Below, piece by piece: positions 1 through 64,000 of a stretch of DNA of 64,000 nucleotides. Source of the stretch: Deltaproteobacteria bacterium (GTDB taxonomy: Bacteria; Myxococcota_A; UBA9160; UBA6930); assembly GCA_029261815.1 (NCBI GenBank), contig JAJDAQ010000086.1, positions 47,448 to 111,447 on the forward strand, read 5' to 3'. Under the pieces are notes generated by a model. The model saw only the letters and a program-made list of their open reading frames with translations, ran no database searches and was not told the DNA's origin. The stretch's first letter is position 1, and every line of letters begins with the position of its first letter. The position numbers were made by a program, and so were the translations under genes.

Positions 1-1
1 T

Positions 2-1801
2 CTCCATGTCCACACGGCGCTCTCATCGGATGCCTGGAACTATGATCTCGAGGTGCGGCCGTACGGCGCGTACTCGTACGCCTTCGGCAACGAGATCGAA
101 CTCCCGCTTCCGGACGGCGGGACGCACGCGGTCCGCATCGACCGTCCACTCGATTTCATGGCCGTCACCGACCACGCGGAATTCCTGGGCGAACAGTTGC
201 TGTGCACGGATCCCGCATCCGAGGTGTATGACAGCGATACATGCGAGGGAATCCGAGCGTCGACCGCGCCGACCGACAGCCCGCTGGCGTTCAAGATCAT
301 GCACCCGATGCCTTCAAGGGAAAGCGATGTCTGCGGCACCGACCGCGTTCGTTGCGACGAGGCGATCTCGGCTGGGTGGCAGGAAACGATCGCGGCCGCC
401 GAGGCCTGGCAAGACACGACTGCGGCCTGCGAGCGGACGGCGTTCATCGGCTACGAGTACTCGTCGCATCGCTTGGGTGCCAACCATCACCGAAACGTCA
501 TCTTCGCCGGCAGTTCGGTGGTTTCGCGCCCCGTCTCGTACATCGAGGCGACGCGGGAGTGGGAGCTCTGGGAGTTGCTCCAGTCCGCGTGCCAGGACGC
601 AGGGACCGGGTGCGACGTACTCGCGATTCCCCACAACTCGAATATCTCGGCCGGCCGCATGTTCAAGGTCGACTACCCGGGAACGGATACGGTCGAGGAG
701 CAGGCCGCGCGTGCGCGCTTGCAGGCGGCCATGGAACCCATCGTCGAAGTGATGCAGCACAAAGGAGACTCGGAGTGTCGACGAGGCCTTCCCAACATTC
801 TTGGATCCGACGACGAACTCTGCGACTTCGAGAAGTTCGAGAACAACGCGGCGATGATGGATGGGGCGGATGCCTGTTACGACGGGACGTTCGCGGATTC
901 GATGCCGCACCTGGGGCCTGATTGCCTCTCGCACCGTAGCTATGCCCGATACGCCTTGATCGAGGGCCTCGCGGAAGAAGCGCGGATCGGTGTGAATCCG
1001 TTCAAATTCGGACTCATGGCGAGCACCGACACCCATAACGCCACGGGTGGCGGAGTCCGAGAACGGGACTGGGCCGGGCATCTCGGCGTTGCCGATGCCG
1101 ATCTCGGCCGGCGACTCTCGGACACACCGCGTGTCATGGGGAATGTCTCGAACAATCCCGGGGGTCTCATCGGTGTGTATGCAGAAGAGAACTCTCGCGC
1201 GTCGATTTTTGCCGCGATGAAGCGGCGAGAAGCCTTCGGGACGAGTGGGCCACGGATTCGACCACGCTTCTACGGTGGTTGGAATCTCCCGGAAGACCTC
1301 TGCAGCGCCCCCGGCCTCCTGGCGCGGGCCGACGCTGTCGGTGTTCCGATGGGGTCCGATCTGCCGGACCGCCGGGCGGAAGCGCCGCGGTTCGCGTTCT
1401 TCGCCGAACGGGATGTCGGCGCGCCGGACGCGCCCGGGGGCCTTCTACAACGGATCCAGGTGATCAAGGGTTGGGTCGACGATGACGGCGGCCTCCATCA
1501 GGAAGTCATCGACATCGCCGGCGGCCCGAACGGCGCTTCGGTCGACCCCGCAAGCTGCGAAGTCTCGGGCCCGGGTGCAGACTCGCTGTGCGCCGTGTGG
1601 ACGGATCCGACGTTCGACCCCGAGCGGAGGGCCGTCTACTACGGCCGCGTCGTCGAGAACCCCAGCTGTCGCTATTCGGCCTGGGATTGCATCGGCCTCG
1701 AAGGGGAGGACCGCCCCGCGCACTGCGACGCGCCGACCTACGGTCCAGAGATCCAGGAACGCGCCTGGACTTCGCCGATCTGGTACACCCCAGGCGGCTA
1801 G
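2..1801 (+). CDS. DUF3604-family protein (PHP-like metallohydrolase fold), 5' end cut by the window edge
   Basis: The frame stays open back to position 2 (LHVHTALSSDAW precedes the listed GTG at 53). It is a collinear paralog of 34426-36282, sharing RPLDF..V.DHAE, NSNISAGRMF/NPNLSGGRMF, Q.KGDSE, STD.H and TSPIW motifs. Confidence 0.8.
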   Translation, partial: LHVHTALSSDAWNYDLEVRPYGAYSYAFGNEIELPLPDGGTHAVRIDRPLDFMAVTDHAEFLGEQLLCTDPASEVYDSDTCEGIRASTAPTDSPLAFKIMHPMPSRESDVCGTDRVRCDEAISAGWQETIAAAEAWQDTTAACERTAFIGYEYSSHRLGANHHRNVIFAGSSVVSRPVSYIEATREWELWELLQSACQDAGTGCDVLAIPHNSNISAGRMFKVDYPGTDTVEEQAARARLQAAMEPIVEVMQHKGDSECRRGLPNILGSDDELCDFEKFENNAAMMDGADACYDGTFADSMPHLGPDCLSHRSYARYALIEGLAEEARIGVNPFKFGLMASTDTHNATGGGVRERDWAGHLGVADADLGRRLSDTPRVMGNVSNNPGGLIGVYAEENSRASIFAAMKRREAFGTSGPRIRPRFYGGWNLPEDLCSAPGLLARADAVGVPMGSDLPDRRAEAPRFAFFAERDVGAPDAPGGLLQRIQVIKGWVDDDGGLHQEVIDIAGGPNGASVDPASCEVSGPGADSLCAVWTDPTFDPERRAVYYGRVVENPSCRYSAWDCIGLEGEDRPAHCDAPTYGPEIQERAWTSPIWYTPGG

Positions 1802-1842
1802 GCGGCGACACGCCCCCTCCCCACCTTCCCAAGGAGACTCCC

Positions 1843-2658
1843 ATGTCCGATCCCTTCCGCTACGACGGCCGCCGCGTCCTGCTCACCGGTGGTTCTTCCG
1901 GTGTCGGTGCCGCCACGGTTCGGCTGCTGACCGATGCCGGAGCAGAGGTTCACGTCATCGACGTCAAGCCGGTCGAAGGGCCCGCTGCCTCTTTCATCGA
2001 AGCCGACATGGGCGATCTGGCCTCGGTAGACGCAGCATTGGCCAAGGTCGAGGGGCCGATCCATGGGCTCTTCAATATCGCCGGCATCCCGGGAACGCGC
2101 GGGGCCTCGTCCGTCATGAAGGTGAACTTCCTCGGGCTTCGACACCTGACCGAGAGCCTGTTGGATCGAATGCCGGAAGGCAGTGCCGTCGTGAACGTGG
2201 CCTCGATTGCCGGCGGCGGTTGGCCTGGACATCTGACCCAGATCCAGGAGTTGCTCGCGACCGATGGCTTCGCGAATGGACTCGCCTGGTGCGAAGCGCA
2301 GTCCGAGGACCTGATCGGAGACGGTTACGGGTTTTCCAAGGAGTGCGTGCAGGTCTACACGATGCAGCGCGCCAAGGAACTCATTCAGCGCGGCATTCGC
2401 ATCAACTCGATCTGCCCGGGGCCGATCGAGACCGGGATCATGCCCGAGTTCAAGGCCTCGATGGGTGTGAAGACGATCGAGTGGACCGTGAATGAGGTCA
2501 TCGGGCGACTCTCGCAACCGGAAGAGCATGCGCCGGCCCTGGTGTTCCTCGGCAGCCCGGGAGCCAGCTACATCTCGGGCCACAACCTCGCCACGGATGC
2601 GGGATTTACCGGTGCGATGACTACGGGGCAGATCGACTTCAGCGGACTCGCAGGTTAG
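1843..2658 (+). CDS. SDR-family oxidoreductase
   Basis: ATG at 1843 follows AAGGAG at 1831-1836. It has the Rossmann motif LLTGGSSGVGAAT and SDR length. The longer listed ORF from 1588 has an Arg/Pro-rich non-coding-like N-terminus. Confidence 0.85.
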   Translation: MSDPFRYDGRRVLLTGGSSGVGAATVRLLTDAGAEVHVIDVKPVEGPAASFIEADMGDLASVDAALAKVEGPIHGLFNIAGIPGTRGASSVMKVNFLGLRHLTESLLDRMPEGSAVVNVASIAGGGWPGHLTQIQELLATDGFANGLAWCEAQSEDLIGDGYGFSKECVQVYTMQRAKELIQRGIRINSICPGPIETGIMPEFKASMGVKTIEWTVNEVIGRLSQPEEHAPALVFLGSPGASYISGHNLATDAGFTGAMTTGQIDFSGLAG

Positions 2659-3056
2659 GCGCTCGCGCGCGGCCGGAAGTACGGCAGCGTGATCTCGTCT
2701 GACATCACACGAAACGCGACTTCCACGGCGAGCCCGATGGACACGTCGTCGGGTGCGATGTCGACCAGGTTCGTCAGCATGTGCCAGCCTTCGTCCAGCG
2801 CGATGATGGCCACCACATAGGGCGCCTCGAACTCGGGCCGCTGCGGCCGATGTACGACGGTGTAGCTGTAGACAGTGCCGAGACCGCTGCTCTCGGTCCA
2901 TTCCAGGGTTTCCGTCAGGCAACGGGTGCAACCGGGACGCGGAATGAATACGAGCTGGTCGCAGGTCGTGCATCGCTGCACGAGGAGGCGGCCGTCCTGG
3001 CAGGCTTCCCAATGGGGTGCGGAGACCGGCGTCTTTCGCGGCAACGGGATCGTCAT
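2655..3056 (-). CDS. DUF35 Zn-ribbon/OB-fold protein (acyl-CoA-associated)
   Basis: Double CxxC zinc ribbon (CTTCDQLVFIPRPGCTRC) followed by an OB-fold-like region. Its start overlaps the stop of the upstream thiolase-fold gene (ATGA at 3053-3056). Confidence 0.8.
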   Translation of the reverse strand: MTIPLPRKTPVSAPHWEACQDGRLLVQRCTTCDQLVFIPRPGCTRCLTETLEWTESSGLGTVYSYTVVHRPQRPEFEAPYVVAIIALDEGWHMLTNLVDIAPDDVSIGLAVEVAFRVMSDEITLPYFRPRASA

Positions 3057-4204
3057 GCGGGTTCCTTCCCGAGGAGCAGCGCATCACAGAAGAGGGCGCC
3101 TGCACCCCCATTGGTCGCGAGGGCCACCTTCGCGTCGGGAACGGTGAGTGCATCCGGAAGTTCTCCCCGGAGCTGGCGCACACTATTGGTGACCTTCTGC
3201 AGCATCTGCGCGAGACCCGCATGGCTGTAGGAGAGCAGTCCGCCGTTGGTGGCGACCGGAAGCTCACCGCCCGTGCGGATTCGCCCGTCCATTACGAAGT
3301 CGCCGCCCTCGCCGTAGCCGCAGAAGCCCATGACTTCTAGCTGACGGATGACTTCGAACGAGAAGGGGTCGTAGATCTCGGCGACGTCGACGGCGGCCGG
3401 TGTCAGGCCCGCTTGCGAAAAGGCGCGCTTCCCCGCCCGTTCGCCGACGCGCCCGTGAAGATCGAACAGCGGCGCCGCCGTGTAGGACATGCCCTGGCGA
3501 TCCATGCCGCCGCCGAGGAGATAGACGGGATCGGCGTCGAGGTCCCGGGCGCGTTCGCTCGTCGTCAATACGAGACTGGCGCCGCCCTCGCTGTTGATGC
3601 AGCAGTCGAACAGGTGAAAGGGAGTGGCCACCATGCGCGACGCCAGGACATCTTCGGGTGTGACCTCGCGGCCGAACATCACCGCTTCGGGGTTGCGCGC
3701 GCCATTGGAGCGAATGGCAGCGGCGACTTCGGCGAGCGCTTCTGGTTTCGTGCCATACACGTGCATGTGTCGTTGGGCGATCAGGGCGAACTCGGCGGCC
3801 GTATAGAGGCCCCAGCACTCGACGAACTCATTCGACGGTCGTGTCCACGAAACCGTGGCGCTGTGGTCCTGGTACTCACCGGATTGTGCGGCCGCAATCA
3901 AGACGGTGTCGCACTGGCCGCTGGCGATGGCGGATGCGGCTTCGAGCACGGCCTCGATTCCGGGACTGCCGGTGCCGGTCCAGCACGGGTGGCCTCCCAG
4001 CCATTGCACGGCCTCCCGGGCGTGGATTCCCGAGACCCAGGTGGAAGCGTTGACGCCGTCGACTTCGGCCGCCGTCAAGCCGGCCGAGGCCAGACCGCCG
4101 CGCATGGCATCGAGCAAGAGCGCCGGTTCGGCGACATCGAGCCGCTTGGCTTGCTCGGTGTGATAGGCGCCGACGATCGCGACATCGTGAAGATTCCGTG
4201 CCAT
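3053..4204 (-). CDS. Thiolase-fold protein, SCP-x/lipid-transfer-protein type (possibly aldolase-like)
   Basis: 383 aa with thiolase-like blocks (VAIVGAY, NSEGGASLVL, ATNGGLLSYSHAG, ATNGGAG). The loop where CxSG is expected reads GTGSPG. Confidence 0.75.
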   Translation of the reverse strand: MARNLHDVAIVGAYHTEQAKRLDVAEPALLLDAMRGGLASAGLTAAEVDGVNASTWVSGIHAREAVQWLGGHPCWTGTGSPGIEAVLEAASAIASGQCDTVLIAAAQSGEYQDHSATVSWTRPSNEFVECWGLYTAAEFALIAQRHMHVYGTKPEALAEVAAAIRSNGARNPEAVMFGREVTPEDVLASRMVATPFHLFDCCINSEGGASLVLTTSERARDLDADPVYLLGGGMDRQGMSYTAAPLFDLHGRVGERAGKRAFSQAGLTPAAVDVAEIYDPFSFEVIRQLEVMGFCGYGEGGDFVMDGRIRTGGELPVATNGGLLSYSHAGLAQMLQKVTNSVRQLRGELPDALTVPDAKVALATNGGAGALFCDALLLGKEPA

Positions 4205-4207
4205 CGG

Positions 4208-6712
4208 CTATTCGCCGCCGAACCGGAAGCCGAGTCGGACGCCATAGATGCGTTGGCCGATCGGCCCGAAAGCGGCGGCCACGTAAGGGAGTTGCACCGT
4301 AATCGTGCGCCCGTAGAAGAAGTCCTCTTCCAGGTTCTCGCCGAAGACCTCGACCGAATAGCGACCGTCTGCACTCTCCCAGATGAAGCGGATGTCGGTC
4401 TGGGTGTAGGCCTCGATCCGATCGACCCCGGCCACATTGAAGGGCCTCCGGGTCGAGTCGTCCTTCCACGCGAAGGCGATGACAGGCGTGAGCGTTCCGT
4501 ACTCGCCCAGGTCCCACTCGTAGCGGCTGATCAAGGAGAACGACCATTTTGCTGCGTCTTCGAGCTGGTTCCCAGCGAGATCCTGGAGCGCCGTCGTCTG
4601 GTCCGTGATCTTGGCGATGCATGCCGGGTCACTCAGGGCGACGCCGCGCGGATCGAGGTCGTCCGAGGAGCAGAATTCATCGAACGTGGCATCGAGGTAG
4701 CCGGCTGCGATCTGGATCAGCCAGTCGTCGGTCGGGAACCAGCGCGCTTCGAACTCGATCCCCCAGTTGGTCGCGCCGCCTGCGTTCTCGGTCAGGACCT
4801 GGAAGCCCGCGATCTTGGGAACCTGGAGGTTCGTGTAGTCGTAGTGGAACGCGGTGAGCGCCGTGTTCAGCCGCTGATCTGGCCAGTTCGCCTTCCAACC
4901 TACCTCCCAGGCACGGACGATTTCTTCTTCCACCGGGTTTGGCCTCCCCGGAAGGAGTGCCGGGTCGTCGAACTCGACGATTCCAGCTTTGTATCCCTTC
5001 GAGTACTTGGCGTAGAGCGTCTGGTCCTCGGTCGCGAACCACTTGAGGCCGACCTCGTACGTCATTTCGCGGAAGATGTCCTTGACGTGATTGGATCCGC
5101 CGCTCGTCAGGGGCGTCGGGAGCTCCGTGGTCTTCCGGGAATAGCGATCGCGGTTCTTTCGGACGCCCATGAAGACCTCGACATCGATGGCCTCGGACCA
5201 TTCCGTCCAATCGAAGGGTCGAACCGTCATGTTGGCGAAGGGGGCGAAGCCCGATTCCTCGATGCGGGCGAGGGTTCCGGTCTGCACAAAGGGAACCCGC
5301 GTGAAGTCGTTCCGATAGAGCTCCCGGTCGTACCAGAAGAGGCCCAGTGTCCAATTCACCGGTTGTTCGCCGTCGGAGTGGAGCCGCATTTCGCCGACCC
5401 AGTTCTCGGTCTCGTCGGAGCGATAGTTGTTCACGATCTCGAGGATCGTCCCGTCGACTTCGGCGAAGAACTGCTCCTTTTGCCGGTAGTAGCCGCCAGC
5501 GACGGACAGGACGAGATCGCCGAGCAATGGGACGTTGGCGAAGCGTCGCTCGAAATCCATGTCGGTGAAGTAGACCTCGTTCTCGGGGTCCTGGACATCG
5601 AACGCGTTGGTGGCAAGGCGCCGGTCCCGGTCGTCGGCGATCGTGATGTCGCCGAAGTACGAGGGGTCCCGAAGGACCCCGGGCAGCAGCGTGCCGGCGC
5701 CGTTGACGAGGATATTCTCGAGCGCGTCGTCCTGGGTCTGGATTCCCGGGTCGACGCACAGGGCGGTGACGACGGGTTGGCATGCTGCCAGCGCCACGTT
5801 GGACGCCAGCGCGTAGATCACCGATTGCGGGCTCGTCAGGAGGCTTTGCTTGAACTGCACCAAGCCGTCGTACGGGTCGAAGGGGTGGACCCCGAGTTGC
5901 TGCAAGTCGAAGTTGGACACCCGTGGCGCACTGTCGGCGAACCGGGGAATTCCGACCGTGCCGCTTGCCTCTTCATCCTTGCTCCAATAGCCCCGCCAGT
6001 GGGCGACGGTGTCCTCGTCCGGCTGCCACCGCAGTGTCCCGCGGAACGTCCACGCGTCGGTGCCGCCATCCCGTCGGCGTCCTTCGGTGTTGCGGAGTGC
6101 GGCGTCACGGATGTCCCGCTGGAGAACGAAGCGCGCGGTCAGTCGGTCGTCCCCTTCGCCAAGCAAGGGAACGTTGACGCCGCCGCGAAACTGTCGGCGG
6201 TCGAAGCTTCCGAGCGTGACATCGCCGAACGCTTCCCAGTCGGCGGTGGGCCGTTTCCAGGTCACGTTGATTGCTCCAGCGGTGGCATTCCTTCCGTACA
6301 CCACACCCACCGGGCCACGTTGGACCTCGATGGTCTCGATGTCATAGAGATCGCCGTAGGTTGCCGTCGTGAACTGGAAGATCCCGTTCAAGTGGGCGGC
6401 CACGGGCGATTGGCCCGTGAAGGACTGCGTGATGCCGCGGATCGCGATCGCGCCATTTCCCGCATCCTTGATCTGGGCATTGGGGATGAGGGTGATCACG
6501 TCCTGCAGGGTCTCGATGTTCAGCTCGCGGATCGCACTCTGATCGAATGCCGAGATCGTCGCTGCGACGTCCTGTAGCGATTCGTCGCGCCGCGTGATCG
6601 AGACGCGGATCTCGTCGATTCCCGCGAGGTCATCTGCGGCGCGAACCGGTTCGGCTGTGGGCAGGGAAAGCAGAAGACCTGACGCGAGGCAGAGCAGGGC
6701 GCGCTTCTTCAA
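4208..6712 (-). CDS. TonB-dependent receptor (paralog of 23934-26489)
   Basis: Plug motifs (DEIRVSITRRDESLQDV, IEVQRGPVGVVYGRNATAGAINV) and a long beta-barrel. Likely TTG start at 6712, 5 nt after GAGGAG, giving signal peptide MKKRALLCLASGLLLSLPTAEPVRA. The listed ATG at 6769 is an alternative. Confidence 0.85.
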   Translation of the reverse strand: MKKRALLCLASGLLLSLPTAEPVRAADDLAGIDEIRVSITRRDESLQDVAATISAFDQSAIRELNIETLQDVITLIPNAQIKDAGNGAIAIRGITQSFTGQSPVAAHLNGIFQFTTATYGDLYDIETIEVQRGPVGVVYGRNATAGAINVTWKRPTADWEAFGDVTLGSFDRRQFRGGVNVPLLGEGDDRLTARFVLQRDIRDAALRNTEGRRRDGGTDAWTFRGTLRWQPDEDTVAHWRGYWSKDEEASGTVGIPRFADSAPRVSNFDLQQLGVHPFDPYDGLVQFKQSLLTSPQSVIYALASNVALAACQPVVTALCVDPGIQTQDDALENILVNGAGTLLPGVLRDPSYFGDITIADDRDRRLATNAFDVQDPENEVYFTDMDFERRFANVPLLGDLVLSVAGGYYRQKEQFFAEVDGTILEIVNNYRSDETENWVGEMRLHSDGEQPVNWTLGLFWYDRELYRNDFTRVPFVQTGTLARIEESGFAPFANMTVRPFDWTEWSEAIDVEVFMGVRKNRDRYSRKTTELPTPLTSGGSNHVKDIFREMTYEVGLKWFATEDQTLYAKYSKGYKAGIVEFDDPALLPGRPNPVEEEIVRAWEVGWKANWPDQRLNTALTAFHYDYTNLQVPKIAGFQVLTENAGGATNWGIEFEARWFPTDDWLIQIAAGYLDATFDEFCSSDDLDPRGVALSDPACIAKITDQTTALQDLAGNQLEDAAKWSFSLISRYEWDLGEYGTLTPVIAFAWKDDSTRRPFNVAGVDRIEAYTQTDIRFIWESADGRYSVEVFGENLEEDFFYGRTITVQLPYVAAAFGPIGQRIYGVRLGFRFGGE

Positions 6713-6783
6713 GAAGTCTCCTCGGGCAGCCGGACACAGGCGTGCGGGGGAACCCGGCCATGGTATCACCGACGGCGGATCGG

Positions 6784-6804
6784 AATCCTGCGCGTTCCAG
6801 GATT
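6784..6804. promoter_or_regulatory. Inverted repeat AATCCTG-N7-CAGGATT in a divergent promoter region
   Basis: Perfect 7-bp arms lie between the TonB-dependent receptor start (6712, minus) and the SnoaL-like gene start (6915, plus). Confidence 0.2.
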
Positions 6805-6914
6805 TCGACGGTACCCGCCACTACACTCCTGCGAATTGGGATTTCCCGCGGCCGGTCTGTGCGAGCAGTTCCGCGCCGATACCGACCACGACGATGTGGC
6901 ACTGGAGGCTTGAG

Positions 6915-7340
6915 ATGGGCGCTGTCGAGGATGCCAACAAGGCATTGGCCCGAACGTTCTTCGAGGCATTGAGCACCGCCGATGCTGCGACGCTGGATCG
7001 CCTCTACGCCCCGGACTTCGAGCTCTGGACCGCGGGCTCGCTGCCCTTCTCCGGCCGCAAGACGCGGGAGCAGTCGCTGGCGAATGCGCCGATGGTGCTC
7101 GGCATGTTTCCGGACGGGCTCGCCTTCGAAATCTCGGCGATGACGGCCGAAGGCGAACGCGTCGCGATCGAAGCGGTCAGCAAGGGAACGCATGCCAGCG
7201 GGAAGGCCTACGCGAACGACTACCACTTCCTGATGCGGGTGCGGGACGGCCAGATCATCGAGTTCAAGGAGTACATGGACACCGAGCACGCTCGCGACGT
7301 GTTCTTTGCCGAGGGCGCAGCGCTCGTGGGGACGACCTAG
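6915..7340 (+). CDS. NTF2/SnoaL-like (ketosteroid-isomerase-like) protein
   Basis: ATG at 6915 follows GGAGG at 6904-6908. The pattern ANKALARTFFEALSTADAATLDRLYAPDF is typical of SnoaL-like domains. The listed longer ORF N-terminus is Arg/Ser-rich junk. Confidence 0.75.
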   Translation: MGAVEDANKALARTFFEALSTADAATLDRLYAPDFELWTAGSLPFSGRKTREQSLANAPMVLGMFPDGLAFEISAMTAEGERVAIEAVSKGTHASGKAYANDYHFLMRVRDGQIIEFKEYMDTEHARDVFFAEGAALVGTT

Positions 7341-8446
7341 CCGACGGCCTCGAGGCGCCTGGCGATCGCGTCGGTCGTTCCGTTGTTGACCGCCATGTTG
7401 TTCTCCGCCGGAATCAGGCCGGCGCGGACCATCCGGTCGCCGAGACCCACCATGATGACGTTGAAGCGCATCAGGGCGTAGATCTCCCAGTAGTCGATGT
7501 TGCCGGCGGACATTCCGGTCGCGTTTTCCCAGATGGCGACCATTTCTTCGCGGGTCGGGAAACCTTCGAGTCGCGGGGCCTGCATATCGTCGAACGACTG
7601 CCGATCGAACATGAGCCACCAGCCGATGTCGGCCTGGGGCGAAACCAGCGAGGCCGCTTCCCAGTCCACCACGGCGACGCAGCGGTAGTCGCGCCAGATC
7701 ATGTTGCCGAGGCGCGAGTCTCCCCAGGAGAGGCCGACGGGGGTCTCTTCGGCGTTCGCACGGAGGTAGTCGAAGCATTCCCGCAGCACCGGGTGCGAGC
7801 GATCACCGAGCTGACGCGTGGCGGTGTCTTCGTACAGGTCGAGTTGCAGCGCGAGGCTTGGGTTGCCGGTGCCGGAAGGGTCGAGCCAGTCGAGTCCGGT
7901 CTTCTTCCAGTCGAGCGTGTTCAGGGCCGCCATCGTTTCGATGCCGCTCTTCAGCATCCGGGCGCGCTCCTCGGGTGTCGCCTCTTCCTTGAGGAAGCCG
8001 TCCGTGGAATAACGTGGGACGTCGGCCGGGATCACGCCCTCGACGAACTCCATGACGAAGAATGGGCGTCCCAGCACTGAAGTATCCGCTTCGAAGGGCA
8101 GGGTCGGCGGAATCGGAGCCACGCCGGTGGCTTCGACGTTCTTCATGATGCGATGCTGCACCTCGACCGAGCGCGCGCAGGCCGGGGTCTGTTGCGGAAA
8201 CAGCGCGCCGCCTTCCGGTTCGATGCGGGCCACGAAGCGTTGGCTGGTTTCGGCTCCGCCTTCGCTCCAGGTGGCGGAGAAGAAGACGGTCTCGTTCGAG
8301 AAGCCGGTGGCCCGGGGCATGTCGACGTCGTGCACGCGGAGGTCGGTCACGTCCGGACGCTGCTGCCTCATCCAGGTGTCGAGCGACTCGCGGTAGCTCT
8401 CGGGGTCGCGGACGGCCTTGGCCGGGGTGGCTTCGCTCTCGGACAT
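7337..8446 (-). CDS. Phosphotransferase-family (APH-like) kinase
   Basis: Catalytic-loop-like WGDSRLGN (D..N) and VVDWE motif; 369 aa. This family is often linked to acyl-CoA dehydrogenases. Confidence 0.75.
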   Translation of the reverse strand: MSESEATPAKAVRDPESYRESLDTWMRQQRPDVTDLRVHDVDMPRATGFSNETVFFSATWSEGGAETSQRFVARIEPEGGALFPQQTPACARSVEVQHRIMKNVEATGVAPIPPTLPFEADTSVLGRPFFVMEFVEGVIPADVPRYSTDGFLKEEATPEERARMLKSGIETMAALNTLDWKKTGLDWLDPSGTGNPSLALQLDLYEDTATRQLGDRSHPVLRECFDYLRANAEETPVGLSWGDSRLGNMIWRDYRCVAVVDWEAASLVSPQADIGWWLMFDRQSFDDMQAPRLEGFPTREEMVAIWENATGMSAGNIDYWEIYALMRFNVIMVGLGDRMVRAGLIPAENNMAVNNGTTDAIARRLEAVG

Positions 8447-8535
8447 GAACGCTCCTTGGGGGGCAGGGTGGCGGAAGCGGAAGGGATACCACGACGAGCG
8501 GGTGTGGGCCGCCCGTCATCGCTAGCGTCGAAGCG

Positions 8536-9300
8536 ATGGCCTTGACCTCGAACCAGCGCGCGGACTACGAGCGAGACGGTTTCGTCCTGCTTCCGCGCTT
8601 GATCCCGCAGTCCGAGCTGGCCCGCTGGTCGGCGCGCTTCGAAGACCTGGTATTGGGTCGGGTTCCGGCGCCTGAACGGCTCGTCGTCATGAAGGACGTG
8701 ATGGTTGCGAAGGGCGAGGCTGAGGCGCCGACGCCGCTTCACGCCATCAACAAGATCCTGAGCTTCGAGGAAGACCCCGTGCTCTGGGAGTACGCGGTTT
8801 CCCCTCCGTTGTTGTCCGCCGTCCGCTCGCTGGTGGGCGAAGCGCTCTACTCGATCTCATCGAATGTGTTCAACAAGCCACCGGGCGTGGATGGGCGTCA
8901 CCCGCTCCACCAGGACCTGCGTTACTTCGCGCTGCGCCCGGCGGAGAAGATCGTGGCGGCGTGGACGGCCATCGATGACTGCACGCGCGAGAACGGATGC
9001 CTGGCAGTGATTCCGGGGAGTCACAGGAGTGATCTCCATCGCCACGGGCTGCCGGACTGGGAGCACGTCAACTTCGGGTTCTTCGCCGCCGACGGCGTCG
9101 ACCCGGAGGCCCGCGTGCACATCGAGATGGCACCCGGCGACACCCTGCTTTTTCACCCGCTGCTGGTCCATGGGAGCGGGCGCAATCGGAGCGACGGTTT
9201 TCGACGCGCGATTGCGACCCACTACGCATCCCAGGACTGCGAGCGCCCCGCGGCGGCGCGTAAGCGCCAGCCCGTGATGAAGGCGATCCCGGCGCCCTAG
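8536..9300 (+). CDS. Phytanoyl-CoA dioxygenase (PhyH) family Fe(II)/2-oxoglutarate oxygenase
   Basis: N-terminus YERDGFVLL, HxD motif (HPLHQDLRYF) and distal LLVHGSGRNRS. Confidence 0.8.
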   Translation: MALTSNQRADYERDGFVLLPRLIPQSELARWSARFEDLVLGRVPAPERLVVMKDVMVAKGEAEAPTPLHAINKILSFEEDPVLWEYAVSPPLLSAVRSLVGEALYSISSNVFNKPPGVDGRHPLHQDLRYFALRPAEKIVAAWTAIDDCTRENGCLAVIPGSHRSDLHRHGLPDWEHVNFGFFAADGVDPEARVHIEMAPGDTLLFHPLLVHGSGRNRSDGFRRAIATHYASQDCERPAAARKRQPVMKAIPAP

Positions 9301-9339
9301 GCGCTGGCCCATCGGCGCCGCGCGGGCTATCCACGCGCG

Positions 9340-10653
9340 ATGCGGCCCGACTTCCCGTTCCGCCCGGCCGCGCTGCCGTTCTACTACGGCTGGGTTGTGC
9401 TCGTGGCCTCGACCCTGGGCATCGTGATGAGCGCGCCGGGGCAGACCATCGGTGTCTCCGTCTTCACGGAATCGCTATTGGACGCCACCGGTCTGTCGCG
9501 AGTCGATTTCAGCGAGACCTACCTGATCGGAACGCTGATCAGCGGGCTGTTGCTTCCCGCTGCGGGGGGCTTCGTCGACCGCTTCGGGGTTCGGCGCGGC
9601 GTGGTGCTGGCTTCCGTGGGCCTTGGCAGCGTACTGGTGTTCCTGAGCCAGGTGGACCGGATCGCGGAAGCCGTCGCCGGCCTCGGGCCCTCGCCGCGCG
9701 TTTCTGCCTACGGGCTCCTGGTGCTGGGGTTCCTGGGGCTTCGGTTCTCGGGCCAGGGGATGCTCACGCTCGTCTCGCGGACCATGTTAGGCCGATGGTT
9801 CGAGCGCAGGCGCGGTCTGGTTTCTTCGATCCAGGGCCCGTTTTCGAGCATTGCCTTCGCCAGTTCCCCCGTGGTGCTCGCCGGGTGGGTGTCGGCATCC
9901 GGGTGGCGCGGCGCGTGGCTCGAGATGGCCCTCGTCGTGGGGGTCGGCATGGCGTTCGCGGGTTGGCTGCTGTTTCGGGAAAGCCCCGAAGCCTGTGGTC
10001 TGGTTCTCGACGGTGGCCTTTCGCCGATCGACGCGTCCACGAGTGCGCCTCCGCCCGCGACGCGTGACTTCACGCGAGGCGAGGCGCTGCGAACAGCCGC
10101 GTTCTGGGTGGTCACGCTCGGGATCGGGAACCACGCGATGGTGGGGACCGGCATGGCGTTCCATATCGTCGACCTCGGTGCGGAGGCCGGGCTCACCGAG
10201 GCGCAATCCCTGGGGCTCTTCCTGCCGGTCACCCTTGTCAGCGTGCCGACCGGAATCCTGGTTGGGGCCGCCGTCGATCGCTTCCCGATTCGTTTCCTCG
10301 TCATGGCCATGATGGTCGGTCAGATGCTGATGTTCGGGCTGGCCCCGCACCTGGGCGACCCGTTGCTGCACGCGATCTGCATCGCGGGCTGGGGATTCTC
10401 CGGGGGGTTCTATGGGCCGCTGACCGTGGCCGCGCTCCCGAATTTCTTCGGCCGTGAGCACCTGGGTGCGATCCAAGGCGTGATGATGATGGTAATCGTC
10501 GTCGCGAGCGCCCTCGGGCCGGCATTGCTCGCCTACGTCAAGGATGCCTTCGGTTCCTACACGCCCGGACTGCACGCGTTGGCCTTCCTGCCGCTGGTGG
10601 TTCTGCTCGTGGCGCCTTTCACTCGCAATCCGCAGCAGCGATCGGCGGTCTGA
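9340..10653 (+). CDS. MFS transporter
   Basis: 437 aa, hydrophobic throughout with about 12 predicted helices and an MFS-like loop (GGFVDRFGVRRG). Confidence 0.8.
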   Translation: MRPDFPFRPAALPFYYGWVVLVASTLGIVMSAPGQTIGVSVFTESLLDATGLSRVDFSETYLIGTLISGLLLPAAGGFVDRFGVRRGVVLASVGLGSVLVFLSQVDRIAEAVAGLGPSPRVSAYGLLVLGFLGLRFSGQGMLTLVSRTMLGRWFERRRGLVSSIQGPFSSIAFASSPVVLAGWVSASGWRGAWLEMALVVGVGMAFAGWLLFRESPEACGLVLDGGLSPIDASTSAPPPATRDFTRGEALRTAAFWVVTLGIGNHAMVGTGMAFHIVDLGAEAGLTEAQSLGLFLPVTLVSVPTGILVGAAVDRFPIRFLVMAMMVGQMLMFGLAPHLGDPLLHAICIAGWGFSGGFYGPLTVAALPNFFGREHLGAIQGVMMMVIVVASALGPALLAYVKDAFGSYTPGLHALAFLPLVVLLVAPFTRNPQQRSAV

Positions 10654-10713
10654 GCCCACCCGGACCGGGTTCGTCTACACTCGCCCGTCCCGTTGCTGGA
10701 GGAACTGGAGCCG

Positions 10714-13700
10714 ATGAGCCTCGAGAGTGTATTGGTGGCCAACCGTGGCGAGATCGCCGTGCGCATCCTGCGCGCGGCGGCGGAACTGGGCATCGAATCG
10801 GTCGCGATCCACTCCTCGGATGACGCGGCCTCGTTGCACGTCCGCAAGGCCGACCGCGCAATCGCGCTCTCGGGAAAGGGCGCTGCCGCCTATCTCGATA
10901 TTCCAACCGTCGTAGCGGCCGCCGTGAGTGCGGGCGTCCAGGCCGTGCACCCGGGCTATGGCTTCCTGTCCGAGAACGCCGAGTTCGCCCGCCAATGCCG
11001 TGAGGCCGGTCTCGTCTTCGTCGGGCCCGCGAGCGAGACCCTGGCCCAGTTCGGCGACAAGGCCCGTGCCCGTGAGCTGGCGCAGGCGTGCGACGTTTCC
11101 GTGCTCAACGGCACCTCGGGACCGACCTCGCTGGACGACGTCTGCGCGTTCTTCGACTCCCTGGGCGACGGCGCAGCCGTGATGATCAAGGCGATTGCGG
11201 GCGGCGGCGGGCGCGGCATGCGTGCGGTGGAACGCCGCGAGGATCTGGCCGAGGCATACGATCGTTGTCAGTCGGAGGCGACCAAGGCGTTCGGGAGTGG
11301 CGACGTCTACGCTGAGGAACTCGTACGACGTGCGCGTCACATCGAAGTGCAGATCCTCGGAGACGGCTCCGATGTCAGCCATCTGCACGAGCGTGAGTGC
11401 ACGCTGCAGCGCCGAAACCAGAAGCTGATCGAGATCGCGCCCAGCCCCACGTTGGCCGCGTCGACCCGCGACGCACTGACCGAAGCCTCGGTCCGGATGG
11501 CGCGGGCCGTCGACTACGCAAGCCTGGGTACGTTCGAGTTTCTGGTGGACGCAGAAGATGAGACCCGCTTCGCATTCATCGAAGCCAACGCGCGCTTGCA
11601 GGTCGAGCACACGGTGACTGAAGAAGTGACCGGGATCGATCTGGTGCGTGCGCAGCTCGAGATCGCCGGCGGTGCGACATTGACGTCACTCGGACTCGAT
11701 CAGGCCGACATCCCCGCGCCCCGGGGTTTCGCGATCCAGTGTCGCGTCAACACCGAGAAGATGAACAAGAAGGGGACACCGCTCCCGAGTGGGGGGAAGC
11801 TCACGGCGTTCGAGCCGCCGTCGGGTCTGGGCATTCGCACGGATACCTACGGTTACACCGGCTACACGACGAGCCCCGCGTTCGACTCGCTACTGGCGAA
11901 ACTCATCGCCCATTCGACGTCGCCGCGGTTCGAGGACGCCGTCATACGCGCACATCGCGGCCTCGCGGAGTTTCGCATCGAGGGCTTTGCGACCAACATC
12001 GGATTCCTCCAGGCGTTGCTGCGCCACCCCGACGTGGTCGCAAACCGTGTGACGACCAAGTTCGTCGAGGACAACGCCCGGGAACTCGCCGGGTCGCCGA
12101 TCGAGACACGGACCTTCCCGGCCGCCGATTCGGAACCACCGGCCTCGCCGGAGGCTTCGGTAGCCGGGCTCGCCGGCGTGAAGCTCGATTCAACGGATCC
12201 CCTTGCCGTACTCGACCATGGGAAGGCGGAGAGGGCGGTGCAGTCATCGAAGCCGGCGGCGACGCCGGTCGCCGAGTCCACGGGCCCGGCTGGGGCCATC
12301 GCCGTCGCCGCGCCGGTCCAGGGCACCATCGTCAGTCTCGAGGTCGCGGAGGGGGACCTCGTCCATGCTGGACGCCCGCTCCTGGTCATGGAAGCGATGA
12401 AGATGGAACACGTCGTCACGGCCGGAGTGTCGGGTCGTGTCGCGAGTCTTGGGGTGGCGGCTGGCGACACCGTGCTCGAAGGCCACCCGCTTGTCTTCAT
12501 CGAAGCCCGCGAAGTCGCGGCTGAGCGGGAGGACGAAGCCGCCCAGATCGATCTGGATCATGTCCGACCGGACCTGGCCGAGGTCTTTGACCGCCACGCC
12601 ATGGGTTTGGACGCGAAGCGCCCCAAGGCGGTGGAGAAGCGCCGAAAAACCGGGCAAAGAACGGCGCGCGAGAACGTCGCCGACCTGGTCGATGAGGGAA
12701 GCTTCATCGAGTACGGCGGACTCATGCTGGCGGCACAACGGCGCCGTCGCAGCGTGGAAGACCTGATCGAAAATACGCCCGGCGACGGCATGATCGCCGG
12801 CGTCGGGACCGTCAACGCGGCGCTCTTTCCGGACACCGACGCGCGCTGCGTCGCGATGTCATACGACTACACGGTCCTGGCTGGAACGCAGGGCGGGCAG
12901 AACCATCGCAAGAAGGATCGGATGTTCGAGCTCGCCGAAGAGTGGCAGCTCCCGGTCGTGCTCTTCAGTGAAGGGGGTGGCGGCCGCCCCGGTGATACCG
13001 ATGGCGTGGGCGGCAGTGGACTCGATTGTTGGGCGTTCCAGTACTTCGGCGCTCTGTCGGGGCTGGTGCCGCTCGTGGGCGTCAACAGCGGCTATTGCTT
13101 TGCCGGCAACGCCGCATTGCTTGGCTGTTGCGATGTCGTGATTGCGACGGCCAATTCGAACATCGGAATGGGTGGCCCCGCGATGATCGAAGGCGGCGGG
13201 CTCGGAGTGTTTCGCCCGGACGAAGTCGGGCCGATGGAAGTGCAGCGCGCCAACGGCGTGGTCGATATCGCGGTCGAAGACGAGGCCGAGGCGACCGCGG
13301 TGGCGAAGCAGTACCTCTCGTATTTTCAAGGTGCGCTCGAGGACTGGGATTGCGCGGACCCGCGGCTCCTCCGAAGTGCGATCCCCGAGAACCGCCTGCG
13401 GATCTACGACGTGCGGGAGGTCATCGCCGGTCTCGCGGATACCGGTTCGGTCCTGGAGCTGCGTCGCGATTTCGGCCACGGGATGGTCACGGCGTTCGCA
13501 CGTGTCGAGGGTCGCCCGATCGGGATCATCGCGAACAACCCGACCCACCTGGCCGGCGCCATTGACAGTCCGGGTGCAGACAAGGCCTCGCGATTCATGC
13601 AGCTCTGTGATGCCTTCGATGTGCCCATCCTGTTCTTGTGTGACACGCCCGGAATCATGGTCGGTCCCGAGGCCGAGAAATCAGGAACCGTCCGCCACGC

Positions 13701-14118
13701 CGCACGCATGTTTGTCACAGGCGCGAGCCTGAGCGTGCCCTACTTCACGATCGTCCTGCGCAAAGGTTACGGGCTCGGCGCTCAAGCGATGGCGGGCGGG
13801 AGCTTCAAGGCGCCGTTCTTTACCGTCGCATGGCCTACAGGAGAGTTCGGCGGCATGGGGCTCGAGGGGGCGGTGAAGCTTGGCTACCGGAAGGAACTCG
13901 CTGCGCTCGAGGACCCGGACGAGCGACGTGCCCTCTACGACAAGATGGTTGCCGGCATGTATGACCGGGGGAAGGCCGTGAGCACAGCGTCGTTCTTCGA
14001 GATCGACGACGTGATCGACCCCGCCGACTCCCGTCACTGGATCTCGAGGGCGTTGGCTTCGGTTCCGCCGGCCCCGCGCCGTCGCACGAAGAAGCGGCCG
14101 TTCGTCGACACCTGGTAA
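10714..14118 (+). CDS. Single-chain acyl-CoA carboxylase (biotin carboxylase + BCCP + carboxyltransferase fused)
   Basis: N-terminal BC/ATP-grasp domain (VLVANRGEIAVRILRAA, HIEVQILGD). Biotinyl domain with the EAMKMEH motif. C-terminal about 520 aa is a carboxyltransferase (YDYTVLAGTQGGQNHRKKDR, FLCDTPGIMVG). ATG at 10714 preferred over the listed TTG at 10693. Confidence 0.85.
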   Translation: MSLESVLVANRGEIAVRILRAAAELGIESVAIHSSDDAASLHVRKADRAIALSGKGAAAYLDIPTVVAAAVSAGVQAVHPGYGFLSENAEFARQCREAGLVFVGPASETLAQFGDKARARELAQACDVSVLNGTSGPTSLDDVCAFFDSLGDGAAVMIKAIAGGGGRGMRAVERREDLAEAYDRCQSEATKAFGSGDVYAEELVRRARHIEVQILGDGSDVSHLHERECTLQRRNQKLIEIAPSPTLAASTRDALTEASVRMARAVDYASLGTFEFLVDAEDETRFAFIEANARLQVEHTVTEEVTGIDLVRAQLEIAGGATLTSLGLDQADIPAPRGFAIQCRVNTEKMNKKGTPLPSGGKLTAFEPPSGLGIRTDTYGYTGYTTSPAFDSLLAKLIAHSTSPRFEDAVIRAHRGLAEFRIEGFATNIGFLQALLRHPDVVANRVTTKFVEDNARELAGSPIETRTFPAADSEPPASPEASVAGLAGVKLDSTDPLAVLDHGKAERAVQSSKPAATPVAESTGPAGAIAVAAPVQGTIVSLEVAEGDLVHAGRPLLVMEAMKMEHVVTAGVSGRVASLGVAAGDTVLEGHPLVFIEAREVAAEREDEAAQIDLDHVRPDLAEVFDRHAMGLDAKRPKAVEKRRKTGQRTARENVADLVDEGSFIEYGGLMLAAQRRRRSVEDLIENTPGDGMIAGVGTVNAALFPDTDARCVAMSYDYTVLAGTQGGQNHRKKDRMFELAEEWQLPVVLFSEGGGGRPGDTDGVGGSGLDCWAFQYFGALSGLVPLVGVNSGYCFAGNAALLGCCDVVIATANSNIGMGGPAMIEGGGLGVFRPDEVGPMEVQRANGVVDIAVEDEAEATAVAKQYLSYFQGALEDWDCADPRLLRSAIPENRLRIYDVREVIAGLADTGSVLELRRDFGHGMVTAFARVEGRPIGIIANNPTHLAGAIDSPGADKASRFMQLCDAFDVPILFLCDTPGIMVGPEAEKSGTVRHAARMFVTGASLSVPYFTIVLRKGYGLGAQAMAGGSFKAPFFTVAWPTGEFGGMGLEGAVKLGYRKELAALEDPDERRALYDKMVAGMYDRGKAVSTASFFEIDDVIDPADSRHWISRALASVPPAPRRRTKKRPFVDTW

Positions 14119-14140
14119 ACGGAAACGGAACGGAGACAGC

Positions 14141-15217
14141 ATGTTCGACCTGGATCCCGGCGATGAGTTGGCCCTGATCGTCGATACTGCCCGGAAGCTT
14201 GCAGAAACGGAGCTGACGCCCCGAATGAGGGAGTCCGAAGCCGCGCGCGCCGTCGATGCCGGTCTGCTCGCGGCCTGGGATGAAGTCGGTCTCGCGGCGC
14301 TTGAGCTGCCCGAGCGCCACGATGGTGCTGGCCTCGGCTGTGTCGCGCGTGTGCTGGTCAACGAGGAACTTGCGGCCGGCGATGCCGGCGCGGCGCTCGC
14401 GCTCGACCCGTTCGGGCCGGCGTTGACGACATTGCTCGAAGTCGGCGGCGACGATGCAGTGACCGCGCTGACGAGTGCCTTGGATCACGGGGCGTCCCGC
14501 GCGATCCTCGTGATCGTCGACGCCGTCGATGTCTCCGCTGACACGCTGACGCTGGACGCGGCCTGGGTTCCGGCGGATGAGGCGGGGGCCGTCGTCGTCC
14601 TGGCCGGCTCCGACGCGTTTCTGGTCACCGAGGGGATCTCCCTCGAGCGCGTTCGCGGGGCAGGTCTGCGCGCCGCGGGTGCTGCAAGGCTCGAACTCGA
14701 GGGAGCCTCGATCGCCGGCCGCTGGACGGACGCCGCTGGTGCGGAGCGGGCCCGAGCGCGTGCGCGCCTCCATGCGGCATCGCTGCTGCTGGGTGTGATG
14801 CGAAGCGCGTGCGATTTCTCCACCGCCTACTCCCAGGAGCGCGAGGCCTTCGGGAAGCCGATCGGTCACCACCAGGCCCTTGCGTTCCTGATGGTCGACA
14901 TGCGGATGGCGCTCGATGCGGCGCGTTTGCTCGTGCATGAGGCGGCTTGGCGCGTCGACCGCGCGTTGCCCTGCGCCGCAGAGGCGGCCGCCGCATGGGC
15001 CGAGTGCATTGAAGCCTCGCGGCTGATCGGCCCCAACGGGGTCCAGGTGCTCGGCGGCCACGGCTTCATGGCCGACTATCCGGTTGAAAAACACATGCGA
15101 GAGTCGCGTGCACTCGGTTTGCTATTCGGGGGCTACGACGCGGCCATCGAGGAAGCGGGCCAACGACTCGTGGAAACCGACACGCCGCTTGACCTCGGCC
15201 AGTCAGGAGCGCTGTGA
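14141..15217 (+). CDS. Acyl-CoA dehydrogenase-fold protein, probably a non-catalytic partner subunit
   Basis: ACAD N- and C-terminal helical domains are recognisable (YSQEREAFGKPIGHHQALAF). The position of the catalytic-base motif (I/V)YEGT reads LLFGGY. The middle domain is Ala/Gly-rich. Confidence 0.7.
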   Translation: MFDLDPGDELALIVDTARKLAETELTPRMRESEAARAVDAGLLAAWDEVGLAALELPERHDGAGLGCVARVLVNEELAAGDAGAALALDPFGPALTTLLEVGGDDAVTALTSALDHGASRAILVIVDAVDVSADTLTLDAAWVPADEAGAVVVLAGSDAFLVTEGISLERVRGAGLRAAGAARLELEGASIAGRWTDAAGAERARARARLHAASLLLGVMRSACDFSTAYSQEREAFGKPIGHHQALAFLMVDMRMALDAARLLVHEAAWRVDRALPCAAEAAAAWAECIEASRLIGPNGVQVLGGHGFMADYPVEKHMRESRALGLLFGGYDAAIEEAGQRLVETDTPLDLGQSGAL

Positions 15218-16389
15218 TGGAATTCGCGATCGACGCCGCGATGCGGGAACGAATCGAAGAGGCGCGAGAAGTCGGGCAGCGTGAGATTCGCCCCGCCGGC
15301 CTCGAGGCCGATCGGAATGCCGCGCCGATTCCGGTGGGAGATCCCTTCTTCGACCGGTGTCTGGAACGCGGCGAAGGACGAACGCGCTGGGCGGGCCCGA
15401 ACGCGCCGAAATCGAAGCCCCGAAAATCGAACGTGATCTTGAGCCTGCTGTTGGCCGAGGAACTCGCCTACTGGGACCGCGGTGTGATCAACGCCACGCC
15501 AGGCCCTGGACTCCCGGAACAGAGCGTGATCGGCATGGGGACCGATGAGCAGAAGGAGCGCTTCCTCGGCCCCTTCCTCGAACCCGACAAGCCCCGCTGG
15601 GCTTGTTTCGGAATGACCGAGCCGGGGGCCGGTTCCGACGCGGCCGCGATTCGTACACTGGCGCGCAGGGACGGTGACCACTGGATCCTGAACGGGGCCA
15701 AGTGCTTCATCGGCGCGGCCTCGCGTTCCGACTGGCTGCTCATCCAGGCCACCGTCGACCCGAGCAAGGGTCGGGCGGCACAGCGCGCATTTCTGGTCGA
15801 GCAGGGAACGCCTGGGCTCGGCGGGTTCAAGATCGAAAAGAAAATGGGGCTCAAAGCGTACGAATCGACGTCGTTCACGCTTGAAGACGTCCGCCTCCCA
15901 GCCTCTAATTTGCTAGGCGGCGAGGAACGTTACGAGCGAAAGGCCGGCTTCAAGGCCGCGATGCAGACGTTCAATGCCGGGCGGCCAGTGATCGCGGCGA
16001 ACGCCGTGGGAATCGCTCGCGCGGCTCTCGATGAATCGATCCGGTTCGCCCGCGAGACGGACCTCCTCGGGCGTGACCGGGTGCGCGACCGGATCGAAGC
16101 GATCGCGCGAAAAGTGCGGAAGGCGCGGCTCATCTGCCTCCGTGCGGGTTGGCTGGCCGATCAGCAACGGGCCAACATCATCGAGGCGTCGATGTCGAAA
16201 GCGATGGCGGCCCAGGTGGCGCAGGAAGCCGCGAGCATGGGTCTCGAACTGCTGGGTCTGGTCGGGGGACGCGGGGACCATCTGATCGAGAAGCTCTACC
16301 GCGATGCGAAGGCGATGGACATCGTCGAGGGCACGGGGCAGATCCAGCGGATGATCATCGCGCGGCAGCTCGTCGGGCTGCCGCGTTAG
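15217..16389 (+). CDS. Acyl-CoA dehydrogenase (catalytic subunit)
   Basis: CFGMTEPGAGSDAAA, and YRDAKAMDIVEGTGQIQ with the catalytic Glu present. The start overlaps the stop of the upstream ACAD-fold gene; RBS CAGGAG at 15204-15209. Confidence 0.85.
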   Translation: MEFAIDAAMRERIEEAREVGQREIRPAGLEADRNAAPIPVGDPFFDRCLERGEGRTRWAGPNAPKSKPRKSNVILSLLLAEELAYWDRGVINATPGPGLPEQSVIGMGTDEQKERFLGPFLEPDKPRWACFGMTEPGAGSDAAAIRTLARRDGDHWILNGAKCFIGAASRSDWLLIQATVDPSKGRAAQRAFLVEQGTPGLGGFKIEKKMGLKAYESTSFTLEDVRLPASNLLGGEERYERKAGFKAAMQTFNAGRPVIAANAVGIARAALDESIRFARETDLLGRDRVRDRIEAIARKVRKARLICLRAGWLADQQRANIIEASMSKAMAAQVAQEAASMGLELLGLVGGRGDHLIEKLYRDAKAMDIVEGTGQIQRMIIARQLVGLPR

Positions 16390-16401
16390 GCGGGAGAAGA
16401 A

Positions 16402-17184
16402 ATGCCTGATTTCGGTCGATTCGGCGACGTGGCCGTGACCCTCGACGACGGGTTCGTGGCACTCGCCGAGGTCCAGCGTCCGCCCAACAACTTCTTCGAT
16501 CACGCGCTGATCGCATCGCTGGCGGACGCGTTCGAGGCGCTCGATGCGGAGGCCGGATGCCGCGCGATCGTGCTCGCATCCGACGGGCGGCATTTCTGCG
16601 CGGGCGCGAATTTCGCTTCAAAGGAGCCCGCGACAACGGGAACGTCGGGAACGCATCTCTATGACGAAGCCGTGCGTTTGTTCGCAACACAGACGCCCGT
16701 CGTCGCCGCAGTTCAGGGGGCTGCCATCGGCGGCGGGTTGGGCCTCGCACTGATGCCCGACTTCCGGGTGGCTGCACCGGAAGCGCGCTTCAGTGCGAAC
16801 TTCGCCCGACTCGGCTTCCACCACGGTTTTGGGCTGTCGGTGACACTCCCGAGGTTGGTCGGTCCACAAGCGGCGGCCGAACTGCTCTACACGGGGCGGC
16901 GGCTCAAGGGGGAGGAAGCGCACGCGTTGGGCCTGTGCGACCGACTCGTTGCGTTGGCCGACGTCCGCGACGAGGCGCATGCGCTCGCGGCCGAGATCGC
17001 GACCTCGGCGCCGCTCGCCATCGCAAGCATTCGGGAGACGCTCCGCGGCGGGCTCGCCGACGAAATCCGTACTGCCACCGACCGCGAGAAGGCTGAGCAG
17101 GACCGGCTTCAGCGGACCGCTGATTTCAAAGAAGGCACCCGCGCCATGGCGGAACGAAGAGCCCCCCGGTTCGAGGGGCGCTGA
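16402..17184 (+). CDS. Enoyl-CoA hydratase/isomerase (crotonase) family
   Basis: Crotonase oxyanion-hole blocks (FCAGANF, AAVQGAAIGGGLGLAL). Confidence 0.85.
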   Translation: MPDFGRFGDVAVTLDDGFVALAEVQRPPNNFFDHALIASLADAFEALDAEAGCRAIVLASDGRHFCAGANFASKEPATTGTSGTHLYDEAVRLFATQTPVVAAVQGAAIGGGLGLALMPDFRVAAPEARFSANFARLGFHHGFGLSVTLPRLVGPQAAAELLYTGRRLKGEEAHALGLCDRLVALADVRDEAHALAAEIATSAPLAIASIRETLRGGLADEIRTATDREKAEQDRLQRTADFKEGTRAMAERRAPRFEGR

Positions 17185-17185
17185 A

Positions 17186-19369
17186 TCAAGGGACCTGCGT
17201 CGGGCGCACCTGGATCGGGATCGCGCTCATCAGCGGGATCCCGGTGTAGGGGTCGTAGTCGCGGTCGACCGGGGTCAGTCGCCCGGTGTTGCTCCCGGTG
17301 TTCCGAACGTCAAGATCGGCGCGGCTGCCCGGGACGTCGCCGTACCCATGCGGCATCGAAACCAGGCCGCGGCGGAGCCCGTCCTCGGGCTGGACGACGC
17401 CAAGAATCGCGGCGTGGTCGGACTGGATCTCGACGATGTCGCCGGCCGCTACGCCGAGGGTGGCCATGTCATCCGGATGCATGAAGGCCGGGTTCGTCTT
17501 CCACTGCCGGGTGAGCCTGGGGATGTCTCGTCCCGCCGAGTTGTGGCTCGAGAGCAGGCGACGGCTGATCAGTCGGAAGGGGTAGTCGCCCGCGGTCGGC
17601 ATCGGCTCGACAGCGACTTCCGCGAGTTCGCCCATCATCAGGTCATTCGCGAGGTCGAGTCGGTCCTCGCAGCCGGTGCGCTTCGGGAGCACGGTACTGG
17701 TCGGTGCCTCGAAGACGGCGCCATGCGGGTGACGCTTCACTTCGGACAGCGGGACACGCGAACCCGTGGTCAGCATCTCGAACAGCCCGTCGGTGGTTGG
17801 CGGTCGTTCCATGTCGAGTTCGAAGACCGCAGGGTTCTCGACGGTCGGACCCCAGGAGTACGACGACGTCACGGTCAAGGGAAGTCCCATCGCACGGCCG
17901 AGGCCGTAGAAGAACGCCCACTCTTCGATGACATCCGATCCTGTCGGCGGATCGACCAGGGCGGGCGCGTACTGGGCGTAGGGCATGCCATAACCCATCG
18001 CGTAGGGAACGAGCGTTTCTGTCGGGAGCGACATCCCCGGTTGTTCGAGCGAGAGCCGGGGTGCGATGACGTAGTCGGCAAGCTGAGCCGTCGCGGACAT
18101 CTTGATGTCACAAGTCACGAGGAGCTCGAGCGCTTCCATCGCTGCATGCGTCTTGAGTTGGTCGGGCCACGCGGCCATTGGATTTCCGCCGATGCAGAAG
18201 AGCGCCTTTACCTGCCCCGGTCCCTCCAGCAGGATCTCGTCGGCCAGCGCCGCGGTGGGTAGGCCGGCCGCGGTGTCGGTCAGACCCCGGATGCGAAGTC
18301 GCTCGCCGAACCCCCAGCCCGGCGTCGGTGCCGAGGGTTCCGCACGGACCTCGACCGGCGGTAACAGGGCGCCGGGGTTCGGGAGCAGCTCGCCGGCTCG
18401 GAGCCAGCGGCCGCATAGCGTGTTCAGGCAGAGCAGGAGGTACTCCGTGAGGTTTCCGCGGCGGGCCATGTTCGGCCCCGTCCCCGCATTCGCGCAGCCG
18501 CGGCTGCCGCCGGCGAAAACGCGCGCGGCGCGCACGATTTCCTCGGCCGGAACATCTGCGCGCCGTGAGACGGCTTCGGGCGTAAAGGGGGCCACGGCCG
18601 CGCGCAGGTTCTCGAAGCCGGCGGCGTTCTCCTCGATGAAATCCTTGTCGTGGAGACCCTCGTCGATGATGACGCGGAGGATGCCCGCCAGGACGGTCGG
18701 GTCTTCGCCCGGGCGCGGTTGCAGGTGGACGGCGGCCTTTCGCGCCGCGTCGCTGCGGCGCGGATCGATCACGACGAGCTGGAGGCCGTCCTTGACCGCG
18801 CGATCGAGGTGCCAAGCGGGGTTGTGTACGGGCACGCCGATGGACTTCGACACGCTCGGGTTGGCGCCGACCAACATCCAGGTGTCCGCGCCTTGCCACG
18901 GCTGCGCGCCTGCGGCCCACCGGCCGTGCAGGGCGGGTGCGATCATCTTGCCCGGCTGATCGATCGTGGCGCTGGTGAAGCGCATGGGCGATCCGATCGC
19001 GTTCATCCATGCCATCGCGACGGGGACTGCGGCCGGGTACGGAAACGAGAACGTGCCGGTGTAGATCGCAACCGATCGCGGGCCGTGCTCGTCGAGAATG
19101 GCCTGCACGCGGGCGGCGACCTCGGCGATCGCCTGTTGGTGGGGAATGGCGTCGTGCCCTCCAGCGGCATTGCGCTTCTGGCTATGCAGCAGGCGGTCCG
19201 GGTGGGCGTGCTGTTCGGGGAGGGCATGCCCCTTCGGGCAGGCGTAGCCGTGGTAGATCGGGTTCTCCCGGTCGCCACGCACTTTCACGGCGCGCCCGTC
19301 TTCGACATCGACGAGGATTGCGCACGATGCGTGGCAGAACCGACAGATCGACGGATGGGTTTCAGTCAT
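17186..19369 (-). CDS. Molybdopterin (bis-MGD) oxidoreductase, cytoplasmic, with an N-terminal [4Fe-4S] motif
   Basis: 727 aa with CRFCHASC...CPKG (CxxCxxxC...C). MopB blocks, no twin-arginine signal, uninterrupted frame. Paralog of 54568-56745. Confidence 0.8.
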   Translation of the reverse strand: MTETHPSICRFCHASCAILVDVEDGRAVKVRGDRENPIYHGYACPKGHALPEQHAHPDRLLHSQKRNAAGGHDAIPHQQAIAEVAARVQAILDEHGPRSVAIYTGTFSFPYPAAVPVAMAWMNAIGSPMRFTSATIDQPGKMIAPALHGRWAAGAQPWQGADTWMLVGANPSVSKSIGVPVHNPAWHLDRAVKDGLQLVVIDPRRSDAARKAAVHLQPRPGEDPTVLAGILRVIIDEGLHDKDFIEENAAGFENLRAAVAPFTPEAVSRRADVPAEEIVRAARVFAGGSRGCANAGTGPNMARRGNLTEYLLLCLNTLCGRWLRAGELLPNPGALLPPVEVRAEPSAPTPGWGFGERLRIRGLTDTAAGLPTAALADEILLEGPGQVKALFCIGGNPMAAWPDQLKTHAAMEALELLVTCDIKMSATAQLADYVIAPRLSLEQPGMSLPTETLVPYAMGYGMPYAQYAPALVDPPTGSDVIEEWAFFYGLGRAMGLPLTVTSSYSWGPTVENPAVFELDMERPPTTDGLFEMLTTGSRVPLSEVKRHPHGAVFEAPTSTVLPKRTGCEDRLDLANDLMMGELAEVAVEPMPTAGDYPFRLISRRLLSSHNSAGRDIPRLTRQWKTNPAFMHPDDMATLGVAAGDIVEIQSDHAAILGVVQPEDGLRRGLVSMPHGYGDVPGSRADLDVRNTGSNTGRLTPVDRDYDPYTGIPLMSAIPIQVRPTQVP

Positions 19370-20382
19370 CGTGTTGGGATCTCCTCGAGGGTGGCCCGGA
19401 GCGCCGGGTCGGCCTGCTTGGCGCGACGGATTCGTTCGAGGCCTCTCTCCATGATCGGGTGGCCGTGGTCAGTGATCGCAGCCTGGTAGCTGGGCCGCGC
19501 TCGCCAGCGATGCCAATAGGCGGTGACGTGCGGCCGACTGTCCGGGCCGATGAACACGTGCAGCGAATCTGCTTCCCGCAGTCTCTCGAGCACTACGGCC
19601 CAGCTGACATCGGCCAGCGAGAAGGCGTCCCCGAGGATCCAGGGACCGCCGGTCTTTGCGAGTTGTTCTTCGAGGGCGTCGAGGTGCTCGTGCATGTGAC
19701 CGAGGCAGCGCCCAATGATCTTGGCCGCAGGCCCCTTGTGAAGCTTTGCGATGCCGACCTGCTTCATGCCGAGAAACAACAGGGGTCGTTGTCTGTAGCG
19801 GTGGAAGAGCAGGCCTTCGAGGATCCGCATCCGGGGAATCTCCTCGATCATGGCGGCGAAGAGCGGGGCCGTCAGGCCCGGAACCGTGTTCCCCGCGCTC
19901 TCGTGGGCGGCCGCGAGCGGATCGTCCCCATAAAGCGATGATCGGTCGATCCATTGTTGCATCTCTGCAGCGAGGGCCGGATCGTCCGGAACCAGCGGCG
20001 CAGCGTCCTCCGGCGCATGATCCGCCGCATAACGGATCTGTTCGTGGCTCTCGTAGATGGGGTTCCCGTCGTGAACCAACACCGGGACGGTGCCGCCGGG
20101 ATTCACGCCGAGGAACCGTCGGCTGAGGTTTTCGTACGAGCCCGTCTCGATGAGATCGATGGGGTGGCTCTTGTAGGACACTCCGAGCTCGGCCAGGCAG
20201 AGCCTCGACTTCTTGGAGCAGAGCGAAAGCGCGTTGTGATAGAGCTCCCACTCCTCCTCGTGGGGGAGGGTGACTTCCGGACGATGGCCCGCCGGGACCG
20301 CATGGGTCTTGCGCTGGCTTCGTTCGTAGGTGAACCAGGCGAGCGCGCCGACCACGGCCAGGACGATGAGCGCGGCGATCAT
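19366..20382 (-). CDS. Glutathione S-transferase-like protein with an N-terminal transmembrane helix
   Basis: N-terminal hydrophobic helix MIAALIVLAVVGALAWF. GST N-domain-like segment (LYHNALSLCSKKSRLCLAELGV...VNPGGTVPVLVHDGNPIYESHEQIRY). Its stop overlaps the start of the downstream MopB gene (ATGA at 19366-19369). Confidence 0.65.
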   Translation of the reverse strand: MIAALIVLAVVGALAWFTYERSQRKTHAVPAGHRPEVTLPHEEEWELYHNALSLCSKKSRLCLAELGVSYKSHPIDLIETGSYENLSRRFLGVNPGGTVPVLVHDGNPIYESHEQIRYAADHAPEDAAPLVPDDPALAAEMQQWIDRSSLYGDDPLAAAHESAGNTVPGLTAPLFAAMIEEIPRMRILEGLLFHRYRQRPLLFLGMKQVGIAKLHKGPAAKIIGRCLGHMHEHLDALEEQLAKTGGPWILGDAFSLADVSWAVVLERLREADSLHVFIGPDSRPHVTAYWHRWRARPSYQAAITDHGHPIMERGLERIRRAKQADPALRATLEEIPTR

Positions 20383-20478
20383 CGGATCTCCTTCGAAGTG
20401 AAGCCGACGTTAGCCCAATGGCGGTGACCGAAACCATCGATCGGGGTTGGCAGTGATACGATCCTGCCGGAGGATGCG

Positions 20479-21258
20479 ATGACGGTAGCGGGAAGACTCG
20501 CAGGCAAGGTTGCCCTCATTTCGGGGGGTGCGCGCGGCATGGGGGAGGCGCATGCGCGCCGCTTCGTGGCCGAAGGCGCCCGCGTCGTGCTGGGAGACGT
20601 ATTGACCGAACCCGGCCGCGCACTCGCCGACGAGCTGGCAGCAGCGGCTCGCTTCGTCGAACTCGACGTCACCAACGAGTCCGACTGGGAAGCGGCGGTC
20701 GATGCGACGGCCGCGGCATACGGCAAGCTCGATATCCTCGTGAACAACGCGGGGGTCCTGCACTTCGACGCGCTGGAGCGGACGGCGTTGGCCGACTACG
20801 AACGCGTCGTCCGAATCAACCAGACCGGCGTCTTCCTGGGCATGAAGCACGCGATCCCTGCGATGCGGTCCGCCGGCGGCGGTTCGATCGTGAACATCTC
20901 GTCGATGGCCGGACTCCAGGGTGTCGCCGGGGCGATCGCGTACTCCGCGAGCAAGTGGGCCGTTCGCGGGATGACGAAGACGGCAGCGCTCGAGGTGGGC
21001 CCGGACGGAATCCGCGTCAACTCGGTCCACCCGGGCGGCATCGACACACCGATGGTGGCCGGTGCGGCTGCGACCGACGAGACGCGCGGCGGGGCCTACG
21101 CGCGTTACCCGATTCCCAGGATCGGTCGCCCTGAAGAGGTCGCTGAACTGGTTTGCTGGCTCGCGTCGGATGCCAGTAGTTATTCGACGGGCGCCGAGTT
21201 CGTGATCGACGGCGGCGCCAGCGCCGGCTCGGTGCCGAGACTCAAGAAGCCCGACTGA
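20479..21258 (+). CDS. SDR-family oxidoreductase (hydroxysteroid-dehydrogenase-like)
   Basis: GKVALISGGARGMGEA, NNAG, YSASKWAV. Confidence 0.85.
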   Translation: MTVAGRLAGKVALISGGARGMGEAHARRFVAEGARVVLGDVLTEPGRALADELAAAARFVELDVTNESDWEAAVDATAAAYGKLDILVNNAGVLHFDALERTALADYERVVRINQTGVFLGMKHAIPAMRSAGGGSIVNISSMAGLQGVAGAIAYSASKWAVRGMTKTAALEVGPDGIRVNSVHPGGIDTPMVAGAAATDETRGGAYARYPIPRIGRPEEVAELVCWLASDASSYSTGAEFVIDGGASAGSVPRLKKPD

Positions 21259-21352
21259 TCCGGGCGCTCGTCGGCCGAGCGGGCTCCGCGCCGGAGCCGG
21301 GTCGGCGCATCATCCTGCGGCCGGGCGCTCGCTGTCGACGAGATCCGGCCGG

Positions 21353-21383
21353 TTCGCATCCGCGACCCCGCTGCACCTATGAT
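21353..21383 (+). promoter_or_regulatory. Candidate sigma70-type promoter (-35 TTCGCA, -10 TATGAT, 19-nt spacer)
   Basis: This is the only AT-containing patch in the 199-bp gap upstream of the SDR at 21458. The -10 sits within the palindrome CCTATGATAGG (21376-21386). Confidence 0.25.
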
Positions 21384-21457
21384 AGGGCCGCGAGCCGAGG
21401 CCACGGGTGGCGCCCGGCCGTCCGCTCTCCTTCTACTCCCCATCCAAGGAAGATCCC

Positions 21458-22372
21458 ATGAGCACATTTTGTGAAGATCGCGTCTGCATCGTGACGGGCG
21501 CTGGACGTGGCATTGGCCGCGAATACGCACTCATGCTCGCCTCCCACGGCGCCAAGGTCGTTGTGAACGACCTTGGGGGCGCTCGCGATGGCAGTGGCGC
21601 CGACCTGGGCCCGGCCGACGAAGTGGTGGCCGAGATCAAGGCCGCCGGCGGCGAAGCGGTCGCCAACGGCTCGGACGTGTCGGACTTCGGCCAGGCGAAG
21701 GAAATGATCGAACAGGCGGTGGATACCTATGGCCAGCTCGACGTCGTCGTGAACAACGCCGGGATCCTGCGCGACCGGATGCTGGTGAACATGGAGGAGA
21801 GCGAGTGGGACGCCGTGATCCAGGTGCATATGAAGGGCACGTTCTCGCCCGCCCATCATGCGGCTGCCTATTGGCGCAACCTGAGCAAGGCCGGCAACCC
21901 GGTCGACGCGCGACTCATCAATACGACGTCGGTGTCGGGCATCTACGGAAATGCCGGTCAGACCAACTATGGCGCCGCAAAGGCCGGCATCGCGGCGTTT
22001 TCGATCATCGCGAGCCGCGAACTCAAGCGTTACGGCATCACCGTCAACTGCATCGCGCCGGGCGCGCTAACGCGCCTGACCGAGGACCTGCAGCCGGGCG
22101 AAATCACCGATGAGATGCGCGAGCGGCAGAGTCCCCGCTGGATCGCCCCGATCGTGACCTGGCTCGCGAGCCGCGAGTCGAGCGATGTCACGGGTCGGGT
22201 CTTCGAGGCGTCCGGCGGCGTGCTGGCGATCGCCGAGGGCTGGCATCGTGGCCCGCGCGTGGATCCGGTCGAGGACCCGACCACGCTGGGCCCCATCGTG
22301 CGAAACATGGTCAAGGAAGCGCGCCTGAATGCCGGAATGAACGGCGAAGATCAGGACGGCGGACTCGGCTGA
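21458..22372 (+). CDS. SDR-family oxidoreductase (extended, 3-hydroxyacyl-CoA-dehydrogenase-like)
   Basis: ATG at 21458 follows AAGGAAG. Motifs CIVTGAGRGIGREYAL, NNAG, YGAAKAG; 304 aa. Confidence 0.85.
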   Translation: MSTFCEDRVCIVTGAGRGIGREYALMLASHGAKVVVNDLGGARDGSGADLGPADEVVAEIKAAGGEAVANGSDVSDFGQAKEMIEQAVDTYGQLDVVVNNAGILRDRMLVNMEESEWDAVIQVHMKGTFSPAHHAAAYWRNLSKAGNPVDARLINTTSVSGIYGNAGQTNYGAAKAGIAAFSIIASRELKRYGITVNCIAPGALTRLTEDLQPGEITDEMRERQSPRWIAPIVTWLASRESSDVTGRVFEASGGVLAIAEGWHRGPRVDPVEDPTTLGPIVRNMVKEARLNAGMNGEDQDGGLG

Positions 22373-22405
22373 GTCGATTCTCGGATTGCTCCAAGCGCCG
22401 TCGAT

Positions 22406-22419
22406 TTGAACATGTTTCA
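22406..22419. promoter_or_regulatory. Operator-like palindrome TTGAACATGTTTCA (site 1 of a tandem pair)
   Basis: Fits TnnAACnnGTTnnA. It is an AT-rich patch in the intergenic region upstream of the carotenoid-oxygenase operon. Confidence 0.6.
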
Positions 22420-22424
22420 AGCGA

Positions 22425-22438
22425 TTGAACATGATAAA
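22425..22438. promoter_or_regulatory. Operator-like site TTGAACATGATAAA (site 2, 19 bp downstream of site 1)
   Basis: The left half-site is perfect and the right half degenerate. It overlaps an extended -10-like TGATAAAGT on the + strand. Confidence 0.5.
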
Positions 22439-22514
22439 GTCGGCGGCGCGAGGGCACTCCCGCCCCGCCGACGCGGGCTGTCCGGCCCCTGCTGAGTCCC
22501 GAGAGGAGCGCCAC

Positions 22515-23852
22515 ATGGCTGCCAGTCCCGAAGAGAAGCCCTTCCACCTGCAGGGCAACTTCGCCCCGGTTCCCGAAGAGATGACCGAGGAGAACCTCGA
22601 GGTCATCGGCGCGATCCCGCCCGAACTCTCCGGCCTCTACGTCCGAAACGGCTCGAACCCGGCCACGGGTGAGTCCGAGCACTGGTTCCTGGGCAACGGC
22701 ATGGTCCATGGCGTCCGCCTCGATGGCGGCAAGGCCTCGTGGTACCGGAACCGCTACGTGCAGTCCTTGATGCTCACCGACCCCGATGCCAAGCGGATCT
22801 CGGACAAGGGTGAAATGGACTACCGCGTCTCGGCCGCCAACACGCACGTGCTCAAGCATGGCGGAAAGCTCCTGGCGCTTGAGGAAGGCTCCTTCCCGTA
22901 CGAGCTGACGGATGAGCTCGAGACGGTCGGTGCCTTCAACTACGGCGGCAAGCTGAACACCTCCTTCACTGCGCACCCGCACATCTGCCCCGTCACGGGC
23001 GAGATGATCGGCTTCGGCTACGGCCAGCTTCCGCCCTACCTGACCTATCACCGCATCAGCCCGGACGGCAAGCTCGTGCAGTCGGAGGTCATCGATGTGC
23101 CCGGCCCGACGATGATGCACGACTTCTCGATCTCCGAGAAGCACGCGCTGTTCATGGACCTGCCGGTCGTGTTCGATATGCAGGCCGCACTCGCAGGCAC
23201 CATGCCGTTCAAGTGGAGCGACGACTATGGCGCCCGCATTGGCATCATGCCCCGGACCGGCGGCAACGCCGATGTGAAGTGGTTCGAAATCGATCCCTGC
23301 TATGTCTTCCATACCGTGAACGCATGGGACGAAGGCAACAAGGTGGTGTTCGATGTCTGCCGCATCAGTGAAGTCTGGCGTGACGCAGGCGACATGGGTG
23401 GCGGCAACGGAAAGCAGACGCTGCATCGCTTCACCTTCGACCTCGACACCGGAAACGTCGGTGAACAGACCCTGGACGAACGCGGCATGGACTTCCCGCG
23501 CGTGGCAGATGCCCGGGTCGGCCTGAAGAACCGCTACGCCTACACGCTGCAGTTCGGCGAGCTCGGTTCCTTCGCGGGTCATCTCAAGTTCGACCTCCAG
23601 ACCGGAAAGAGTGAGCTTCACGCCTATCCCGAGGGAGCGTCTCCGGCCGAGGCCGTCTTCGTGGCGGCGCCGGGTGCTGATGCGGACTCCGACGAGGGAT
23701 GGGTCATGAACTACGTCTACGACGACGGCTCCGGAAAGAGCGAACTCGTCATCCTCGACGCACAGAATTTCAGCGGCGATCCGGTGGCCCGGGTCAAGTT
23801 GCCGCAACGCGTTCCCTTCGGTTTCCACGGCAGCTGGGCCGGCGACGCCTAG
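22515..23852 (+). CDS. Carotenoid cleavage oxygenase family protein
   Basis: ATG at 22515 follows GAGAGGAG. N-terminal signature LQGNFAPVPEE...LEVIGAIPPELSGLYVRNGSNP and MMHDFSISEKHALFMDLP. Confidence 0.85.
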   Translation: MAASPEEKPFHLQGNFAPVPEEMTEENLEVIGAIPPELSGLYVRNGSNPATGESEHWFLGNGMVHGVRLDGGKASWYRNRYVQSLMLTDPDAKRISDKGEMDYRVSAANTHVLKHGGKLLALEEGSFPYELTDELETVGAFNYGGKLNTSFTAHPHICPVTGEMIGFGYGQLPPYLTYHRISPDGKLVQSEVIDVPGPTMMHDFSISEKHALFMDLPVVFDMQAALAGTMPFKWSDDYGARIGIMPRTGGNADVKWFEIDPCYVFHTVNAWDEGNKVVFDVCRISEVWRDAGDMGGGNGKQTLHRFTFDLDTGNVGEQTLDERGMDFPRVADARVGLKNRYAYTLQFGELGSFAGHLKFDLQTGKSELHAYPEGASPAEAVFVAAPGADADSDEGWVMNYVYDDGSGKSELVILDAQNFSGDPVARVKLPQRVPFGFHGSWAGDA

Positions 23853-23933
23853 CGAGCCTCCCCTTCAGGTCCGCGCGTCCGTTGGAGGGGTTCCACGGCG
23901 CTTCGGGCCTGCTCTTTGATTCGAGGAGAAATC

Positions 23934-26489
23934 ATGCGCCTTCGCCCGGTGTGCATGTTCATCGTGTTCCTGACGCTCGTGCTCCTGGCGAGTCCCGCGT
24001 TTGCACAGGCAGATGCGGAAACAGACGAACTACGGGATATCGACGAGATCGTCGTCAACATCACCAAGCGGACCGAGTCGCTGCAGGAGGTTTCCGGCAC
24101 CTTCAGCGTCTTCGATTCATCGATCATTCGCGAGACGAATATCGAGCGGATCGCGGATGCGGTGGCGCTGATCCCGAACGTGCAGATCAAGGGCGGCTCG
24201 AACCAGTCGATCTCGATCCGTGGCATCTCGCAGTCGATCGTGTCGCAGTCTCCGGTCGCGCGGCACGTCAACGGCGTCTTCAAGTTCGACAACGAAGCGT
24301 ACACGGGCCACTTCTACGACCTCGAGAACATCCAGGTCGCGCGCGGGCCGTCGGGCACCGTCTATGGCCGCAACGCAACGGCGGGCGCCATCGACTTGCA
24401 ATGGAAGCAGCCCCACGACGAATGGGAAGTCTTCGGCGACATCACGCTGGCGAACACCGACCGCTACCACTTCCGCGGTGGGGTGAACATTCCGTTCCTG
24501 GGCGAAGGGAACGAGAAGTTGATGGGTCGGCTTGTGATCCAGCGCGAAATCCACGACGGCTGGGTCGACAACGAGCTGACCACCCGCAACAACGACCCGG
24601 ACAAGGGCGACGATTTCTTTGCGCGCTTCAGCCTGAAGTCCGTAATCAGCGAAGACACGGAGGTCATCGGTCGCGGCTACTACCACCGACGTGAAGATGG
24701 CATCGCGTCGAGTACCCCGGTCCTGAATACCTTCACCGAGGGCCTGCTGCGATTGCCGGCGCCCCTTGGCGTCGTGCGTACCGATCCCTTCAACGGCTAC
24801 ACAAAGTTCAAGGCCGACATCCTGGCGAACCCGGCCGTGGGCGCCGTCTACACGCTCTTCTCGAACGCGACCGCGGCGAACTGCATGATCATGGCGCCCG
24901 CATGCCCGGATGGCTCGATCCAGACGCCGGATGACGCGCTCGAGTACTTCCTGGTCAACGGAATCAACGCGTTCGGCGGCATCCCCGGCTTCTTCCGGAG
25001 CACCGAAGTCTTCAATACGCCCCAGGCCATCCAGCAGGGCGACCGGCAGACCCGGAATAGCGCCCATCGGCTCGGGGACGGGAAACTCGAAGTCTGGGGC
25101 TTCGACGGTCAGTTCGACACGCGGCTCCCCAACGTTCCGGGCCTCGGCGACGTCGGCTTCACCCTCATCGGGGGCTGGGAGCATTTCGAGCGGAACTTGC
25201 TGACGGATCTCGACGGCACCGAGCTCCTGGTCCTCGATGTATCGAACCAGTTCGAAGAGAATCTCTACACAGCGGAATTCCGGTTCTCATCAGAGGGAGA
25301 CGGACCGGTCAATTGGATCGCCGGCTTCTTCTGGTTCACCCGTGACCGCGACTCGGTCCAGGACACGGTCGTCTCGTTCGTGACGCCGGAGGCTAACTCG
25401 ACGGTGAAGGAGAGCGGCTTCGCGCCGTTCATCAACATCCAATGGGACATCATCGACTCGGTGACGCTTGAGGGCGGTGTCCGCTGGAACCGCGACCGAT
25501 TCTTCATCGACCGACTTGACCCGGCGACCTCGGTGCAGCCTTTCGATCTTCAGCTCCGGGCTGCCGAGAAGTTCCGCGAGACGACCTACGAGGCCAAGAT
25601 CAACTGGGAAATCACGGAAGATCACCACCTCTACGCGAAGTTCGCCCACGGCTACAAGGGTGGGCTTCTCGAGTTGGACATCAGCGGTGCCGTCGCACAG
25701 CTCCAGGCACTGGTCCCGCCGGAAAGCGTCAACTTCAAGAATGTGGCGAGTCCGGAACTGATCGACGCCTTCGAAGTCGGACTGCGGACCCAGTGGCTCG
25801 ACGGCATGATCACGGCCAACCTGACCGCGTTCTACTACGACTACACCGATCTCCAGGTCACCCAGATCACGGGTGCCCAGATCCTCACCGAGAACGCCGG
25901 TGAGGCAACGATCCAGGGGCTCGAGCTTGAACTCGTGGTCGCGCCCACCGAGAACTGGCTGATCATGTTTTCTGCCGGCTACCTCGACGCCGAGTTCGAC
26001 ACCTTCTGCTCCGACGATCCCTTCCAGTTCTTCGCGGTTTCGGAGCCCGGCTGCGCGGCACCGGCCACCAACGCGTTCAATGCTGGCCTCGGACTCGATG
26101 GCAAGAGCAACCTTGCCGGCAACCGGTTGGAAGATTCGCCCGAGTTCGACCTAACCTTCGTCACCCGGTACACGATCGCCCTCGGCGAGTGGGGAACACT
26201 CACCCCCGTTGTCGAGTTCCAATGGACCGACGAATACTTCTCCCGGCCTTACAACCTCCCGATCGACAAGATCGCGTCGCGCTCGAAGACCGACCTGCGG
26301 CTGATCTGGGAAGATGTCGAGAAGAAGTACAGCGTCGAGCTCTTCGTCGAAAATCTCGAGAACGAGACGGTCTTCGGGCAGCGCCTGATCGGTGCCGAGT
26401 TTCAGGGCGGGTTCCCGGTCCAGGTCGGGACGTTCCCGCCGCGGATCTACGGTATCCGGCTCGGCTTCCACTTCGGTGGCGACAGCTGA
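23934..26489 (+). CDS. TonB-dependent receptor (paralog of 4208-6712)
   Basis: ATG at 23934 follows GAGGAG. Signal peptide MRLRPVCMFIVFLTLVLLASPAFA. Plug motifs DEIVVNITKRTESLQEV and IQVARGPSGTVYGRNATAGAIDL. Confidence 0.85.
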   Translation: MRLRPVCMFIVFLTLVLLASPAFAQADAETDELRDIDEIVVNITKRTESLQEVSGTFSVFDSSIIRETNIERIADAVALIPNVQIKGGSNQSISIRGISQSIVSQSPVARHVNGVFKFDNEAYTGHFYDLENIQVARGPSGTVYGRNATAGAIDLQWKQPHDEWEVFGDITLANTDRYHFRGGVNIPFLGEGNEKLMGRLVIQREIHDGWVDNELTTRNNDPDKGDDFFARFSLKSVISEDTEVIGRGYYHRREDGIASSTPVLNTFTEGLLRLPAPLGVVRTDPFNGYTKFKADILANPAVGAVYTLFSNATAANCMIMAPACPDGSIQTPDDALEYFLVNGINAFGGIPGFFRSTEVFNTPQAIQQGDRQTRNSAHRLGDGKLEVWGFDGQFDTRLPNVPGLGDVGFTLIGGWEHFERNLLTDLDGTELLVLDVSNQFEENLYTAEFRFSSEGDGPVNWIAGFFWFTRDRDSVQDTVVSFVTPEANSTVKESGFAPFINIQWDIIDSVTLEGGVRWNRDRFFIDRLDPATSVQPFDLQLRAAEKFRETTYEAKINWEITEDHHLYAKFAHGYKGGLLELDISGAVAQLQALVPPESVNFKNVASPELIDAFEVGLRTQWLDGMITANLTAFYYDYTDLQVTQITGAQILTENAGEATIQGLELELVVAPTENWLIMFSAGYLDAEFDTFCSDDPFQFFAVSEPGCAAPATNAFNAGLGLDGKSNLAGNRLEDSPEFDLTFVTRYTIALGEWGTLTPVVEFQWTDEYFSRPYNLPIDKIASRSKTDLRLIWEDVEKKYSVELFVENLENETVFGQRLIGAEFQGGFPVQVGTFPPRIYGIRLGFHFGGDS

Positions 26490-26535
26490 TCATTCGAACG
26501 CACAAGTCTCTCGAAGCAGACCGGAAGGAGGGACT

Positions 26536-27798
26536 GTGAGTACGGCAGTCGATCTCAACAAGTACGACCCGATGGCGCGGGATGTCCAACAGGACCCCTA
26601 CCCGTACTACGAAGCGCTACGTCGCGACGCGCCAGTGTTCCAGCATCCGAAGTCGGGGATCTACTTCGTGTCGCGCCTGGACACCGTGAACCACGTGTTC
26701 GCGAATCCGGGTCTCTTCTCGTCGCAGTTCAGCAACACGGGTACGCCGCCCGGGTCGCCGGGCCTCGGCGCGAAGCTCAAGGAGATCGCGTCGAAGGGGC
26801 AGCCCCAGATCAACACGATGTTGACGGCTGATCCGCCCGATCAGACGCGTTACCGCAAAACCGTCGGGCGTGCGTTCTCGACACGCAGGATCCTTGCGCT
26901 CGAACCCGTGATTCGGGAAATCACGCGCGACCTCATCGCTCAATGGCCGGACGAGGGGACCGTGGACTTCGTCAACACGTTCTCGGTGCCGTTTCCGGTC
27001 CGCGTGATCGCGCACACCCTCAACATGGCGCCCGAAGCCGTCGACAAGATCAAGTGGTGGTCGGACGCATCGGTCGCCACGCTCGGCGTGGCGCTCAGCG
27101 AAGAGGATCGGATCGCGGCGGCAGAGGGCGTCGTCGAGTCCCACCAGTACTGGGCCCGGGAGTTTGCTGCGCGACTGGCGGAGCCGCGCGACGATTTCCT
27201 CACGGAGCTGACCCAGGCGTCGTTTGTCGAGCAGAGCGGTGATTCCCGGACGCTCGAGATGCCCGAACTCGTGAGCATCATCCTCCAACTCATGGTGGCC
27301 GGGAACGAAACGACCACGAAACTCGTCAACGAGACGGTGAAGCTGTTGATCGAGAATCCCGCGGAGTGGAAGCGGATCCAGGAAGACCCGTCGACGATCC
27401 CGGCCATGGTCGAAGAGGCACTGCGCATGTCGAGCCCCAACCAGGGTCTCTTCCGGATCGTGAAGGAAGACACCGAGCTCGACGGCGTTTCGATCCCGGC
27501 CGGTTCCACGCTCTGGGTGATGTTCGGTGCGGCGAACCGCGACGAGCGGTTCTTTCCCGAGCCCGACAAGTTCGACCCGACGCGCGAGAACGTGCGCGAC
27601 CACATTGCCTTCGGAAAGGGCGCCCACTTCTGCATCGGAGCCCCGCTCGCCCGGCTCGAAGCCAGGGTCTGTTTCGAGGAACTGTCCTCGGCGATCGCCG
27701 ATTGGAAGTTCTCGGACGGAAACACGTTCGAGTACGAGCCGAGCTACATCCTGCGAGGACTCAAGAACCTGTCTCTCGATATCCGGAAGGCACGCTAG
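26536..27798 (+). CDS. Cytochrome P450
   Basis: GTG at 26536 follows GGAAGGAGGG. I-helix LMVAGNETTT, EXXR region and heme loop FGKGAHFCIGAPLA. Confidence 0.9.
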   Translation: MSTAVDLNKYDPMARDVQQDPYPYYEALRRDAPVFQHPKSGIYFVSRLDTVNHVFANPGLFSSQFSNTGTPPGSPGLGAKLKEIASKGQPQINTMLTADPPDQTRYRKTVGRAFSTRRILALEPVIREITRDLIAQWPDEGTVDFVNTFSVPFPVRVIAHTLNMAPEAVDKIKWWSDASVATLGVALSEEDRIAAAEGVVESHQYWAREFAARLAEPRDDFLTELTQASFVEQSGDSRTLEMPELVSIILQLMVAGNETTTKLVNETVKLLIENPAEWKRIQEDPSTIPAMVEEALRMSSPNQGLFRIVKEDTELDGVSIPAGSTLWVMFGAANRDERFFPEPDKFDPTRENVRDHIAFGKGAHFCIGAPLARLEARVCFEELSSAIADWKFSDGNTFEYEPSYILRGLKNLSLDIRKAR

Positions 27799-28587
27799 GT
27801 GCCGGCGCTCGAGGGGCAAGTCGCCGTCGTCATCGGTGGCTCCGGCGGGTTTGGAGAGGGAATCGTAGAGCGATTCGTCGCGGAAGGCGCCACGGTCTGG
27901 ATCGCGGCGCGCGATGAGACGCGTGCCGCGGAAGCTGCCGCCCGGCTTGGCGCCCGTGCCTTCCCCTGCGACATCACGAAGAGCGCCGACGTCAAGGCGC
28001 TGGCCGACCGCGTCCTGTCCGAATCCGGCCGAATCGACATCGCCGTGAACTCAGCCGGCTATGAAGACAACTGCGCGATCGCCGACCTGGAACCCGACCG
28101 CGTGGAGCGCATGGTCGCGGTCCAGTTCACGGGAGCGCTCTACGTCATTCAGCACATGGCGAATGCGATGGCTGCGGGTGGCTCGATCATCACGATCGGC
28201 TCGTTGACAGCGACGCTGACGGCCGATGGCTACGCGCCGTACGCAGGTGCGAAGGCCGGGATCAACCATGCCACGCGCATCGCGGCCGCCGAGTACGGCC
28301 CGAAGGGCGTTCGGGTGAACGTCGTCTCCGCCACGCTCGTCGAAACCCCGATGACGGCCGCGATCACGAATGCGCCCGGTGTGCGAAGAGCGTTCGTGGC
28401 CGAGACGCCACTTGGACGTTTCGGCAGCATCGATGACATCGTCAACGCGGTCTTCTGGTTGGCGTCCGACCAGAGCGCCTTCGTGACCGGACAGAATCTC
28501 CACATCGACGGAGGGACGTCTCTCCGCCGTCTTCCGACGGTGGCGGACTTCATTCGTTCTGCCCAGGAAGAGGCAGCCGAAAGCTAG
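27799..28587 (+). CDS. SDR-family oxidoreductase
   Basis: GTG immediately after the P450 stop. Motifs VAVVIGGSGGFGEG and YAGAKAG. Confidence 0.8.
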   Translation: MPALEGQVAVVIGGSGGFGEGIVERFVAEGATVWIAARDETRAAEAAARLGARAFPCDITKSADVKALADRVLSESGRIDIAVNSAGYEDNCAIADLEPDRVERMVAVQFTGALYVIQHMANAMAAGGSIITIGSLTATLTADGYAPYAGAKAGINHATRIAAAEYGPKGVRVNVVSATLVETPMTAAITNAPGVRRAFVAETPLGRFGSIDDIVNAVFWLASDQSAFVTGQNLHIDGGTSLRRLPTVADFIRSAQEEAAES

Positions 28588-29318
28588 GCGGGCGGGTCCG
28601 GTCCCAGGTAGACCGAGATCTCCACAGCGTCCGGCACGTTCGAGTACTCGATATGCGCTTCGCGCGTTTCTGACTCGTAGCGTCCACAGCCGCGTACGTA
28701 GCCGAGGTAATCCTCGGGAGCGAAGACGTCGCCGGTATTGTCGGCAACGATGATCGCGCCCGGCTGGATCAAACCGTGAGCTTCCAGGCTTTCGAGGTCT
28801 GCGCGGTAGAGATCCTTCCAGTGGTCCAGGAAGACCAGGTCGAAGGGGCCGTCCAGCTTGGGGATCTCCTCGTCCGACGCTGCGCATCGCAGGTCGACGC
28901 GGTCGGCGAAGCCCGCGCGCGCGATGTTGTCGCTTGCTGCTTCGTAGGCGTTCTGGTCCTTTTCGATCGAGACCAGCCGTCCGCCGTCGCCGAGCCGCTG
29001 GCAGATCATGATCGCCGAATAGCCGCAGTATGCGCCGAGTTCGAGCACGCGCGCATCTCCACGCAAGCGCCCGATCATTTCCGTGAGAAGAGGCCCCTTG
29101 TCGGGGCCGACGCTCATCAGGAAGCGCTCTTCGACCGCATAACGGTCGAGCGCCGCCAGGACACCCTCGGCGTCGCCGGGCGAAACGCGCTCGGCGACGT
29201 AGTCGCGTGCGCGCAGTGCCCTGGGGGGCGCGCCCGTCACCCGATCGATCGCAAAGTGGAGGACGTTTCGTGCCGCCCAGGGAAGGGCCTTGGGCGTGAG
29301 CATTCTCGAGAGGTTCAT
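28584..29318 (-). CDS. Class I SAM-dependent O-methyltransferase (catechol-O-methyltransferase-like)
   Basis: Motif I VLELGAYCGYSA, then DLVFLDHWKD and IIVADN. The start at 29318 (MNLSRML) is chosen to leave a divergent promoter gap. The listed ATG at 29384 is an alternative. Confidence 0.75.
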   Translation of the reverse strand: MNLSRMLTPKALPWAARNVLHFAIDRVTGAPPRALRARDYVAERVSPGDAEGVLAALDRYAVEERFLMSVGPDKGPLLTEMIGRLRGDARVLELGAYCGYSAIMICQRLGDGGRLVSIEKDQNAYEAASDNIARAGFADRVDLRCAASDEEIPKLDGPFDLVFLDHWKDLYRADLESLEAHGLIQPGAIIVADNTGDVFAPEDYLGYVRGCGRYESETREAHIEYSNVPDAVEISVYLGPDPPA

Positions 29319-29399
29319 GCAGACAGTCTGGCACACTCGGGCCGGCTCGGATGCTAGGGTCGCCTCTCGTCTCGTGACCTCCAACGGAAGGAGTCTCGT

Positions 29400-30251
29400 A
29401 TGAAGATCGGTGTATCCAACTTCCCGACAGACTATTCGATCTCAGCGGTTGCTCTCGGCCGAGCCTGCGAGGAACGCGGCTTCGAGTCGTTGTGGGTGAC
29501 GGAGCACACGCATATCCCGGCGTCGCGGCGCACCCCGCATCCCTCGGGCGCGCCGCTCCCTAGCATCTACTGGGAGAGCTACGAGCCCTTCACTTTCCTG
29601 GCCCAGGTGGCGGCCGTGACCGAGCGCCTTCGCATCGGTACCGGGATCTGCCTCGTGCCTGAGCATCATCCGATCGCGCTCGCCAAGCGGGTCGCTTCAC
29701 TCGACTCGCTCTCGGGCGGCCGCTTCGATTTTGGAGTGGGTGCCGGGTGGAACGCGGAGGAGTTGGAGCATCACGGAGTCGCATTCAAGGACCGCTGGAA
29801 GATCCTGGCCGAGTCCGTCGCAGCCATGAAGCGGATGTGGACGGAGAAGGAGCCCGAGTTCCACGGCCATTGGGTGGATTTCGAGAAGGTCTGGGTGGAA
29901 CCGAAGCCCGCGCAGAAGCCGCATCCGCCGGTTCATGTGGGCGCCAGTTCGAAGTGGGCCATTGAACGTGTGGCCGAATTCGGGGACGGGTGGATGCCGA
30001 TCCTGGGTTCGTGTGACATCGACGAGCGAATGGACCAGCTCAAACGGCTCTGCGACGAGAAGGGGCGGGATCCGGGGGCCATCGAGATCTCGGTCTTTGC
30101 TGCGCCGGGCAAGAAGGCGGCGCTCGAAGCATTGGCCAAGCAGGGCGTCGATCGGGTGATCCCGTTGCTCCCGACGCGGGACGAAGATCAATCTCTCCGC
30201 TGGTTGGACGAGCACGCGTCACTGGTCGAATGGGCTCAGGATCTGGCCTGA
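29400..30251 (+). CDS. Luciferase-like (LLM class) flavin/F420-dependent oxidoreductase
   Basis: MKIGVSNFPTDY...FESLWVTEHTHIP, GRFDFGVGAGWN, KPHPPVHVGA; RBS GGAAGGAG. Confidence 0.8.
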   Translation: MKIGVSNFPTDYSISAVALGRACEERGFESLWVTEHTHIPASRRTPHPSGAPLPSIYWESYEPFTFLAQVAAVTERLRIGTGICLVPEHHPIALAKRVASLDSLSGGRFDFGVGAGWNAEELEHHGVAFKDRWKILAESVAAMKRMWTEKEPEFHGHWVDFEKVWVEPKPAQKPHPPVHVGASSKWAIERVAEFGDGWMPILGSCDIDERMDQLKRLCDEKGRDPGAIEISVFAAPGKKAALEALAKQGVDRVIPLLPTRDEDQSLRWLDEHASLVEWAQDLA

Positions 30252-30282
30252 AGGCTGGGCGGCGGTGTCTATGGCCGGCCAA

Positions 30283-30296
30283 TTTCACGCGTTTAA
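30283..30296. promoter_or_regulatory. Operator-like site TTTCACGCGTTTAA (site 1 of a tandem pair)
   Basis: Degenerate match to the shared palindrome, upstream of the TetR gene. Confidence 0.4.
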
Positions 30297-30301
30297 ACGA
30301 A

Positions 30302-30315
30302 TTGAATCGGTTAAA
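30302..30315. promoter_or_regulatory. Operator-like site TTGAATCGGTTAAA (site 2, 19 bp downstream), overlapping -10-like TAAAAT
   Basis: It ends 8 nt before the GTG start of the TetR gene at 30324. The same GTTAAAATCC string precedes the second TetR gene. Confidence 0.5.
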
Positions 30316-30323
30316 ATCCCCGC

Positions 30324-31016
30324 GTGCGATTGATGGCCCAGCAGAAACTCGAGCGACGGGAACGCATCCTTGCGGCCGCGCGCGAGTTGATCGCCGAGTT
30401 GCCTTACAAGGAAATCACGGTGCGCGAGCTGGCCCGGCGCTGTCGCGTCTCGGTGCCCACGCTGTACAACCAGTTCGGCGGCAAGGACGCCTTGCTGGCA
30501 GCGGCGGTCGAGTCGCAATTCCGCGAGGCCCTTTCGGAGATGGTCCCCCCGGAAGAACTGCCGGGCGCAGAGCGGATCCTGGGCATGGTCTCGCGGGTCG
30601 CCCGCCAGACGACGGAGCTCGCGGAGTACCACGCTTCGCTGATCCAGGCATTCGCCGAAGAACAACACCAGACCGAGGCAATTCAGCAATCCCTGGCCGT
30701 TGAACTCACCCGGTCGTTCGCCCAGGAACTCGAGGCGATGGCGGCGAAACGTCAGTTGGCCGAGTGGGTCGATTGCGGGGTGCTGGCCGTCCAGCTCACA
30801 ACCGCGTGTATCAGTGCATCCGTGATCTGGGGCCAGGGAATGGTCGACGACGAGGGGCTCGACGCGTTCATGCGTCACGGGGCCGCGACGCCGATCCTGG
30901 CATGCGCCCGCGGACCGGTTCGCGCAGAGCTCGAGGCCGTTGTGCGGGAGGCGCAGGATCATCTCCGTGAGGCGCTGACGATTCCCGAGGACGCGGCCAC
31001 CGAAGAAACCGCGTAG
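30324..31016 (+). CDS. TetR-family transcriptional regulator (paralog of 46943-47617)
   Basis: HTH region ITVRELARRCRVSVPTLYNQFGGKDALL. The N-terminus MRLMAQQKLERRERIL aligns with MTLLAQQMAERRERIL of the paralog, which supports the GTG start. Confidence 0.85.
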   Translation: MRLMAQQKLERRERILAAARELIAELPYKEITVRELARRCRVSVPTLYNQFGGKDALLAAAVESQFREALSEMVPPEELPGAERILGMVSRVARQTTELAEYHASLIQAFAEEQHQTEAIQQSLAVELTRSFAQELEAMAAKRQLAEWVDCGVLAVQLTTACISASVIWGQGMVDDEGLDAFMRHGAATPILACARGPVRAELEAVVREAQDHLREALTIPEDAATEETA

Positions 31017-31044
31017 TCCACGCGAAACAGGCGAAGGAGCCATC

Positions 31045-31809
31045 ATGTCCATCGAATCGCTATTTGACCTGTCCAACGACGTTGCCGTGGTGACCGGTGC
31101 CGGTCGCGGGATCGGCGAAGGGATTGCCAAGGTCTTCGCCGAAGCGGGAGCCGCAGTGGTCTGCGCCGCGCGCCGCGCCGAAGAAATCGAACGTGTCGCC
31201 AAGGACATCCGCGATGCCGGCGGCCGCGCGATCGCCGTGCCGACGGACGTGACAGACGAAGACGCCGTCGACGCCTTGGGTGCGCGCGCGGTGTCCGAGT
31301 TCGGCTCGCTCGATATCTGGGTGAACAACGCGGGCGGCTCGCCGATCCAGTCGCCGCTCGTCGATCTGCCCCGAGAGGAGTGGGACGCGACCCTTCGCCT
31401 GAACCTGACGGCGCCGTGGGTGTGCACGCGCGCTGCGTCGAAACACATGGGCGAGAGCGGAGGTCGCATCCTCCATATTTCGTCGCGCGCCGGTTCGGAT
31501 CCGGTCCCTGGAAGCGGCCACTACTCCGCCGCGAAGGCAGGTCTCAACAACATGACCGTTTCGATGGCGCGCGAACTGGGGCCGCGGATTCGCGTCAACA
31601 CGATCGAGCCCGGTGCCGTGCCGACCGAGATCATGATGCAAGCGCTTCGGTTGAAGGAAGACGACCTTCCGCAACTTGAGAAGGCTCTCAAACTCCCGGC
31701 CGGGCGCCTGGGCACACCGCGCGACCTCGGCGCGGCGGCCCTCTACCTCTGCTCTCCGGCTGGCGAGTGGGTGACCGGAATCATCCTGCCCGTCAGCGGT
31801 GGGATGTAG
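31045..31809 (+). CDS. SDR-family oxidoreductase
   Basis: VAVVTGAGRGIGEG, NNAG, YSAAKAG; RBS GAAGGAG. Confidence 0.85.
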   Translation: MSIESLFDLSNDVAVVTGAGRGIGEGIAKVFAEAGAAVVCAARRAEEIERVAKDIRDAGGRAIAVPTDVTDEDAVDALGARAVSEFGSLDIWVNNAGGSPIQSPLVDLPREEWDATLRLNLTAPWVCTRAASKHMGESGGRILHISSRAGSDPVPGSGHYSAAKAGLNNMTVSMARELGPRIRVNTIEPGAVPTEIMMQALRLKEDDLPQLEKALKLPAGRLGTPRDLGAAALYLCSPAGEWVTGIILPVSGGM

Positions 31810-31814
31810 GTCCG

Positions 31815-34241
31815 CTAAAAGGTCCCGCCAATCTCGAGGCCGATGTATCGCGGCGGTGCCCAGGTCTGGAAGCCGACCGACGGCAGGGCCTGCTCTATGT
31901 ATTCGGTGTTCCCCAGGTTCTTGCCCACCAGTGCGACCCGGTAGTCGACCCGGTCGCTCGACCACTCGTAGGCGATCGTGCTGTCAACGAGGTTGTAGGA
32001 GTCGATGCCAAAGGGCGTTCCAAAGGCACTGGGGATGAAGATGATGTCGTCCTGGTGCTTCCAGCGGACATCGGCGATGAGCGTGCCGGGACCGATCTCC
32101 AGGGTGTAGGTCGTTCCGACGGTGAAGGAGAACTTCGGTGACCGGACCAGCTGCCCGCCGCCGACGTTCACCATGCAGTTCGCCGGATCCACTTGGCAAG
32201 TCGGTCCCGCGGTTCCGTTCAGTCCCAGCGGCAGTTGTTCTGCGCGCTGGGTGCTGTCCGCGATGTCGCCTGTCTGATAGCCGGCGGAACCGTAGAAGCG
32301 GATCATCTCGTTGAAGGCCCAGCTCGTCTCGAGTTCAACACCCTCGACCTGGACCTCCTCGCCGTTGAGCTGGAACGTATTGGTTCCGGGTCCGACGCCC
32401 GGCGTTTGGATGATCGAGATCGTCTGCGGGTCTTCGGTCGTCGACTTGAAGGCGGAGAGGTTCACGATCAAGGAGCTGTCGAACCACTCGCTCCGGATCC
32501 CGACCTCATACTGCTCGAGGGTCTCCGGCTCGTAGGTCAGGTACGTCGGGTCGACGCCACGGTTCGAGAAACCGCCACTTCGGAACCCTTGCCCGTACGA
32601 GAAGTAGACCATGACATTCTCGTTGATGCGGTAGTCGGTCGAAGCCTGGAACACCACGTCGTTCCAGTCGTCGTCCGCGCGCAGCTTGTCGCCGCCCCCG
32701 ATCGGCACCAGGACGCCGGCCGCGCCGGGCGTATTGGTTAGGCGGAACGAGGTCTCGAAGTCCTTCTCTTCGTAGATGTACCGGACGCCGGCGGAGGCGT
32801 TCCAGTCCTCGGTGATTGCGAATGTCGCAGACCCGAAGACCGACCATGAGTCGTCCTTCTCCCGCGTGCGCTGGGTGACCGGCGGCGAGGCCAGGAGGCA
32901 CATCGCTCTTCCGCCGACGACGGCGCCGTTGTTCCCACCGATGACTGCACACGGCAGCGGCATGGGCAGCGGATTCGGGATCTGGATGACCTGGTTGGTC
33001 TCCTGTCGGATGGAGGCATCGTGATGCCAGAGGAATACACCGGCGGTCACGCTGAGGCGCTCGTCGAGGTACGTGTGCGTCCAACGCAGTTCCTGGGAGA
33101 ACTGATCGAATGCCTGGGACCGCGTCGTATGAAGCTGTGCGAACGGGGTGTTCGGGTCGATCGGCCCCGGGAACGGAGCGAGGTTGAATGGCAGAGCGCA
33201 GGTCACGTTGGTTACGCCACACACGCCACCGTCGAAGTCCTGCAGTGCCTTGTCGGAGCTGTCCATGTATGAGGTGACGGACTCGAATGTCCCGAAGTCG
33301 GTTTCCCACGTGATTTCGAGGCTGAAGATCTGAGCGTCGAACGCGATCCCTTCCTCCGGCATCCGGTCGGAGCGGCCCATGTGCGGGTCGTCGCCGTTGA
33401 ACAGGGCATCCTGGTTCTTCAGGCCGCCGCGGTCCTGCATCCAATCCCAGTTGGCAAGGACACTCAGGTTCTCGGTCGGCTCCCAGAGCAGCTTGGCGTT
33501 GATGGCTTCGTAGTCGACGTCGCCGCTATCCGCGCCGGTTAGGCTGTTCTGCGAGAAGCCGTTCCCGTCCTTGCGGATGTAGCCGACGCGAAGCGCCAAC
33601 TGGTCCTTGATGATCGGGATGTTGCCCACGCCCTGGATCGTCCAGATGTCGCCGTCGCCGGGGCCGTCGAAGTTTCCGAAGGAGCCCTTCAGCCGCCCGC
33701 CGTACTCTTCGAGATTCGGGCGTTTGCGCCGCACGGAGATCGTGCCGCCCGTGGTGTTCTTCCCGAATAGCACCGTCTGCGGGCCGCGGTTGATCTCGAC
33801 CTGCTCGATGTCGAACGTGTCGAGAATCTGGCCGGTGCTGGTTCCCAGGAAGACGTTGTCGATCAGGACGCCGACCGGAGGCGCCTGCGTTCGATCCACG
33901 TCGCTGTACCCCTGCCCGCGGATGTAGATCGCGGCCTGGCCCGCGCCCGAGTTCTGTTGGCCGATGAAGACGTTCGGCGCGAGGCCGTCAAAATCTCGTA
34001 GCGTGCTAGGCGCCACGGATTCGATCAACGCCTGGTCGAACGCGGTCACCGCGACGGGCACGTCCTGGATCGACTCAGCGCGCTTGCGCGAATAGACCAG
34101 GATCTCGTCGATGTCCTTGAGTTCGCCGTCGCCTTCTGACGGCACGACGGCGGTATCCTGCGCGAGCGCGGGACCGCCCATCAGCGCGGCCATCAGGAGC
34201 GGAAGAAGCAACGAGGCCCGGAGGCCGTGGTATCTCGACAT
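31815..34241 (-). CDS. TonB-dependent receptor (paralog of 36349-38721)
   Basis: The start at 34241 gives signal peptide MSRYHGLRASLLLPLLMAALMGGPALA. Plug motifs DEILVYSRKRAESIQDV and VEINRGPQTVLFGKNTTGGTISV. C-terminal Phe. Confidence 0.85.
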   Translation of the reverse strand: MSRYHGLRASLLLPLLMAALMGGPALAQDTAVVPSEGDGELKDIDEILVYSRKRAESIQDVPVAVTAFDQALIESVAPSTLRDFDGLAPNVFIGQQNSGAGQAAIYIRGQGYSDVDRTQAPPVGVLIDNVFLGTSTGQILDTFDIEQVEINRGPQTVLFGKNTTGGTISVRRKRPNLEEYGGRLKGSFGNFDGPGDGDIWTIQGVGNIPIIKDQLALRVGYIRKDGNGFSQNSLTGADSGDVDYEAINAKLLWEPTENLSVLANWDWMQDRGGLKNQDALFNGDDPHMGRSDRMPEEGIAFDAQIFSLEITWETDFGTFESVTSYMDSSDKALQDFDGGVCGVTNVTCALPFNLAPFPGPIDPNTPFAQLHTTRSQAFDQFSQELRWTHTYLDERLSVTAGVFLWHHDASIRQETNQVIQIPNPLPMPLPCAVIGGNNGAVVGGRAMCLLASPPVTQRTREKDDSWSVFGSATFAITEDWNASAGVRYIYEEKDFETSFRLTNTPGAAGVLVPIGGGDKLRADDDWNDVVFQASTDYRINENVMVYFSYGQGFRSGGFSNRGVDPTYLTYEPETLEQYEVGIRSEWFDSSLIVNLSAFKSTTEDPQTISIIQTPGVGPGTNTFQLNGEEVQVEGVELETSWAFNEMIRFYGSAGYQTGDIADSTQRAEQLPLGLNGTAGPTCQVDPANCMVNVGGGQLVRSPKFSFTVGTTYTLEIGPGTLIADVRWKHQDDIIFIPSAFGTPFGIDSYNLVDSTIAYEWSSDRVDYRVALVGKNLGNTEYIEQALPSVGFQTWAPPRYIGLEIGGTF

Positions 34242-34425
34242 CAAGCGTCCCCTCGCCAACGGACATCGATGCGGCATTGGGTTGAGTGATGCATCCGCGA
34301 TGTCCGGGCCCAGCTATTCTCTCATGCAACCGAGCGGATGCGGTGCCCGAAATTGGCCTTTTTTGGGGGCCGAAGCGGCAGTTATTCCGCGATTGAACGA
34401 GGCCTTCGGGCCCGAGGAGCCACGC

Positions 34426-36282
34426 TTGTCACGGACCCGATCCATCTTTTTGTTGGCGGTTCTCGTCGCTTCTTCCGCCGGCGCCCAAACCGTCGGTTAT
34501 TCGCCACACGTGGATGCAGATTTCCCCCGACAGGTGTACTGGGGAGATACCCACCTCCACACGAACCTCTCGCTCGATGCGAACATGTTGGGCAACGTTG
34601 GGCAGACGGCGGCCGATGCCTATCGTTTTGCCCGTGGAGAGACCGTGGTCGCCACGAACGGCGAGCCGGTGAAACTTCGTCGTCCCCTCGATTTCCTCGT
34701 GGTCGCCGACCACGCGGAGTATCTGGGCGTCCTCGATGGCCTCCGCCGAGAAGACGAGACGCTCCTGACGAACGCCACCGCGCGCCGCTGGCAGGCCGCG
34801 TTCGCCAAGGGCGATACCACGCCGTTCCAGGAGTTCGCGGCATCGCTAAGTGAGGGCAAGAGCCGCCTCGTGAACCCGGCATTCGACCGCATCGGATGGG
34901 ATGCGCAGATCGCCTACGCCGAAGCATTCAATACCCCGGGCGTCTTCACCGCGTTCATCGGGTACGAGTGGACCTCGATGCCCGGTGGAAACAACCTTCA
35001 CCGGGTCGTCGTCTTCCGGGACGACGCCGAGCGTGCGCGACAGACACTGCCATTCAGCGCCTTTGACAGCGACGCACCCGAGGACCTCTGGGCCTTCCTG
35101 GCCCGTTACTCGGAAGACACTGGCGGCGAAGCGCTCTCGATCGCGCACAACCCGAACCTGAGCGGCGGTCGCATGTTCTCGATGAACGACACCGACGGAC
35201 AGCCCCTGACCCGCGAACAAGCCGCGACCCGCGCTCGCTACGAGCCGCTCGTCGAAGTCACGCAGTACAAGGGTGACAGCGAGGCCCATCCGTACCTCTC
35301 GCCCGAGGACGAGTTTTCGGACTACGAATCCTGGGACCGGGCCAATATCTCGTTCGCCGAAGTGCATCGCGACGAGTGGTTCGCCGGAGAGTACGCGCGT
35401 TCGGCCCTTCGTCGTGGTCTCCAGGTCGCGAAGCGATCGGGCGCCAACCCGTTCCGTTTCGGCATGATCGGCAGCACGGACGCCCACACGGGTCTGGCTG
35501 CCGCCGATGAGGATGATTGGTGGGGAAAGTTTGCGGCCAACGAGCCTGGGCCGAAGCGCTGGAACACCACACTGACGGGCACCCAGCTGCCGGTCCCGGT
35601 GTACCAGTGGCAGATGGCGGCATCCGGCTACGCCGCCGTGTGGGCCCGGGAGAACACCCGGGCGTCGCTCTTCGATGCCATGAAGCGACGCGAGACCTAT
35701 GCGACCACGGGGCCGCGGATGGTGGTGCGGTTCTTCGGCGGCCGAGACTTCGCCGCGCCGGACGCGCACGTCCCTGACCTCGCCCGGCTCGGCTACGCGA
35801 AGGGCGTGCCGATGGGCGCCGTCCTTCCCGCCGACGACGCGGGCCGCGCTCCGAGTTTCCTCGTCAGCGCGTTGCGCGACCCGGATGGCGCGAATCTAGA
35901 CCGCGTGCAGATCATCAAGGGCTGGGTCGATGGATCTGGCGAATCGCACGAGCAGGTGTTCGATGTTGCTTGGGCCGGGGACCGAAAGCCGAACCGCAAG
36001 ACAGGGCGACTGCCCGCCGTCGGTGACACGGTCGATGTCGCCAGCGCGACCTACGCGAACACGATCGGCGCGCCCGTCCTCACCGCCGTCTGGCAGGACC
36101 CAGGTTTCGATCCGGCCCAGCACGCGTTCTACTACGCGCGCGTGATCGAGATTCCCACGCCGCGCTGGACGCTGTACGACGCCGTTCGCTACGGCATCGA
36201 ACTCCCCGACGAAGTCCCGCTGACCACCCAGGAACGCGCCTACACCTCACCGATCTGGGTCGAGCCGCAGGAAGGCAACTAA
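34426..36282 (+). CDS. DUF3604-family secreted protein (PHP-like metallohydrolase fold)
   Basis: TTG at 34426 lies 6 nt after GAGGAG and gives signal peptide MSRTRSIFLLAVLVASSAGA. HxH-type motif GDTHLHTNLS. Paralog of 2-1801. Confidence 0.8.
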   Translation: MSRTRSIFLLAVLVASSAGAQTVGYSPHVDADFPRQVYWGDTHLHTNLSLDANMLGNVGQTAADAYRFARGETVVATNGEPVKLRRPLDFLVVADHAEYLGVLDGLRREDETLLTNATARRWQAAFAKGDTTPFQEFAASLSEGKSRLVNPAFDRIGWDAQIAYAEAFNTPGVFTAFIGYEWTSMPGGNNLHRVVVFRDDAERARQTLPFSAFDSDAPEDLWAFLARYSEDTGGEALSIAHNPNLSGGRMFSMNDTDGQPLTREQAATRARYEPLVEVTQYKGDSEAHPYLSPEDEFSDYESWDRANISFAEVHRDEWFAGEYARSALRRGLQVAKRSGANPFRFGMIGSTDAHTGLAAADEDDWWGKFAANEPGPKRWNTTLTGTQLPVPVYQWQMAASGYAAVWARENTRASLFDAMKRRETYATTGPRMVVRFFGGRDFAAPDAHVPDLARLGYAKGVPMGAVLPADDAGRAPSFLVSALRDPDGANLDRVQIIKGWVDGSGESHEQVFDVAWAGDRKPNRKTGRLPAVGDTVDVASATYANTIGAPVLTAVWQDPGFDPAQHAFYYARVIEIPTPRWTLYDAVRYGIELPDEVPLTTQERAYTSPIWVEPQEGN

Positions 36283-36293
36283 CGCCGCAAAGA

Positions 36294-36326
36294 AAAGCGG
36301 CCCGGGAGCCGTGCTCCCGGGCCGCT
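36294..36326 (-). terminator. Rho-independent terminator hairpin (possibly bidirectional)
   Basis: Perfect 14-bp GC-rich stem AAGCGGCCCGGGAG / CTCCCGGGCCGCTT with a 5-nt loop. On the minus strand it is followed by TTTTCTTTG. It sits between convergent genes ending at 36282 and 36349. Confidence 0.8.
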
Positions 36327-36348
36327 TCATGCGGTCTCGTTCTGTGGA

Positions 36349-38721
36349 CTAGTACTCGATGGTGACCTGTCCGAAGAACGTGCGCGGCCGGGCGAAGCTC
36401 TGGAAGCCCACCGAAGGCAGCGCGTTGGCGCGGTAGTCCTCGTCCGTCAGGTTGCGGCCGAAGATTCCGAGTCGGATGTGCTCGGTGACCTGGAGGAAGA
36501 CCGAAGCATCGAGGATGCCGTAGCCGTCTTCCGAGTCCGGGAGCGGTCCGAGGTTGGCAAGCGTGAAGTCATCCATGTCCCGGTAGCTGACCTGTCCGCC
36601 GATGCCCATGCCGTTGCCGAGTTCACCGTCGTAGATCAACGACAGTGCCCAGTTCCAGTCCGGCGTGCGCGAGAGCGGCGTGGTCGAGAAGTCGATACTT
36701 CCCTGTGCCGCGGATCCAGGAGTGCCCGGGCCGCCGACCAAGCCGACCGGCACGCGGCGCGCGTCGATCTGGGCTTCGTCGATCTCGATGTCCTGATAGC
36801 CGCCGGTCGCGTTGACCGAGAGTCCCTCGACCCAGGGAATGTCCGCCTGGATCTCGAGTTCGACACCCCAACCGCTCACCTCATCGAAGTTGTTGTTGTA
36901 GGTGTTCGTCCCTCGCGGTCCGCCCGGTGTATTGACGACGAAGTTGGCCTGATAGCCCTCGACCTCCTGGTAGAAGATGTTCCCGTTGACGATCAGGTCG
37001 CCATCGAGGAACACGTTCTTCGAGCCCAGTTCGTACGTCTCGACGGATTCCGGTTCGAACGTGTTGAACGTCTCGCCGTCACCCGTGAAGTTGTTCTGCC
37101 CCATCACGGTTTCGGAGAGCGTTCCGCGAATCGAGAAGCCACCCGATCGGAAACCCTCGGAACGGGTCAGGTAGACGAGATGGTCGTCCGTGACCTGCCA
37201 GGTCACACCGAAGCGGGTGATGACCTCGTTGAACGAAGCGCTGTCCGTGAAGTTGACGGCCGTATTCGTGATCGCGCCCGGTGTGAGCGGCGCGACGCGG
37301 ACGGCGTCCTGGAAGACGCTCTTGATGTCGAAATCTTCACTGATGTAACGCGCACCAGCGGAGACGGTCACATTCTCGAGGATGTCAAAGTCCACGTTCG
37401 CGAACAGGGCGTAGGACGAAGTCTCCAGGGTTGAGTTCTGCACCGCGATATTCGCGAACGCAGGACCCAATACGGTCTGGAGATTGAGGTCCGTGTGCTG
37501 CTGCAGCGTGAGCTTGCTCTCATAGAAGTACGCACCCACGATCGTGTGTACGCGGTCGTCCGCGAAATCGGACGCGAAGCGGATCTCCTCGCTGAACTGG
37601 CGATAGAGCTGCATCCGGTTCGTGTGCAGCGAAGGCGCTGGGAAGCGCGGGTTGCCATTGTAAGGGCAACCACGGCCGCCCAGGTCGGTGACACACGTGG
37701 AGTCGAAGTCCTGGATCACGTCGTCACTGCCACTGACATAGCCCGTGATCGAGGTCAGGGTGCCGATTGCATTGTCCCAGTTGATCTCGGCACTGATGCG
37801 CGTCGTCTCGTAGTCGGTCGGCTGCTCGATGTCGGCCAGGGAGTCGTGCGGGTCGAGCCCGTTCGCGCCCGGCAGGTTCTGCAGGCCGGGAATCAGCGGG
37901 TTGTCTACGAACGACAGCGTGTTCTCAGCCTGCACCGGAGGCGTCTCGCTCTCGTCCTTCATGTAGTCGAACAAGAGATAGATCGAGAGGTCTTCGGTCG
38001 GATCCAGCTGGAGCCCGGCCGTGATGAGCAGGTTCTCGATGTCGCCGAGGCTGCTGCCGTCGTACAGGTTCTCGTAGAACCCGTCGGCTTCGCGGTACTG
38101 CACGCCCAGCTTGAGGGCGGCCAGGTCGTTGAACAATCGGCCGGTATTGAGAACGGCCTTGGCGCCGTATTCATCGAACGTCCCGTACGTGAACTGGGCG
38201 CGAACCCCCATGTCCTCGGTCGGTCGCGTGCGCTTGATGTCGATCACGCCCGCGGTCGTGTTCTTGCCGTACAAGAGGCCCTGCGGCCCGCGGTTGATCT
38301 CGATCTGGGCAACATCGAACAGGTCGGTCAGCTGCCCAGTGTTGGTTCCGAACGAGATTCCGTCGACCATCACACCGAATGCGGGGCTCTGGGCCTTCTC
38401 GACGTCGGCATAACCCTGGCCGCGCGAGTAGATCGCACCGATGCCGGGGCCCGCCGTCTGGTTGCCGATGAACAGGTTCGGCGCGAGACCGGTCGCGTCG
38501 AGCAGATTCTGCGGCGCCGCGATCTCGAGGTACTCGCCGCCGATCACGGTGACCGGGACGGGAACGTCCTGCACGTTTTGTTCGCGCCGTAGGGTCGTCA
38601 CGATGATCTCGTCGACGGCGTCCTTGTCATCTTCCGCTTGGGCGATGGCCGGAGCCATCAGGCCCACTGCGATCGCGAGGACCAGCGCGTTGCGCCAACC
38701 CATCTGGTTCCGGGTAATCAT
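36349..38721 (-). CDS. TonB-dependent receptor (paralog of 31815-34241)
   Basis: The start at 38721 follows GGAGGG and gives signal peptide MITRNQMGWRNALVLAIAVGLMAPAIA. Plug motifs DEIIVTTLRREQNVQDV and IEINRGPQGLLYGKNTTAGVIDI. C-terminal Tyr. The listed ORF runs further upstream through non-coding sequence. Confidence 0.85.
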   Translation of the reverse strand: MITRNQMGWRNALVLAIAVGLMAPAIAQAEDDKDAVDEIIVTTLRREQNVQDVPVPVTVIGGEYLEIAAPQNLLDATGLAPNLFIGNQTAGPGIGAIYSRGQGYADVEKAQSPAFGVMVDGISFGTNTGQLTDLFDVAQIEINRGPQGLLYGKNTTAGVIDIKRTRPTEDMGVRAQFTYGTFDEYGAKAVLNTGRLFNDLAALKLGVQYREADGFYENLYDGSSLGDIENLLITAGLQLDPTEDLSIYLLFDYMKDESETPPVQAENTLSFVDNPLIPGLQNLPGANGLDPHDSLADIEQPTDYETTRISAEINWDNAIGTLTSITGYVSGSDDVIQDFDSTCVTDLGGRGCPYNGNPRFPAPSLHTNRMQLYRQFSEEIRFASDFADDRVHTIVGAYFYESKLTLQQHTDLNLQTVLGPAFANIAVQNSTLETSSYALFANVDFDILENVTVSAGARYISEDFDIKSVFQDAVRVAPLTPGAITNTAVNFTDSASFNEVITRFGVTWQVTDDHLVYLTRSEGFRSGGFSIRGTLSETVMGQNNFTGDGETFNTFEPESVETYELGSKNVFLDGDLIVNGNIFYQEVEGYQANFVVNTPGGPRGTNTYNNNFDEVSGWGVELEIQADIPWVEGLSVNATGGYQDIEIDEAQIDARRVPVGLVGGPGTPGSAAQGSIDFSTTPLSRTPDWNWALSLIYDGELGNGMGIGGQVSYRDMDDFTLANLGPLPDSEDGYGILDASVFLQVTEHIRLGIFGRNLTDEDYRANALPSVGFQSFARPRTFFGQVTIEY

Positions 38722-38857
38722 CCATCCCTCCTGAGTGCGCCGGTACGGGCAGAGCGGCGCGGCTGCGGCATCATGCCGCTGGCCTGCAGTCCGACCCGGA
38801 CTCCCCATCGGAGTCGGGAGGAAATGCGAGCCTATATTGGCACGGTCCGGAACGGAA

Positions 38858-38871
38858 TTGCACGTGTTAAA
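38858..38871. promoter_or_regulatory. Operator-like site TTGCACGTGTTAAA
   Basis: It lies in the divergent region between the receptor (38721, minus) and the SDR (38941, plus). It is embedded in the larger inverted repeat TTGCAC-N10-GTGCAA (38858-38879) and overlaps TGTTAAATT. Confidence 0.5.
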
Positions 38872-38940
38872 TTGTGCAACCCGTCGCAAAAGTGACCGGA
38901 AGTCGGGTCTTTTTGGCCCCAATCGCAAAGAGGGATCGTG

Positions 38941-39717
38941 ATGCTCGAAGGCAAGGTGGCGGCGGTGACCGGCGGAAGCCGAAGCATCGGCCGCGGAATC
39001 GTCGAGGCGTTCCTGGCCGGCGGGGCTTCGGTGGTCCTGAACGGTCGCGACGAGGCCAAGGGGCAGCGCGCCCTCGAAGAGCTGGGCGCGGGCGATCGCG
39101 CCGTGTTCGTGGCTGGAGATGTCCGCAATGCGGCCGACATCGCGCGGCTCGTCGATGAAGCCGCGTCGCGCTTCGGGCGCCTGGACATCATGGTCAACAA
39201 TGCCGGCGGGATCACCGAACCTGCGCCCGTCGCCACACTGACGGACGAAGCGTGGGCCAACGACCTTCAGTGGAACCTGTCGAGTGTGTTCTACGGAACG
39301 AAACACGCGCTCCGGCACATGCTGGCGCAGGGGAGCGGATCGATCATCAATATCTCGTCCGTGGAAGGGAAGATGGGCTTCGCCGGGATGGCCGGCTACG
39401 CGGCGGCCAAGCACGGCGTTCATGGGCTCACCAAGTCGACGGCGCTCGAAGTGGGTCGCCAAGGCGTCACCGTCAACGCGATCTGTCCCGGTCTCATCCT
39501 GACCGACGCCGTCGTGAATGGCGGGCCCGACACCGCGGCCTCGATGGGGCTTACCTATGACCAGCTCGTCAACGATGTCTTCAAGGCGAAGACCGCGACC
39601 GGGGAGCTCAATACGGTCGAACAGATCGCAGCGGTCGCGGTCCTGCTGGCGTCCGACGCGGGCAGGGGAATCACCGGGACGGCCATTTCCGTCGATGGCG
39701 GTCAGACGCCCTACTAG
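38941..39717 (+). CDS. SDR-family oxidoreductase
   Basis: GKVAAVTGGSRSIGRG, NNAG, YAAAKHG. ATG at 38941 (GTG at 38938 is an alternative), after AAGAGGGA. Confidence 0.85.
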   Translation: MLEGKVAAVTGGSRSIGRGIVEAFLAGGASVVLNGRDEAKGQRALEELGAGDRAVFVAGDVRNAADIARLVDEAASRFGRLDIMVNNAGGITEPAPVATLTDEAWANDLQWNLSSVFYGTKHALRHMLAQGSGSIINISSVEGKMGFAGMAGYAAAKHGVHGLTKSTALEVGRQGVTVNAICPGLILTDAVVNGGPDTAASMGLTYDQLVNDVFKAKTATGELNTVEQIAAVAVLLASDAGRGITGTAISVDGGQTPY

Positions 39718-39723
39718 CCTTGG

Positions 39724-40296
39724 CTAGTCGTTCGGGTCGCTGTCACGCTGGAAGGCCGCTTCGAGGGACCAGCGGTCCCCGTGCAGTGCCGCGCGCGTCC
39801 AGTCCATTTCGACGCGTCGCTCAGCGATCTTCCACTCACCGCTCCGGCGTTCGAAACGGTCTCGGTAGCGGCCGCCGAACAATGCATGGGTCTCCGTGCC
39901 GTCTTCGCCATGCACCGGGTGGAACGCAAGCACGTAGCTTTCGACATCGGCCCGGTCGTCGCGCAGTTCGATCAGCACGTTTGTGACGTGATGTTGGCTG
40001 CGGAGCTCGAAGGGGGCCAGGAGCGCGACGATCCGGTCCGCGAACTCGAACGCGCTTCCCACGAAGGAGCCGTGGTCGTCGACCGCATCGGCGTGGTAGG
40101 CACTTCGGATCAGCGCCGCGTCGCGACCATCGACGCCGGCACAGTAGCGGGCCAGCGCTTGCCGAATGGCCCGGTCGGCCTCGAGCGCGAAAAGCGCGTC
40201 CGCAGCGGGAGGCGCGACTCCATCGTCGCGCCGAAAGATGCCGAATTTGCGTTCGAATCGGTGTCGGCGCCGATGGGAGCCCTGGCCGATCGGCAT
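39724..40296 (-). CDS. NTF2/SnoaL_4-like protein
   Basis: EADRAIRQALARYCAGVDGRDAALIRSAYHADAV pattern. It lies 5 nt downstream of the crotonase gene on the same strand. Confidence 0.7.
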   Translation of the reverse strand: MPIGQGSHRRRHRFERKFGIFRRDDGVAPPAADALFALEADRAIRQALARYCAGVDGRDAALIRSAYHADAVDDHGSFVGSAFEFADRIVALLAPFELRSQHHVTNVLIELRDDRADVESYVLAFHPVHGEDGTETHALFGGRYRDRFERRSGEWKIAERRVEMDWTRAALHGDRWSLEAAFQRDSDPND

Positions 40297-40301
40297 CGCG
40301 C

Positions 40302-41168
40302 CTAGCTCCGCTTCGCCTGGTCCCGGATGATCTTCACGCCCGCGGGGTCCACCAGCATGCCGTGGACCTGTTGGTTGTTGCTATGTCCGAGCTGTTGCAG
40401 CGACATGGCGGCCTGAAGCGCGGTGTAGAGGCCTTGCGCGTCCTGCGCCTGGTTGACCGATTGCTTTGCCAGTTTGAGTCCCATCGACGGGCGCGCGGCG
40501 ATGCGTGTGGCCATCTCGAGCGTGCGTGCGGGCAGGTCGTCCAGGGGGACCACCTGATTCACCATGCCGAGCTGCTTGCCTTCCTCGGCCGAGATCGCCT
40601 CGCCCGTGAACAGCATTTCCTTGGCCTTTCGCACACCGACTTCCCACGGGTGCGCGAAGTACTCGACGCCATTGACGCCGAATGCGACCACGGGGTCGGA
40701 GAACTGCGCGTTCTCGGCCGCGATCACCAGGTCGCAAACCCACATGAGCATGAGGCCGCCCGCGATCACCTTGCCCTGGACTTCGGCGATCGTCGGCTTC
40801 GGCAGGTTTCGCCAGCGCCAGCACATGCCGAGGTAGATCTCGTGCTCGACGGCCATGTGCCCCTCGGCGCCCGGCTCATCGAATCCACCCCAGCCACTCA
40901 CGGTTTCGAACGCTTCCATCGGATCGCTGTCGCGGAGGTCGTGGCCCGACGAGAAGTGCGGGCCGTCGGCTGCGAGAATGATGCACTTGACCGTGTTGTC
41001 CTGGGCCGCGCGGTCGAATGCCGCGTTCAGCTCGTAGGTCATGCGCTTGCCTTGGGCGTTTCGCGCGTCGGCGCGCGCGAGAACGATCCGGGCGACGCCC
41101 TCGGCGGGCGTTTCGTAGCGGATCTGCTCCCAGCTGTTCGGGTCGGCGGCGTCGATGGCGGCGGCCAT
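40302..41168 (-). CDS. Enoyl-CoA hydratase/isomerase (crotonase) family
   Basis: The start at 41168 follows AAGGAG. Motifs ARIVLARADARNAQ, FSSGHDL, EVQGKVIAGGLML. Confidence 0.85.
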   Translation of the reverse strand: MAAAIDAADPNSWEQIRYETPAEGVARIVLARADARNAQGKRMTYELNAAFDRAAQDNTVKCIILAADGPHFSSGHDLRDSDPMEAFETVSGWGGFDEPGAEGHMAVEHEIYLGMCWRWRNLPKPTIAEVQGKVIAGGLMLMWVCDLVIAAENAQFSDPVVAFGVNGVEYFAHPWEVGVRKAKEMLFTGEAISAEEGKQLGMVNQVVPLDDLPARTLEMATRIAARPSMGLKLAKQSVNQAQDAQGLYTALQAAMSLQQLGHSNNQQVHGMLVDPAGVKIIRDQAKRS

Positions 41169-41217
41169 GGGTTCTCCTTGGGGAAACGAGACCGCATCGG
41201 CCTCGTGAACGCTTGAT

Positions 41218-41231
41218 TTTAACATGTTTAA
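41218..41231. promoter_or_regulatory. Operator-like palindrome TTTAACATGTTTAA
   Basis: It lies in the divergent region between the crotonase (41168, minus) and the E1-alpha gene (41285, plus). The minus strand reads TGTTAAAAT (41216-41224), an extended -10-like element. Confidence 0.6.
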
Positions 41232-41284
41232 GTGGTCTCATGTCGGCCCCGTTGTCGGCCCGAACGCCGCAGAGGAGTGCCTGA

Positions 41285-42253
41285 ATGGACTTGTCCCGCG
41301 AGACCTTGATCGAGGTCTACCGACGGATGCGCACCATCCGATCCTTCGAGGAGAACCTCCAGGCCCTGGTTGCGGCCGGCAAGGTCGGTGGCTTCATGCA
41401 CCTCTACGCCGGCGAGGAAGCCATCGCGGTCGGCGTCTGCATGCAACTGACGGACGCGGACCTGGTGGGTTCGACGCATCGGGGCCACGGCCACTGCATC
41501 GCCAAGGGTGTCGATGTGAAGGCGATGATGGCGGAGTTGTTCGGCCGCGCGACCGGGACGAACAAGGGCAAGGGCGGCTCGATGCATATCGCCGACGTCG
41601 ACAAGGGCATGATGGGGGCCAACGGCATCGTGGGGGGTGGCATTCCGCTGATCACGGGCGCCGCACTCACCGCGCAGGTGAAGGGCACGGATTCGCTCGC
41701 GGTCGGTTTCTTCGGGGACGGCGCCACCAACCAGGGGCAGTTCCACGAGTCGCTGACGATGGCGGCCAACTGGAAGTTGCCGGTCGTCTACGTCTGCGAA
41801 AACAACGGCTTCGGCGAATTCACACCCACGGAGTTCGTCGTTCCCGTGAAGGATATCGTCGAGCGCGCCAAGTCGTATTCGATGCGCGCTGTGATCGCGG
41901 ACGGCATGGACTTCTTCGACGTCTACGAGAAGATGGGCGAGGCCAAGGCGCTCGCACTGGCGGGGGAAGGTCCGACGTTGCTCGAATGCAAGACCTACCG
42001 CTTCTACGGCCACTACGTCGGCGACCCGACGCCGTACCGCAACAAGGAGGAGGCCGAGGACTGGATCCAGAACCGCGACCCCCTCGACATCTTCGAACGC
42101 AAGGCCACCGAGGCCGGGATCCTGACGACCGATGATCTCCGCGAAGTCGACGGCGACGTCGAGCAGCTGATGCGGGAGGCCGTGGAAGAAGCGGAGCAGG
42201 CACCCATGCCTTCGGTCGACGACGTCCTGACCGACGTCTACGTGAGGTACTAG
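41285..42253 (+). CDS. acoA: TPP-dependent dehydrogenase E1 alpha subunit (acetoin-dehydrogenase type)
   Basis: MHLYAGEEAIAVG, HRGHGHCIAKG, GKGGSMHIAD, GFFGDGATNQG. Confidence 0.8.
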   Translation: MDLSRETLIEVYRRMRTIRSFEENLQALVAAGKVGGFMHLYAGEEAIAVGVCMQLTDADLVGSTHRGHGHCIAKGVDVKAMMAELFGRATGTNKGKGGSMHIADVDKGMMGANGIVGGGIPLITGAALTAQVKGTDSLAVGFFGDGATNQGQFHESLTMAANWKLPVVYVCENNGFGEFTPTEFVVPVKDIVERAKSYSMRAVIADGMDFFDVYEKMGEAKALALAGEGPTLLECKTYRFYGHYVGDPTPYRNKEEAEDWIQNRDPLDIFERKATEAGILTTDDLREVDGDVEQLMREAVEEAEQAPMPSVDDVLTDVYVRY

Positions 42254-42255
42254 GG

Positions 42256-43263
42256 ATGGCACGCGAACTGAATACGGGCGCCGCGATCAACGAAGCCATT
42301 GCGATCGCGATGCGCACGGATCCGGACGTGATCCTGATGGGCGAGGACGTCGCGGGTGGCGGAGATCGGTCCAAGGAAGGCACCGAGGAGATGGGCGGCG
42401 TGCTTGGTACGACCCGCGGCCTGGTCGGCGAGTTCGGCATGAATCGCGTGCGCGACACGCCGATCGCCGAGATGGGCCTGATCGGTACGGCGGTCGGGGC
42501 GGCCGCGACCGGTCTGCGGCCCGTCGCCGAGCTGATGTTCATGGACTTCCTCGGGACCAGCCTCGACCCGCTGCTCAACCAGGCCTCGAAGCTCCGATAC
42601 ATGTTTGGCGGCAAGGTGAAGGTGCCGTTGACCGTCCGAACCGTGAGCGGCGCCGGGATGCAGGCGGCGGCCCAGCACTCCCAGTCGCTCTACTGGATGA
42701 CGACCGGGATCCCGGGACTCAAGACCGTGATTCCGTCGAACCCGGCGGATGCCAAGGGGCTGCTCCTGGCGTCGATCCGTGACGACGATCCGGTCATCTT
42801 CTGTGAGGCCAAGGGCATTCTCAACCTGGTCGGTGAGGTTCCGGAGGAGGACTACGAAATCCCCCTCGGCGTGGCCAATGTCGTGCGCGAAGGGACGGAT
42901 GTCTCGCTCGTTGCCTTCGGTGCGACCGTGAGTACGGCAATGAAGGCGGCGAAGGCACTGGAAGGCGCAGGAACCAGCGCCGAAGTCATCGATCTTCGCT
43001 CGCTGTCGCCGATCGACGAGACCGCCATCCTGACATCGCTCGAGAAGACCGGCCGCATGGTCATCATCGACGAGTCGACCCCGCGCTGTTCGATCGCGCG
43101 CGACATTGCCGCGGTGTGCGTCGACAAGGGCTTCGACTTCCTGAATGCGCCGGTCAAATGCGTCACGGCCCCGCACACGCCGGTGCCGTTCAGCGCTGTC
43201 CTGGAGCAGGCCTTCTTGCCGTCGGCCCAGGACGTGCTCGACGCCGTCGGCGAGATGGGCTGA
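42256..43263 (+). CDS. acoB: Dehydrogenase E1 beta subunit (transketolase-like)
   Basis: GEDVAGGG, RVRDTPIAEMG, PVIFCE. It starts 2 nt after the E1-alpha stop. Confidence 0.8.
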   Translation: MARELNTGAAINEAIAIAMRTDPDVILMGEDVAGGGDRSKEGTEEMGGVLGTTRGLVGEFGMNRVRDTPIAEMGLIGTAVGAAATGLRPVAELMFMDFLGTSLDPLLNQASKLRYMFGGKVKVPLTVRTVSGAGMQAAAQHSQSLYWMTTGIPGLKTVIPSNPADAKGLLLASIRDDDPVIFCEAKGILNLVGEVPEEDYEIPLGVANVVREGTDVSLVAFGATVSTAMKAAKALEGAGTSAEVIDLRSLSPIDETAILTSLEKTGRMVIIDESTPRCSIARDIAAVCVDKGFDFLNAPVKCVTAPHTPVPFSAVLEQAFLPSAQDVLDAVGEMG

Positions 43264-43270
43264 GGCGACG

Positions 43271-44551
43271 ATGGCCACCGCGATCTCGATGCCCAAACTC
43301 GGCATGACGATGGAAGAGGGCACGGTCGTGCAGTGGCCGCTCTCTCCCGGTGACCCGGTCGAGAAGGGCGAGCTGCTGCTGATCATCGAATCCGAGAAGA
43401 ACGAGGTCGACATCGAGTCGCCGGCGTCGGGCTTCTTTCGACACATCTATGTCGAAGAGGGCGATACGGTCCCGTGCGGTTCGTTGCTAGGCGCGATCAC
43501 GGAGACGGAGGACGAAGACTTCGACGCGGATGCCTTCCATGCCGCCGAAGACCGTCCGGAGAACAAGGGCGGCGGCGCGCTCGAGGTGAAGGTCGCGCCG
43601 AAAGCCGCTGCGGCGGCCGCCACGCCCGCAGCCCGGGCCGACAAGCCCGTGGCGCCCGCTGCACGCGGCACAGCGAAGAAGCTGGGCATCGACCCGCAGG
43701 ATGTGGCCGGAACGGGCCCCGGCGGCCGTGTCACGAAGGAAGACGTCGAGGCCTATGCGTCGGCTCGCGAGGCACTGGTGCCGGTCGCAGAGGGCGTTTC
43801 GCTCGAAGTGCTCGCCTTGGGCGACGGCGATCCAGTCGTGTTGCTGCCCGGGCTCGGGACCGATGTTTCTGCCTTCGCTCGCCAGACGCCGATGCTGGCT
43901 GAGCGTTTCCACGTGCTCGGCGTCAACCCGCGTGGCGTCGGACTTTCTGACGCGCCGGACGCCGATGTCTACGACGTCGCGCAGACAGCGGCCGACGCGG
44001 CCGCCACGTTCGAAGGTGCCGCCCACATCGTGGGCGCGAGTCTGGGCTCGGCCGCCGCCATCGAGCTCGCACTTTCCTACCCGGACAAGGTGAAGTCGCT
44101 GACACTGATCACGCCCTTCGTCGACGCATCGCCACGACTCGTCGCCATCGGAGAGGGCTGGCGCCGTGCTGCGGCGGAGACCACGCCGGAGACGCTCGCA
44201 GCAACGCTCTTACCGTGGTTCTTCTCTGCGAGCTTCCTGGGCGATGCAGCTGCGCGCGGGCGCACATTGCGCGGCCTCGCGCAGACGGTGGCGCGGGTTC
44301 CGGCAAGGACGCTCGATCGCATGACCGCGGGTCTCGAAGCCTGGTCGGGGACGCGCGCGTCCTCGCTCGGCCAGATCGCGGTGCCGACGTTGGTCGTCGT
44401 GGCGGGAGAAGATCTGCTCACGCCGGGTGCCGAAGCCATCGCGGCCGGCATTCCGGGTGCCACGGTGCTCGTGGTCGATGGCGCAGGGCACGCCGTCGCA
44501 CTCGAAGCGGGCGATGCCGTCAACGACGCGCTCGCGTCGCACCTGGGTTAG
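43271..44551 (+). CDS. acoC: AcoC-type E2: lipoyl domain + E3/E1-binding domain + alpha/beta-hydrolase domain
   Basis: Lipoyl domain (MPKLGMTMEEGTVVQW...IIESEKNEVDIESP), an Ala/Pro linker and a PSBD-like segment (ARGTAKKLGIDPQDVAGTGPGGRVTKEDV). The C-terminus is a hydrolase fold with the GASLG nucleophile elbow. Confidence 0.75.
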   Translation: MATAISMPKLGMTMEEGTVVQWPLSPGDPVEKGELLLIIESEKNEVDIESPASGFFRHIYVEEGDTVPCGSLLGAITETEDEDFDADAFHAAEDRPENKGGGALEVKVAPKAAAAAATPAARADKPVAPAARGTAKKLGIDPQDVAGTGPGGRVTKEDVEAYASAREALVPVAEGVSLEVLALGDGDPVVLLPGLGTDVSAFARQTPMLAERFHVLGVNPRGVGLSDAPDADVYDVAQTAADAAATFEGAAHIVGASLGSAAAIELALSYPDKVKSLTLITPFVDASPRLVAIGEGWRRAAAETTPETLAATLLPWFFSASFLGDAAARGRTLRGLAQTVARVPARTLDRMTAGLEAWSGTRASSLGQIAVPTLVVVAGEDLLTPGAEAIAAGIPGATVLVVDGAGHAVALEAGDAVNDALASHLG

Positions 44552-44554
44552 GTC

Positions 44555-46084
44555 ATGGTCGCTTTTGCCGCCCGCCTCGCAGAAGAACGACCCGACGAAG
44601 TCGCCCTGCGCGACTCCGACCGCGCGCTGTCCTGGGCCGATCTGGACGATGCGCTGAATCGCGCTGCCAACGCGCTGCTGACGTTCGACCTCGGGCCCGA
44701 CCATCGCATCGCCGTCTTCGCCGAGAACTCGGTCGAGACCGCCATCGCGCACATGGGCGGCCTGATCGGTGGCGCCTCATCGGTGCCGGTCAATTTCCAT
44801 CTGACCGCGGACGAAGTCGCGTACATCCTCGAGGACTCGGACACGCGCGTTCTCTTCGTCGGTCCCGAAACCGCGGAGCGCGGGGCGGCGGCGGCTCGCC
44901 AGGCGGGTGTGGCGACGGTCGTCGGCTGGCGGTGCGAAGGCGTCGCCGGAATCACTGACTGGCTCGATTGGCTCGCGTCGGCCTCCGGGGAGCCGGCGCC
45001 CGTGGATCACGCGCCGCGGCCCAACCTGCTCTACACGTCGGGCACGACGGGTCGCCCCAAGGGCACCGACCTCCCGCCGACCATGTTCGCGGCCGGCGAC
45101 ACCGTGGCCGAGCACCTGGAGAACGTGACCAAGGGTCCCTTCGCCCAGTTCGGCACGCATGGGGTGATCGGGCCGCTCTATCACACGGGTCCATTGTCGG
45201 GTTCGCGCAACCTGGTTGGCGGCGTCCCCGTCGTGATCCTGTCCCGCTTCGATGCGGAGGGCGTGCTGCAGGCGATCCACGAGTACGGCATCGAGTCGTC
45301 GGTCATGGTGCCCACGCACTTCGTCCGTCTGCTCGCGCTCCCGGAAGAGACCCGCGCGAAGTACGACCTTTCGAGCCTCAAGTTCATCTTCCACACCGGC
45401 TCGTCATGCCCGGTGGACGTGAAGCAGGCGATGCTCGACTGGTGGGGGCCCGTGATCTGGGAAGCCTACGGCGCGAGCGAGGTGGGAACGACCTGTTCGA
45501 TCGGGCCCGAAGACTGGCTTGCCCATCCCGGGTCCGTCGGAAAGGCGGCACCGCCGTTCGAGGCGCTCTGCGTCGACGATGACGGCAACGAACTTCCGCC
45601 GAATACCGAGGGCCGGCTCTACTTCCGCGATATGACGGGGCGCGGTGTCGTCTATCACAACGACCCGGCGAAGTCGGCCGCCGCGCACTTGCGGCCCGGC
45701 GTCTTCACGCTTGGCGAGATCGGCTACCTCGACGAAGACGGATTCGTTTTCATCACGGATCGTTTCTCGGACATGGTGGTTTCGGGCGGAGTGAACCTCT
45801 ATCCGGCGGAGCCTGAGAAGGAACTCATCAACCATCCCGAAATCGCCGACGTGGCCTGCATCGGCGTCCCCCATCCGGAAATGGGCGAGGAGCTGAAGGC
45901 GCTGGTGATCCCACGCGATCCTGCGAACCCGCCCGCTGCGTCCGAACTGATCGCTTGGGTCCGGGAGCGGATCTCGACGTACAAGTGCCCGCGCTCGGTC
46001 GATTTCGTCGACGATCTCGGGCGCAACACCATGGGCAAGATCAACAAGCGCAAGCTCCGGGCGCCCTACTGGGAAGGACGTTAG
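44555..46084 (+). CDS. Acyl-CoA synthetase (AMP-forming, ANL superfamily)
   Basis: YTSGTTGRPKG, EAYGASE, GEIGYLDEDGF, GKINKRKLR. Confidence 0.9.
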   Translation: MVAFAARLAEERPDEVALRDSDRALSWADLDDALNRAANALLTFDLGPDHRIAVFAENSVETAIAHMGGLIGGASSVPVNFHLTADEVAYILEDSDTRVLFVGPETAERGAAAARQAGVATVVGWRCEGVAGITDWLDWLASASGEPAPVDHAPRPNLLYTSGTTGRPKGTDLPPTMFAAGDTVAEHLENVTKGPFAQFGTHGVIGPLYHTGPLSGSRNLVGGVPVVILSRFDAEGVLQAIHEYGIESSVMVPTHFVRLLALPEETRAKYDLSSLKFIFHTGSSCPVDVKQAMLDWWGPVIWEAYGASEVGTTCSIGPEDWLAHPGSVGKAAPPFEALCVDDDGNELPPNTEGRLYFRDMTGRGVVYHNDPAKSAAAHLRPGVFTLGEIGYLDEDGFVFITDRFSDMVVSGGVNLYPAEPEKELINHPEIADVACIGVPHPEMGEELKALVIPRDPANPPAASELIAWVRERISTYKCPRSVDFVDDLGRNTMGKINKRKLRAPYWEGR

Positions 46085-46846
46085 TTGCCGGCCGGCCTCG
46101 TCGCCGTCGTCACTGGCGCTGCCTCGGGGATCGGGCGAGCGACCGTCGAGCGCGTGGTTGCAGCCGGTGGGTCGGCCGTTGCGATGGACCTGGATGGTGA
46201 GCGCCTCGACTGGGTGGACTCGACCGAACGGGTGGCTGCGTTCGCCGGCGATGTGACGGACGAAGCCGCGAATCTTGCAGCGGTCTCACTCGCGGAAGAG
46301 CGTTTCGGGCGCGTCGATTCGGTCATCCTGAACGCGGGCTTTCCGGCCGCGGGTTCGATGGAGGGTCTCCCGCTCGAACAGTTCGACCGCGTCGTGGAAG
46401 TCAATCTCAAGGGACCGCTGCTGGGCATCCGGGCTGCGGCGCCGGCCCTCCGTCGAAACGGCGGCGGCGCAATCGTGGTGACCGCCTCGGTCTCCGGACT
46501 GGGCGGCGACCCGGGCATGTTTGCCTACAACGCGGCCAAGGGCGGAGTCGTGAACCTGGTTCGCGCGGCCGCAATCGAGCTCGCGAACCAGCAGATCCGG
46601 GTGAATGCCGTTTGCCCCGGGCCTATCCGTACGCACATGACCGAGCCTGTGATCGAGGCGGACCCAGGCTGGGCCGAAGGGCTTCTGGCCCATGTTCCGC
46701 TGGGTCGTTGGGGCGAAGCCGACGAAGTGGCAGCCGTCATTGAGTTCCTGGCCTCCCCCGCGGCGAGCTTCGTGACCGGGGTCGTGCTGCCCGTGGATGG
46801 CGGGATTCGGGCGGGTTCGGGTCAGTTTCGGCCACCCCGAGGCTGA
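46085..46846 (+). CDS. SDR-family oxidoreductase
   Basis: TTG immediately after the upstream stop. Motifs VAVVTGAASGIGRA and YNAAKGG. Confidence 0.8.
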   Translation: MPAGLVAVVTGAASGIGRATVERVVAAGGSAVAMDLDGERLDWVDSTERVAAFAGDVTDEAANLAAVSLAEERFGRVDSVILNAGFPAAGSMEGLPLEQFDRVVEVNLKGPLLGIRAAAPALRRNGGGAIVVTASVSGLGGDPGMFAYNAAKGGVVNLVRAAAIELANQQIRVNAVCPGPIRTHMTEPVIEADPGWAEGLLAHVPLGRWGEADEVAAVIEFLASPAASFVTGVVLPVDGGIRAGSGQFRPPRG

Positions 46847-46919
46847 AACAGGGGTCGTCTTGCGCGTTGGTGGGCCGAATTCTTGCCGGAGACACGATTC
46901 CGTGCGCCCAAAGGTCGGC

Positions 46920-46933
46920 TTTATCGTGTTAAA
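46920..46933. promoter_or_regulatory. Operator-like site TTTATCGTGTTAAA overlapping extended -10-like TGTTAAAAT
   Basis: It ends 9 nt before the ATG of the TetR gene at 46943. TAAAAT at 46930-46935 lies 7 nt from the start codon and no Shine-Dalgarno is visible. Confidence 0.55.
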
Positions 46934-46942
46934 ATCCTTCGC

Positions 46943-47617
46943 ATGACGCTCCTTGCCCAGCAAATGGCCGAGCGCCGCGAACGGATCCTCCAGGCGGCAC
47001 GGGACGTGATCGCCGAACGCGGATTCGACGGCCTCACCATGCGAGAACTCGCGCAGGCCGCCGGGGTGACGGTTCCCACCATCTACAACCTCATCGGGAG
47101 CAAGGACAAGGTCCTGTTCGCGGCCGTCGAGGAGCAGACCGAACGCTTCATGCGCGGGATCGAGCGGGGCGCCGGAGACGTGATCGCCGTGATCAACGCC
47201 AACGAGCGAGAGCTCGAGCGGGCGCCCGACTACTACCGCTCCTTGCTCCGACTGATGATGGCGTCGGAAGCGGCGGGGCCAGCGCGTGCGAACGTCGGCC
47301 GCGCGCTTCGAGGACAGATTCGCGGGGCGCTCGGCGAACTCGCGGAAGAGGGCTCCCTCGAGTCCTGGGTGTCGCTCGACGCACTCCAGGACGAGATTCA
47401 ATCGTCGCTGTGGGCGCTGAGTCTGGAGTGGGCGAACGGCCGACTTGCCAGCGAGGACCGCGCTCGGCGCAGTGTCTTCGCGGTCGGGCTGATGCTCTTG
47501 GCCGTCAGCCGCGGCGAAGCGCGAGAAGAGTTCGCACGGATCGTGCGAGATCATCAGCCGGATGGCCCGTCACAAACGGGAATAGGAAACGTCACTTCGA
47601 TGGAGCGACGACAATGA
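46943..47617 (+). CDS. TetR-family transcriptional regulator (paralog of 30324-31016)
   Basis: HTH region LTMRELAQAAGVTVPTIYNLIGSKDKVLF. The ATG at 46943 aligns with the paralog N-terminus. Confidence 0.85.
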   Translation: MTLLAQQMAERRERILQAARDVIAERGFDGLTMRELAQAAGVTVPTIYNLIGSKDKVLFAAVEEQTERFMRGIERGAGDVIAVINANERELERAPDYYRSLLRLMMASEAAGPARANVGRALRGQIRGALGELAEEGSLESWVSLDALQDEIQSSLWALSLEWANGRLASEDRARRSVFAVGLMLLAVSRGEAREEFARIVRDHQPDGPSQTGIGNVTSMERRQ

Positions 47618-47904
47618 AGCTGCGTCACGCGATGACCGGGGCCATCTACACGAATCGCCCCGATGGTCGTGTGGATGTCGAACTCGACGGCAAGACCGGC
47701 GTGTTCGAAACCACGGGCGAGTACGTGAGTGGGGAGCTGCGCCAGGCGGATCCCCACATGTTGGATTGGATGCGGGACAGCCAGCCGGTCCCCAATCGAC
47801 GAACCGGAAACATGGGCGTCGGCGCCGCGGAGGCCGCGGGCCCTGCAGGCGTGGCGTTGCCCCAGCTCGGGACAAGCACCCGAACCGAAGGAAGGAAAGG
47901 TCAC
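47614..47904 (+). CDS. In-frame upstream extension of the SDR below (uncharacterised domain of about 55 aa plus a low-complexity linker)
   Basis: ATG at 47614 overlaps the TetR stop (ATGA). There is no stop before the SDR start at 47905. The first ~55 codons have coding-like G/C-ending codons (MKLRHAMTGAIYTNRPDGRVDVELDGKTGVFETTGEYVSGELRQADPHMLDWM). Confidence 0.4.
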
Positions 47905-48663
47905 ATGGATCTTGGACTCAACGGACGGAAGGTGCTCGTCACCGCCGCAACACGTGGCATCGGACTCTCCATCGCCCAGCACTTCGCCGACGAAGGTTGC
48001 GACGTCGCGCTCTGCGCGCGCGGTGAAGGCGGAATCGAGACCGCTACCAAGGACCTGGAAGCACGCGGCGCCAAGGTGTTCGCCCGGGCGGTCGACGTGG
48101 CCGACGGCGGCGCCTTCAAGCAGTTCGTCGCGGATGCGGCCGATGCACTCGGTGGCCTCGACATCTTTGTCAGCAACGCATCCGGTGGCGCCGGCCCGGG
48201 CGAGAAGGCCTGGCAGGCGAGCTTCGATGTCGACATGATGGGCGCCGTTCGCGGCGTGGATGCGGCGCTGCCCAGCCTCGAAGCCTCGGACGCGGGAAGC
48301 GTGATCTTCATCAGCTCCACCGCCGCGCTCGAATACCTCGGCGTCCCGCAGGCCTACAACGCGATGAAGGCCGCCCTGATCGCGCACGCGGGGGACATGA
48401 GCCAGGCGTTGGCGCCGAAGGGCGTTCGCGTGAACGTGATCTCGCCCGGTCCCGTCTACTTCGAAGGCGGAAACTGGGAGATGATCAAGCAGGCCATGCC
48501 CGCGATGTATGAAGGTGCCCTCGCGCAGTGCGCGATCGGCCGCATGGGCGCGCCCGAAGAGATTGCACGCGCGGTCGTGTTCCTCGCGAGCCCGGCCGCC
48601 AGCTTGATCACCGGTGCGAACCTCGTCTGCGACGGCGGTTTCACCAAGCGGATGCCGTTCTAG
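47905..48663 (+). CDS. SDR-family oxidoreductase (core; may start at 47614)
   Basis: ATG at 47905 follows GAAGGAAGGAAAGG. Motifs KVLVTAATRGIGLS and YNAMKAA. Confidence 0.85.
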   Translation: MDLGLNGRKVLVTAATRGIGLSIAQHFADEGCDVALCARGEGGIETATKDLEARGAKVFARAVDVADGGAFKQFVADAADALGGLDIFVSNASGGAGPGEKAWQASFDVDMMGAVRGVDAALPSLEASDAGSVIFISSTAALEYLGVPQAYNAMKAALIAHAGDMSQALAPKGVRVNVISPGPVYFEGGNWEMIKQAMPAMYEGALAQCAIGRMGAPEEIARAVVFLASPAASLITGANLVCDGGFTKRMPF

Positions 48664-48723
48664 TCCGAAGTACGCATCGTCGTACCGGTTCGCCCTGCGC
48701 GGCCGGACCGATGGGAGATTGTC

Positions 48724-50091
48724 ATGGCCATCGAACCCCTGATCGAAATCGAAGCCGGGCAGGGCCCGCGCTCATCGGGCGTGACCTACCAGGACCTGCT
48801 CGACGCAGAGACCCGCGAGGTTCCCGAGGTGCTGCGCATGCAGGCCGCGCGGGAGACCCCGGTCGTGCGGGTGCCCATCGACCGGTACACGTCGCAGGAG
48901 TTCCACGACCTCGAGGTCGAGAAGGTCTGGAAGAAGGTCTGGCAGTTCGCCTGCCGGGAGGAGCAGATCCCCGAGCCCGGTGACCATACGGTCTACGACA
49001 TTGCGAACCTGTCGATCCTGGTCCTTCGCGACGAAAGCGGAGAGATTCGGGCGCACCACAACGTCTGCCTGCATCGCGGCCGCGCGCTGAAGGACTTCGA
49101 CGGCAACAGCAGCGACCTCCGCTGCCCGTTTCACGGCTGGACGTGGAACCTTGACGGCTCGCTGAAGGAGATCCCCTGCCGCTGGGACTTTCCGGATGTC
49201 GACCAGGACGACTATGCGCTCCCGCCGGTGAAGGTCGCGCTCTGGGGCGGCTTCGTGTTCATCAATCTGGACCCGGACTGCGAGCCCTTCGAGAACCATA
49301 TCGGCGATCTGGGCAAGCACTTCGAGCGTTGGCCGCTCGAGAAGCGATACACCGAAGCCCACGTTGCCAAGCTCCTGCGCTGCAACTGGAAGGTGGCCCA
49401 GGAGGCCTTCATGGAGGCCTACCACGTCGTCGGGACCCATCCGCAGATTCTGGCTGGAATCGGCGATGCGAATACCCAGTACGATGCCTGGGACACGTTC
49501 TCGCGCGCGATGACGCCTAACATGACGCCGAGCCCCCACCTGACCGAGGAGCCCACAGAGCAGGAGATGATCAACTCCATGCTTTCGGTGAGTCTCGACG
49601 AGGGGCCGATGTTCAACGTGCCCGAAGACATGACGGCGCGGCAGATGCTGGGCCAGATGACGCGGATGCAGCTCCAGGCGCAGGTGCCGTCGGTGCAAGA
49701 ATTGACCGACGCCGAGCTGGCCGATTCGTTCTACTACACGCTGTTCCCGAATTTTCATCCGTGGGGCGCGTACAACAAGATCGTCTACCGCTTCCGGCCG
49801 TACAAGAACAAGCCGAACGAGTGCATCATGGAAGTGCTCTTCCTGTCGCCGTTCCGCGGCCGCAGGCCTCCGGCGGCCAAGGTCAAGTGGATCGATTTCG
49901 ATGCGCCGTGGAGCGACGCGATTCCCGAGTTCGGAAGCCTGGCCAAGGTCTTCTCGCAGGATGCGTACAATATTCCGCATGTGCAGAAGGGCCTCGAAGC
50001 GGCGCAGCACACGCACGTGACCTTCGCGAACTACCAGGAAACGAAGATCCGTCACTTCCATACGCTGCTCGAGAAGTATCTGCAGGCGTAG
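48724..50091 (+). CDS. Rieske [2Fe-2S] non-heme-iron oxygenase, alpha subunit
   Basis: Rieske motif CLHRG...CPFHGW, mononuclear-iron motif EAYHVVGTHP; 455 aa. No beta subunit is adjacent. Confidence 0.85.
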   Translation: MAIEPLIEIEAGQGPRSSGVTYQDLLDAETREVPEVLRMQAARETPVVRVPIDRYTSQEFHDLEVEKVWKKVWQFACREEQIPEPGDHTVYDIANLSILVLRDESGEIRAHHNVCLHRGRALKDFDGNSSDLRCPFHGWTWNLDGSLKEIPCRWDFPDVDQDDYALPPVKVALWGGFVFINLDPDCEPFENHIGDLGKHFERWPLEKRYTEAHVAKLLRCNWKVAQEAFMEAYHVVGTHPQILAGIGDANTQYDAWDTFSRAMTPNMTPSPHLTEEPTEQEMINSMLSVSLDEGPMFNVPEDMTARQMLGQMTRMQLQAQVPSVQELTDAELADSFYYTLFPNFHPWGAYNKIVYRFRPYKNKPNECIMEVLFLSPFRGRRPPAAKVKWIDFDAPWSDAIPEFGSLAKVFSQDAYNIPHVQKGLEAAQHTHVTFANYQETKIRHFHTLLEKYLQA

Positions 50092-50106
50092 GTTCGAGGG
50101 AAGATC

Positions 50107-50304
50107 GTGGCGTTTGAAGTGCAGGTGGACCGCACCCGTTGCCGCGGTTCGAGGTCATGCGTGCGGCGCGCGCCGGGTACTTTTTCGCTCGATGAGGAGC
50201 GTATCGCGGTCGTTGCAGAGCGTCCGACGGACTCCGAAGAGGCGATTCGCGAAGCCGCTGCCGTTTGTCCATTCTTTGCGATCTCTACCAAGGAGACTCG
50301 ATGA
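50107..50304 (+). CDS. Small single-cluster ferredoxin
   Basis: 65 aa with Cys pattern C-x5-C ... CP (RCRGSRSC ... AAVCPFFAI). GTG follows GAGGGAAG. Confidence 0.7.
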   Translation: MAFEVQVDRTRCRGSRSCVRRAPGTFSLDEERIAVVAERPTDSEEAIREAAAVCPFFAISTKETR

Positions 50305-51062
50305 CTGATGCCCCGAAGGAACGTGTGGACGCCGTCCTGATCGCAGGTGGCCGTTATCACGACATCGACTATGCGCGTGGGGAACTCCTGAAGCTGTTGG
50401 CCGAGCACCCGCATGTCCGTGTGACGGTCGACTCGGACTACCGGAATACCGAGGCCATCGAAGCCGCGGATTTCCTCATCACGTATACGTGCGACGTGCG
50501 TCCGACCGACGCGCAGCAAGAGGTCCTGGCCGACTACGTTTCCAGCGGCGGCCGCTGGATGGCGCTGCACGGAACGAACTCGGCCCTCGACTTCGTCGAG
50601 AATGGTGTCGACGCGCCGCGCTCCGCGTTTCCGAAGATGGCCCATACGCTGGGCAGTCAGTTCGTGGCACACCCGCCCATCCAGAAATACAAGGTCGAGA
50701 AGCGGAGTCCGGATCATCCGCTGGTGTCTGGTGTCGATGAGTTCGAAACCGACGACGAGCTCTACCTCTGCGAGTATCACGATTTCGACAAGCTCGAAGT
50801 CCTGCTCGATTGCCACTACGCCGGCAAGGCGGAGGGTTTCATCGAAGCCAACTGGGACGATGCAGACCGCCACCTCGTGATGTACCTGCGACCGTTGGGG
50901 GAAGGGGCCGTCCTCTACAACACCTTGGGCCACTGCCGAGGGCATTGGGATATGCGGCCGGCCATGGACTACTACCCGGTCGTCGAACGCTGCTCCTGGG
51001 AGAAGCCCGAGTACCATGAGCTTCTCCGGCGGGGGATTCGTTGGTGCCTTCAGGAACTCTAG
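50301..51062 (+). CDS. ThuA-domain protein
   Basis: ATG at 50301 follows AAGGAG and overlaps the ferredoxin stop (ATGA). Motifs VLIAGGRYHDIDYAR, WMALHGTNS, ELYLCEYHD. Confidence 0.65.
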   Translation: MTDAPKERVDAVLIAGGRYHDIDYARGELLKLLAEHPHVRVTVDSDYRNTEAIEAADFLITYTCDVRPTDAQQEVLADYVSSGGRWMALHGTNSALDFVENGVDAPRSAFPKMAHTLGSQFVAHPPIQKYKVEKRSPDHPLVSGVDEFETDDELYLCEYHDFDKLEVLLDCHYAGKAEGFIEANWDDADRHLVMYLRPLGEGAVLYNTLGHCRGHWDMRPAMDYYPVVERCSWEKPEYHELLRRGIRWCLQEL

Positions 51063-51087
51063 GCGGCGTCGCGTCCAGGCCTTCGTG

Positions 51088-51624
51088 ATGCGCGCGATCG
51101 CGCTTCGACGTTACGTCCCGGAAGACGCGTACGCGTTGACTGAAGCCGCACACGAGTCGTGGCGCGAAGTCGGCCCCTGGATGGAGTGGTGCAAGCCCGA
51201 TCTGCCGCTTCGCGAAGCGGAAGCCTGGGTCGCCGAGCAGGTCCAGCGCTTCAACGAGGGGACGGCCTACGAGTTCACGATTCGTGACGCAGGAGACGGC
51301 GCATATCTGGGCGCATGTGGGGTCAACCACATCGAGCCCGTGAACCGCTACGCGAACCTGGGGTATTGGGTGCGCACGTCGGCAACGCGCCAGGGCGTTT
51401 GTCAGCAGGCGGTGAAGCAGCTTGCGGGCTGGATATTCGGGAACACCGATCTGGTGCGGCTCGAAATCGTTGCCGCAGTCGGCAACGCGGCCAGCCAACG
51501 CGCCGCAGAGAAGGCGGGCGCCGAGCGTGAGGGAACCCTTCGCAAGCGCCTGAAGATGCACGGACTGTGGCATGATGCCGCCATCTACTCGCTGACCCGA
51601 GACAGCGTCCCGACGGCGCCGTAA
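51088..51624 (+). CDS. GNAT N-acetyltransferase, RimJ/RimL-like
   Basis: LRRYVPEDAYAL..., ANLGYWVRTSATRQGV, NAASQRAAEKAGAEREGTLRKR. Confidence 0.75.
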   Translation: MRAIALRRYVPEDAYALTEAAHESWREVGPWMEWCKPDLPLREAEAWVAEQVQRFNEGTAYEFTIRDAGDGAYLGACGVNHIEPVNRYANLGYWVRTSATRQGVCQQAVKQLAGWIFGNTDLVRLEIVAAVGNAASQRAAEKAGAEREGTLRKRLKMHGLWHDAAIYSLTRDSVPTAP

Positions 51625-51659
51625 ACGCGCGACACACCTCGGAACCCGGAGTCGTCCTG

Positions 51660-52175
51660 TTGGATTCTCGCATCTCGATCGGTTGGAACGAATACGTGGA
51701 CCTGCCGGAATGGGGGGTCAAGGGCCTCAAGGCCAAGGCCGACTCGGGCGCCAAGACCAGCGCTCTCCATGTCGAAGACATCGAACTGCTGCCGCGCGGT
51801 CGCATCCGGTTCGTGGTGATCGTCCACCGCGAACAGCGAGATCGCCACGTGCGCGTGGAAGCCCGCATCGTGCGCAGGAGCCGTGTCCGGTCGAGCACGG
51901 GCCACTACGCATTCCGGTATTTCGTCTCGACCACGCTGCGCCTCGGCGGGATCGAGCGTGAGGTCGAGATCAGCCTGGTAGACCGGGAAAAAATGACCTT
52001 CCGCATGTTGCTTGGGCGGTCGGCGCTCGCCGGAGGCTTCGTGATTGATCCTGGGCGTCGGCGAATGCTCGGAAATCGCAAGGTTCGCCGAAAGCCCACG
52101 CTGAAGACCAAGCGCAAGACCGCACTCAAGAACAAGGTCGCGAGCAAGCGCCCGGTGAAGCGCAAGCGAACCTGA
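51660..52175 (+). CDS. RimB/DUF785-family retropepsin-like endopeptidase (annotated elsewhere as ATP-dependent zinc protease) with a Lys/Arg-rich C-terminal tail
   Basis: IGWNEYVDLPEWGVKGLKAKADSGAKTSALHVEDI (DSG active-site-like motif). The tail is RKVRRKPTLKTKRKTALKNKVASKRPVKRKRT. TTG start. Confidence 0.75.
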   Translation: MDSRISIGWNEYVDLPEWGVKGLKAKADSGAKTSALHVEDIELLPRGRIRFVVIVHREQRDRHVRVEARIVRRSRVRSSTGHYAFRYFVSTTLRLGGIEREVEISLVDREKMTFRMLLGRSALAGGFVIDPGRRRMLGNRKVRRKPTLKTKRKTALKNKVASKRPVKRKRT

Positions 52176-52185
52176 CCGGGCACGC

Positions 52186-53187
52186 TCAGGTCAGCAGCGT
52201 CTGGAACTCTTCGACCGACGAAGCGGCGTCATCGAGTCGCTCGAACGTCGCAACGTGGAAGAGCGCGTCGCCTTCGTTGACGACAGGGATCTCGCTTCGC
52301 CCGATGATCAGACCCGCGTCGGGACTCAGTACTTCCGACTCGTCTGATCCGAGCGGGTCGGCGACGTGAGCCAGGAGCTGGCCCTTCTCGACGCGGTCCC
52401 CCAGGTCGACGTGTGCGCGAACGAGACCGCCCTGGGGTGCCCTCGTCCAGCGACTGCCTTGCGCGATCATCGGAGGCGCTCCGGGTTTTGACTTGATCTC
52501 GGGCAACATGTTCAGGGCGCGCATCACGTTGAGGATTCCGCGTTCGCCGCCCCGGATGGCCCACTTGTCGAATCGCAGGGCTTCGCCGGCTTCGTACAGC
52601 AGCATCGGGATCCCGGTGTCGACCACCGTCTGTCGGAGCGACCCATCTCGCAAGTTGGAGTTCAGGATGACGGGCACCCCGAAGGCCCGCGCAAGGCGTT
52701 CGGTCTCCTGGTCGTCCAGGCACGCGCGAATCTGGGGAAGGTTGGTGCGATGCACCGCTCCTGTGTGCAGGTCGATCCCGTGGGTCGCGTTCGAGATGAT
52801 CTCGCGCACGAACGTGTCTGCGAGTCGCGCCGCCAAGGAGCCCTGACTTGAGCCGGGGAACGACCGGTTCAGGTCGCGTCGGTCGGGGAGGTAGCGACTC
52901 AGCGAGACGAAGCCGTACACGTTGACGACCGGGACCGCGATCAGGCTGCCGCGCAGGCTGGTGAGCGCGCGACGCCGCAGGATCCGCCGGATGATTTCGA
53001 CCCCGTTGATCTCGTCGCCATGGATGGCGGCGCAGATGAACAGCCGAGGGCCCGGCTTGCGGCCGTGAACGACTTCGACAGGGAGCGAGACTTCGGCACC
53101 CGACGCGCGTCGGCTCACCGGGATCTGGACGGTTCCGCGTGATCCCGGCGCGAACTCGACACCGCCGATATGGAGCGACTCACTCAC
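52186..53187 (-). CDS. Succinylglutamate desuccinylase/aspartoacylase (AstE/AspA) family zinc deacylase
   Basis: RLFICAAIHGDEINGVEI zinc-binding H..E motif and DLNRSFPG. Its start overlaps the rimK stop by 8 nt. Confidence 0.8.
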   Translation of the reverse strand: MSESLHIGGVEFAPGSRGTVQIPVSRRASGAEVSLPVEVVHGRKPGPRLFICAAIHGDEINGVEIIRRILRRRALTSLRGSLIAVPVVNVYGFVSLSRYLPDRRDLNRSFPGSSQGSLAARLADTFVREIISNATHGIDLHTGAVHRTNLPQIRACLDDQETERLARAFGVPVILNSNLRDGSLRQTVVDTGIPMLLYEAGEALRFDKWAIRGGERGILNVMRALNMLPEIKSKPGAPPMIAQGSRWTRAPQGGLVRAHVDLGDRVEKGQLLAHVADPLGSDESEVLSPDAGLIIGRSEIPVVNEGDALFHVATFERLDDAASSVEEFQTLLT

Positions 53188-54376
53188 CCGAAGACTGCCT
53201 CAGCGCCGACTTCGACGGCTTTCGCTTCTTCTTGGAACGCCGGTCCGGGGCGAGCCCTCGGAGCGTGAGTGTCTTGCCGAAGCAGAGCAGCACGTCTCCA
53301 GGCAGGATCTCGCGCGACATCATGGGGTTCGGGATCGAAATCGTGTCCCGGTGGATTGTCAGCACCAGCACGTCGTGATCCCTGAGCTTCGAGTCCGCGA
53401 TCGTCTTGTGCGCAAGCGAAGAGGTCTCGTCGATCGGAATCTCCATCACCCCGTAGCCACTCTGGAGGGTCAGGCGCTGACGGATGTCGATATCCGGGAA
53501 CAGCACCTCGTTCTCGATCAACTGCACGATCTCGCCGGCGACATCGATTCCTGTCGCAGTTTCGATGCCCTCGAGGCCGGGGGACGAGTTGACCTCCATG
53601 AGGATCGGGCCGTCCTTGCCCTCGAGCATGTCGACACCGGCCACCCGCAGCCCAAGAATCTGCGCTGCATGAACGGCCGTCCGTTCGTATTCGGGCTCCA
53701 GTTCCAGGACTTCGGCGCTACCGCCGCGGTGGATGTTGCTGCGAAACTCATCGCCCTGGGCCGTCCGTCGCATCGCGGCCACGACCCGGTCGCCGACGAC
53801 GAACGCGCGCACATCCTTGCCCTTGCTCTCCTTCACGAACTGCTGGAGCAAGACGCTCATCTTCGCCGGACCGGAAAGTGTTTCGATGATGGCTTCGGCG
53901 ACCGCGGACGTTTCGGCCAGGATGACGCCGATGCCCTGGGTGCCCTCGAGCAGCTTGACGACGACGGGCGGGCCTCCCATGCGTTCGATGCCGGGGAGGA
54001 TCTCGCTGCTATGCCGAACGAACAAGGTCTTCGGAATCCCGACGCGGTGGCGGGAAAGCACCTGCAGCGCCCGCAGCTTGTCTCGGGACACGGAGATGCC
54101 GTGGGACGGATTGACGCAGAAGACGCCCATCTGCTCGAACTGGCGAACGACCGCGGTGCCGAAGAATGTGACGGACGCGCCGATGCGCGGGATCACGGCA
54201 TCGTAGTCGCCGAGGCGTTTGTTCTTGTAGTAGAGCGTCGGGTCGCCTTCTTCGACTTCGATCGAGAACGACAGAGTATTCAGGACGCGCGCTTCATGTC
54301 CTCGCGACTCGGCGGCTTCCTTGAGGCGCTTCGTGCTGTAGAGGCGCGGGCCTCGGGAGAGAATCGCGATCTTCAT
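53180..54376 (-). CDS. rimK: RimK-type ATP-grasp alpha-L-glutamate ligase fused to a C-terminal TrkA_C (RCK_C) domain and a basic tail
   Basis: MKIAILSR...YDAVIPRIG, VVVKLLEGTQGIGV, FRSNIHRGG, MEVNSSPGLEGIE. The TrkA_C-like segment is GYGVMEIPIDETSSLAHKTIADSKLRDHDVLVLTIHRD...LPGDVLLCFG. The tail is RRSKKKRKPSKS. Confidence 0.85.
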   Translation of the reverse strand: MKIAILSRGPRLYSTKRLKEAAESRGHEARVLNTLSFSIEVEEGDPTLYYKNKRLGDYDAVIPRIGASVTFFGTAVVRQFEQMGVFCVNPSHGISVSRDKLRALQVLSRHRVGIPKTLFVRHSSEILPGIERMGGPPVVVKLLEGTQGIGVILAETSAVAEAIIETLSGPAKMSVLLQQFVKESKGKDVRAFVVGDRVVAAMRRTAQGDEFRSNIHRGGSAEVLELEPEYERTAVHAAQILGLRVAGVDMLEGKDGPILMEVNSSPGLEGIETATGIDVAGEIVQLIENEVLFPDIDIRQRLTLQSGYGVMEIPIDETSSLAHKTIADSKLRDHDVLVLTIHRDTISIPNPMMSREILPGDVLLCFGKTLTLRGLAPDRRSKKKRKPSKSALRQSSGE

Positions 54377-54441
54377 GGGCTTGGGCCTCGGTTTAGGATG
54401 GCGACGCGCGGTCGCCAGAACCTCGGGTAGGTGGAGCGTTC

Positions 54442-54456
54442 ACTCATTCAATGAGT
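54442..54456. promoter_or_regulatory. Inverted repeat ACTCATT-C-AATGAGT upstream of rimK
   Basis: Perfect 7-bp arms in an AT-richer patch, 66 nt upstream of the rimK start codon. Confidence 0.25.
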
Positions 54457-54567
54457 TGCGCTTCGTCTCGAGCGAAAACGCGACGTTCGGCAGGTCTTCT
54501 GTGCCCAGCTTGTGGCGAACCGTCAGAGCATCACCGACTTGACGGGCCCGTGCCCGCGCCGGCTGGC

Positions 54568-56745
54568 CTATGCAGGCGGCGCTGCCTCTGCGACCGCGAA
54601 GACGTTGACCGGGATCGCGCTCTGCCGGGCCATACCCGTGATCGGGTCGTAGTCGGTCGCGTCGTCGACCAGTCGATTGGTGGCGGCCCCCATCTCGCGC
54701 ACCTTGGCATCTTCGTTGGGGGTATCGCCCCAGGCGTGGGCCATCGAGATGACGCCACGACGGATTTCGTCACTGGCTTCGACGACGGCGGGCACGCTGG
54801 CGTGCTCCGAGCGGATCTCGACGAGGTCGCCGGTCGCGATTCCGAGGGCATCGAGGTCTTCCGGGTTCATGAAGGCCGGGTTGGTCGTGCCTTCCTTTCG
54901 GATGGCGTCGAGGTACTGGCCCGAGGAATTGTAGACGTGGCGCAACCGTCGCGAGATGAGGCGATGGCTGAAGCTGTCGCCGTCCTCGCCGTAACCGGCA
55001 CCATCGGGCGTGAAGGTCTCCGCCCGGATCTCGTGCAGGTCATTGCAGACATCGACCGGCCCCACGTCGAGTTTTCCTTCGTTGCCGGGGTCAGCCGGCT
55101 GGACCGTGATGGCGACATCGTCGTAGACCTGTCCGCCCGGGGCTTCACGAATCTCGGCCAGGTCCACCCGCGACCGCGGCAGTACCCGCCTCATCACGTC
55201 GAGCTTCGACGGCTTTGCATCGACGGGCAGTTCGCCGCCGGCGAGGGGGATCGGCGTGCCGAGACGGTGCGCCATCCCCCAGTAGATCTCCCACTCTTCG
55301 ATGGCGTCGAAGCCGGGGTCGGCCACGGCCTGCGTGTAGTGCGCGTACGGCATCGAGTACCACGAGTCGGTCAGGATGTTCACGTCTTCGCGCTCGATGT
55401 GGATCTTGGGAGCGATGACGTAGTCGGCCAGCTTGGCCGTCGCCGAAAGTCGGATGTCGGCACAGACCAGCAGGTCGAGTTCCGCGATCGCCCTCAGTGC
55501 CTTCTCCTGGTTCGGCCACGCGACGACGGGGTTGCCCCCCATGCAGAACAGGGCGCGGACCTGTCCGTCGCCCGGCATCAGGATTTCGTCGGCCAGGGCC
55601 GCCGTCGGCATCTCGCCCACACCCCCGATGAAGATCTCGCTGAGACCGCGAACGCGTGACTGCGCGCCGATGCCCCAAGCGGGGAAGGGCGGGATCGCCT
55701 GGGCCTTGCGCGGCGTCGGCGAAAGGATGCCCGGGTTCGGGACGGCATCGCCCTCGCGGTTTACACGTCCACATAACGTCGCGATGGCGAGTACGAAGTG
55801 CTCGGTGACATTTCCGCGCGGGGCCATGTTGGGCCCCGTGCCGCAACTCACGCCGCCGCGTGTGCCGCCGGCAAAGAGGCGGGCGGCTTCGACGACCTGG
55901 GCCGCCGGAACGCCGGCGCGGCTCTCGACGTACTCGGGCGTGAACGCCTCGACGGCGTCTCGCAGTCGATCGACACCATCGACGTGCGCGTTGCAGAACG
56001 CTTCGTCGTGGAGGCCTTCGCTCAGGATCACGCGCGCGATTCCGGCGAGCAGGGTCGGGTCCTCTCCGGGCTTCACCGCCAGGTGGAGGTCTGCGCGCCG
56101 CGCGACTTCGGTCCTTCGCGGGTCGATCACGATGACCTTCAGGCCACGCTTCTTGGCGTCGCGATAGCTCTTGGACGGGCTGAACGACGGAATTCCGCCG
56201 TAGGGCGAGAATGCCGAGACCAGCGGGTTGTTGCCGACCACCAGGATCGTGTCGGCACTCTCGAAACTATGGCCACCGGCACTCCAGAGTCCGTGGCGCG
56301 CCATCGCGACGAACTTGGCCGGCTGGTCGATCGTGACGCTCGTGTAGAACGACGGTGACTCGATCCCGGTATGCCAGCCGCGTGCGACGGCGAGTTGCGC
56401 CGAATTCTGGAACGAGTGGGTGCCGAGGTAGCTGGCGATGGCGCGCGGCCCGGACTCGGCGATGAGGCCCTTGAGGCGATCGGCGATCTCGTCCAGCGCC
56501 TGTTCGGTCGGGATCTCCTCGAAGTCGCCGGAAGACGTTCGCTTCAAGGACGAGCGCAGGCGCTCGGGATGGTTGGTGAGATCGGGCATCTGGCGGCCCT
56601 TGATGCAGGTGTAGCCGCCGTAGACGGGATCAGACGTGTCACCGCGGACCGCGACGAGCCGTCCGTCCGAGTCGACATCGGCCTCCATCGCGCAGTAGGC
56701 GTGGCAGATTCGGCAGTACGTCTTGTGTGTCGTGAGACTCATCAT
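54568..56745 (-). CDS. Molybdopterin (bis-MGD) oxidoreductase, cytoplasmic, with an N-terminal [4Fe-4S] motif (paralog of 17186-19369)
   Basis: The start MMSLTTHKTY at 56745/56742 follows GAGGAA. Motif CRICHAYC...CIKG. It aligns collinearly with the first copy (VIDPRR, PGEDPT.LAGI, GTGPNMA.RGN). The listed ORF extends upstream through an Arg-rich non-coding-like stretch. Confidence 0.8.
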   Translation of the reverse strand: MMSLTTHKTYCRICHAYCAMEADVDSDGRLVAVRGDTSDPVYGGYTCIKGRQMPDLTNHPERLRSSLKRTSSGDFEEIPTEQALDEIADRLKGLIAESGPRAIASYLGTHSFQNSAQLAVARGWHTGIESPSFYTSVTIDQPAKFVAMARHGLWSAGGHSFESADTILVVGNNPLVSAFSPYGGIPSFSPSKSYRDAKKRGLKVIVIDPRRTEVARRADLHLAVKPGEDPTLLAGIARVILSEGLHDEAFCNAHVDGVDRLRDAVEAFTPEYVESRAGVPAAQVVEAARLFAGGTRGGVSCGTGPNMAPRGNVTEHFVLAIATLCGRVNREGDAVPNPGILSPTPRKAQAIPPFPAWGIGAQSRVRGLSEIFIGGVGEMPTAALADEILMPGDGQVRALFCMGGNPVVAWPNQEKALRAIAELDLLVCADIRLSATAKLADYVIAPKIHIEREDVNILTDSWYSMPYAHYTQAVADPGFDAIEEWEIYWGMAHRLGTPIPLAGGELPVDAKPSKLDVMRRVLPRSRVDLAEIREAPGGQVYDDVAITVQPADPGNEGKLDVGPVDVCNDLHEIRAETFTPDGAGYGEDGDSFSHRLISRRLRHVYNSSGQYLDAIRKEGTTNPAFMNPEDLDALGIATGDLVEIRSEHASVPAVVEASDEIRRGVISMAHAWGDTPNEDAKVREMGAATNRLVDDATDYDPITGMARQSAIPVNVFAVAEAAPPA

Positions 56746-56777
56746 GGTTCCTCTACGGAGTGGAATGTACCGGTGGC

Positions 56778-57749
56778 CTAACTTCCTGCGAGCTTGGCGA
56801 CGACGGGTGCGAACGCGTCCATGACTTCGGCGCCTACGGAGACGTAGGAAATGCCGAAGGCTTCGCGGCGCCGTTGCAGCTCCTCGACGATCTCGTCGAC
56901 GCTGCCGAAGAGCGCGTGCGGATGCGCGCGCATCTCGTCCGGCGTGATCCCGAATGCGCCTGCCATTCCCTCGGCGACGGCGCCCTGTCCTTCGCCGATG
57001 AAGGCAAAGTAGGCCGCGATCTCGAGCTCCAGGTCGTCGAACCGGTCGCCGGCGGCATCGCGGATCCATCCGACCTTGTTCGCCGTCTCTTCAGCCGTGC
57101 CTGTCTTCACACCGTCGGGACCGATCACGCCCGATTGGTTGTTGAAGTTGAGGCTGACGATGTCGGCTTCGCGGGCGGCCAGGGACAGCACGCGCTTGCC
57201 GCCGCCGCCAATCATGATCGGCGGGTGCGGTTTCTGGATCGGCTGCGGGGCCGCCTCGTAGCCGCTGATGTTGATGTGGTCTCCCTTGACGTCGATCTGG
57301 CCGGGCGCGAAATGCGCTTTCATGAACGCCACGGTTTCCGCGAGGCGGGAGATGCGGACGGGTGCCGGATCGAAGTCGAGCCCGATGGCTTCGTACTCGC
57401 CCGCAAGCCACCCCGCCCCGAGACCGAGTTCCAGGCGACCGCCGGAGAGCAGGTCCAACGTCGCCGCTTCCTTCGCCAGGACGGCCGCCGGTCGGTAGTC
57501 GATACAGAAAACGCGGCAGCCCACCTTCAGGGTCGACGTCGCTTCCGCCGCTACCGCGATCGCGGGAACGGCCGCCAATGTCTGCAGCGGATGATTCGTT
57601 GCTTCGAGCGCGGGGCCCGGCCCAAGGATGTGGTCGGCCAGATGCAGGGCTGAGAAGCCGAGGCCTTCGGCCTTGCGGGCGCGCTCTCGCCACTCGTCGC
57701 CGGAGTCTGCGCTGAAGCTCTGGACCGAGAATCGGAACGGATGGGGCAT
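56778..57749 (-). CDS. Luciferase-like (LLM class) flavin/F420-dependent oxidoreductase
   Basis: The start at 57749 follows AGGAG. Motifs FSALHLADHI, GRLELGLGAGW, KPHPPIMIGGGG. Confidence 0.8.
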   Translation of the reverse strand: MPHPFRFSVQSFSADSGDEWRERARKAEGLGFSALHLADHILGPGPALEATNHPLQTLAAVPAIAVAAEATSTLKVGCRVFCIDYRPAAVLAKEAATLDLLSGGRLELGLGAGWLAGEYEAIGLDFDPAPVRISRLAETVAFMKAHFAPGQIDVKGDHINISGYEAAPQPIQKPHPPIMIGGGGKRVLSLAAREADIVSLNFNNQSGVIGPDGVKTGTAEETANKVGWIRDAAGDRFDDLELEIAAYFAFIGEGQGAVAEGMAGAFGITPDEMRAHPHALFGSVDEIVEELQRRREAFGISYVSVGAEVMDAFAPVVAKLAGS

Positions 57750-57801
57750 GGCGGACTCCTGGCGCAAGGCAGCGGTGTCGATCGGACTGGAATCTTGCCG
57801 C

Positions 57802-57815
57802 TTGAACGTGTTAAA
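57802..57815. promoter_or_regulatory. Operator-like palindrome TTGAACGTGTTAAA
   Basis: This is the best match to the shared motif. It lies in the divergent region between the LLM gene (57749, minus) and the SnoaL-like gene (57905, plus) and overlaps TGTTAAAAC. Confidence 0.6.
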
Positions 57816-57904
57816 ACCGAGGCCATTCTACCGCCTCGATCCGCCGCGCGGGCGTCTTTCGCGCCCGACGGTGGGGAACCTGCGCTGGCGGCCGAGGAGA
57901 CCCG

Positions 57905-58360
57905 ATGAGTGATCCGATCGCCGATGAACTGGCCATCCGAAACCTGGTAGCGCGCTACTCCGATGCCGTGAACCGTCGCGATGCCGAGGCCTGGGGCAAT
58001 TGCTGGGCCGAAGACGCCGTCTGGAAGATCATGGGCATGGCGCCCGAGGGCCGCGAGACCATCGTCGGCCTCTGGAGCCAGTTCATGGGTGGCTTCCCGT
58101 TCGTGGTGCAGATGCCGAGCGAGTGCCTGATCACCCTCAATGGGGACGAGGCCACCGTGCGCGCGTACCTGACCGAGACCGGCAAGGGACCGGACGGAAG
58201 CGGGATGCTGACGCTGGGCGTGTACCACGATCGCGTTCGGAGAGAGGCCGACGCCTGGCGCTTCACCGAGCGAAGCTTCCACGCGATGTACTCGGGCCCG
58301 ATGGACATGAGCGGTGAGCCCGCGGGCTTCCCGGCAGAGATTACGGAGGCGGCGAAATGA
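57905..58360 (+). CDS. NTF2/SnoaL_4-like protein
   Basis: DELAIRNLVARYSDAVNRRDAEAWGNCWAEDAVW pattern. Confidence 0.75.
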   Translation: MSDPIADELAIRNLVARYSDAVNRRDAEAWGNCWAEDAVWKIMGMAPEGRETIVGLWSQFMGGFPFVVQMPSECLITLNGDEATVRAYLTETGKGPDGSGMLTLGVYHDRVRREADAWRFTERSFHAMYSGPMDMSGEPAGFPAEITEAAK

Positions 58361-58716
58361 GCAGCGATCTGATCATCATCGCAGGCAAGGTGACTGTAGA
58401 CCCGGCAAAGCGGGACGAGACCCTCGCCAGTGCGGCACAGCTCATGGAAGACACACGCACCCAGAAGGGTTGCCTCGACTATGTGTGGTCTGCGGATCCG
58501 ACGGATCCGGCGCGCATCTACGTCTTCGAGCGCTGGGAGTGTCAGGCAGACCTCGCCGCCCACCTGAAGGGCGACTACTACCTGCGGATGCGGGACCACA
58601 TCGGCTCGGCCGGGCTGACGGGCGCCGAGACCCAGAAGTACCGGATCGACTGGGCCGAGCAGGTCTACGACGAGACGGGAACGCCGCGGGCGGATTTCTT
58701 CACCGCCCCCGACTGA
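58357..58716 (+). CDS. ABM-domain (antibiotic-biosynthesis-monooxygenase-like) protein
   Basis: 119 aa with IIIAGKVTVDPAKRDE...CLDYVWSADPTDPARIYVFERWECQADLAAH. ATGA overlap with the upstream gene. Confidence 0.7.
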   Translation: MSSDLIIIAGKVTVDPAKRDETLASAAQLMEDTRTQKGCLDYVWSADPTDPARIYVFERWECQADLAAHLKGDYYLRMRDHIGSAGLTGAETQKYRIDWAEQVYDETGTPRADFFTAPD

Positions 58717-58810
58717 GTGGGCCGGGTCGCTTCCGGGAGTGACCATGGGTCATCCGGATCGCGCCATTTCGCGTACAATGCCGGGTTCTCCCCTCGCTCT
58801 GGAGCCCGGA

Positions 58811-61800
58811 ATGCATCGCTCGCGTCTGATCCTGTTCCTTCTGCTTGTCCTTTCGATGATGGCGGCCCGCTGTTCGGCGCCCCAGATCGTGATCGTCGCG
58901 CCCGGCGACGAGGTCACGACGTTCGACTTCGTCGTCCAGGTGCAGTTGCCGCCGGGCGCGACGCTGAGCGCGGCCACATTGAACGGCTCGCCGCTGCCGC
59001 TCGCACCGAGTGGATCCGGCGTCTACGAAGCGGCCCTCCAGGCCGGCCCGCCGCTCCTCGACAACAATGTGCTGGTGGTCGATGCGCTCGACGCAGAGGG
59101 CGGTGCGATCTCCCGCGGCCACGACTTCCTCTACGCCCCGGGCAAGGCGCAGCTCTTCCGCATCACGGACGACGATGACCTGATCCGCGGCCCGCTCGCC
59201 CATTCGCGGCTGGGCGATTTCATGCTCGCCAATGGCACCGCGCGTTTCGTCGTGCAGGACGTGGCGCAGCGCGATCTCTACAGCGTGGGCCAGTTCGGCG
59301 GCAACCTGATCGACGCGGAACTGGTCAGCCGACCGGGGCGCGATCAGTTCCTCGAAGTACAGCCGATGCTCAACGTCGAGACCGTCATCAATGCCCAGAC
59401 CGCCGAGATCGTGAACGACGGCCAGGACGGAACCGCCGCGATCCTGCGCACCTGCGGGCCCGATGACCTACTCGACTTCGTCAATCCGTCGAGTGCGATC
59501 GCCGATGCCGGCATCACGCCACCCGCGTTCTTCGATGACCTCGACCTGCCGATCGAGGCGTGCACGGACTACATCCTCGAGCCGGGCACCTCGTACGTTC
59601 GGATGGACACCACGGTGTTCAACAACGACACCCAGGCGCTCTCGCTCGCGGTCGGAGACTGGTTGAACGGTGGCGGCCAGCTCGAGCAGTGGAGTTCGCC
59701 GCTGCTGATGGGCGAGGCCCTGATCGGCAACACCGACCTCGTTAGTTTCATCGGGTACGCGCAGGGCGAAGGCGTCGACTACGGCCTCCAGATCATTCCC
59801 GATCCGCTCGGCGCGCCGCCCAACATCTTTACGACCAGCGGAGTGAGCGTGTTGCTCTACAACGCGAACGCGCTGCTGACCCTGCTCGGGACGCCACCGC
59901 CGTTCACGGTCGCGGCCGGCGGACAGCGCACCTATACCCGCTACTTCTCCGTCGGAGACGGCTCCGGCGCGAATTCGGTCGATGTCGCGGCGTTGACCAC
60001 CCAGACGGCGACCAGTCCGCTCAGCGGCTGTGTCACCGTCGCGGGCACGCCGCTGGCCGGTTCGCGCGTCAGCGTGGTCACGTTCAACGGCGCTGGCCAG
60101 CCGGCCTTCATGCGCTCGCAGTTCGTGACCGAGCCGGGTCCGTGCCCGAATTACTCGGGCACGCTGCCGAGTGGTCAGTACCAGGTGGCCGCGGCGCGCG
60201 ACGGTTCGGCCTTCATCGGCGGGAACACGACACCGGCCTACGTGCCGGTGTCGATCGCGGCTCCGGGGCCCGGCGCCGTGGTGGACTTCGATCTGCCCGC
60301 ACCGGCACGGCTCGAGGTCACGGTCACCAATTCAGAGGGAGATCCGGAACCCGCACGCGTGACCGTGGTCGGTTTCGATCCGAGTCCGGCACAGACCTTT
60401 CCCGGGCCTTCGTTCCCGGGCTTCGGAGGGTCGACCCTGGCCGTCTTCCGCGACCCGAAGGATCGCAGTCCGTTTGGCATCGCGGCGTTCGAATACGCCG
60501 ATGCCGCCGGTCTGGCTGGATTGGATGTCGAGCCGGGCAACTACGAGGTCGTGGTCAGTCGCGGCACCGAGTACTCCATCGACCGGTTCACGGTGCAACT
60601 CGGCGGCGGCACGGTCACGGCGTTGCAGGCCCAGATCGATCGCGTGATCGATACGCCCGGCTTCATCTCGTCCGACTTCCACGTCCATGGCATCCACTCG
60701 GCTGACTCGCGGGTGTCGCATGAACGACGCGTCCTGCAGTTCGCGGGCGAGGGGGTCGAGAACCTGATCATGACCGACCACCACGTCCATACGGACCTGC
60801 GGCCCACGATCGCGGCCCTCGGTATGGTCGAGGCGCTGACGTCCACGGTTGGCGAAGAGATCACGACCTTCGACTATGGGCACTTCAACGGGTACCCGTT
60901 CACGGTCGACCCGAACGTCCCGAGTGGCGGTTCCACCGACTGGGGGCGTGCAGCTCCTCCTGGCGAGGACTTTCCGAGCTTCGGCAACTACAACGCGACG
61001 CCGCCCGAGATCTTCAGCCTCGCCGTGAACGGTGCCCAGGCAACGCCGGACACCACGGTCCAGATCAACCACATCGGAAGCTTCTTCAATCCGCTTCGGG
61101 TGGATACGTCGGTCGCGGGCCCGATCACCGACGGCCTTGACGATGCGCTACGCGCCGAGCGAAGGCTTCCGCCGGTATCGCAGGCGCCCAACCTGTTCTT
61201 CCCGTATCCGGCCCTCGAACTCTGGAATGGCTCGAGCCGAGGCGCCCAGAGCGAATTCCGCAACGAGCGGATCGGGGTCTGGATGAACCTGCTGAACAAG
61301 GGCTTGCCGACGACCATGATCTCGGACACCGACACCCACGACTACCGAACGCTCCGGTCCGCGGGCGCGCGAACGTGGACGGCAGCGTCGACGGACCGGG
61401 CACGTTTCATCTCGAGCGATGAAGTCGCGCGCTCGGTGGATGCCGGCAAGGCCGTGGGCGGTCAGGGCATCTACGTGCAGACCCGTCTGCTCGCGCGAGA
61501 CGGCTCGGAGGGGATCGCGGATCTCTCGCTCGGCGGTGTGACCCAGGTCTCTTCGGCCGACGGCAGTATCGATCTGGAGATCCACATCCAGGCGCCGGCG
61601 TGGGCGGCCTTCGACACCATCGAGGTGTACTCGAACGCACCGACGACGCCGGTGAACCCGGCCGCCCCGTACGCTTTCGTGGCCACGCCGGACCAGGTGC
61701 TGGTCGAAGGCGACTGCAGTCTGGCGACGGGTGGGGACGGTGATTTCGACATCGTGAGCGTTCCGATCGCGGGGACGAATGCGTCGCGTCAGGAAGCCCA

Positions 61801-62047
61801 CGTGGTCGTGCCGTATCGCGGCCTGACCGCGGACGCGTGGTTCGTGGTGGTGGTTCGGGGCGAGGACGGCGCGTGCGCGCCCATGTTCCCCGTCTACGCT
61901 TCGAGTCTGCGGCAGGACACGAACCTGTCCTTGGCCGACCTGCTCGACGGAAACGTGGGCGAGGACGGTGTCATGGCCCTCGGCGTCACCAACGCGTTGT
62001 ATGCCGATGTCGACGGGACGCCGGGGATCCAACCGTCCAACCCCTAG
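58811..62047 (+). CDS. Large secreted multidomain protein with CarboxypepD_reg-like repeats and a PHP/CehA-McbA-like metallohydrolase region
   Basis: ATG at 58811 lies 6 nt after GGAG. Signal-like N-terminus MHRSRLILFLLLVLSMMAARC. Motifs SGCVTVAGTPLAGSRVSVV and GTLPSGQYQVAAARDG. Metal-motif-like DFHVHGIHSADS, MTDHHVHTD, ISDTDTHD. Confidence 0.6.
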   Translation: MHRSRLILFLLLVLSMMAARCSAPQIVIVAPGDEVTTFDFVVQVQLPPGATLSAATLNGSPLPLAPSGSGVYEAALQAGPPLLDNNVLVVDALDAEGGAISRGHDFLYAPGKAQLFRITDDDDLIRGPLAHSRLGDFMLANGTARFVVQDVAQRDLYSVGQFGGNLIDAELVSRPGRDQFLEVQPMLNVETVINAQTAEIVNDGQDGTAAILRTCGPDDLLDFVNPSSAIADAGITPPAFFDDLDLPIEACTDYILEPGTSYVRMDTTVFNNDTQALSLAVGDWLNGGGQLEQWSSPLLMGEALIGNTDLVSFIGYAQGEGVDYGLQIIPDPLGAPPNIFTTSGVSVLLYNANALLTLLGTPPPFTVAAGGQRTYTRYFSVGDGSGANSVDVAALTTQTATSPLSGCVTVAGTPLAGSRVSVVTFNGAGQPAFMRSQFVTEPGPCPNYSGTLPSGQYQVAAARDGSAFIGGNTTPAYVPVSIAAPGPGAVVDFDLPAPARLEVTVTNSEGDPEPARVTVVGFDPSPAQTFPGPSFPGFGGSTLAVFRDPKDRSPFGIAAFEYADAAGLAGLDVEPGNYEVVVSRGTEYSIDRFTVQLGGGTVTALQAQIDRVIDTPGFISSDFHVHGIHSADSRVSHERRVLQFAGEGVENLIMTDHHVHTDLRPTIAALGMVEALTSTVGEEITTFDYGHFNGYPFTVDPNVPSGGSTDWGRAAPPGEDFPSFGNYNATPPEIFSLAVNGAQATPDTTVQINHIGSFFNPLRVDTSVAGPITDGLDDALRAERRLPPVSQAPNLFFPYPALELWNGSSRGAQSEFRNERIGVWMNLLNKGLPTTMISDTDTHDYRTLRSAGARTWTAASTDRARFISSDEVARSVDAGKAVGGQGIYVQTRLLARDGSEGIADLSLGGVTQVSSADGSIDLEIHIQAPAWAAFDTIEVYSNAPTTPVNPAAPYAFVATPDQVLVEGDCSLATGGDGDFDIVSVPIAGTNASRQEAHVVVPYRGLTADAWFVVVVRGEDGACAPMFPVYASSLRQDTNLSLADLLDGNVGEDGVMALGVTNALYADVDGTPGIQPSNP

Positions 62048-62067
62048 CCCGCGCGGAGGTCCGTCCC

Positions 62068-63303
62068 GTGCAGGGTCATCGACGGGCGTTGATCGCGTGC
62101 GCGGGCGTCGTCTGGGCGCTCGGCGCCGCGGGCGCTGCCGGCGCGGCGGTCGATCTCGAGGTGTTCGAACGCGCCGCTCCGACGGTCGTCGCGATAGGCG
62201 AGGTCGTCGCGGTCGAACCGCTGGACCCTCGCGCGTGGCGGCTGGACATGCGTTGCGACGAACCCCTGAACGGCGATGGCGATGGCGTCATGACCCGCTC
62301 GGTGGTGTTCGAATCGCCCATGCGGGGTGGGGCAACGCCCGCCGAAGTCGGAGACCGACTCCTCCTGGCACTCGAACCCCTGCGACTGACCACGGCCTGG
62401 CGCAAGCGACTGGGTGCCTCCGCGACGGCGGCCCACTGGACCGTGGCTGACAACGGTCGCGCCCTGGTCCGTCGCCCTGCATCCGGTGCGATCGAGATCC
62501 TTCGGCATTTCCTGCGGTTGCCCGCGATCGCACGCAACGGCTCAGACGGCGTGCGACATCTGTTGGCGCTGGCGGCCGAGGTGCCGGTTCCGTTGGGTGC
62601 CGCCGCCGCCCGCCGTCTCCGGTCGACGCGTCCGGGCGGGCCGGTGCCGGCCCCGGTTGCGGACCTGGTCGTTCGGTCGTTGCGGCGCGAGCAGGGCGAC
62701 ATCGTCAACGCGGTGTTGCAGTGGATCGAGGAAGCGCGGCCCGCCGGTCTCGTCGATGCGCTGGAGCACGCATCGGCTGCCGAGGACGCACCGGCCGCCG
62801 TCTTCGAAGCGCGCGCGCGTCTTTCGTCAGGGCTGGAGCCGCGCACGATCCTGGCATTGGGAGATCACGCCGAAGCCACGCACCGCGAGGTCGCGGCCCG
62901 CTGGGCCGCCCGCGCCCAGGGGGATCGACTCGAGGATTGGGCCACCCACGATCCCGATGCCGACGTGCGCATCGCGGCGATACGCCGGCGCGCGGCCATC
63001 GGTCTCGATTCTCAGTGGGGCCGGGGCGCGTTCGGCGACGCCGAGCCCCGGGTCCGCGGCGAGGCCGCCCGGATCTGGGCGGCCGCTGGCGACGCCGACA
63101 TCGGGCCGATTCGCGACGCGGTGTTCGGCGACGACATCGCCGTCGCGCAGACTGCGATCCTGGCACTGCATCTCTCGGGCCGGCCAGAGGCCATAAGCGT
63201 CCTCGAAGAAGCGGCCCGCACGCACCCGTCCGCGGAGCTGCGGAAGGTCGCCGGGATCGCTTTGGGGCAGCCCCTGGGCGAAGTGCATTTGCCAGCGGAT
63301 TGA
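62068..63303 (+). CDS. HEAT-repeat (PBS-lyase-type) protein with a signal-like N-terminus
   Basis: GTG at 62068 follows GGAGG. N-terminus MQGHRRALIACAGVVWALGAAGAAGA. Repeats HDPDADVRIAAIRR, DAEPRVRGEAARIW, HPSAELRKVAGIAL. Confidence 0.6.
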   Translation: MQGHRRALIACAGVVWALGAAGAAGAAVDLEVFERAAPTVVAIGEVVAVEPLDPRAWRLDMRCDEPLNGDGDGVMTRSVVFESPMRGGATPAEVGDRLLLALEPLRLTTAWRKRLGASATAAHWTVADNGRALVRRPASGAIEILRHFLRLPAIARNGSDGVRHLLALAAEVPVPLGAAAARRLRSTRPGGPVPAPVADLVVRSLRREQGDIVNAVLQWIEEARPAGLVDALEHASAAEDAPAAVFEARARLSSGLEPRTILALGDHAEATHREVAARWAARAQGDRLEDWATHDPDADVRIAAIRRRAAIGLDSQWGRGAFGDAEPRVRGEAARIWAAAGDADIGPIRDAVFGDDIAVAQTAILALHLSGRPEAISVLEEAARTHPSAELRKVAGIALGQPLGEVHLPAD

Positions 63304-63317
63304 AGGATGATCGCGCG

Positions 63318-64000
63318 ATGACACAAGCGCCCGATCTTCTGGAAGCCGCGCGCGCACTCGGACCCGAGCTTGCGGCGCGTGTGCACGAGGGAGAGGCCGC
63401 GCGCCGCGTGCCCGCCGACCTCTCCGCCAAGGTTGCGGCCTCGGGGTTCTACCGGGCATACATTCCCCGCTCGCTGGGGGGGGACGAGCAGCACCCGGGC
63501 CACGCGAACGCGGCCGTCGAGGAACTGGCACGCTTCGACGCCTCCGTCGCCTGGGTCACGTTCATTGCGATGACGTCGGGTTCGGCGCTCTCGGACATCC
63601 CCGAAGCTGCGGCGCGAAAGATCTACGACGAACCGACGCGGATGATCGCCGGGGTCTTCGCGCCGATGGGCCGAGCGGAACGCGTCGACGGTGGGGTTCG
63701 GGTGAGCGGCCGATGGTCTTGGGGTTCGGGGACCGACAATGCCGACTGGATCCTGGGAGGCTGCCGCTTCATGAAAGACGGCGAGCCGGAGCGGATGCCT
63801 GGAGGTGCGCCGCGAGCGAACATGGTGCTGCTACCGCGGAGCGCGGTGACGCTGGCCGGGAACTGGAACGCGTCCGGTCTGTGCGGCACGGGAAGCGGAG
63901 ACTTCGAAACCGCGGACACCTTCGTTCCCGACGAGCACGTCCTGGGCATGGGCCTCGGAAGGCCCGAGGTCGGGCCGCTCTACCGCTTCCCGCGTTTCGG
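63318..64000 (+). CDS. Acyl-CoA-dehydrogenase-fold flavin-dependent monooxygenase (HsaA/DszC-like), 3' end cut by the window edge
   Basis: Not in the ORF track because there is no stop in the window. My translation from ATG 63318 is open to 64000: MTQAPDLLEAARALGPELAARVHEGEAARRVPADL...VSGRWSWGSGTDNADW...GTGSGDF. Confidence 0.65.
   Translation, partial: MTQAPDLLEAARALGPELAARVHEGEAARRVPADLSAKVAASGFYRAYIPRSLGGDEQHPGHANAAVEELARFDASVAWVTFIAMTSGSALSDIPEAAARKIYDEPTRMIAGVFAPMGRAERVDGGVRVSGRWSWGSGTDNADWILGGCRFMKDGEPERMPGGAPRANMVLLPRSAVTLAGNWNASGLCGTGSGDFETADTFVPDEHVLGMGLGRPEVGPLYRFPRF

Follow-up and report, generated by a model that had tools for sequence, protein, structure and literature searches.

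A predicted single-chain acyl-CoA carboxylase of the LCC/YCC family in a lineage-specific gene run of a deltaproteobacterium

The window analysed, a stretch of 64,000 nucleotides from the genome of a deltaproteobacterium, contains on the plus strand one open, uninterrupted reading frame at 10693-14118 (ORF scan), in which an ATG at 10714 is preceded by GGAGGAACTGGAG; a start at this ATG yields a carboxylase of 1134 amino acids, the length also of an identical database protein (P0001). From Pfam, PDB matches and the latter protein, the product of 10714-14118 (+) is predicted to be a single-chain biotin-dependent acyl-CoA carboxylase of the LCC/YCC family. Its biotin carboxylase (BC) domain (aa 3-452, 10720-12069) has matches to three Pfam families, Biotin_carb_N (aa 3-110), CPSase_L_D2 (aa 115-324) and Biotin_carb_C (aa 342-452), scores 485 bits against the BC structure 5h80 over aa 5-459, and carries the motifs GGGGRGM (aa 163) and RLQVEHTVTE (aa 294). 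There follow a biotinyl (BCCP) domain (aa 531-595, 12304-12498; Pfam Biotin_lipoyl, 51.6 bits) and a carboxyltransferase (CT) domain (aa 643-1122, 12640-14079; Pfam Carboxyl_trans, 248.7 bits, profile positions 2-483 of 493) with the motif GGGGRPGD. The biotin-carrying residue, Lys563 (codon 12400-12402), lies within EAMKME (aa 560-565), which conforms to the (A/E)AMKM biotin-attachment site of LCC/YCC proteins. By Pfam, the order BC-BCCP-CT in one polypeptide, spanning aa 3-1122 of 1134, is that of the LCC/YCC architecture, and the gene looks intact because the BC, biotinyl and CT motifs are all present. A single ORF with BC, an EAMKME biotinyl domain and a full CT is what the first-pass annotation of this DNA had described, and the ORF scan, Pfam and motif search bore it out.

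The carboxylase gene lies after a gene for an MFS transporter of the oxalate/formate-antiporter or monocarboxylate-transporter type (9340-10653, +; Pfam MFS_1), whose highest-scoring NCBIfam model, that of an L-lactate MFS transporter, stays under its cutoff with 94 bits. It precedes a pair of acyl-CoA dehydrogenase (ACAD) genes and a gene for a crotonase-fold protein (16402-17184, +; Pfam ECH_1, 181 bits), all on the plus strand and closely packed according to ORFs and Pfam, as had been claimed. The co-oriented run probably begins one gene earlier, at a gene for a PhyH-family Fe(II)/2-oxoglutarate dioxygenase (8536-9300, +; Pfam PhyH, 155 bits) that is separated from the MFS gene by 39 nt and is divergent from an APH-family gene. 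Gaps of 22 nt or less, as annotated earlier, were found downstream of the carboxylase gene (22, -4 [an overlap] and 12 nt), but not upstream of it, where the distance from the MFS gene is 60 nt with the ATG start or 39 nt with an upstream TTG. A scan of the window returned no promoter-like sites, terminator-like sites only at the level of shuffled sequence, and no terminator-like site between plus-strand genes; no Rfam families or tRNAs were found in the window. The short gaps (60, 22, -4 and 12 nt) without a terminator-like site are compatible with co-transcription, and hence with the genes being truly linked in function in this lineage. The run is part of a larger island, which by Pfam includes TonB-dependent receptors, an SCPx-type thiolase with a DUF35 protein, short-chain dehydrogenases, and carotenoid and Rieske oxygenases (a carotenoid-type oxygenase at 22425-23852), and which is proposed to serve the catabolism of hydrophobic or branched carboxylates. 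Relatives of the surrounding genes, where named, are from Proteobacteria and Myxococcota MAGs.

The two ACAD genes (14141-16389), of which the start of one overlaps the stop of the other by 4 nt, are predicted to encode a heteromeric enzyme with one subunit lacking the catalytic Glu. The product of 14141-15217 (+), a putative non-catalytic (beta-type) subunit, matches the N-terminal and C-terminal ACAD domains in Pfam but not the middle one, and in the alignment has Phe329 opposite the catalytic Glu of the other subunit (LLFGG versus IVEGT); it has weak full-length matches to subunits of alpha2beta2 ACADs (6wy8, 4x28_D). The product of 15214-16389 (+), a putative catalytic (alpha-type), MCAD-like subunit with middle and C-terminal ACAD domains, retains the catalytic Glu in DIVEGT and scores 215 bits against 1ukw and 207 bits against MCAD. 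A division of labour between one subunit with the catalytic Glu and another without it is known from the alpha2beta2 ACADs of steroid degraders (PMC11153573), and the window pair resembles ChsE4-ChsE5, ChsE1-ChsE2 and IpdE1-IpdE2 in being adjacent and translationally coupled, with one Glu lost. Similarity to IpdE2 is low, however (36 bits against an NCBIfam cutoff of 450), and the catalytic subunit, unlike the ACADs of steroid degraders, is closest to MCAD-type enzymes; its partner is a glutamate-less crotonase, whereas steroid systems have a MaoC-type or EchA19-type hydratase. In at least 10 loci the two genes stay together. As an alpha2beta2 ACAD, their product would be a heterotetramer with one FAD for each alpha-beta dimer.

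The crotonase-fold protein is missing both hydratase glutamates, having GGGLGLAL where hydratases have GGGxELAL and ANFARLG in place of xPExxLG. The two positions are occupied by Gly and Phe in all of 20 sequences (that of the window and 19 aligned relatives at 73-85% identity), among which His85 and His140 are also invariant. Both crotonase glutamates are essential for hydration according to mutagenesis (PMC5651017), and a hydratase step is doubtful because the protein invariably lacks them. It falls below every NCBIfam cutoff. PaaG-type isomerases (4fzw_C, 3hrx, 6sl9, 2ej5) likewise have no hydratase glutamates and share the motif F-x-x-(A/N)-F-x-x-x-G, but have GLVPD(S/A)G where the window protein and its relatives have GFH(H/Q)GFG. 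The Asp of the former motif, which is the catalytic residue, has given way to an invariant Gly, and an invariant His stands two residues before it. EchA6, an ECH that has no catalytic activity and shuttles acyl-CoA (PMC7688586), offers a precedent for a non-catalytic protein of this kind. The ACAD-ACAD-crotonase arrangement was found without an LCC gene in at least 10 other loci (L087-L091, L094, L095, L099, L100 and L101), and none of 84 loci of relatives of the crotonase-fold protein contained an LCC gene; in one of the former (L090) the arrangement is followed by a GST gene on the minus strand, as in the window, while the upstream genes differ. By its distribution, this arrangement is an independently conserved cassette.

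Comparison with solved structures assigns the product of 10714-14118 to the single-chain LCC/YCC family, already known, of which it is a genuine and by its motifs intact representative. The LCC/YCC holoenzyme is a homohexamer with swapped domains. It scores 1111 bits against MapLCC (4rcn_A) in two stretches that cover BC, BCCP and CT (query aa 5-465 and 513-1113), whereas the low-complexity linker between them (aa 466-512) has no aligned counterpart. Common to both proteins are a single chain of about 120 kDa that carries BC, linker, BCCP and CT in this order, an AMKM biotinylation site and the CT motif GGGGRPGDTD. They differ in host, that of the window protein being judged Gram-negative from the several TonB-dependent receptors that the window encodes; the window gene is set in a transporter/ACAD/crotonase run. 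The LCC structure was reportedly published in 2015 (Nature 518:120). Next to 4rcn come 5fif (CT, 636-637 bits over aa 610-1134) and 5h80 (BC), solved as isolated domains only, which belong to the single-chain YCC of Deinococcus radiodurans and were reportedly described by Hagmann et al. in Structure in 2016. The earlier assignment to the single-chain LCC family, with MapLCC as the best solved structure and these domain structures after it, thus stands. The family is very large, with at least 8000 proteins at E<=1e-50 and matches in at least 594 stretches of species-representative genomes from many phyla, and the best match among GTDB representatives has 69% identity.

Relatedness of the CT domain was assessed as a ranking of HMMER scores against PDB chains, not as a tree; in this ranking it is related to LCC rather than to PCC, ACC, MCC or GCC. 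The LCC entries came first (4rcn, 689 bits; 5fif, 637 bits) and every other family scored at most 243 bits, namely 12S transcarboxylase (243 bits), PCC beta (200-224 bits), GCC beta (152 bits) and MCC beta (134 bits). AccD5, AccD4 and AccD6 are also among the nearest alpha-carbon CTs after the LCC family, and GCC beta and MCC beta rank below every PCC, AccD and 12S entry, being the most distant acyl-CoA carboxylase CTs. The best NCBIfam CT model for the protein was that of methylmalonyl-CoA decarboxylase alpha, CT-specific models being nearly absent from NCBIfam. No paralogous CT genes were present among 172 fetched loci. The first-pass annotation had held that clustering with ordinary PCC or ACC would tell against its reading of the gene; by score ranking, the CT is not that of an ordinary PCC, yet it lies on the PCC side and not on the MCC/GCC side. 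From homology and this ranking, we infer that the CT acts on the alpha-carbon.

That reading had likened the run to the dehydrogenase-carboxylase-hydratase logic of the Atu and Liu pathways, a bypass of beta-methyl branches in which the ACAD would make a 3-methyl-2-enoyl-CoA that is gamma-carboxylated, hydrated by the crotonase and relieved of acetate by a lyase. The match is superficial, consisting of a dehydrogenase, a carboxylase and a crotonase on one strand with short gaps, since AtuC/AtuF (GCC) and LiuB/LiuD (MCC) are likewise biotin-dependent acyl-CoA carboxylases of catabolic operons and work alongside an ACAD and a member of the crotonase family. The upstream gene of the PhyH family, named after phytanoyl-CoA dioxygenase, and the carotenoid-type oxygenase also hint at isoprenoid-like substrates. 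However, GCC and MCC are two-subunit alpha6beta6 enzymes that carboxylate the gamma-carbon of 3-methyl-2-enoyl-CoA, whereas the window carboxylase is a single chain from one ORF with no separate alpha and beta subunits, and its CT scores lower against GCC and MCC beta than against LCC, PCC or 12S chains and by this ranking is not of their lineage. The GCC and MCC pathways also need a true hydratase and a lyase, neither of which is evident at this locus: the glutamate pair essential for hydration (PMC5651017) is absent from the crotonase-fold protein and its 19 aligned relatives, and no HMG-CoA-lyase-type match was obtained by Pfam among 40 window ORFs, a set that leaves out several short ORFs, one of 260 aa and one of 263 aa. 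Furthermore, the ACAD/crotonase cassette is widespread without the carboxylase, LCC is widespread without the cassette and has different neighbours, and the ACAD pair is gone from one close relative. The logic formerly proposed is therefore not supported: the gene neighbourhood lends no support to LCC having an Atu-like role, a terpene-style branch-bypass pathway is not supported for this locus, and a gamma-carboxylase of a methyl-branch bypass is unlikely. An Atu/Liu-like sequence of reactions as a whole has a very small probability.

Among 84 loci whose LCC orthologues have 54-73% identity, not one has orthologous MFS, ACAD-pair or crotonase neighbours, and none of the gene families around LCC recurs in more than 11 of the 84. 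The arrangement is common only to two close relatives, represented by three loci, with LCC of 80-81% identity. In L171 (81%) the LCC gene is followed by an orthologue of the ACAD beta gene, and in L001 and L002 (80%) the crotonase-fold gene comes directly after LCC, with no ACAD pair. Only these three have MFS orthologues (80-83%) directly upstream of LCC, and PhyH orthologues are at the same position in L001 (75%) and L171 (77%); in a Myxococcota locus (L067), a 69% PhyH orthologue lies about 3 kb upstream of LCC. In L001 the LCC and crotonase-fold genes have stayed adjacent although the ACAD pair was lost, which counts against a mere juxtaposition with the cassette. The carboxylase is an additional member of an already-known family and the operon is lineage-specific. 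The apparent operon is a weak clue to function because the neighbourhood is confined to a narrow lineage and built from two independently distributed modules.

The explanation that we consider probable, though well short of assured, is that an LCC/YCC member, acting as a broad-specificity alpha-carboxylase, is encoded within a catabolic island in a run (PhyH-MFS-LCC-ACAD-ACAD-crotonase) that is a lineage-specific juxtaposition of two modules. By analogy with the family, the BC domain would use ATP and bicarbonate to carboxylate the biotin on Lys563, the BCCP domain would ferry carboxybiotin to the CT domain, and the latter would pass CO2 to the alpha-carbon (C2) of an acyl-CoA to form a 2-carboxyacyl-CoA (alkylmalonyl-CoA). 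Acyl-CoA thioesters produced or imported in the island may be the substrates, and the upstream PhyH-MFS-LCC block and the independent ACAD/crotonase cassette would have been set side by side in this lineage. As judged from sequence, broad-specificity alpha-carboxylation is the most likely function of the protein.

A housekeeping or anaplerotic role, in which the enzyme would carboxylate propionyl-CoA or acetyl-CoA from odd-chain or 2-methyl-branched beta-oxidation and its synteny with ACAD genes would be incidental, is rather unlikely. LCC genes are flanked by unrelated genes in most sampled genomes and occur in many phyla, and the SCPx-type thiolase and DUF35 protein of the window form a pair typical of 2-methyl-branched beta-oxidation that releases propionyl-CoA. 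Against such a role, Gram-negative bacteria normally use AccABCD for malonyl-CoA, and the LCC of P. aeruginosa is said (Tran et al. 2015) to be dispensable and linked only to the utilisation of certain carbon and nitrogen sources. A dedicated substrate is also suggested by the short distance to a transporter gene. Characterised LCCs accept C2-C16 acyl-CoAs, in keeping with a housekeeping role, but their Km favours long chains (PMC6491548). For PA1400, the literature confirms only biotinylation of the protein. The claim that physiological substrates of the LCC family are poorly defined remains valid, as a literature search found no later paper defining one.

It is highly doubtful that carboxylation serves to activate a substrate for the crotonase-fold protein, which would use the 2-carboxyacyl-CoA made by LCC, either decarboxylating it to an enolate, in the way of CarB-type enzymes and of decarboxylases with a crotonase fold, or serving as a carrier of acyl-CoA in the manner of EchA6 (PMC7688586), in a new pathway. 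The crotonase-fold protein invariantly lacks both the hydratase residues and the PaaG-type Asp and yet is conserved, with its two invariant histidines, and its adjacency to LCC outlasts the ACAD pair in L001, as such coupling would have it. Elsewhere, however, it is linked to the ACAD pair and not to the carboxylase (LCC in 0 of 84 loci), the adjacency to LCC occurs in one narrow lineage only, where plain inherited synteny explains it, and the pairing of a carboxylase with a decarboxylase would be futile unless coupled to bond formation. There is likewise only a slim chance that LCC, the heteromeric ACAD and the crotonase-fold protein constitute a real, previously undescribed pathway of this lineage, in which a bulky or branched acyl-CoA would be alpha-carboxylated and then undergo decarboxylative or isomerising crotonase-fold chemistry. 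Such a pathway, if true, would reveal for the first time what an LCC protein acts on physiologically and which enzymes are its partners.

LCC/YCC proteins have been structurally characterised since 2015 with no physiological substrate assigned, and a conserved operon would have been a useful clue. The analysis also exposed a widespread, uncharacterised cassette of a heteromeric ACAD and a crotonase without known catalytic residues, which may deserve study. Family III CoA-transferase genes directly adjoin LCC in 11 of the 84 LCC loci, but across these loci their density (1.36 per 100 kb) does not exceed that of control loci (1.71). PhyH-family genes are near LCC in 10 of the 84 (0.63 versus 0.32 per 100 kb in control loci), counts too few for a convincing enrichment. 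Some other LCC loci (L172, L019 and L058) have unrelated ACAD or crotonase genes nearby, so a looser link of LCC to acyl-CoA oxidation is possible.

The open frame at 10693-14118 on the forward strand, taken from the ORF listing of the window, encodes a product of 1134 aa from an ATG at 10714, which is preceded by the ribosome-binding region GGAGGAACTGGAG; the identical database protein (P0001) is equal to it in length. Pfam matches assign Biotin_carb_N, CPSase_L_D2 and Biotin_carb_C (biotin carboxylase, BC) to aa 3-452, Biotin_lipoyl (the biotinyl domain, BCCP) to aa 531-595, and a nearly full-length Carboxyl_trans domain (carboxyltransferase, CT) to aa 643-1122. The biotinyl lysine is residue 563 (nt 12400-12402) within EAMKME (aa 560-565), and the BC glycine-rich loop, RLQVEHTVTE and GGGGRPGD, of the type found in LCC (long-chain acyl-CoA carboxylase) enzymes, are present. 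The first-pass annotation, which described a single ORF with BC, a biotinyl domain containing EAMKME and a full CT, is correct according to the ORF listing, Pfam and these motifs.

Among all PDB chains, the best match of the protein was the LCC 4rcn (1111 bits, over BC and BCCP-CT), followed by 5fif (CT domain, 636 bits) and 5h80 (BC domain, 485 bits), which we take to be domains of a single-chain carboxylase of Deinococcus radiodurans. When the CT domain alone was scored against PDB, 4rcn (689 bits) and 5fif (637 bits) were followed by 12S transcarboxylase (243 bits), propionyl-CoA carboxylase (PCC) beta (200-224 bits), AccD5, AccD4 and AccD6 (184-192 bits), Mtb AccD1 (162 bits), geranyl-CoA carboxylase (GCC) beta (152 bits), 3-methylcrotonyl-CoA carboxylase (MCC) beta (134 bits), and glutaconyl-CoA decarboxylase (69 bits). 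No NCBIfam model claims the protein, the top CT model (methylmalonyl-CoA decarboxylase alpha) falling well under its cutoff. By this score ranking, its membership in the LCC/YCC family is clear; outside that family, its nearest relations are alpha-carbon enzymes, and MCC and GCC, whose gamma-carboxylation the Atu/Liu analogy would need, are the most distant of the acyl-CoA carboxylases. Those LCCs that have been characterised act on saturated acyl-CoAs from C2 to C16, carboxylating them at similar kcat (PMC6491548), and a search of later literature found no work defining a physiological substrate for the family, in keeping with the earlier remark that such substrates are poorly defined. The best reading is that the LCC would act as an alpha-carboxylase on acyl-CoA thioesters made in the surrounding catabolic island; a housekeeping role as a propionyl/acetyl-CoA carboxylase is a less probable alternative. 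The first pass thus correctly recognised a further representative of an enzyme family already known, here encoded in an operon that is lineage-specific.

The co-oriented gene run probably begins with a PhyH-family dioxygenase gene (8536-9300), 39 nt 5' of the MFS transporter gene (9340-10653, forward strand). Gaps of 22 nt or less had been claimed throughout, and this holds downstream of the LCC gene (22, -4 and 12 nt) but not for the 60 nt between the MFS and LCC genes. Since these gaps are short and a promoter/terminator scan found no terminator-like site on the forward strand between the genes, the LCC gene is probably cotranscribed with its neighbours.

Downstream lie two acyl-CoA dehydrogenase (ACAD) genes that overlap by 4 nt, and a crotonase-fold gene (ECH*, 16402-17184, forward strand). 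The larger product (391 aa) is an MCAD-like ACAD, scoring 215 bits against 1ukw, whose DIVEGT still holds the catalytic Glu. Its 358-aa partner lacks a Pfam middle-domain match, carries Phe at the position of that catalytic Glu (LLFGG versus IVEGT), and has only weak full-length PDB matches, all to subunits of alpha2beta2 ACADs; the pair fits the division of labour in such enzymes, in which one subunit has the catalytic Glu and the other does not (PMC11153573). In an alignment with three true hydratases, the 260-aa ECH* product, which falls under every NCBIfam cutoff, lacks both catalytic glutamates (GGGLGLAL for GGGxELAL, ANFARLG for xPExxLG), which are essential in hydratases (PMC5651017). 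Both substitutions, as well as His85 and His140, are invariant in 20 ECH* sequences of 73-85% identity. The residue pattern resembles that of PaaG-type isomerases, except that the Asp of their GLVPD motif, the catalytic residue, is an invariant Gly in ECH*. The proposed logic of the Atu/Liu terpene and leucine pathways, a bypass of beta-methyl branches, fails on four defining features: the CT is remote from MCC and GCC, the carboxylase is a single chain, the crotonase lacks the hydratase glutamates, and a Pfam scan of 40 ORFs of the window turned up no lyase of the HMG-CoA type. Such a bypass is most improbable here, and the data do not support the analogy, attractive though it is.

The LCC family is very large, with at least 8000 database proteins at E<=1e-50, among which the best 120 relatives share 66-81% identity. 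With each species represented by a single genome, at least 594 relatives were confirmed, and the matches listed include Binatia, Chloroflexota, Acidimicrobiia, Pseudomonadales, Phenylobacterium, Myxococcota and others. When the nine neighbouring proteins of the window were compared with 86 LCC loci, most with up to 10 kb of flank per side, orthologous neighbours were found only in L001 and L002, which represent the same 80% identical relative (MFS 80%, crotonase 83%) and lack the ACAD pair. Clustering of all flanking ORFs found no family common to more than 11 of 84 loci: short-chain dehydrogenases reached 11, ACADs 9, crotonases 7, and two clusters resembling family III CoA-transferases 9 and 6. 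Relatives at 68-73% identity, looked up individually, had unrelated neighbours; at L172 (LCC 72%), an unrelated ACAD and a PaaG-like crotonase are close by. L171 (LCC 81%) is syntenic with the window (thiolase, DUF35, TonB receptor, SnoaL, APH on the reverse strand, PhyH, MFS, LCC) until its contig ends 93 codons into the small-ACAD orthologue. The arrangement is therefore confined to a narrow clade and is variable even there.

At 11 of 84 loci, belonging to several phyla, the LCC orthologue has a family III (CaiB/BaiF-type) CoA-transferase-like gene no more than 450 bp away (among L020-L084; for example L045 1046-2266, L034 13362-14552 and L023 13476-16055), although the overall density of this family shows no excess over control loci; this adjacency may hint at racemisation or at the handling of dicarboxyl-CoA products. 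Orthologues of the PhyH-family gene are 69-77% identical, and one also occurs near LCC in a distant Myxococcota genome (L067, 6266-7045; order PhyH, crotonase, alpha/beta-hydrolase, LCC), and both L001 and L003 have a PhyH gene (6033-6803 and 12974-13852) and an Amidohydro_3 gene with LCC. The PhyH family as a whole is near LCC at 10 of 84 loci, a weak enrichment.

The segment at 14141-17184 (non-catalytic small ACAD, catalytic ACAD, crotonase) recurs widely in metagenomes. Three ECH* homologues examined in context all follow a small and a large ACAD in that order with no carboxylase, and LCC is absent from all 84 loci of ECH* relatives. The orthologous ACAD pair is directly 5' of ECH* in L087-L091, L094, L095, L099 and L100; in L101 a contig end leaves only the large ACAD visible. 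L090 has the cassette alone, followed by a reverse-strand GST gene as in the window but with different upstream genes (glycerol-3-phosphate dehydrogenase and others), the window and the truncated L171 combine it with PhyH-MFS-LCC, and L001 has PhyH-MFS-LCC with ECH* only. It follows from these three states that the ACAD pair and the LCC block come and go independently of each other. Transfer of a 2-carboxyacyl-CoA from LCC to the glutamate-less ECH*, which adjacency inherited within one lineage would favour, is very unlikely, and the coupling of LCC to its neighbours is best read as not obligate. The cassette is uncharacterised and more unusual than the LCC itself. A molybdopterin oxidoreductase gene (17186-19369, reverse strand; Fe4S4, Molybdopterin, Molydop_binding) lies between ECH* and the GST gene; it looks like a local insertion, having no counterpart in L090, where GST follows ECH* directly, or in L001, where two small ORFs intervene. 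A second gene of the same type is at 54568-57069 (reverse strand).

Gene content marks the window as a catabolic island from a Gram-negative bacterium. Its 64 kb hold four to five TonB-dependent receptor genes, including those at 4208-6769, 23916-26489, 31815-34277 and 36349-39462 (counterparts in L001/L171), the second directly following a carotenoid-type (RPE65-family) oxygenase gene (22425-23852), which points to large hydrophobic substrates being taken up and cleaved. Pfam also identifies an SCPx-type thiolase with a DUF35 (ChsH2-type OB-fold) protein, several short-chain dehydrogenases, a Rieske oxygenase, a luciferase-like monooxygenase, an acyl-CoA synthetase and a second crotonase, a predicted repertoire consistent with the breakdown of hydrophobic carboxylates that are bulky or branched. 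DUF3604 proteins (window 2-1801; L003 3254-5152; L088 3363-5603) recur near LCC and ACAD-ACAD-ECH* loci, always amid genes of acyl-CoA metabolism. The SnoaL ORF listed at 6594-7340 (forward strand, 248 aa) overlaps an opposite-strand TonB receptor gene; its true start is probably near 6940, because of this overlap, the shorter orthologues in L001 and L171 (132-134 aa) and a Pfam match that begins at aa 117. For three sizeable ORFs, at 58739-62047 (forward, 1102 aa), 30285-31469 (reverse, 394 aa) and 26940-27725 (reverse, 261 aa), Pfam gives no match at E<=1e-5; their GC3 is coding-like. A 2-oxoacid dehydrogenase E1 component is encoded close to a fusion protein (41285-42253 and 43145-44551) in which lipoyl and E3-binding domains are combined with an alpha/beta-hydrolase fold in place of the usual acyltransferase core, an architecture resembling AcoC of acetoin dehydrogenase; an acyl-CoA synthetase gene (44555-46084) follows.

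Follow-up and report, generated by a model that had tools for sequence, protein, structure and literature searches.

Eight copies of a 14-bp palindrome with the consensus TT[T/G]AAC-N2-GTT[A/C]AA occur in the window analysed here (the whole 64-kb stretch of DNA), where they are distributed non-randomly between genes and are associated, both here and in other genomes, with members of one TetR family and with orthologous target genes. Judging from the sequence, it is very probable that these palindromes are operators to which TetR1 and TetR2, the two regulators that the window encodes, bind as dimers, that they overlap promoters and that they bring about nine transcription units, as well as the regulators' own genes, under a control that a metabolite would relieve. 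Binding, repression, release by a ligand and the identity of the substrate are what we infer from the norms of the TetR family.

Distribution of the palindromes

The gene map of the window (51 called genes) was made with a self-trained codon log-likelihood caller, calling by GC3 or by ORF length being unreliable for DNA of such GC content. No RNA family was found when the window was scanned with Rfam. The sequence-only reading had listed eight intergenic 14-mers, and all were recovered between called genes, at the same positions and with their letters exact. Sites 1 (TTGAACATGTTTCA, 22406-22419) and 2 (TTGAACATGATAAA, 22425-22438) are the distal and proximal members of a pair spaced by 19 bp upstream of the carotenoid-oxygenase operon, the latter contributing to an extended -10, TG-A-TAAAGT (22432-22440), directed toward the + strand; an orthologous pair fronts the oxygenase orthologue in locus L001. 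Sites 3 (TTTCACGCGTTTAA, 30283-30296) and 4 (TTGAATCGGTTAAA, 30302-30315) form the corresponding distal and proximal pair upstream of TetR1, for which there are orthologous pairs in L001, L165 and most of L002-L036. Site 4 is the weakest of the eight, with one core mismatch and 3.9 bits under an independent strict-core position weight matrix (PWM); its right arm runs into TAAAAT (30312-30317), 6 nt from the GTG start, and it may be mainly a -10 element. Its spacing of 19 bp from site 3 is conserved, and a degenerate left arm with GTTAAAGT is likewise seen in L001 and L165. Site 5 (TTGCACGTGTTAAA, 38858-38871) lies between a TonB-dependent receptor gene (36349-38721, - strand) and an SDR gene (38938-39717, + strand), with TG-T-TAAATT toward the + strand, and the similar TTGCACGCGATAAA occurs upstream of a receptor gene in L165. 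The best-scoring copy is site 6 (TTTAACATGTTTAA, 41218-41231), in the divergent region between the genes for an enoyl-CoA hydratase (ECH) and E1-alpha, where TG-T-TAAAAT on the - strand (41216-41224) points toward the hydratase gene. Upstream of TetR2, site 7 (TTTATCGTGTTAAA, 46920-46933) overlaps TG-T-TAAAAT (46927-46935), with 7 nt separating this element from the ATG. Site 8 (TTGAACGTGTTAAA, 57802-57815), with TG-T-TAAAAC toward the + strand, occupies the divergent region between a luciferase-like monooxygenase (LLM) and a SnoaL-like gene, and an identical site is present in the orthologous region of L164.

With a PWM built from the eight sites, these score 17.5-26 bits and the next-best position in the 64 kb, which is intragenic, scores 14.1. 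The intergenic regions are bimodal, the six that had been said to carry copies each reaching 19 bits or more at their best site and the rest not exceeding 7.8, though several of the latter are similar in GC content. A PWM derived only from TetR-upstream regions of other genomes returned seven of the eight sites as the top seven of the window (15.2-27.2 bits; next 9.2). The consensus at up to three mismatches gave 17 strand-hits in the window compared to 1.36 expected from shuffles, and TNNAACNNGTTNNA gave five matches compared to 0.19. Three of these five are sites of the earlier list (22406, 41218 and 57802); the other two, missing from that list, are GC-richer and lie inside TonB-dependent receptor genes (25242 and 37055). 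The sites are indeed the most AT-rich patches of the window, since they overlap 18 of the 19 14-mers in which 11 or more bases are A/T, and the first 22 kb, by PWM, are as free of copies as had been claimed, as are about 7 kb further upstream on the source contig (L072). Both arms are symmetrically conserved, with C6 and G9 each at 0.86 in the eight-site PWM. Position 2 is T in 83-86% of sites (window PWM and family-wide matrix), position 3 is T about as often as G, and the family-wide matrix, around its imposed AAC/GTT core, has T1 and A14 each at 0.93. The flanks differ among the eight copies.

The regulators and their family

TetR1 (30324-31016, + strand) and TetR2 (46943-47617, + strand) are paralogues of 30% identity, and the 51 called genes of the window include zero regulators besides these two. 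The GTG start of TetR1 at 30324 gives an N-terminus, MRLMAQQ, that aligns with the MDLxTEQ of the family. Each protein has an N-terminal TetR_N helix-turn-helix (PF00440; 53.9 bits for TetR1 and 51.3 for TetR2, cut-off 24), the recognition helices are near-identical (VTVPTIYN against VSVPTLYN; family form V[S/T]VPT[L/I]YN) and TetR2 scores 161 bits against the TetR1-family profile. Both belong to one TetR subfamily without a characterised member, comprising 111 clusters (50% identity) at E <= 1e-30 and about 2,100 at E <= 1e-10, and nearly all the members seen here are from uncultured bacteria. In its AlphaFold2 model (mean pLDDT 93.7, 11 helices) TetR1 is an all-helical two-domain TetR fold, and a Foldseek comparison of the model with the PDB found TetR-family proteins in all 50 matches listed. 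Structure was rejected as a discriminator for KstR, which ranks 10th with near-equal E-values and with EthR and other TetRs undistinguished, and it thus adds only confirmation of the TetR fold. Autoregulation by a TetR repressor through a palindromic operator overlapping its own promoter is a textbook principle, and the position of the palindrome, which ends 8 nt (TetR1) or 9 nt (TetR2) ahead of the start codon, would fit it for both genes.

Probable overlap with promoters

Direct reading of the sequence places a -10-like element in each of the six regions, one arm of the palindrome and the next two bases forming TAAAnN. The earlier proposal that the right arm overlaps an extended -10 is borne out; the form TGnTAAAnT has its TG at -15/-14 in five of the six regions and its terminal T also in five. 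The start codons of TetR1 and TetR2 come 6-7 nt past the hexamer, so both genes are probably leaderless. When 22-41.5 kb were scanned for consensus promoters, none of the sites there showed a complete sigma-70 consensus (-35 plus -10), and the promoter overlap therefore rests on the -10-like hexamers, as read directly, and on their conservation. In the alignment of TetR2-upstream regions an invariant block, TGTTAAAAT, continues for two bases beyond the palindrome, which is what an overlapping -10 should produce, and the end of the proximal operator lies 1-23 nt from the start codon in 44 of 56 family genes from other genomes.

The motif in other genomes

A set of 71 loci from other genomes was selected solely on the basis of encoding a relative of the TetR at 30324; the assemblies are labelled Myxococcota/Deltaproteobacteria, Pseudomonadales, Rhodobiaceae, Microthrixaceae, Acidobacteriota, Thermodesulfobacteriota and Binatia, and their GC content ranges from 50 to 74%. 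A site of at least 16 bits no more than 160 bp upstream was found for 55 of the 66 scorable family TetR genes, 43 of the 55 having pairs 18-20 bp apart, and the other 11 had no detectable site within these limits. For TetR1 relatives of 36-68% identity, the motif is within about 120 bp upstream in 33 of 36 loci. Enumeration of inverted repeats in the 66 foreign TetR-upstream regions, with the window unused, recovers TTTAAC-N2-GTTAAA, and its top results, TTTAA-N4-TTAAA and TTAAC-N2-GTTAA, occur in 18-19 of the 66 regions as against 5-7 of 952 controls.

The sequence-only reading had named two observations that would speak against a regulon, a motif equally frequent inside genes and a lack of conservation upstream of orthologous operons, and neither was made. 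In 1.19 Mb of loci from other genomes 91 of 101 matches of at least 18 bits fall in the 11% of the DNA that is non-coding, and composition-matched shuffles of non-coding DNA gave 0.4 matches compared to 87 observed. Sites are present upstream of orthologous genes and operons, the syntenic clusters L164-L167 having them at orthologous positions in front of TetR2, TetR1 and a receptor gene and within the ECH-E1 and LLM-SnoaL intergenic regions, in genomes whose orthologous regulators are 57-68% identical. The motif is the main conserved block in the alignments of the ECH-E1 region (L164 and L166), which has no other long one, and of the TetR2-upstream region, where the 14-mer of site 7 and the AT after it are identical in L164 and L166; in the closely similar pair of LLM-SnoaL regions it falls within the longest identical block. 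A motif-first metagenome scan with the loose paired pattern TTNAACNNGTTNAA-N5-TTNAACNNGTTNAA yielded 80 loci, 14 of which adjoin a family TetR gene, the remainder being unrelated tandem direct repeats of 19 nt or DNA of low GC content, probably eukaryotic, that has no bacterial genes close by. The loose pattern is not specific and the scan supports the link between TetR and motif weakly.

Putative target units

Downstream of sites 1 and 2 is a putative operon (22515-28587, + strand) that encodes, by Pfam, a carotenoid-cleavage oxygenase, a TonB-dependent receptor, a P450 and an SDR. The nearest solved relative of the oxygenase is a carotenoid 9,10-dioxygenase, and sites also occur upstream of oxygenase orthologues in L001, L002 and L013 and of a P450 in L013 and L167. 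The SDR gene at 31045-31809 (+ strand) is probably co-transcribed with TetR1, from which it is separated by 28 bp, and the same gene order is found in L165. The receptor and SDR genes on either side of site 5 are its putative targets. Site 6 is flanked by a putative operon for ECH and a SnoaL-like protein (39724-41168, - strand), with synteny and site kept in L164 and L166, and by another (41285-46846, + strand) for acetoin-dehydrogenase-like E1-alpha, E1-beta and E2 (lipoyl domain plus alpha/beta hydrolase), an acyl-CoA ligase and an SDR, with both kept in L164, L166 and L167. Genes for an SDR (349 aa), a Rieske oxygenase and a ThuA-like protein (47614-51062, + strand) follow TetR2, probably in the same transcription unit, and the order TetR2-SDR-Rieske(-ferredoxin)-ThuA is kept in L164-L167. 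Around site 8 are a putative operon for the LLM and a molybdopterin oxidoreductase (54568-57749, - strand), found with its site in L164, and one for a SnoaL-like protein, an ABM monooxygenase and a 1078-aa protein of unknown family (57905-62047, + strand), found in the same order there. Promoter-bearing intergenic regions without a site also exist within 22-58 kb (29304-29399, 34194-34509, 50092-50300 and 54377-54567), so the gene cluster is not one uniform regulon. A thiolase with a DUF35 partner sits in the site-free part of the window.

The description of the regulon as lipid-catabolic is plausible, and the gene content would point more specifically to substrates that are probably of the carotenoid or isoprenoid type. 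The putative regulon has no recognisable KshA, KstD or Hsa genes; the best matches of the Rieske protein are glycine-betaine monooxygenase and aromatic dioxygenases, not KshA, and the E2 hydrolase domain scores 46 bits against HsaD (cut-off 400).

Comparison with known systems

KstR (Rv3574) is the TetR-family repressor of mycobacterial cholesterol and lipid catabolism and recognises TAGAAC-N2-GTTCTA, with the core TnnAACnnGTTnnA (Kendall et al. 2007, PMC1995591). Its own promoter contains a site, overlapping the -10, through which it is autoregulated, and its catabolic cluster has many intergenic sites, some of them divergent, with at least one region carrying two copies (PMC1995591). The present system resembles it in the 14-bp palindrome with an AAC-N2-GTT core, in the site that overlaps the -10 of the regulator's own promoter and in the multiple intergenic sites, some divergent, of a catabolic cluster; the core TnnAACnnGTTnnA is exact in three of the eight sites and the other five have one core mismatch each. 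Amongst solved proteins M. tuberculosis KstR is the best match of the family profile (55 bits, E 5e-14, profile positions 5-131), the stretch in common being ERRxRIL...GYEAV..R..A.R..V.V.TLY..F..K..LL. The term "KstR-like" thus holds for the form of the operator and for the nearest solved relative by profile, but not for orthology, which was rejected as the NF033703 equivalog gives TetR1 33.4 and TetR2 42.0 bits against a cut-off of 280 (30-47 bits for five family members from other phyla), nor for gene content, as recognisable cholesterol genes are lacking. The two systems also differ in that the half-site is TT[T/G]AAC here and TAGAAC in KstR, the hosts here are Gram-negative uncultured lineages, the putative regulon consists of TonB-dependent receptors, a carotenoid oxygenase, an acetoin-dehydrogenase-like complex and luciferase-like monooxygenases, and paired operators (18-19 bp spacing) are the rule upstream of the regulator gene.

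PsrA of Pseudomonas is a fatty-acid-responsive TetR-family regulator with the operator C/GAAAC-N2-4-GTTTG/C, which is autoregulated via a palindrome overlapping its own promoter and controls fatty-acid degradation genes (review PMC13104628). It shares with the present regulators the TetR family, an occurrence in Gammaproteobacteria, the own-promoter palindrome and a half-site ending in AAC, but that half-site is AAAC and the spacer in P. aeruginosa measures 4 bp (GAAAC-N4-GTTTC), whereas here it is [T/G]AAC with a fixed 2-bp spacer. A PsrA-type operator was rejected on these two features, and the NCBIfam PsrA model gives 27 bits for TetR2 and no report for TetR1 at E <= 1e-5. Generic TetR-family repressors (TetR/tetO, QacR/IR1) have in common with TetR1 and TetR2 the TetR_N domain, the all-helical two-domain fold, a palindrome at their own promoter and at that of an adjacent target and, at some promoters, two adjacent operators. 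They differ in controlling one adjacent efflux gene rather than catabolic and uptake genes in six regions over about 35 kb, and here two paralogues apparently share one motif. Nothing relevant turned up in a literature search that covered the motif in connection with TetR, operators of the KstR-like form in Gammaproteobacteria and gene clusters combining a carotenoid oxygenase, TonB and TetR.

Other explanations of the palindromes

The sites could be bound by an unlinked factor, for example one of the CRP/FNR type, with the TetR genes being mere members of its regulon. The FNR box has the consensus TTGAT-N4-ATCAA, which the outer TTGA...TCAA of some copies matches, and co-localisation by itself cannot prove which protein is the binder. 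However, positions 5 and 10 are A and T here rather than the T and A of the FNR box, about half of the sites have T at position 3 and C6 and G9 are strongly conserved, and a CRP/FNR-type box was rejected on these grounds. In 55 of 66 cases, drawn from many phyla, the motif lies directly upstream of the gene for the TetR-family member, which is the usual signature of autoregulation, and TetR1 and TetR2 are the only regulators encoded in the window, so an unlinked factor is unlikely.

A still smaller chance is given to a purely promoter-based view, in which the AT-rich boxes are -35 or extended -10 hexamers recognised by the housekeeping sigma factor and their palindromy is incidental. The -10-like arm and following bases in all six regions, the position of the sites at the most AT-rich spots of the window and the Pseudomonadales orthologues, in which by eye the left arm TTGAAC lies 17 bp upstream of a good -10, are in its favour, but a one-sided element leaves the symmetric conservation of C6 and G9 unexplained, and other promoter-bearing intergenic regions of the window do not exceed 7.8 bits. 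The motif moreover follows one TetR family across phyla with differing promoters, serving as a -10 in some and a -35 in others, pairs 18-19 bp apart misfit a promoter layout, and the scan of 22-41.5 kb revealed a full sigma-70 promoter at none of the sites. Apart from the AT-richness of the sites, nothing recommends the view that AT-rich words have clustered by chance in intergenic DNA under relaxed constraint, or that the copies belong to a short dispersed repeat like those of mobile elements. It is refuted by the shuffle statistics, both within the window and in non-coding DNA of other genomes, and by the recurrence of sites at orthologous positions in genomes with regulators as divergent as those of L164-L167; the unconserved flanks of the copies also argue against it, and its probability is negligible.

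Proposed mechanism and significance

In the operator model, dimers of TetR1 and TetR2 would bind the 14-bp palindromes overlapping core promoter elements and, because the operator overlaps the extended -10, a bound dimer would occlude RNA polymerase. At the carotenoid-oxygenase and TetR1 promoters the two operators are 19 bp apart, so that two dimers could bind. A metabolite of the pathway would release the repressor and switch on about nine transcription units for the TonB-dependent uptake and the oxidative, CoA-dependent breakdown of a hydrophobic substrate, the TetR1 and TetR2 genes themselves also being induced. As the putative regulon includes genes for an acyl-CoA ligase and an enoyl-CoA hydratase, it is conceivable that the ligand is the CoA thioester of a pathway intermediate.

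A wider proposal is speculative and, to our minds, rather doubtful. It holds that TetRs reading AAC-N2-GTT form an ancient and much wider group, of which KstR is only the branch that specialised on cholesterol in actinobacteria, and that uncultured Myxococcota and Gammaproteobacteria of sea and soil would have their counterpart of KstR in the VSVPTLYN subfamily, whose genes are leaderless and typically preceded by two operators spaced by 18-19 bp. This counterpart would control an undescribed pathway for the uptake and breakdown of carotenoids, apocarotenoids or isoprenoids, involving a TonB-dependent receptor, a carotenoid 9,10-dioxygenase-like enzyme, a P450, an acetoin-dehydrogenase-like C-C cleavage complex and CoA-dependent steps, with TetR1 acting on paired and TetR2 on single operators. 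The pattern of pairs at TetR1 targets and single operators at TetR2 targets holds in the window and in L165; paired operators are also common upstream of distant TetR2-like family members, and such a division therefore stays a low-confidence speculation.

The operator model matches regulator and operator in concrete terms within a TetR subfamily of which no member has been characterised. Once their ligand is known, the operators and repressors may serve as biosensor parts. The motif could be used to delimit the regulon in metagenome-assembled genomes, and thereby the genes of an unstudied catabolic pathway for a hydrophobic substrate, probably a carotenoid or isoprenoid.

An AT-rich palindrome between genes

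The sequence-only reading had proposed that a 14-bp palindrome is a regulatory element of this region, and its main claim, that the motif is a specific cis-element, is supported by window statistics, by shuffled sequence and by upstream regions from other genomes. The eight copies were recovered exactly at 22406, 22425, 30283, 30302, 38858, 41218, 46920 and 57802, the first four forming two pairs (22406/22425 and 30283/30302) with a 19-bp spacing, and all eight lie between called genes on a map that was derived from a self-trained codon log-likelihood model and agrees with Pfam. They are indeed the most AT-rich patches of a window of 64-66% GC, overlapping 18 of its 19 most AT-rich 14-mers. 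The pattern TNNAACNNGTTNNA has five matches in the window against 0.19 expected, three of them being sites of the original set, and the consensus with up to three mismatches yields 17 strand-hits against 1.36 expected. With a palindromised matrix built from the eight sites, their own scores range from 17.5 to 26 bits and anything else in the 64 kb reaches at most 14.1, whilst the intergenic regions are bimodal, with a top score of 19 bits or more in six and of 7.8 bits or less in the rest, equally low-GC regions included. The first 22 kb was confirmed to be free of sites, and none was found in about 7 kb farther upstream on the source contig either. Two exact matches to TnnAACnnGTTnnA, at 25242-25255 (TCGAACCAGTTCGA) and 37055-37068 (TCGAACGTGTTGAA), are GC-richer, lie inside TonB-dependent receptor genes and score no more than 13 bits with the site matrix; they are probably due to chance. 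Some intragenic sites do exist for KstR, the TetR-family repressor of mycobacterial cholesterol and lipid catabolism (PMC1995591).

The first pair stands before plus-strand genes for a carotenoid oxygenase, a TonB-dependent receptor, a P450 and an SDR (22515-28587), and the second before those for TetR1 and an SDR (30324-31809, plus strand). Site 38858 separates a receptor gene (36349-38721, minus strand) from an SDR gene starting at 38938 on the plus strand, and site 41218 separates minus-strand enoyl-CoA hydratase and SnoaL genes from a plus-strand operon for acetoin-dehydrogenase-like E1-alpha, E1-beta and E2, an acyl-CoA ligase and an SDR. Site 46920 precedes plus-strand genes for TetR2, an SDR, a Rieske oxygenase and ThuA, and site 57802 lies between minus-strand luciferase-like monooxygenase and molybdopterin oxidoreductase genes and plus-strand genes for SnoaL, ABM and a 1078-aa protein without an assigned family. 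This last open reading frame (58811-62047, plus strand) has no Pfam match and resembles no solved structure in sequence; it probably closes an operon under control of the motif, and a 1080-aa frame occupies the equivalent place after the SnoaL and ABM genes of the syntenic locus L164. Two DUF3604 genes (2-1801 and 34510-36282) each adjoin a TonB-dependent receptor gene, and two molybdopterin-oxidoreductase genes (17186-19288 and 54568-56745) have no recognisable partner subunits nearby.

Association with a TetR family

Of the 51 called genes, only those for TetR1 and TetR2 encode regulators; the two proteins share 30% identity and have near-identical recognition helices (VSVPTLYN and VTVPTIYN). 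Homologues of TetR1 were found only among metagenome-derived sequences, and a family profile built from 31 of them retrieved 71 loci from GTDB species representatives, selected by protein alone. Of the 36 loci of closest relatives (36-68% identity), 33 carry the motif at most about 120 bp ahead of the TetR gene, mostly as a pair with 19-bp spacing. When all 71 loci were considered, 66 family genes could be scored, and for 55 of them the 160 bp upstream contained a site scoring 16 bits or more (a pair spaced by 18-20 bp in 43, a single site in 12), an association that supports the proposed tie between the motif and the two paralogues. Adjacent sites were most often spaced by 19 bp (31 cases) or 18 bp (15 cases). 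The loci range from 50 to 74% GC and their assemblies are labelled Myxococcota/Deltaproteobacteria, Pseudomonadales and other Gammaproteobacteria, Rhodobiaceae, Microthrixaceae, Acidobacteriota, Thermodesulfobacteriota and Binatia. Clustering the family at 50% identity gives 111 clusters with E ≤ 1e-30, rising to 2,146 with E ≤ 1e-10.

In the window and loci together (1.19 Mb, 11% non-coding) the motif is concentrated in non-coding DNA, where 91 of the 101 hits scoring 18 bits or more are located, and shuffling each non-coding segment left 0.4 hits against 87 observed. As a control for circularity, all 5-mer inverted repeats were enumerated in 66 foreign TetR-upstream regions with the window left out. 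The top repeats, TTTAA-N4-TTAAA and TTAAC-N2-GTTAA, occurred in 18-19 of the 66 regions compared to 5-7 of 952 control upstream regions. A matrix from foreign instances, with an AAC..GTT core as the sole constraint, recovered T1, T2 and T/G3, and its top seven hits in the window are seven of the eight sites, 30302 scoring low. A loose paired pattern also retrieved arrays from metagenome contigs, namely a 19-nt tandem direct repeat TTCAACTTGTTAAACYTTG in at least 2-4 copies (L091, L096, L104, L106, L112, L115, L119, L135 and L140; several labelled human gut, GC about 0.6) and its opposite-strand form TTTAACAAGTTGAACARRG (L087, L100, L109, L118, L127-L129 and L132); no TetR gene was detected in the loci carrying either form.

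Conservation at orthologous clusters

The syntenic clusters L164-L167 carry sites at matching positions. Their TetR2 orthologues are 57-66% identical, with a 50% identical relative in L167, and are preceded by an identical TTTATCGTGTTAAA-AT in L164 and L166 and by TTGAACATGTTAAA-AT in L165. The hydratase/E1-alpha divergent region has a site in L164, L166 and L167 as well, the monooxygenase/SnoaL divergent region has an identical one in L164, and L165 has a pair upstream of TetR1 and further sites upstream of receptor genes. When these orthologous intergenic regions are aligned, the motif is the main conserved block. Sites also occur before carotenoid-oxygenase orthologues in L001 (a pair), L002 and L013, a P450 gene in L013 and L167, Rieske and SDR genes in L038 and L044, and receptor and acyl-CoA ligase genes in L043.

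Relation to KstR and PsrA

The proposal of a KstR-like regulon held for the form of the operator, and the regulators are not KstR themselves. The KstR operator, TAGAAC-N2-GTTCTA with core TnnAACnnGTTnnA (Kendall et al., PMC1995591), shares its length, symmetry and AAC-N2-GTT core with the window motif, which differs in its TT[T/G] flanks; the PsrA operator, C/GAAAC-N2-4-GTTTG/C, is a poorer fit. Among solved proteins the family profile matched KstR best (55 bits, E 5e-14, profile positions 5-131), followed by Mce3R at 51 bits and then a gap down to 42 bits, and a Foldseek comparison did not separate KstR from other TetRs. Seven family members scored only 30-47 bits against a cut-off of 280 with the curated KstR model, and no KshA, KstD or Hsa-type genes were found in the window, so that identity with KstR was rejected. 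The same operator form, the low model scores and the missing steroid-pathway gene types together argue for a system that would work like KstR but is not a KstR, and to which KstR may be distantly related.

Probable overlap with promoter elements

The KstR operator overlaps the -10 element of its own gene, kstR, and has further copies in many intergenic regions (PMC1995591). A similar overlap had been suggested here, and direct inspection of one palindrome arm with the next two bases bore this out as -10-like hexamers at all six regions: TG-A-TAAAGT (22432-22440), GG-T-TAAAAT (30309-30317), TG-T-TAAATT (38865-38873), TG-T-TAAAAT (46927-46935) and TG-T-TAAAAC (57809-57817) on the plus strand, and TG-T-TAAAAT (41216-41224) on the minus strand. 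Five of the six hexamers end in a T that lies outside the palindrome, and the invariant block upstream of TetR2 orthologues, TGTTAAAAT, is longer than the palindrome alone. The start of TetR1 was placed at a GTG at 30324 because this brings its N-terminus, MRLMAQQ, into register with the family's MDLxTEQ. Both regulator genes thus start 6-7 nt past a TAAAAT hexamer (30312-30326 and 46930-46945), which suggests leaderless transcripts, that of TetR1 with a GTG start; the same layout recurs in relatives (L001, L165 and L166), and in 44 of 56 family genes the start codon follows 1-23 nt after the end of the proximal operator. The geometry is different in Pseudomonadales orthologues, read by eye: a good -10 precedes the ATG by 6-7 nt, and the left arm TTGAAC is found 17 bp upstream of this -10. 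In both layouts the operator would cover core promoter elements, which fits repression by occlusion, in which a bound TetR repressor would block access to the promoter. A generic promoter scan called no full -35/-10 consensus at the sites, so that the overlap and the occlusion are an inference.

Possible function of the regulon

The leading oxygenase of the first operon has carotenoid 9,10-dioxygenase as its closest match (311 bits, compared to 172 bits for lignostilbene dioxygenases), and among NCBIfam models an apocarotenoid-cleaving dioxygenase fits best. The putative targets also include three TonB-dependent receptors, a P450, a Rieske oxygenase, luciferase-like and ABM-type oxygenases and several SDRs, together with an acyl-CoA ligase, an enoyl-CoA hydratase and an acetoin-dehydrogenase-like complex that cleaves C-C bonds. 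The site-free 22 kb encodes a phytanoyl-CoA dioxygenase-family protein, a fused biotin-dependent acyl-CoA carboxylase, acyl-CoA dehydrogenases and a thiolase with a DUF35 partner.

The carboxylase is a single 1141-aa polypeptide (10693-14118, plus strand) combining biotin carboxylase, biotin-carrier and carboxyltransferase domains. With its neighbours (8536-17184), the phytanoyl-CoA dioxygenase-family gene, an MFS transporter, two acyl-CoA dehydrogenases and an enoyl-CoA hydratase, it resembles a module for the breakdown of branched or isoprenoid acyl-CoA, and this module has no TetR motif. The thiolase-like gene (Thiolase_C_1), followed by a ChsH2-type DUF35 gene, lies at 2655-4204 on the minus strand, again in the site-free part; such a pairing is known from the cleavage of steroid side-chain and aromatic CoA-esters.

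The putative targets, the closest match of the oxygenase and the genes of the site-free 22 kb together suggest that lipids of carotenoid or isoprenoid type may be taken up and degraded. A literature search found no report of the motif and, judged from sequence comparison, the TetR/operator pair is a new, uncharacterised example of a well-known type of system.

Follow-up and report, generated by a model that had tools for sequence, protein, structure and literature searches.

Which compound is taken up and oxidised by a gene cluster in which an outer-membrane receptor is encoded between cytoplasmic oxygenases, and do the clustered genes act as one regulated unit? The question is raised by a locus of an uncultured Myxococcota-type bacterium, situated in a catabolic island within a 64,000-nucleotide stretch of DNA, referred to here as the window. 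Its four genes encode an enzyme of the carotenoid-cleavage oxygenase (CCO) superfamily, a TonB-dependent outer-membrane receptor (TBDR), a cytochrome P450 and a short-chain dehydrogenase (SDR). No description of a TBDR paired with a carotenoid-type CCO was found in the literature searched, and receptor-linked uptake and breakdown of carotenoid-type compounds in bacteria would be a pathway without earlier description. The characterised bacterial carotenoid/apocarotenoid oxygenases include MtCCO (Rv0654), NACOX1, SaCCO and PpCCO, the last from a marine myxobacterium (PMC5133782). Like the enzyme encoded in the window they are cytoplasmic, and the bonds that they cut in carotenoids or apocarotenals are non-central; in the literature searched, none of them is reported with a TBDR, a P450 or a TetR operator.

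Results

Organization of the four-gene unit

All four genes are intact, lie on one strand and are separated by gaps of 81, 46 and 0 nt, exactly as the initial annotation had described, and the unit begins 75 nt downstream of the tandem operator pair behind which it had been placed (Table 1). The GTG start codon of the SDR gene abuts the TAG stop codon of the P450 gene, which suggests translational coupling of the two. No terminator-like sites were found on the plus strand between the four genes, the intergenic RNAs of the unit fold no better than shuffled sequences, and no riboswitch was found. Since the gene order, the short gaps and the P450/SDR junction are kept in three other organisms, the comparison supports reading the four genes as a single unit downstream of the operator pair. 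The gene for the PRK07791-type SDR precedes the operator and is therefore probably transcribed separately; its orthologues (90-91% identical) lie directly upstream of the CCO gene in L085 and L091. Orthologues of the downstream luciferase-like oxidoreductase (78-80% identical) are found at the equivalent place in L084, L085, L086 and L091.

Table 1 Features of the unit and its surroundings in the window
Feature	Coordinates	Strand	Basis
CCO superfamily enzyme, 445 aa	22515-23852	+	Pfam RPE65 PF03055, E 8e-126
TBDR, 851 aa	23934-26489	+	Pfam Plug + TonB_dep_Rec_b-barrel
Class-I-type cytochrome P450, 420 aa	26536-27798	+	Pfam PF00067
Classical SDR, 262 aa	27799-28587	+	Pfam adh_short_C2, E 8e-65
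PRK07791-type SDR, conserved upstream neighbour	21407-22372	+	NCBIfam NF005861 394 bits, cut-off 373
Tandem TetR-type operator, predicted promoter/operator of the unit	22406-22440	+	sequence; motif enrichment; conservation
Catechol-type O-methyltransferase, next to the unit	28584-29384		
Luciferase-like oxidoreductase (TIGR03619 class), conserved downstream neighbour	29400-30251	+	TIGR03619 274 bits, cut-off 167
Second tandem operator copy, TetR1 promoter	30282-30317	+	sequence ATTTCACGCGTTTAAACGAATTGAATCGGTTAAAAT; alignment with CCO promoters
TetR-family regulator TetR1, predicted repressor of the unit	30324-31016	+	homology to CCO-adjacent TetRs; conserved position; operator co-occurrence
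Alpha-only Rieske oxygenase, distant recurrent CCO partner	48724-50091	+	Pfam Rieske + Ring_hydroxyl_A
Single-cluster ferredoxin, 65 aa	50107-50304	+	Pfam Fer4_15 + Fer4_13

Operator and candidate repressor

The operator consists of box 1 (TTGAACATGTTTCAA, 22406-22420) and box 2 (TTGAACATGATAAA, 22425-22438), with centres 19 bp apart, and box 2 overlaps an extended -10 element (TGaTAAAGT, 22432-22440). With at most one mismatch the motif TTNAACRTGTTNNA is matched 12 times in the window, against 0.26 matches expected. Both boxes and TAAAGT are kept upstream of the CCO gene in L002, L003, L004, L006, L084, L085 and L091, and 8 CCO promoters as well as 3 TetR promoters contain the pair with TGnTAAAGT overlapping box 2; this phylogenetic footprint supports the earlier proposal of motif control.

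TetR1 is the best match in the window (46-47%) to the TetR genes that divergently adjoin the CCO gene in L002, L003 and L004, whereas the other TetR of the window (46883-47617) reaches 34-35%. Its orthologues (65-67% identity) are correspondingly located downstream in L084, L085, L086 and L091, and operator and TetR co-occur in six of eight loci. TetR1 is therefore the predicted regulator of the unit and its candidate repressor. The second tandem copy can be aligned to the CCO promoters as well as to the TetR promoters in L084 and L086, and autoregulation through it is predicted.

The CCO enzyme

The CCO gene has an ATG start with a ribosome binding site (GAGAGGAG) 7 nt upstream. Its product, in which no signal peptide was found, contains the peptides HLQGNFAPV and YVRNGSNP and the iron ligands His154, His202, His266 and His438, invariant across 25 homologues; the AF2 model (pLDDT 88.8) is a beta-propeller. 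In phmmer searches of the PDB, CCD1 scored 311 bits, VP14 207, LSDs 172-179, and NOV1 and ACO about 156. The best match is thus plant CCD1, a carotenoid 9,10(9',10')-dioxygenase (Osmanthus fragrans, 7VUD and 9M3E; TMq 0.88), with an identity of 36-37% to OfCCD1 versus 26-29% to LSD, ACO and NOV1, a level at which substrate range in the CCO superfamily is not readable. The two proteins share the four-His iron site, the motifs FxAHP, MxHDF and GFHG and a seven-bladed propeller. The window enzyme, CCD1-like by homology, differs from the plant one in being bacterial, operon-encoded and receptor-linked; it is about 90 residues shorter, only 12 residues correspond to residues 128-165 of CCD1, the model is almost devoid of the helical cap, and Glu123-Glu124-Gly125 replaces Ser-Glu-Ala.

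The best curated bacterial model, NCBIfam NF052295 (8'-apo-carotenoid 13,14-cleaving dioxygenase), matched over the full length with 418 bits, below its equivalog cut-off of 675, and the enzyme passes the equivalog cut-off of none of the curated NCBIfam families. The LSDs (LsdA, LSD4, NOV1, PbLSD) have in common with it the superfamily, the fold (TM 0.87-0.89), the iron ligands and a phenylalanine (Phe-59/61, here Phe58), and Foldseek did not separate CCD1 from LSD by fold (CCD1, LSD and ACO all TM 0.85-0.89). In contrast, the LSD and NOV2 models gave 217 and 201 bits, far below their cut-offs of 800 and 650, and in the alignment the invariant Glu123 stands opposite the catalytic Lys-134/135 of LSD, with Gly125 opposite the tunnel-blocking Asp137. 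Position 123 is a substrate-contact position, occupied by Ser in CCD1 and VP14 and by Lys in LSD. The search scores and the Lys to Glu exchange support an affinity nearer to carotenoid/apocarotenoid than to stilbene enzymes, as had been judged from the sequence by eye.

The receptor, the P450 and electron supply

The TBDR gene is preceded by the ribosome binding site GAGGAG and encodes a signal peptide (MRLRPVCMFIVFLTLVLLASPAFAQ), a TonB-box-like DEIVVN, a plug and a 22-strand-type barrel. The protein stays under the siderophore (115 bits with the subfamily model, cut-off 223.5), heme and other curated receptor cut-offs, its matches being mostly limited to the plug, and no binding-protein or ABC genes of iron uptake were found near its gene. 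The orthogroup has six members (at least 62% identity) among 5.8 billion proteins. Because all six directly follow a CCO, in two different gene arrangements, the dedicated receptor-oxygenase pairing suggested earlier is supported; the TBDR is the predicted importer of the substrate of the unit.

The P450 gene starts with GTG after GGAGG, and the protein carries the motifs AGNETT, EEALR and, at the heme cysteine, FGKGAHFCIG. Its PDB matches of about 200 bits are CYP107-, CYP109-, Vdh- and CYP125-like enzymes, and it is predicted to hydroxylate the substrate or a cleavage product. Neither an inner-membrane transporter, TonB-ExbBD nor a P450 reductase was found inside the unit. The initial annotation had rightly noted that no redox partner of the P450 is adjacent: a motif scan found one small ferredoxin-like ORF in the window, at 50107, adjoining the Rieske gene. 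Its product could supply electrons to the Rieske oxygenase and perhaps also to the P450.

Recurrence in other genomes

Judged by species-representative genomes, the gene order gave the impression of being unique, but metagenome contigs with the same order overturned it. At least three further organisms share the CCO-TBDR-P450-SDR order, with protein identities of 63-86%; it was found in the independent assemblies L084, L085 and L091/L086 and in part in L090, which places the arrangement beyond chance as judged by synteny. The gaps are 70, 60 and -1 nt in L084, 34, 62 and -1 nt in L085, and 32, 54 and -1 nt in L086 and L091. Identity to the window proteins in these loci is 72-77% for the CCO, 63-65% for the TBDR, 76-78% for the P450 and 85-86% for the SDR. 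P450 orthologues (75-79%) are always followed by the SDR; in L084-L088 and L091 the SDR orthologues (83-86%) either adjoin the P450 directly or share 1 nt with it. Several related organisms also keep the downstream LLM-TetR-SDR genes. At about 75% identity the order-sharing relatives are rather close, and the synteny may be partly inherited rather than selected.

Divergent TetR and CCO-TBDR genes stand apart from the rest in L003, as P450-SDR does in L087 and L088, so that the unit appears to have been fused from two modules, each of which is also known on its own. Close CCO homologues have other neighbours in L002, L018, L092 and L093. With modules apart and CCO neighbours varied, the four genes need not act on one molecule.

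The CCO relatives belong to MAGs of Myxococcota, 'Deltaproteobacteria' and Acidimicrobiia, with no cultured lignin degraders among them. Acidimicrobiia homologues adjoin an ABC permease (16 loci), a binding protein (10 loci), a Rieske oxygenase (10 loci), and also SDRs, CoA ligase and PhyH; from this company import-coupled catabolism around the CCO family looks general. The Rieske oxygenase of the window is 56% identical to the CCO-adjacent one in L004 and 53% identical over 440 aa to those in ten Acidimicrobiia loci, and by this homology is taken as a cross-phylum partner of the CCO family.

The island also encodes luciferase-like oxidoreductases, SnoaL-like proteins, CoA ligase, paired acyl-CoA dehydrogenases, hydratase, a thiolase with a ChsH2-type partner, PhyH, a fused biotin carboxylase and four TBDRs. 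This gene set would suit the breakdown of methyl-branched (isoprenoid) acyl-CoAs. No carotenoid-biosynthesis or rhodopsin genes were found in the window.

Discussion

We regard the conserved TetR-controlled uptake and oxidation operon as real and a carotenoid or apocarotenoid as its probable substrate, a class assigned from homology and context because the CCO passes no equivalog cut-off. The complete reading, a TetR-repressed uptake/oxidation operon most likely serving a carotenoid-derived compound, is given a probability of about 0.5. In the proposed mechanism, two TetR1 dimers on both boxes would block RNA polymerase when the inducer is absent, TetR1 would likewise repress its own promoter, and binding of substrate or product by TetR1 would allow transcription of the operon. 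From outside the cell, the TBDR would move a lipophilic molecule containing a conjugated double bond through the outer membrane; the likeliest candidate is carotenoid-derived (xanthophyll, apocarotenoid or carotenoid breakdown product). After a putative inner-membrane passage, the cytoplasmic CCD1-like non-heme-iron CCO would split a C=C bond, giving aldehyde or ketone fragments. Drawing electrons from a ferredoxin whose gene lies elsewhere (possibly 50107-50304), the P450 could then hydroxylate a fragment, e.g. at an ionone-type ring or methyl group, and the presumably translationally coupled SDR would oxidise the new alcohol, the products entering the breakdown enzymes of the island. Such hydroxylase-then-dehydrogenase logic is typical of terpenoid pathways such as those for camphor and cineole.

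The same operon logic could serve another exogenous lipophilic alkene (a terpenoid, a polyketide, a lipid polyene or an aromatic-conjugated alkene without a 4-hydroxyl), the CCO belonging to a family with an activity not yet described, and we hold this as a tentative alternative. Judging by the ABC importers beside the Acidimicrobiia homologues, the substrate would be smaller and partly soluble, not an intact C40 carotenoid or a sterol, since Liv-type systems usually carry small soluble solutes and fit intact C40 carotenoids poorly. The catechol-type O-methyltransferase adjoining the unit and the Rieske ring-hydroxylase-type partners in L004, L093 and ten Acidimicrobiia loci could hint at an aromatic substrate. 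The shortfall against every equivalog cut-off, the invariant Glu123 at a substrate-contact position and the much shortened cap favour an alkene outside the carotenoid class, but the best sequence matches are by a wide margin carotenoid/apocarotenoid enzymes, and the island content fits isoprenoid-type branched-chain oxidation.

An aromatic substrate of the lignin type is highly improbable. Sphingomonads take up lignin-derived dimers in a TBDR-dependent manner, and a lignostilbene- or isoeugenol-type CCO could likewise cleave imported phenolic stilbenes here, as the O-methyltransferase and the rank of LSDs as second-best structural match group (TM 0.88-0.89) would allow. The LSD and NOV2 scores, the replacement of the 4-hydroxyl-binding Lys-134/135, the lack of a clear counterpart of Tyr-101/103 and the taxonomy of the relatives argue against it. 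It is also unlikely that the genes are neighbours by descent with no common pathway, the TBDR importing unrelated cargo, such as an iron complex feeding the Fe and heme enzymes, or the CCO making a signal or retinal-like product from the cell's own carotenoids. The JGI label of homologous receptors is 'iron complex outermembrane receptor protein', the two modules occur separately, and the full-order relatives are only moderately diverged. Against this stand the low receptor-model scores and missing iron-uptake partners of the TBDR, its constant adjacency to a CCO, the predicted TetR control, the absence of carotenoid-biosynthesis and rhodopsin genes from the window, and the four TBDRs, which in one catabolic island fit substrate receptors.

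As an uptake and oxidation operon for a carotenoid-derived compound, the unit would resemble TBDR-linked catabolic operons for non-sugar substrates, an example being the uptake of lignin-derived biphenyl via DdvT in sphingomonads. It shares with them a substrate-type TBDR with cytoplasmic oxygenases and a local repressor, without siderophore-uptake partners, and differs in its carotenoid-type CCO and Myxococcota host. KstR, the TetR repressor of actinobacterial steroid catabolism, recognises TnnAACnnGTTnnA-like palindromic operators with an AAC-NN-GTT core. As in KstR regulons, several promoters of a lipid-catabolic island carry scattered sites of this type (22406, 22425, 30282, 38858, 41218, 46920 and 57802). 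However, the KstR model gives 33 bits for TetR1 and 42 for TetR2, with an equivalog cut-off of 280, and only in the CCO and TetR1 promoters does a tandem pair of boxes overlap an extended -10.

Organization of the four-gene unit

Reading frames in the window, whose G+C content ranges from 62 to 71%, were picked by third-position G+C. The genes for a carotenoid-cleavage oxygenase (CCO), a TonB-dependent receptor (TBDR), a cytochrome P450 and a short-chain dehydrogenase (SDR) share one strand and are separated by 81, 46 and 0 nt, the TAG stop codon of the P450 gene being followed directly by the GTG start codon of the SDR gene. A longer CCO reading frame, beginning with TTG at 22425, was rejected because it starts inside the operator, its extension does not resemble a signal peptide and the orthologues begin at the ATG equivalent to that at 22515. 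All four proteins retain their functional motifs. The terminator scan found no terminator-like site on the + strand between the genes, the intergenic RNAs folded no better than shuffled controls, the Rfam search revealed no family (including no riboswitch before the receptor gene), and the tRNA search gave no result. The shared strand, the short gaps, the lack of an internal terminator and the order conserved across genomes are all features of an operon.

The P450 matches PF00067 with 109 bits and has the FGKGAHFCIG heme-thiolate motif as well as EEALR and AGNETT. Homology is uninformative about its substrate, the top PDB matches, all near 200 bits, being distributed among CYP107, CYP109, Vdh, CYP125 and CYP142. 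The SDR is a classical member of its family (adh_short_C2, 219 bits) with GGSGGFG and YAGAK motifs. Neither the unit nor its syntenic relatives encode a ferredoxin or ferredoxin reductase. The single small ferredoxin of the window (Fer4_13/Fer4_15 by motif scan and Pfam) lies between the Rieske oxygenase gene and a ThuA-like gene, and comparison of window ORFs with Pfam revealed no reductase gene. The initial annotation had described four co-directional genes with these gaps downstream of a tandem operator, an accurate account according to the coordinates, motifs and boxes found in the sequence; it was also right, as judged by the motif scan, Pfam and the syntenic copies, that no redox partner adjoins the P450 gene and that the only ferredoxin gene stands beside the Rieske oxygenase gene.

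Coordinates of the genes and sequence elements discussed in the text
Feature	Position	Strand	Remarks
CCO	22515-23852	+	Pfam RPE65, E 8e-126; Shine-Dalgarno GAGAGGAG
TBDR	23934-26489	+	plug and barrel domains; Shine-Dalgarno GAGGAG
Cytochrome P450	26536-27798	+	Shine-Dalgarno GGAGG
SDR	27799-28587	+	
Element in the spacer 5' of CCO	22406-22420		TTGAACATGTTTCAA
Element in the spacer 5' of CCO	22425-22438		TTGAACATGATAAA
Extended -10 element of CCO	22432-22440		
Promoter of TetR1	30282-30317		used in the operator alignment
TetR1 gene	30324-31016		
TetR2 gene	46883-47617		
Single AAC-NN-GTT box	37055-37068		intragenic
Single AAC-NN-GTT box	38858-38871		between a receptor gene and the SDR gene at 38938
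Single AAC-NN-GTT box	41218-41231		between hydratase and E1-alpha genes
Single AAC-NN-GTT box	46920-46933		before TetR2
Single AAC-NN-GTT box	57802-57815		between luciferase-like and SnoaL-like genes
O-methyltransferase	28584-29384	-	catechol-type (Methyltransf_3)
Receptor paralogue	4208-6769		
Rieske oxygenase	48724-50091		
Ferredoxin	50107-50304		65 aa
Rieske, ferredoxin and ThuA-like genes	48724-51062		
Thiolase and ChsH2-type OB-fold partner	2655-4204		
Carboxylase fusion	10693-14118	+	1141 aa
Acyl-CoA dehydrogenase pair	14141-16389		adjacent, slightly overlapping
DUF3604 gene	2-1801		Pfam E 1e-155
DUF3604 gene	34111-36282		Pfam E 2e-235
ORF with good coding statistics	58739-62047	+	1102 aa; no Pfam match

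Conservation of the unit and its two modules

The first survey covered 80 species-representative genomes encoding a CCO relative and showed no more than loose associations. A TetR gene was divergent from the CCO gene in three loci (L002, L003 and L004), a receptor gene followed it in L003, and a P450 gene, its product 56% identical, lay near it in L004. The impression from this sample that the four-gene order is unique to the window was overturned by metagenome contigs, found by locating the closest P450 and receptor orthologues, in which synteny is complete. The CCO-TBDR-P450-SDR order occurs in L084 [ENA: ERZ25072999], L085 [JGI: 3300034980] and L091/L086 (a 'Deltaproteobacteria bacterium' MAG [GCA_029261795.1] and a Logan assembly), with gaps of 32-70, 54-62 and -1 nt. 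Identity to the window proteins is 72-77% for CCO, 63-65% for TBDR, 76-78% for P450 and 85-86% for SDR, and reaches 78-80% for a luciferase-like oxidoreductase (LLM) and 65-67% for a TetR protein. The genes for the latter two are found downstream in these relatives together with a SnoaL-like gene (replaced by an uncharacterised minus-strand ORF in L086 and L091), another SDR gene and further receptor genes. A PRK07791-type SDR gene lies directly 5' of CCO in L085 and L091, and a 4.3-kb contig, L090 [JGI: 3300009702], carries CCO, TBDR and the start of a third gene.

The CCO-TBDR pair stands alone in L003, adjoining the divergent TetR gene, and in L087 and L088 the abutting P450-SDR pair is not accompanied by CCO and TBDR, has a different promoter and lies among genes for other P450s, a Rieske oxygenase and a CoA ligase. 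On this comparative evidence the unit is a conserved fusion of two modules, a putatively TetR-controlled CCO-TBDR module and a P450-SDR module.

Several observations concern individual copies. The CCO orthologue of L090 (339-1595) has an in-frame TAG shortly past the expected start, so that the gene was called from a later codon; the early stop may be a sequencing error or mark a decaying copy. One MAG carries two CCO paralogues, in L006 [JAJDAP010000131.1] and L091 [JAJDAP010000126.1], which are 70% and 77% identical to the window CCO. The tandem operator lies upstream of both; one belongs to a four-gene unit, and after the other comes a gene for an unrelated TonB-dependent receptor in convergent orientation, with a ceramidase-like gene nearby. 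In the window the SDR gene is convergent with an O-methyltransferase gene that overlaps its end by 4 nt. This gene is missing in all syntenic relatives, which have the SnoaL-like gene or a small ORF in its place, and it is therefore a lineage-specific insertion that separates the unit from the downstream LLM gene.

The receptor

The 857-aa translation of the TBDR reading frame, which begins 6 residues before the chosen ATG, contains PF07715 at residues 56-158 and PF00593 at residues 358-814. With a signal peptide and a TonB-box-like segment, DEIVVN, the protein has the features of a TonB-dependent receptor. Curated cut-offs exclude it as a siderophore receptor (115 bits against 223.5 for TIGR01783), and the remaining NCBIfam receptor models, for heme and other substrates, scored far under their cut-offs, mostly with plug-only matches. 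At a threshold of 62% identity the receptor orthogroup comprises only six of 5.8 billion proteins, and each of the six, that of L003 included, is encoded immediately after a CCO orthologue. The receptors that come next in similarity, none of them more than 44% identical, are paralogues, such as the window's own protein encoded at 4208-6769. A metagenome scan with receptor peptides gave one irrelevant match (25%).

A tandem operator and its putative repressor

Eight CCO promoters (window, L084, L085, L091, L003, L002, L004 and L006) and three TetR promoters (window, L084 and L086) were aligned. This phylogenetic footprint defined a shared architecture for the 142-nt spacer 5' of CCO and its counterparts: box 1, TTnAACnnGTT, about 8-10 variable bases, and box 2, TTGAAC..G.TAAAGT. 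Most of the aligned promoters have an extended -10 element, TGnTAAAGT, at the end of box 2, so that an occupied box 2 would be expected to shut out RNA polymerase. The sigma-70 consensus scan called no promoter for the unit, having missed it because there is no good -35 sequence; the extended -10 was recognised by the comparative alignment.

The tandem operator was present in only 8 of 88 CCO loci, all of them members of the clade at least 70% identical, and a homologue of TetR1 was encoded within the retrieved DNA in six of these eight. Among the TetR proteins of the window TetR1 is the best match to those encoded next to CCO (46-47% identity), whereas TetR2 shows 34-35% and is the less likely regulator of the unit. 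From this match and from the co-occurrence with the operator we conclude that TetR1 is the predicted repressor of the unit and of itself. In L002, L003 and L004 a single operator region lies between the divergent TetR and CCO genes; the window lineage has its TetR gene about 6.5 kb downstream, with one operator copy at each of the two promoters.

Single boxes in four other intergenic regions of the window (Table) suggest that the unit belongs to a wider regulon that spans the island and is common to TetR1 and TetR2. The two are paralogous (31% identical, with similar N-termini), and TetR2, with a single box in its own promoter, may share in the regulon. The operator core resembles KstR boxes. 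The likeness ends there, as neither window protein is a member of the KstR family (33 and 42 bits for TetR1 and TetR2 against an equivalog cut-off of 280 for NF033703).

Affiliation of the oxygenase

The CCO superfamily membership of the oxygenase is clear from its match to PF03055 (421 bits, cut-off 27, profile positions 1-468 of 469). The iron-binding histidines, His154, His202, His266 and His438, show no variation among 25 homologues and coincide in the alignments with the histidines of the FTAHP, MMHDF, FH and GFHG motifs of CCD1, VP14 and PbLSD; Glu124 aligns to a conserved second-shell Glu. The AF2 model (pLDDT 88.8) forms a seven-bladed beta-propeller with Foldseek TMq values of 0.85-0.89 to CCD1, lignostilbene dioxygenase (LSD), ACO, NOV1 and CAO1, a comparison of folds that does not separate carotenoid-type from stilbene-type enzymes.

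Among the solved structures Osmanthus CCD1, a carotenoid 9,10-dioxygenase, gave 311 bits, VP14 207, the lignostilbene dioxygenases 172-179, and NOV1 and Synechocystis ACO about 156. The enzyme shares 36-37% identity with CCD1 and 26-29% with the other structures of the family. The best NCBIfam model, NF052295 (8'-apo-carotenoid 13,14-cleaving dioxygenase), scored 418 bits, below its equivalog cut-off of 675, and the LSD models NF053778 and NF053780 gave 217 bits against a cut-off of 800 and 201 bits (NOV2) against 650. Membership in any characterised carotenoid-cleaving family is thus not established.

In LSD the catalytic Lys-134, equivalent to Lys135 of PbLSD, hydrogen-bonds the 4-hydroxyl of the substrate (PMC8191317, PMC6097328). 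Phe61 and Tyr103 of PbLSD correspond to Phe-59 and Tyr-101 of LSD, and Lys135 with Asp137 closes what is a through-tunnel in carotenoid enzymes (PMC6097328). In the HMMER alignment the ALKED segment of PbLSD stands opposite ALEEG of the window protein, so that the lysine is replaced by Glu123 and the aspartate by Gly125, both invariant in the enzyme's own family; the catalytic lysine of LSD is missing. LSD Phe-59 aligns to Phe58, a residue also present in CCD1, and Tyr-101 has no clear counterpart, falling in a gapped loop where it aligns to Gly99 at low confidence. Scores, identities and these residue changes support the by-eye judgement of the initial annotation that the enzyme is closer to carotenoid than to stilbene oxygenases, and a 4-hydroxystilbene or isoeugenol function is unlikely.

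The protein, with 445 aa, is a 'minimal' member of the family that has an invariant acidic residue at a substrate-contact position. It differs from plant CCD1, its best match in the structure database, in that the segment of about 38 residues at CCD1 positions 128-165 has shrunk to 12 (residues 88-99). The AF2 model contains only a single 4-residue helix, and the protein is therefore predicted to have almost nothing of the helical cap that faces the membrane in other CCOs.

Homologous loci in other phyla and the surrounding island

Homologues of the CCO number in the thousands (about 7,900), are known only from metagenomes and belong to Myxococcota, Acidimicrobiia and other groups. The nearest come from Myxococcota or 'Deltaproteobacteria' MAGs, and many at about 52% identity from Acidimicrobiia. 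In the latter, CCO is flanked by divergent genes for a Liv-type ABC permease (16 loci) and a binding protein (10 loci). The commonest direct neighbour is a Rieske oxygenase gene immediately after CCO (10 loci), its product 53% identical over 440 residues to the window Rieske oxygenase, and SDRs, a CoA ligase and a PhyH-family dioxygenase are also encoded nearby. The window Rieske oxygenase is 56% identical to that encoded beside CCO in L004, and in L093 a different Rieske gene begins 22 nt past CCO. Rieske specificity could not be read from curated models, the best of which, GbcA, gave an uninformative 130 bits against a cut-off of 670. The adjacency of Rieske and ThuA-like genes seen in the window recurs in L087.

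A set comprising an importer, CCO, a hydroxylase (P450 or Rieske), an SDR and CoA activation therefore recurs, with varied wiring, in diderm and monoderm hosts. This recurrence supports an import-coupled catabolic role for the CCO family and also ties the distant Rieske and ferredoxin genes of the window to the unit. Because ABC systems usually carry small soluble solutes, apocarotenoid-sized or carboxylated substrates would be favoured over intact C40 carotenoids.

The remainder of the window encodes four receptors, two DUF3604 proteins, E1/E2 proteins, a CoA ligase, PhyH, paired acyl-CoA dehydrogenases, a hydratase, an Ltp-type thiolase with a ChsH2-like partner and a fused BC-BCCP-CT carboxylase. 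As circumstantial evidence, this content fits the breakdown of methyl-branched, isoprenoid-like chains. The single-chain fusion of biotin carboxylase, BCCP and carboxyltransferase adjoins the acyl-CoA dehydrogenase and hydratase genes and reached the cut-off of no curated carboxylase family. The first acyl-CoA dehydrogenase lacks a Pfam match to the ACAD middle domain; the pair resembles the heteromeric ACADs of steroid or branched-chain side-chain oxidation.

Proposed function and alternatives

The best-supported reading is that the unit is an operon repressed by TetR1 whose receptor would import an exogenous carotenoid-derived compound. CCO would cleave a conjugated C=C bond in it, and the P450-SDR pair would hydroxylate and then oxidise a fragment that would pass to the surrounding island. 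As a whole we give this reading a probability of about one half; its operon and regulator parts, taken alone, are very probable. The weak link is the substrate class, for which homology and context are the evidence, and the same operon logic might serve a non-carotenoid alkene, a rival that we hold to be rather unlikely. Catabolism of lignin stilbenes is disfavoured by the scores and by the Lys-to-Glu change, which make it very improbable. The genes might also be neighbours by mere inheritance, with an unrelated receptor or an endogenous signalling role; against this stand the linkage of receptor and oxygenase in 6/6 cases across two arrangements and the TetR control, and we regard it as improbable.

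A more far-reaching version of the import, cleavage and oxidation reading would make the locus the first dedicated bacterial system that scavenges environmental carotenoid-derived compounds, in which a TBDR with specificity for a carotenoid or apocarotenoid feeds a CCD1-like CCO and a P450-SDR pair at the entry to a full isoprenoid-chain catabolic island of marine or host-associated Myxococcota, with an ABC-importer analogue in Acidimicrobiia. We put this forward tentatively and consider it, taken as a whole, rather unlikely. CCOs, substrate-type TBDRs, P450-SDR pairs and TetR operators are each of known kinds; their combination is not. In the literature search, linkage of a carotenoid-type oxygenase to a TBDR was nowhere described, nor was a bacterial carotenoid-catabolic operon or uptake-and-consumption pathway. 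Carotenoids are produced in very large amounts, and it has been proposed that they and their breakdown products are a major precursor of the dissolved organic matter of the sea. If the scavenging reading is true, a widespread uncharacterised CCO clade would mark their consumption by bacteria; if the substrate is of another kind, the system would still add a new class of substrates to those of the CCO superfamily.

The locus points to import-coupled catabolism as the function of a large CCO clade that only metagenomes have revealed. It is a concrete and experimentally tractable candidate, with a receptor orthogroup that occurs exclusively behind a single clade of oxygenases and with a set of partner oxygenases, and its identifiable predicted repressor and defined operator might be the starting point for a biosensor of the true ligand.

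Further features of the window

The DUF3604 gene at 34111-36282 is inserted between two receptor genes, where the relatives have none. G+C content climbs to 71% in the last segment (62000-64000). Isolate names, such as OFTM159, STY1 and TMED88, give only weak hints of habitat.
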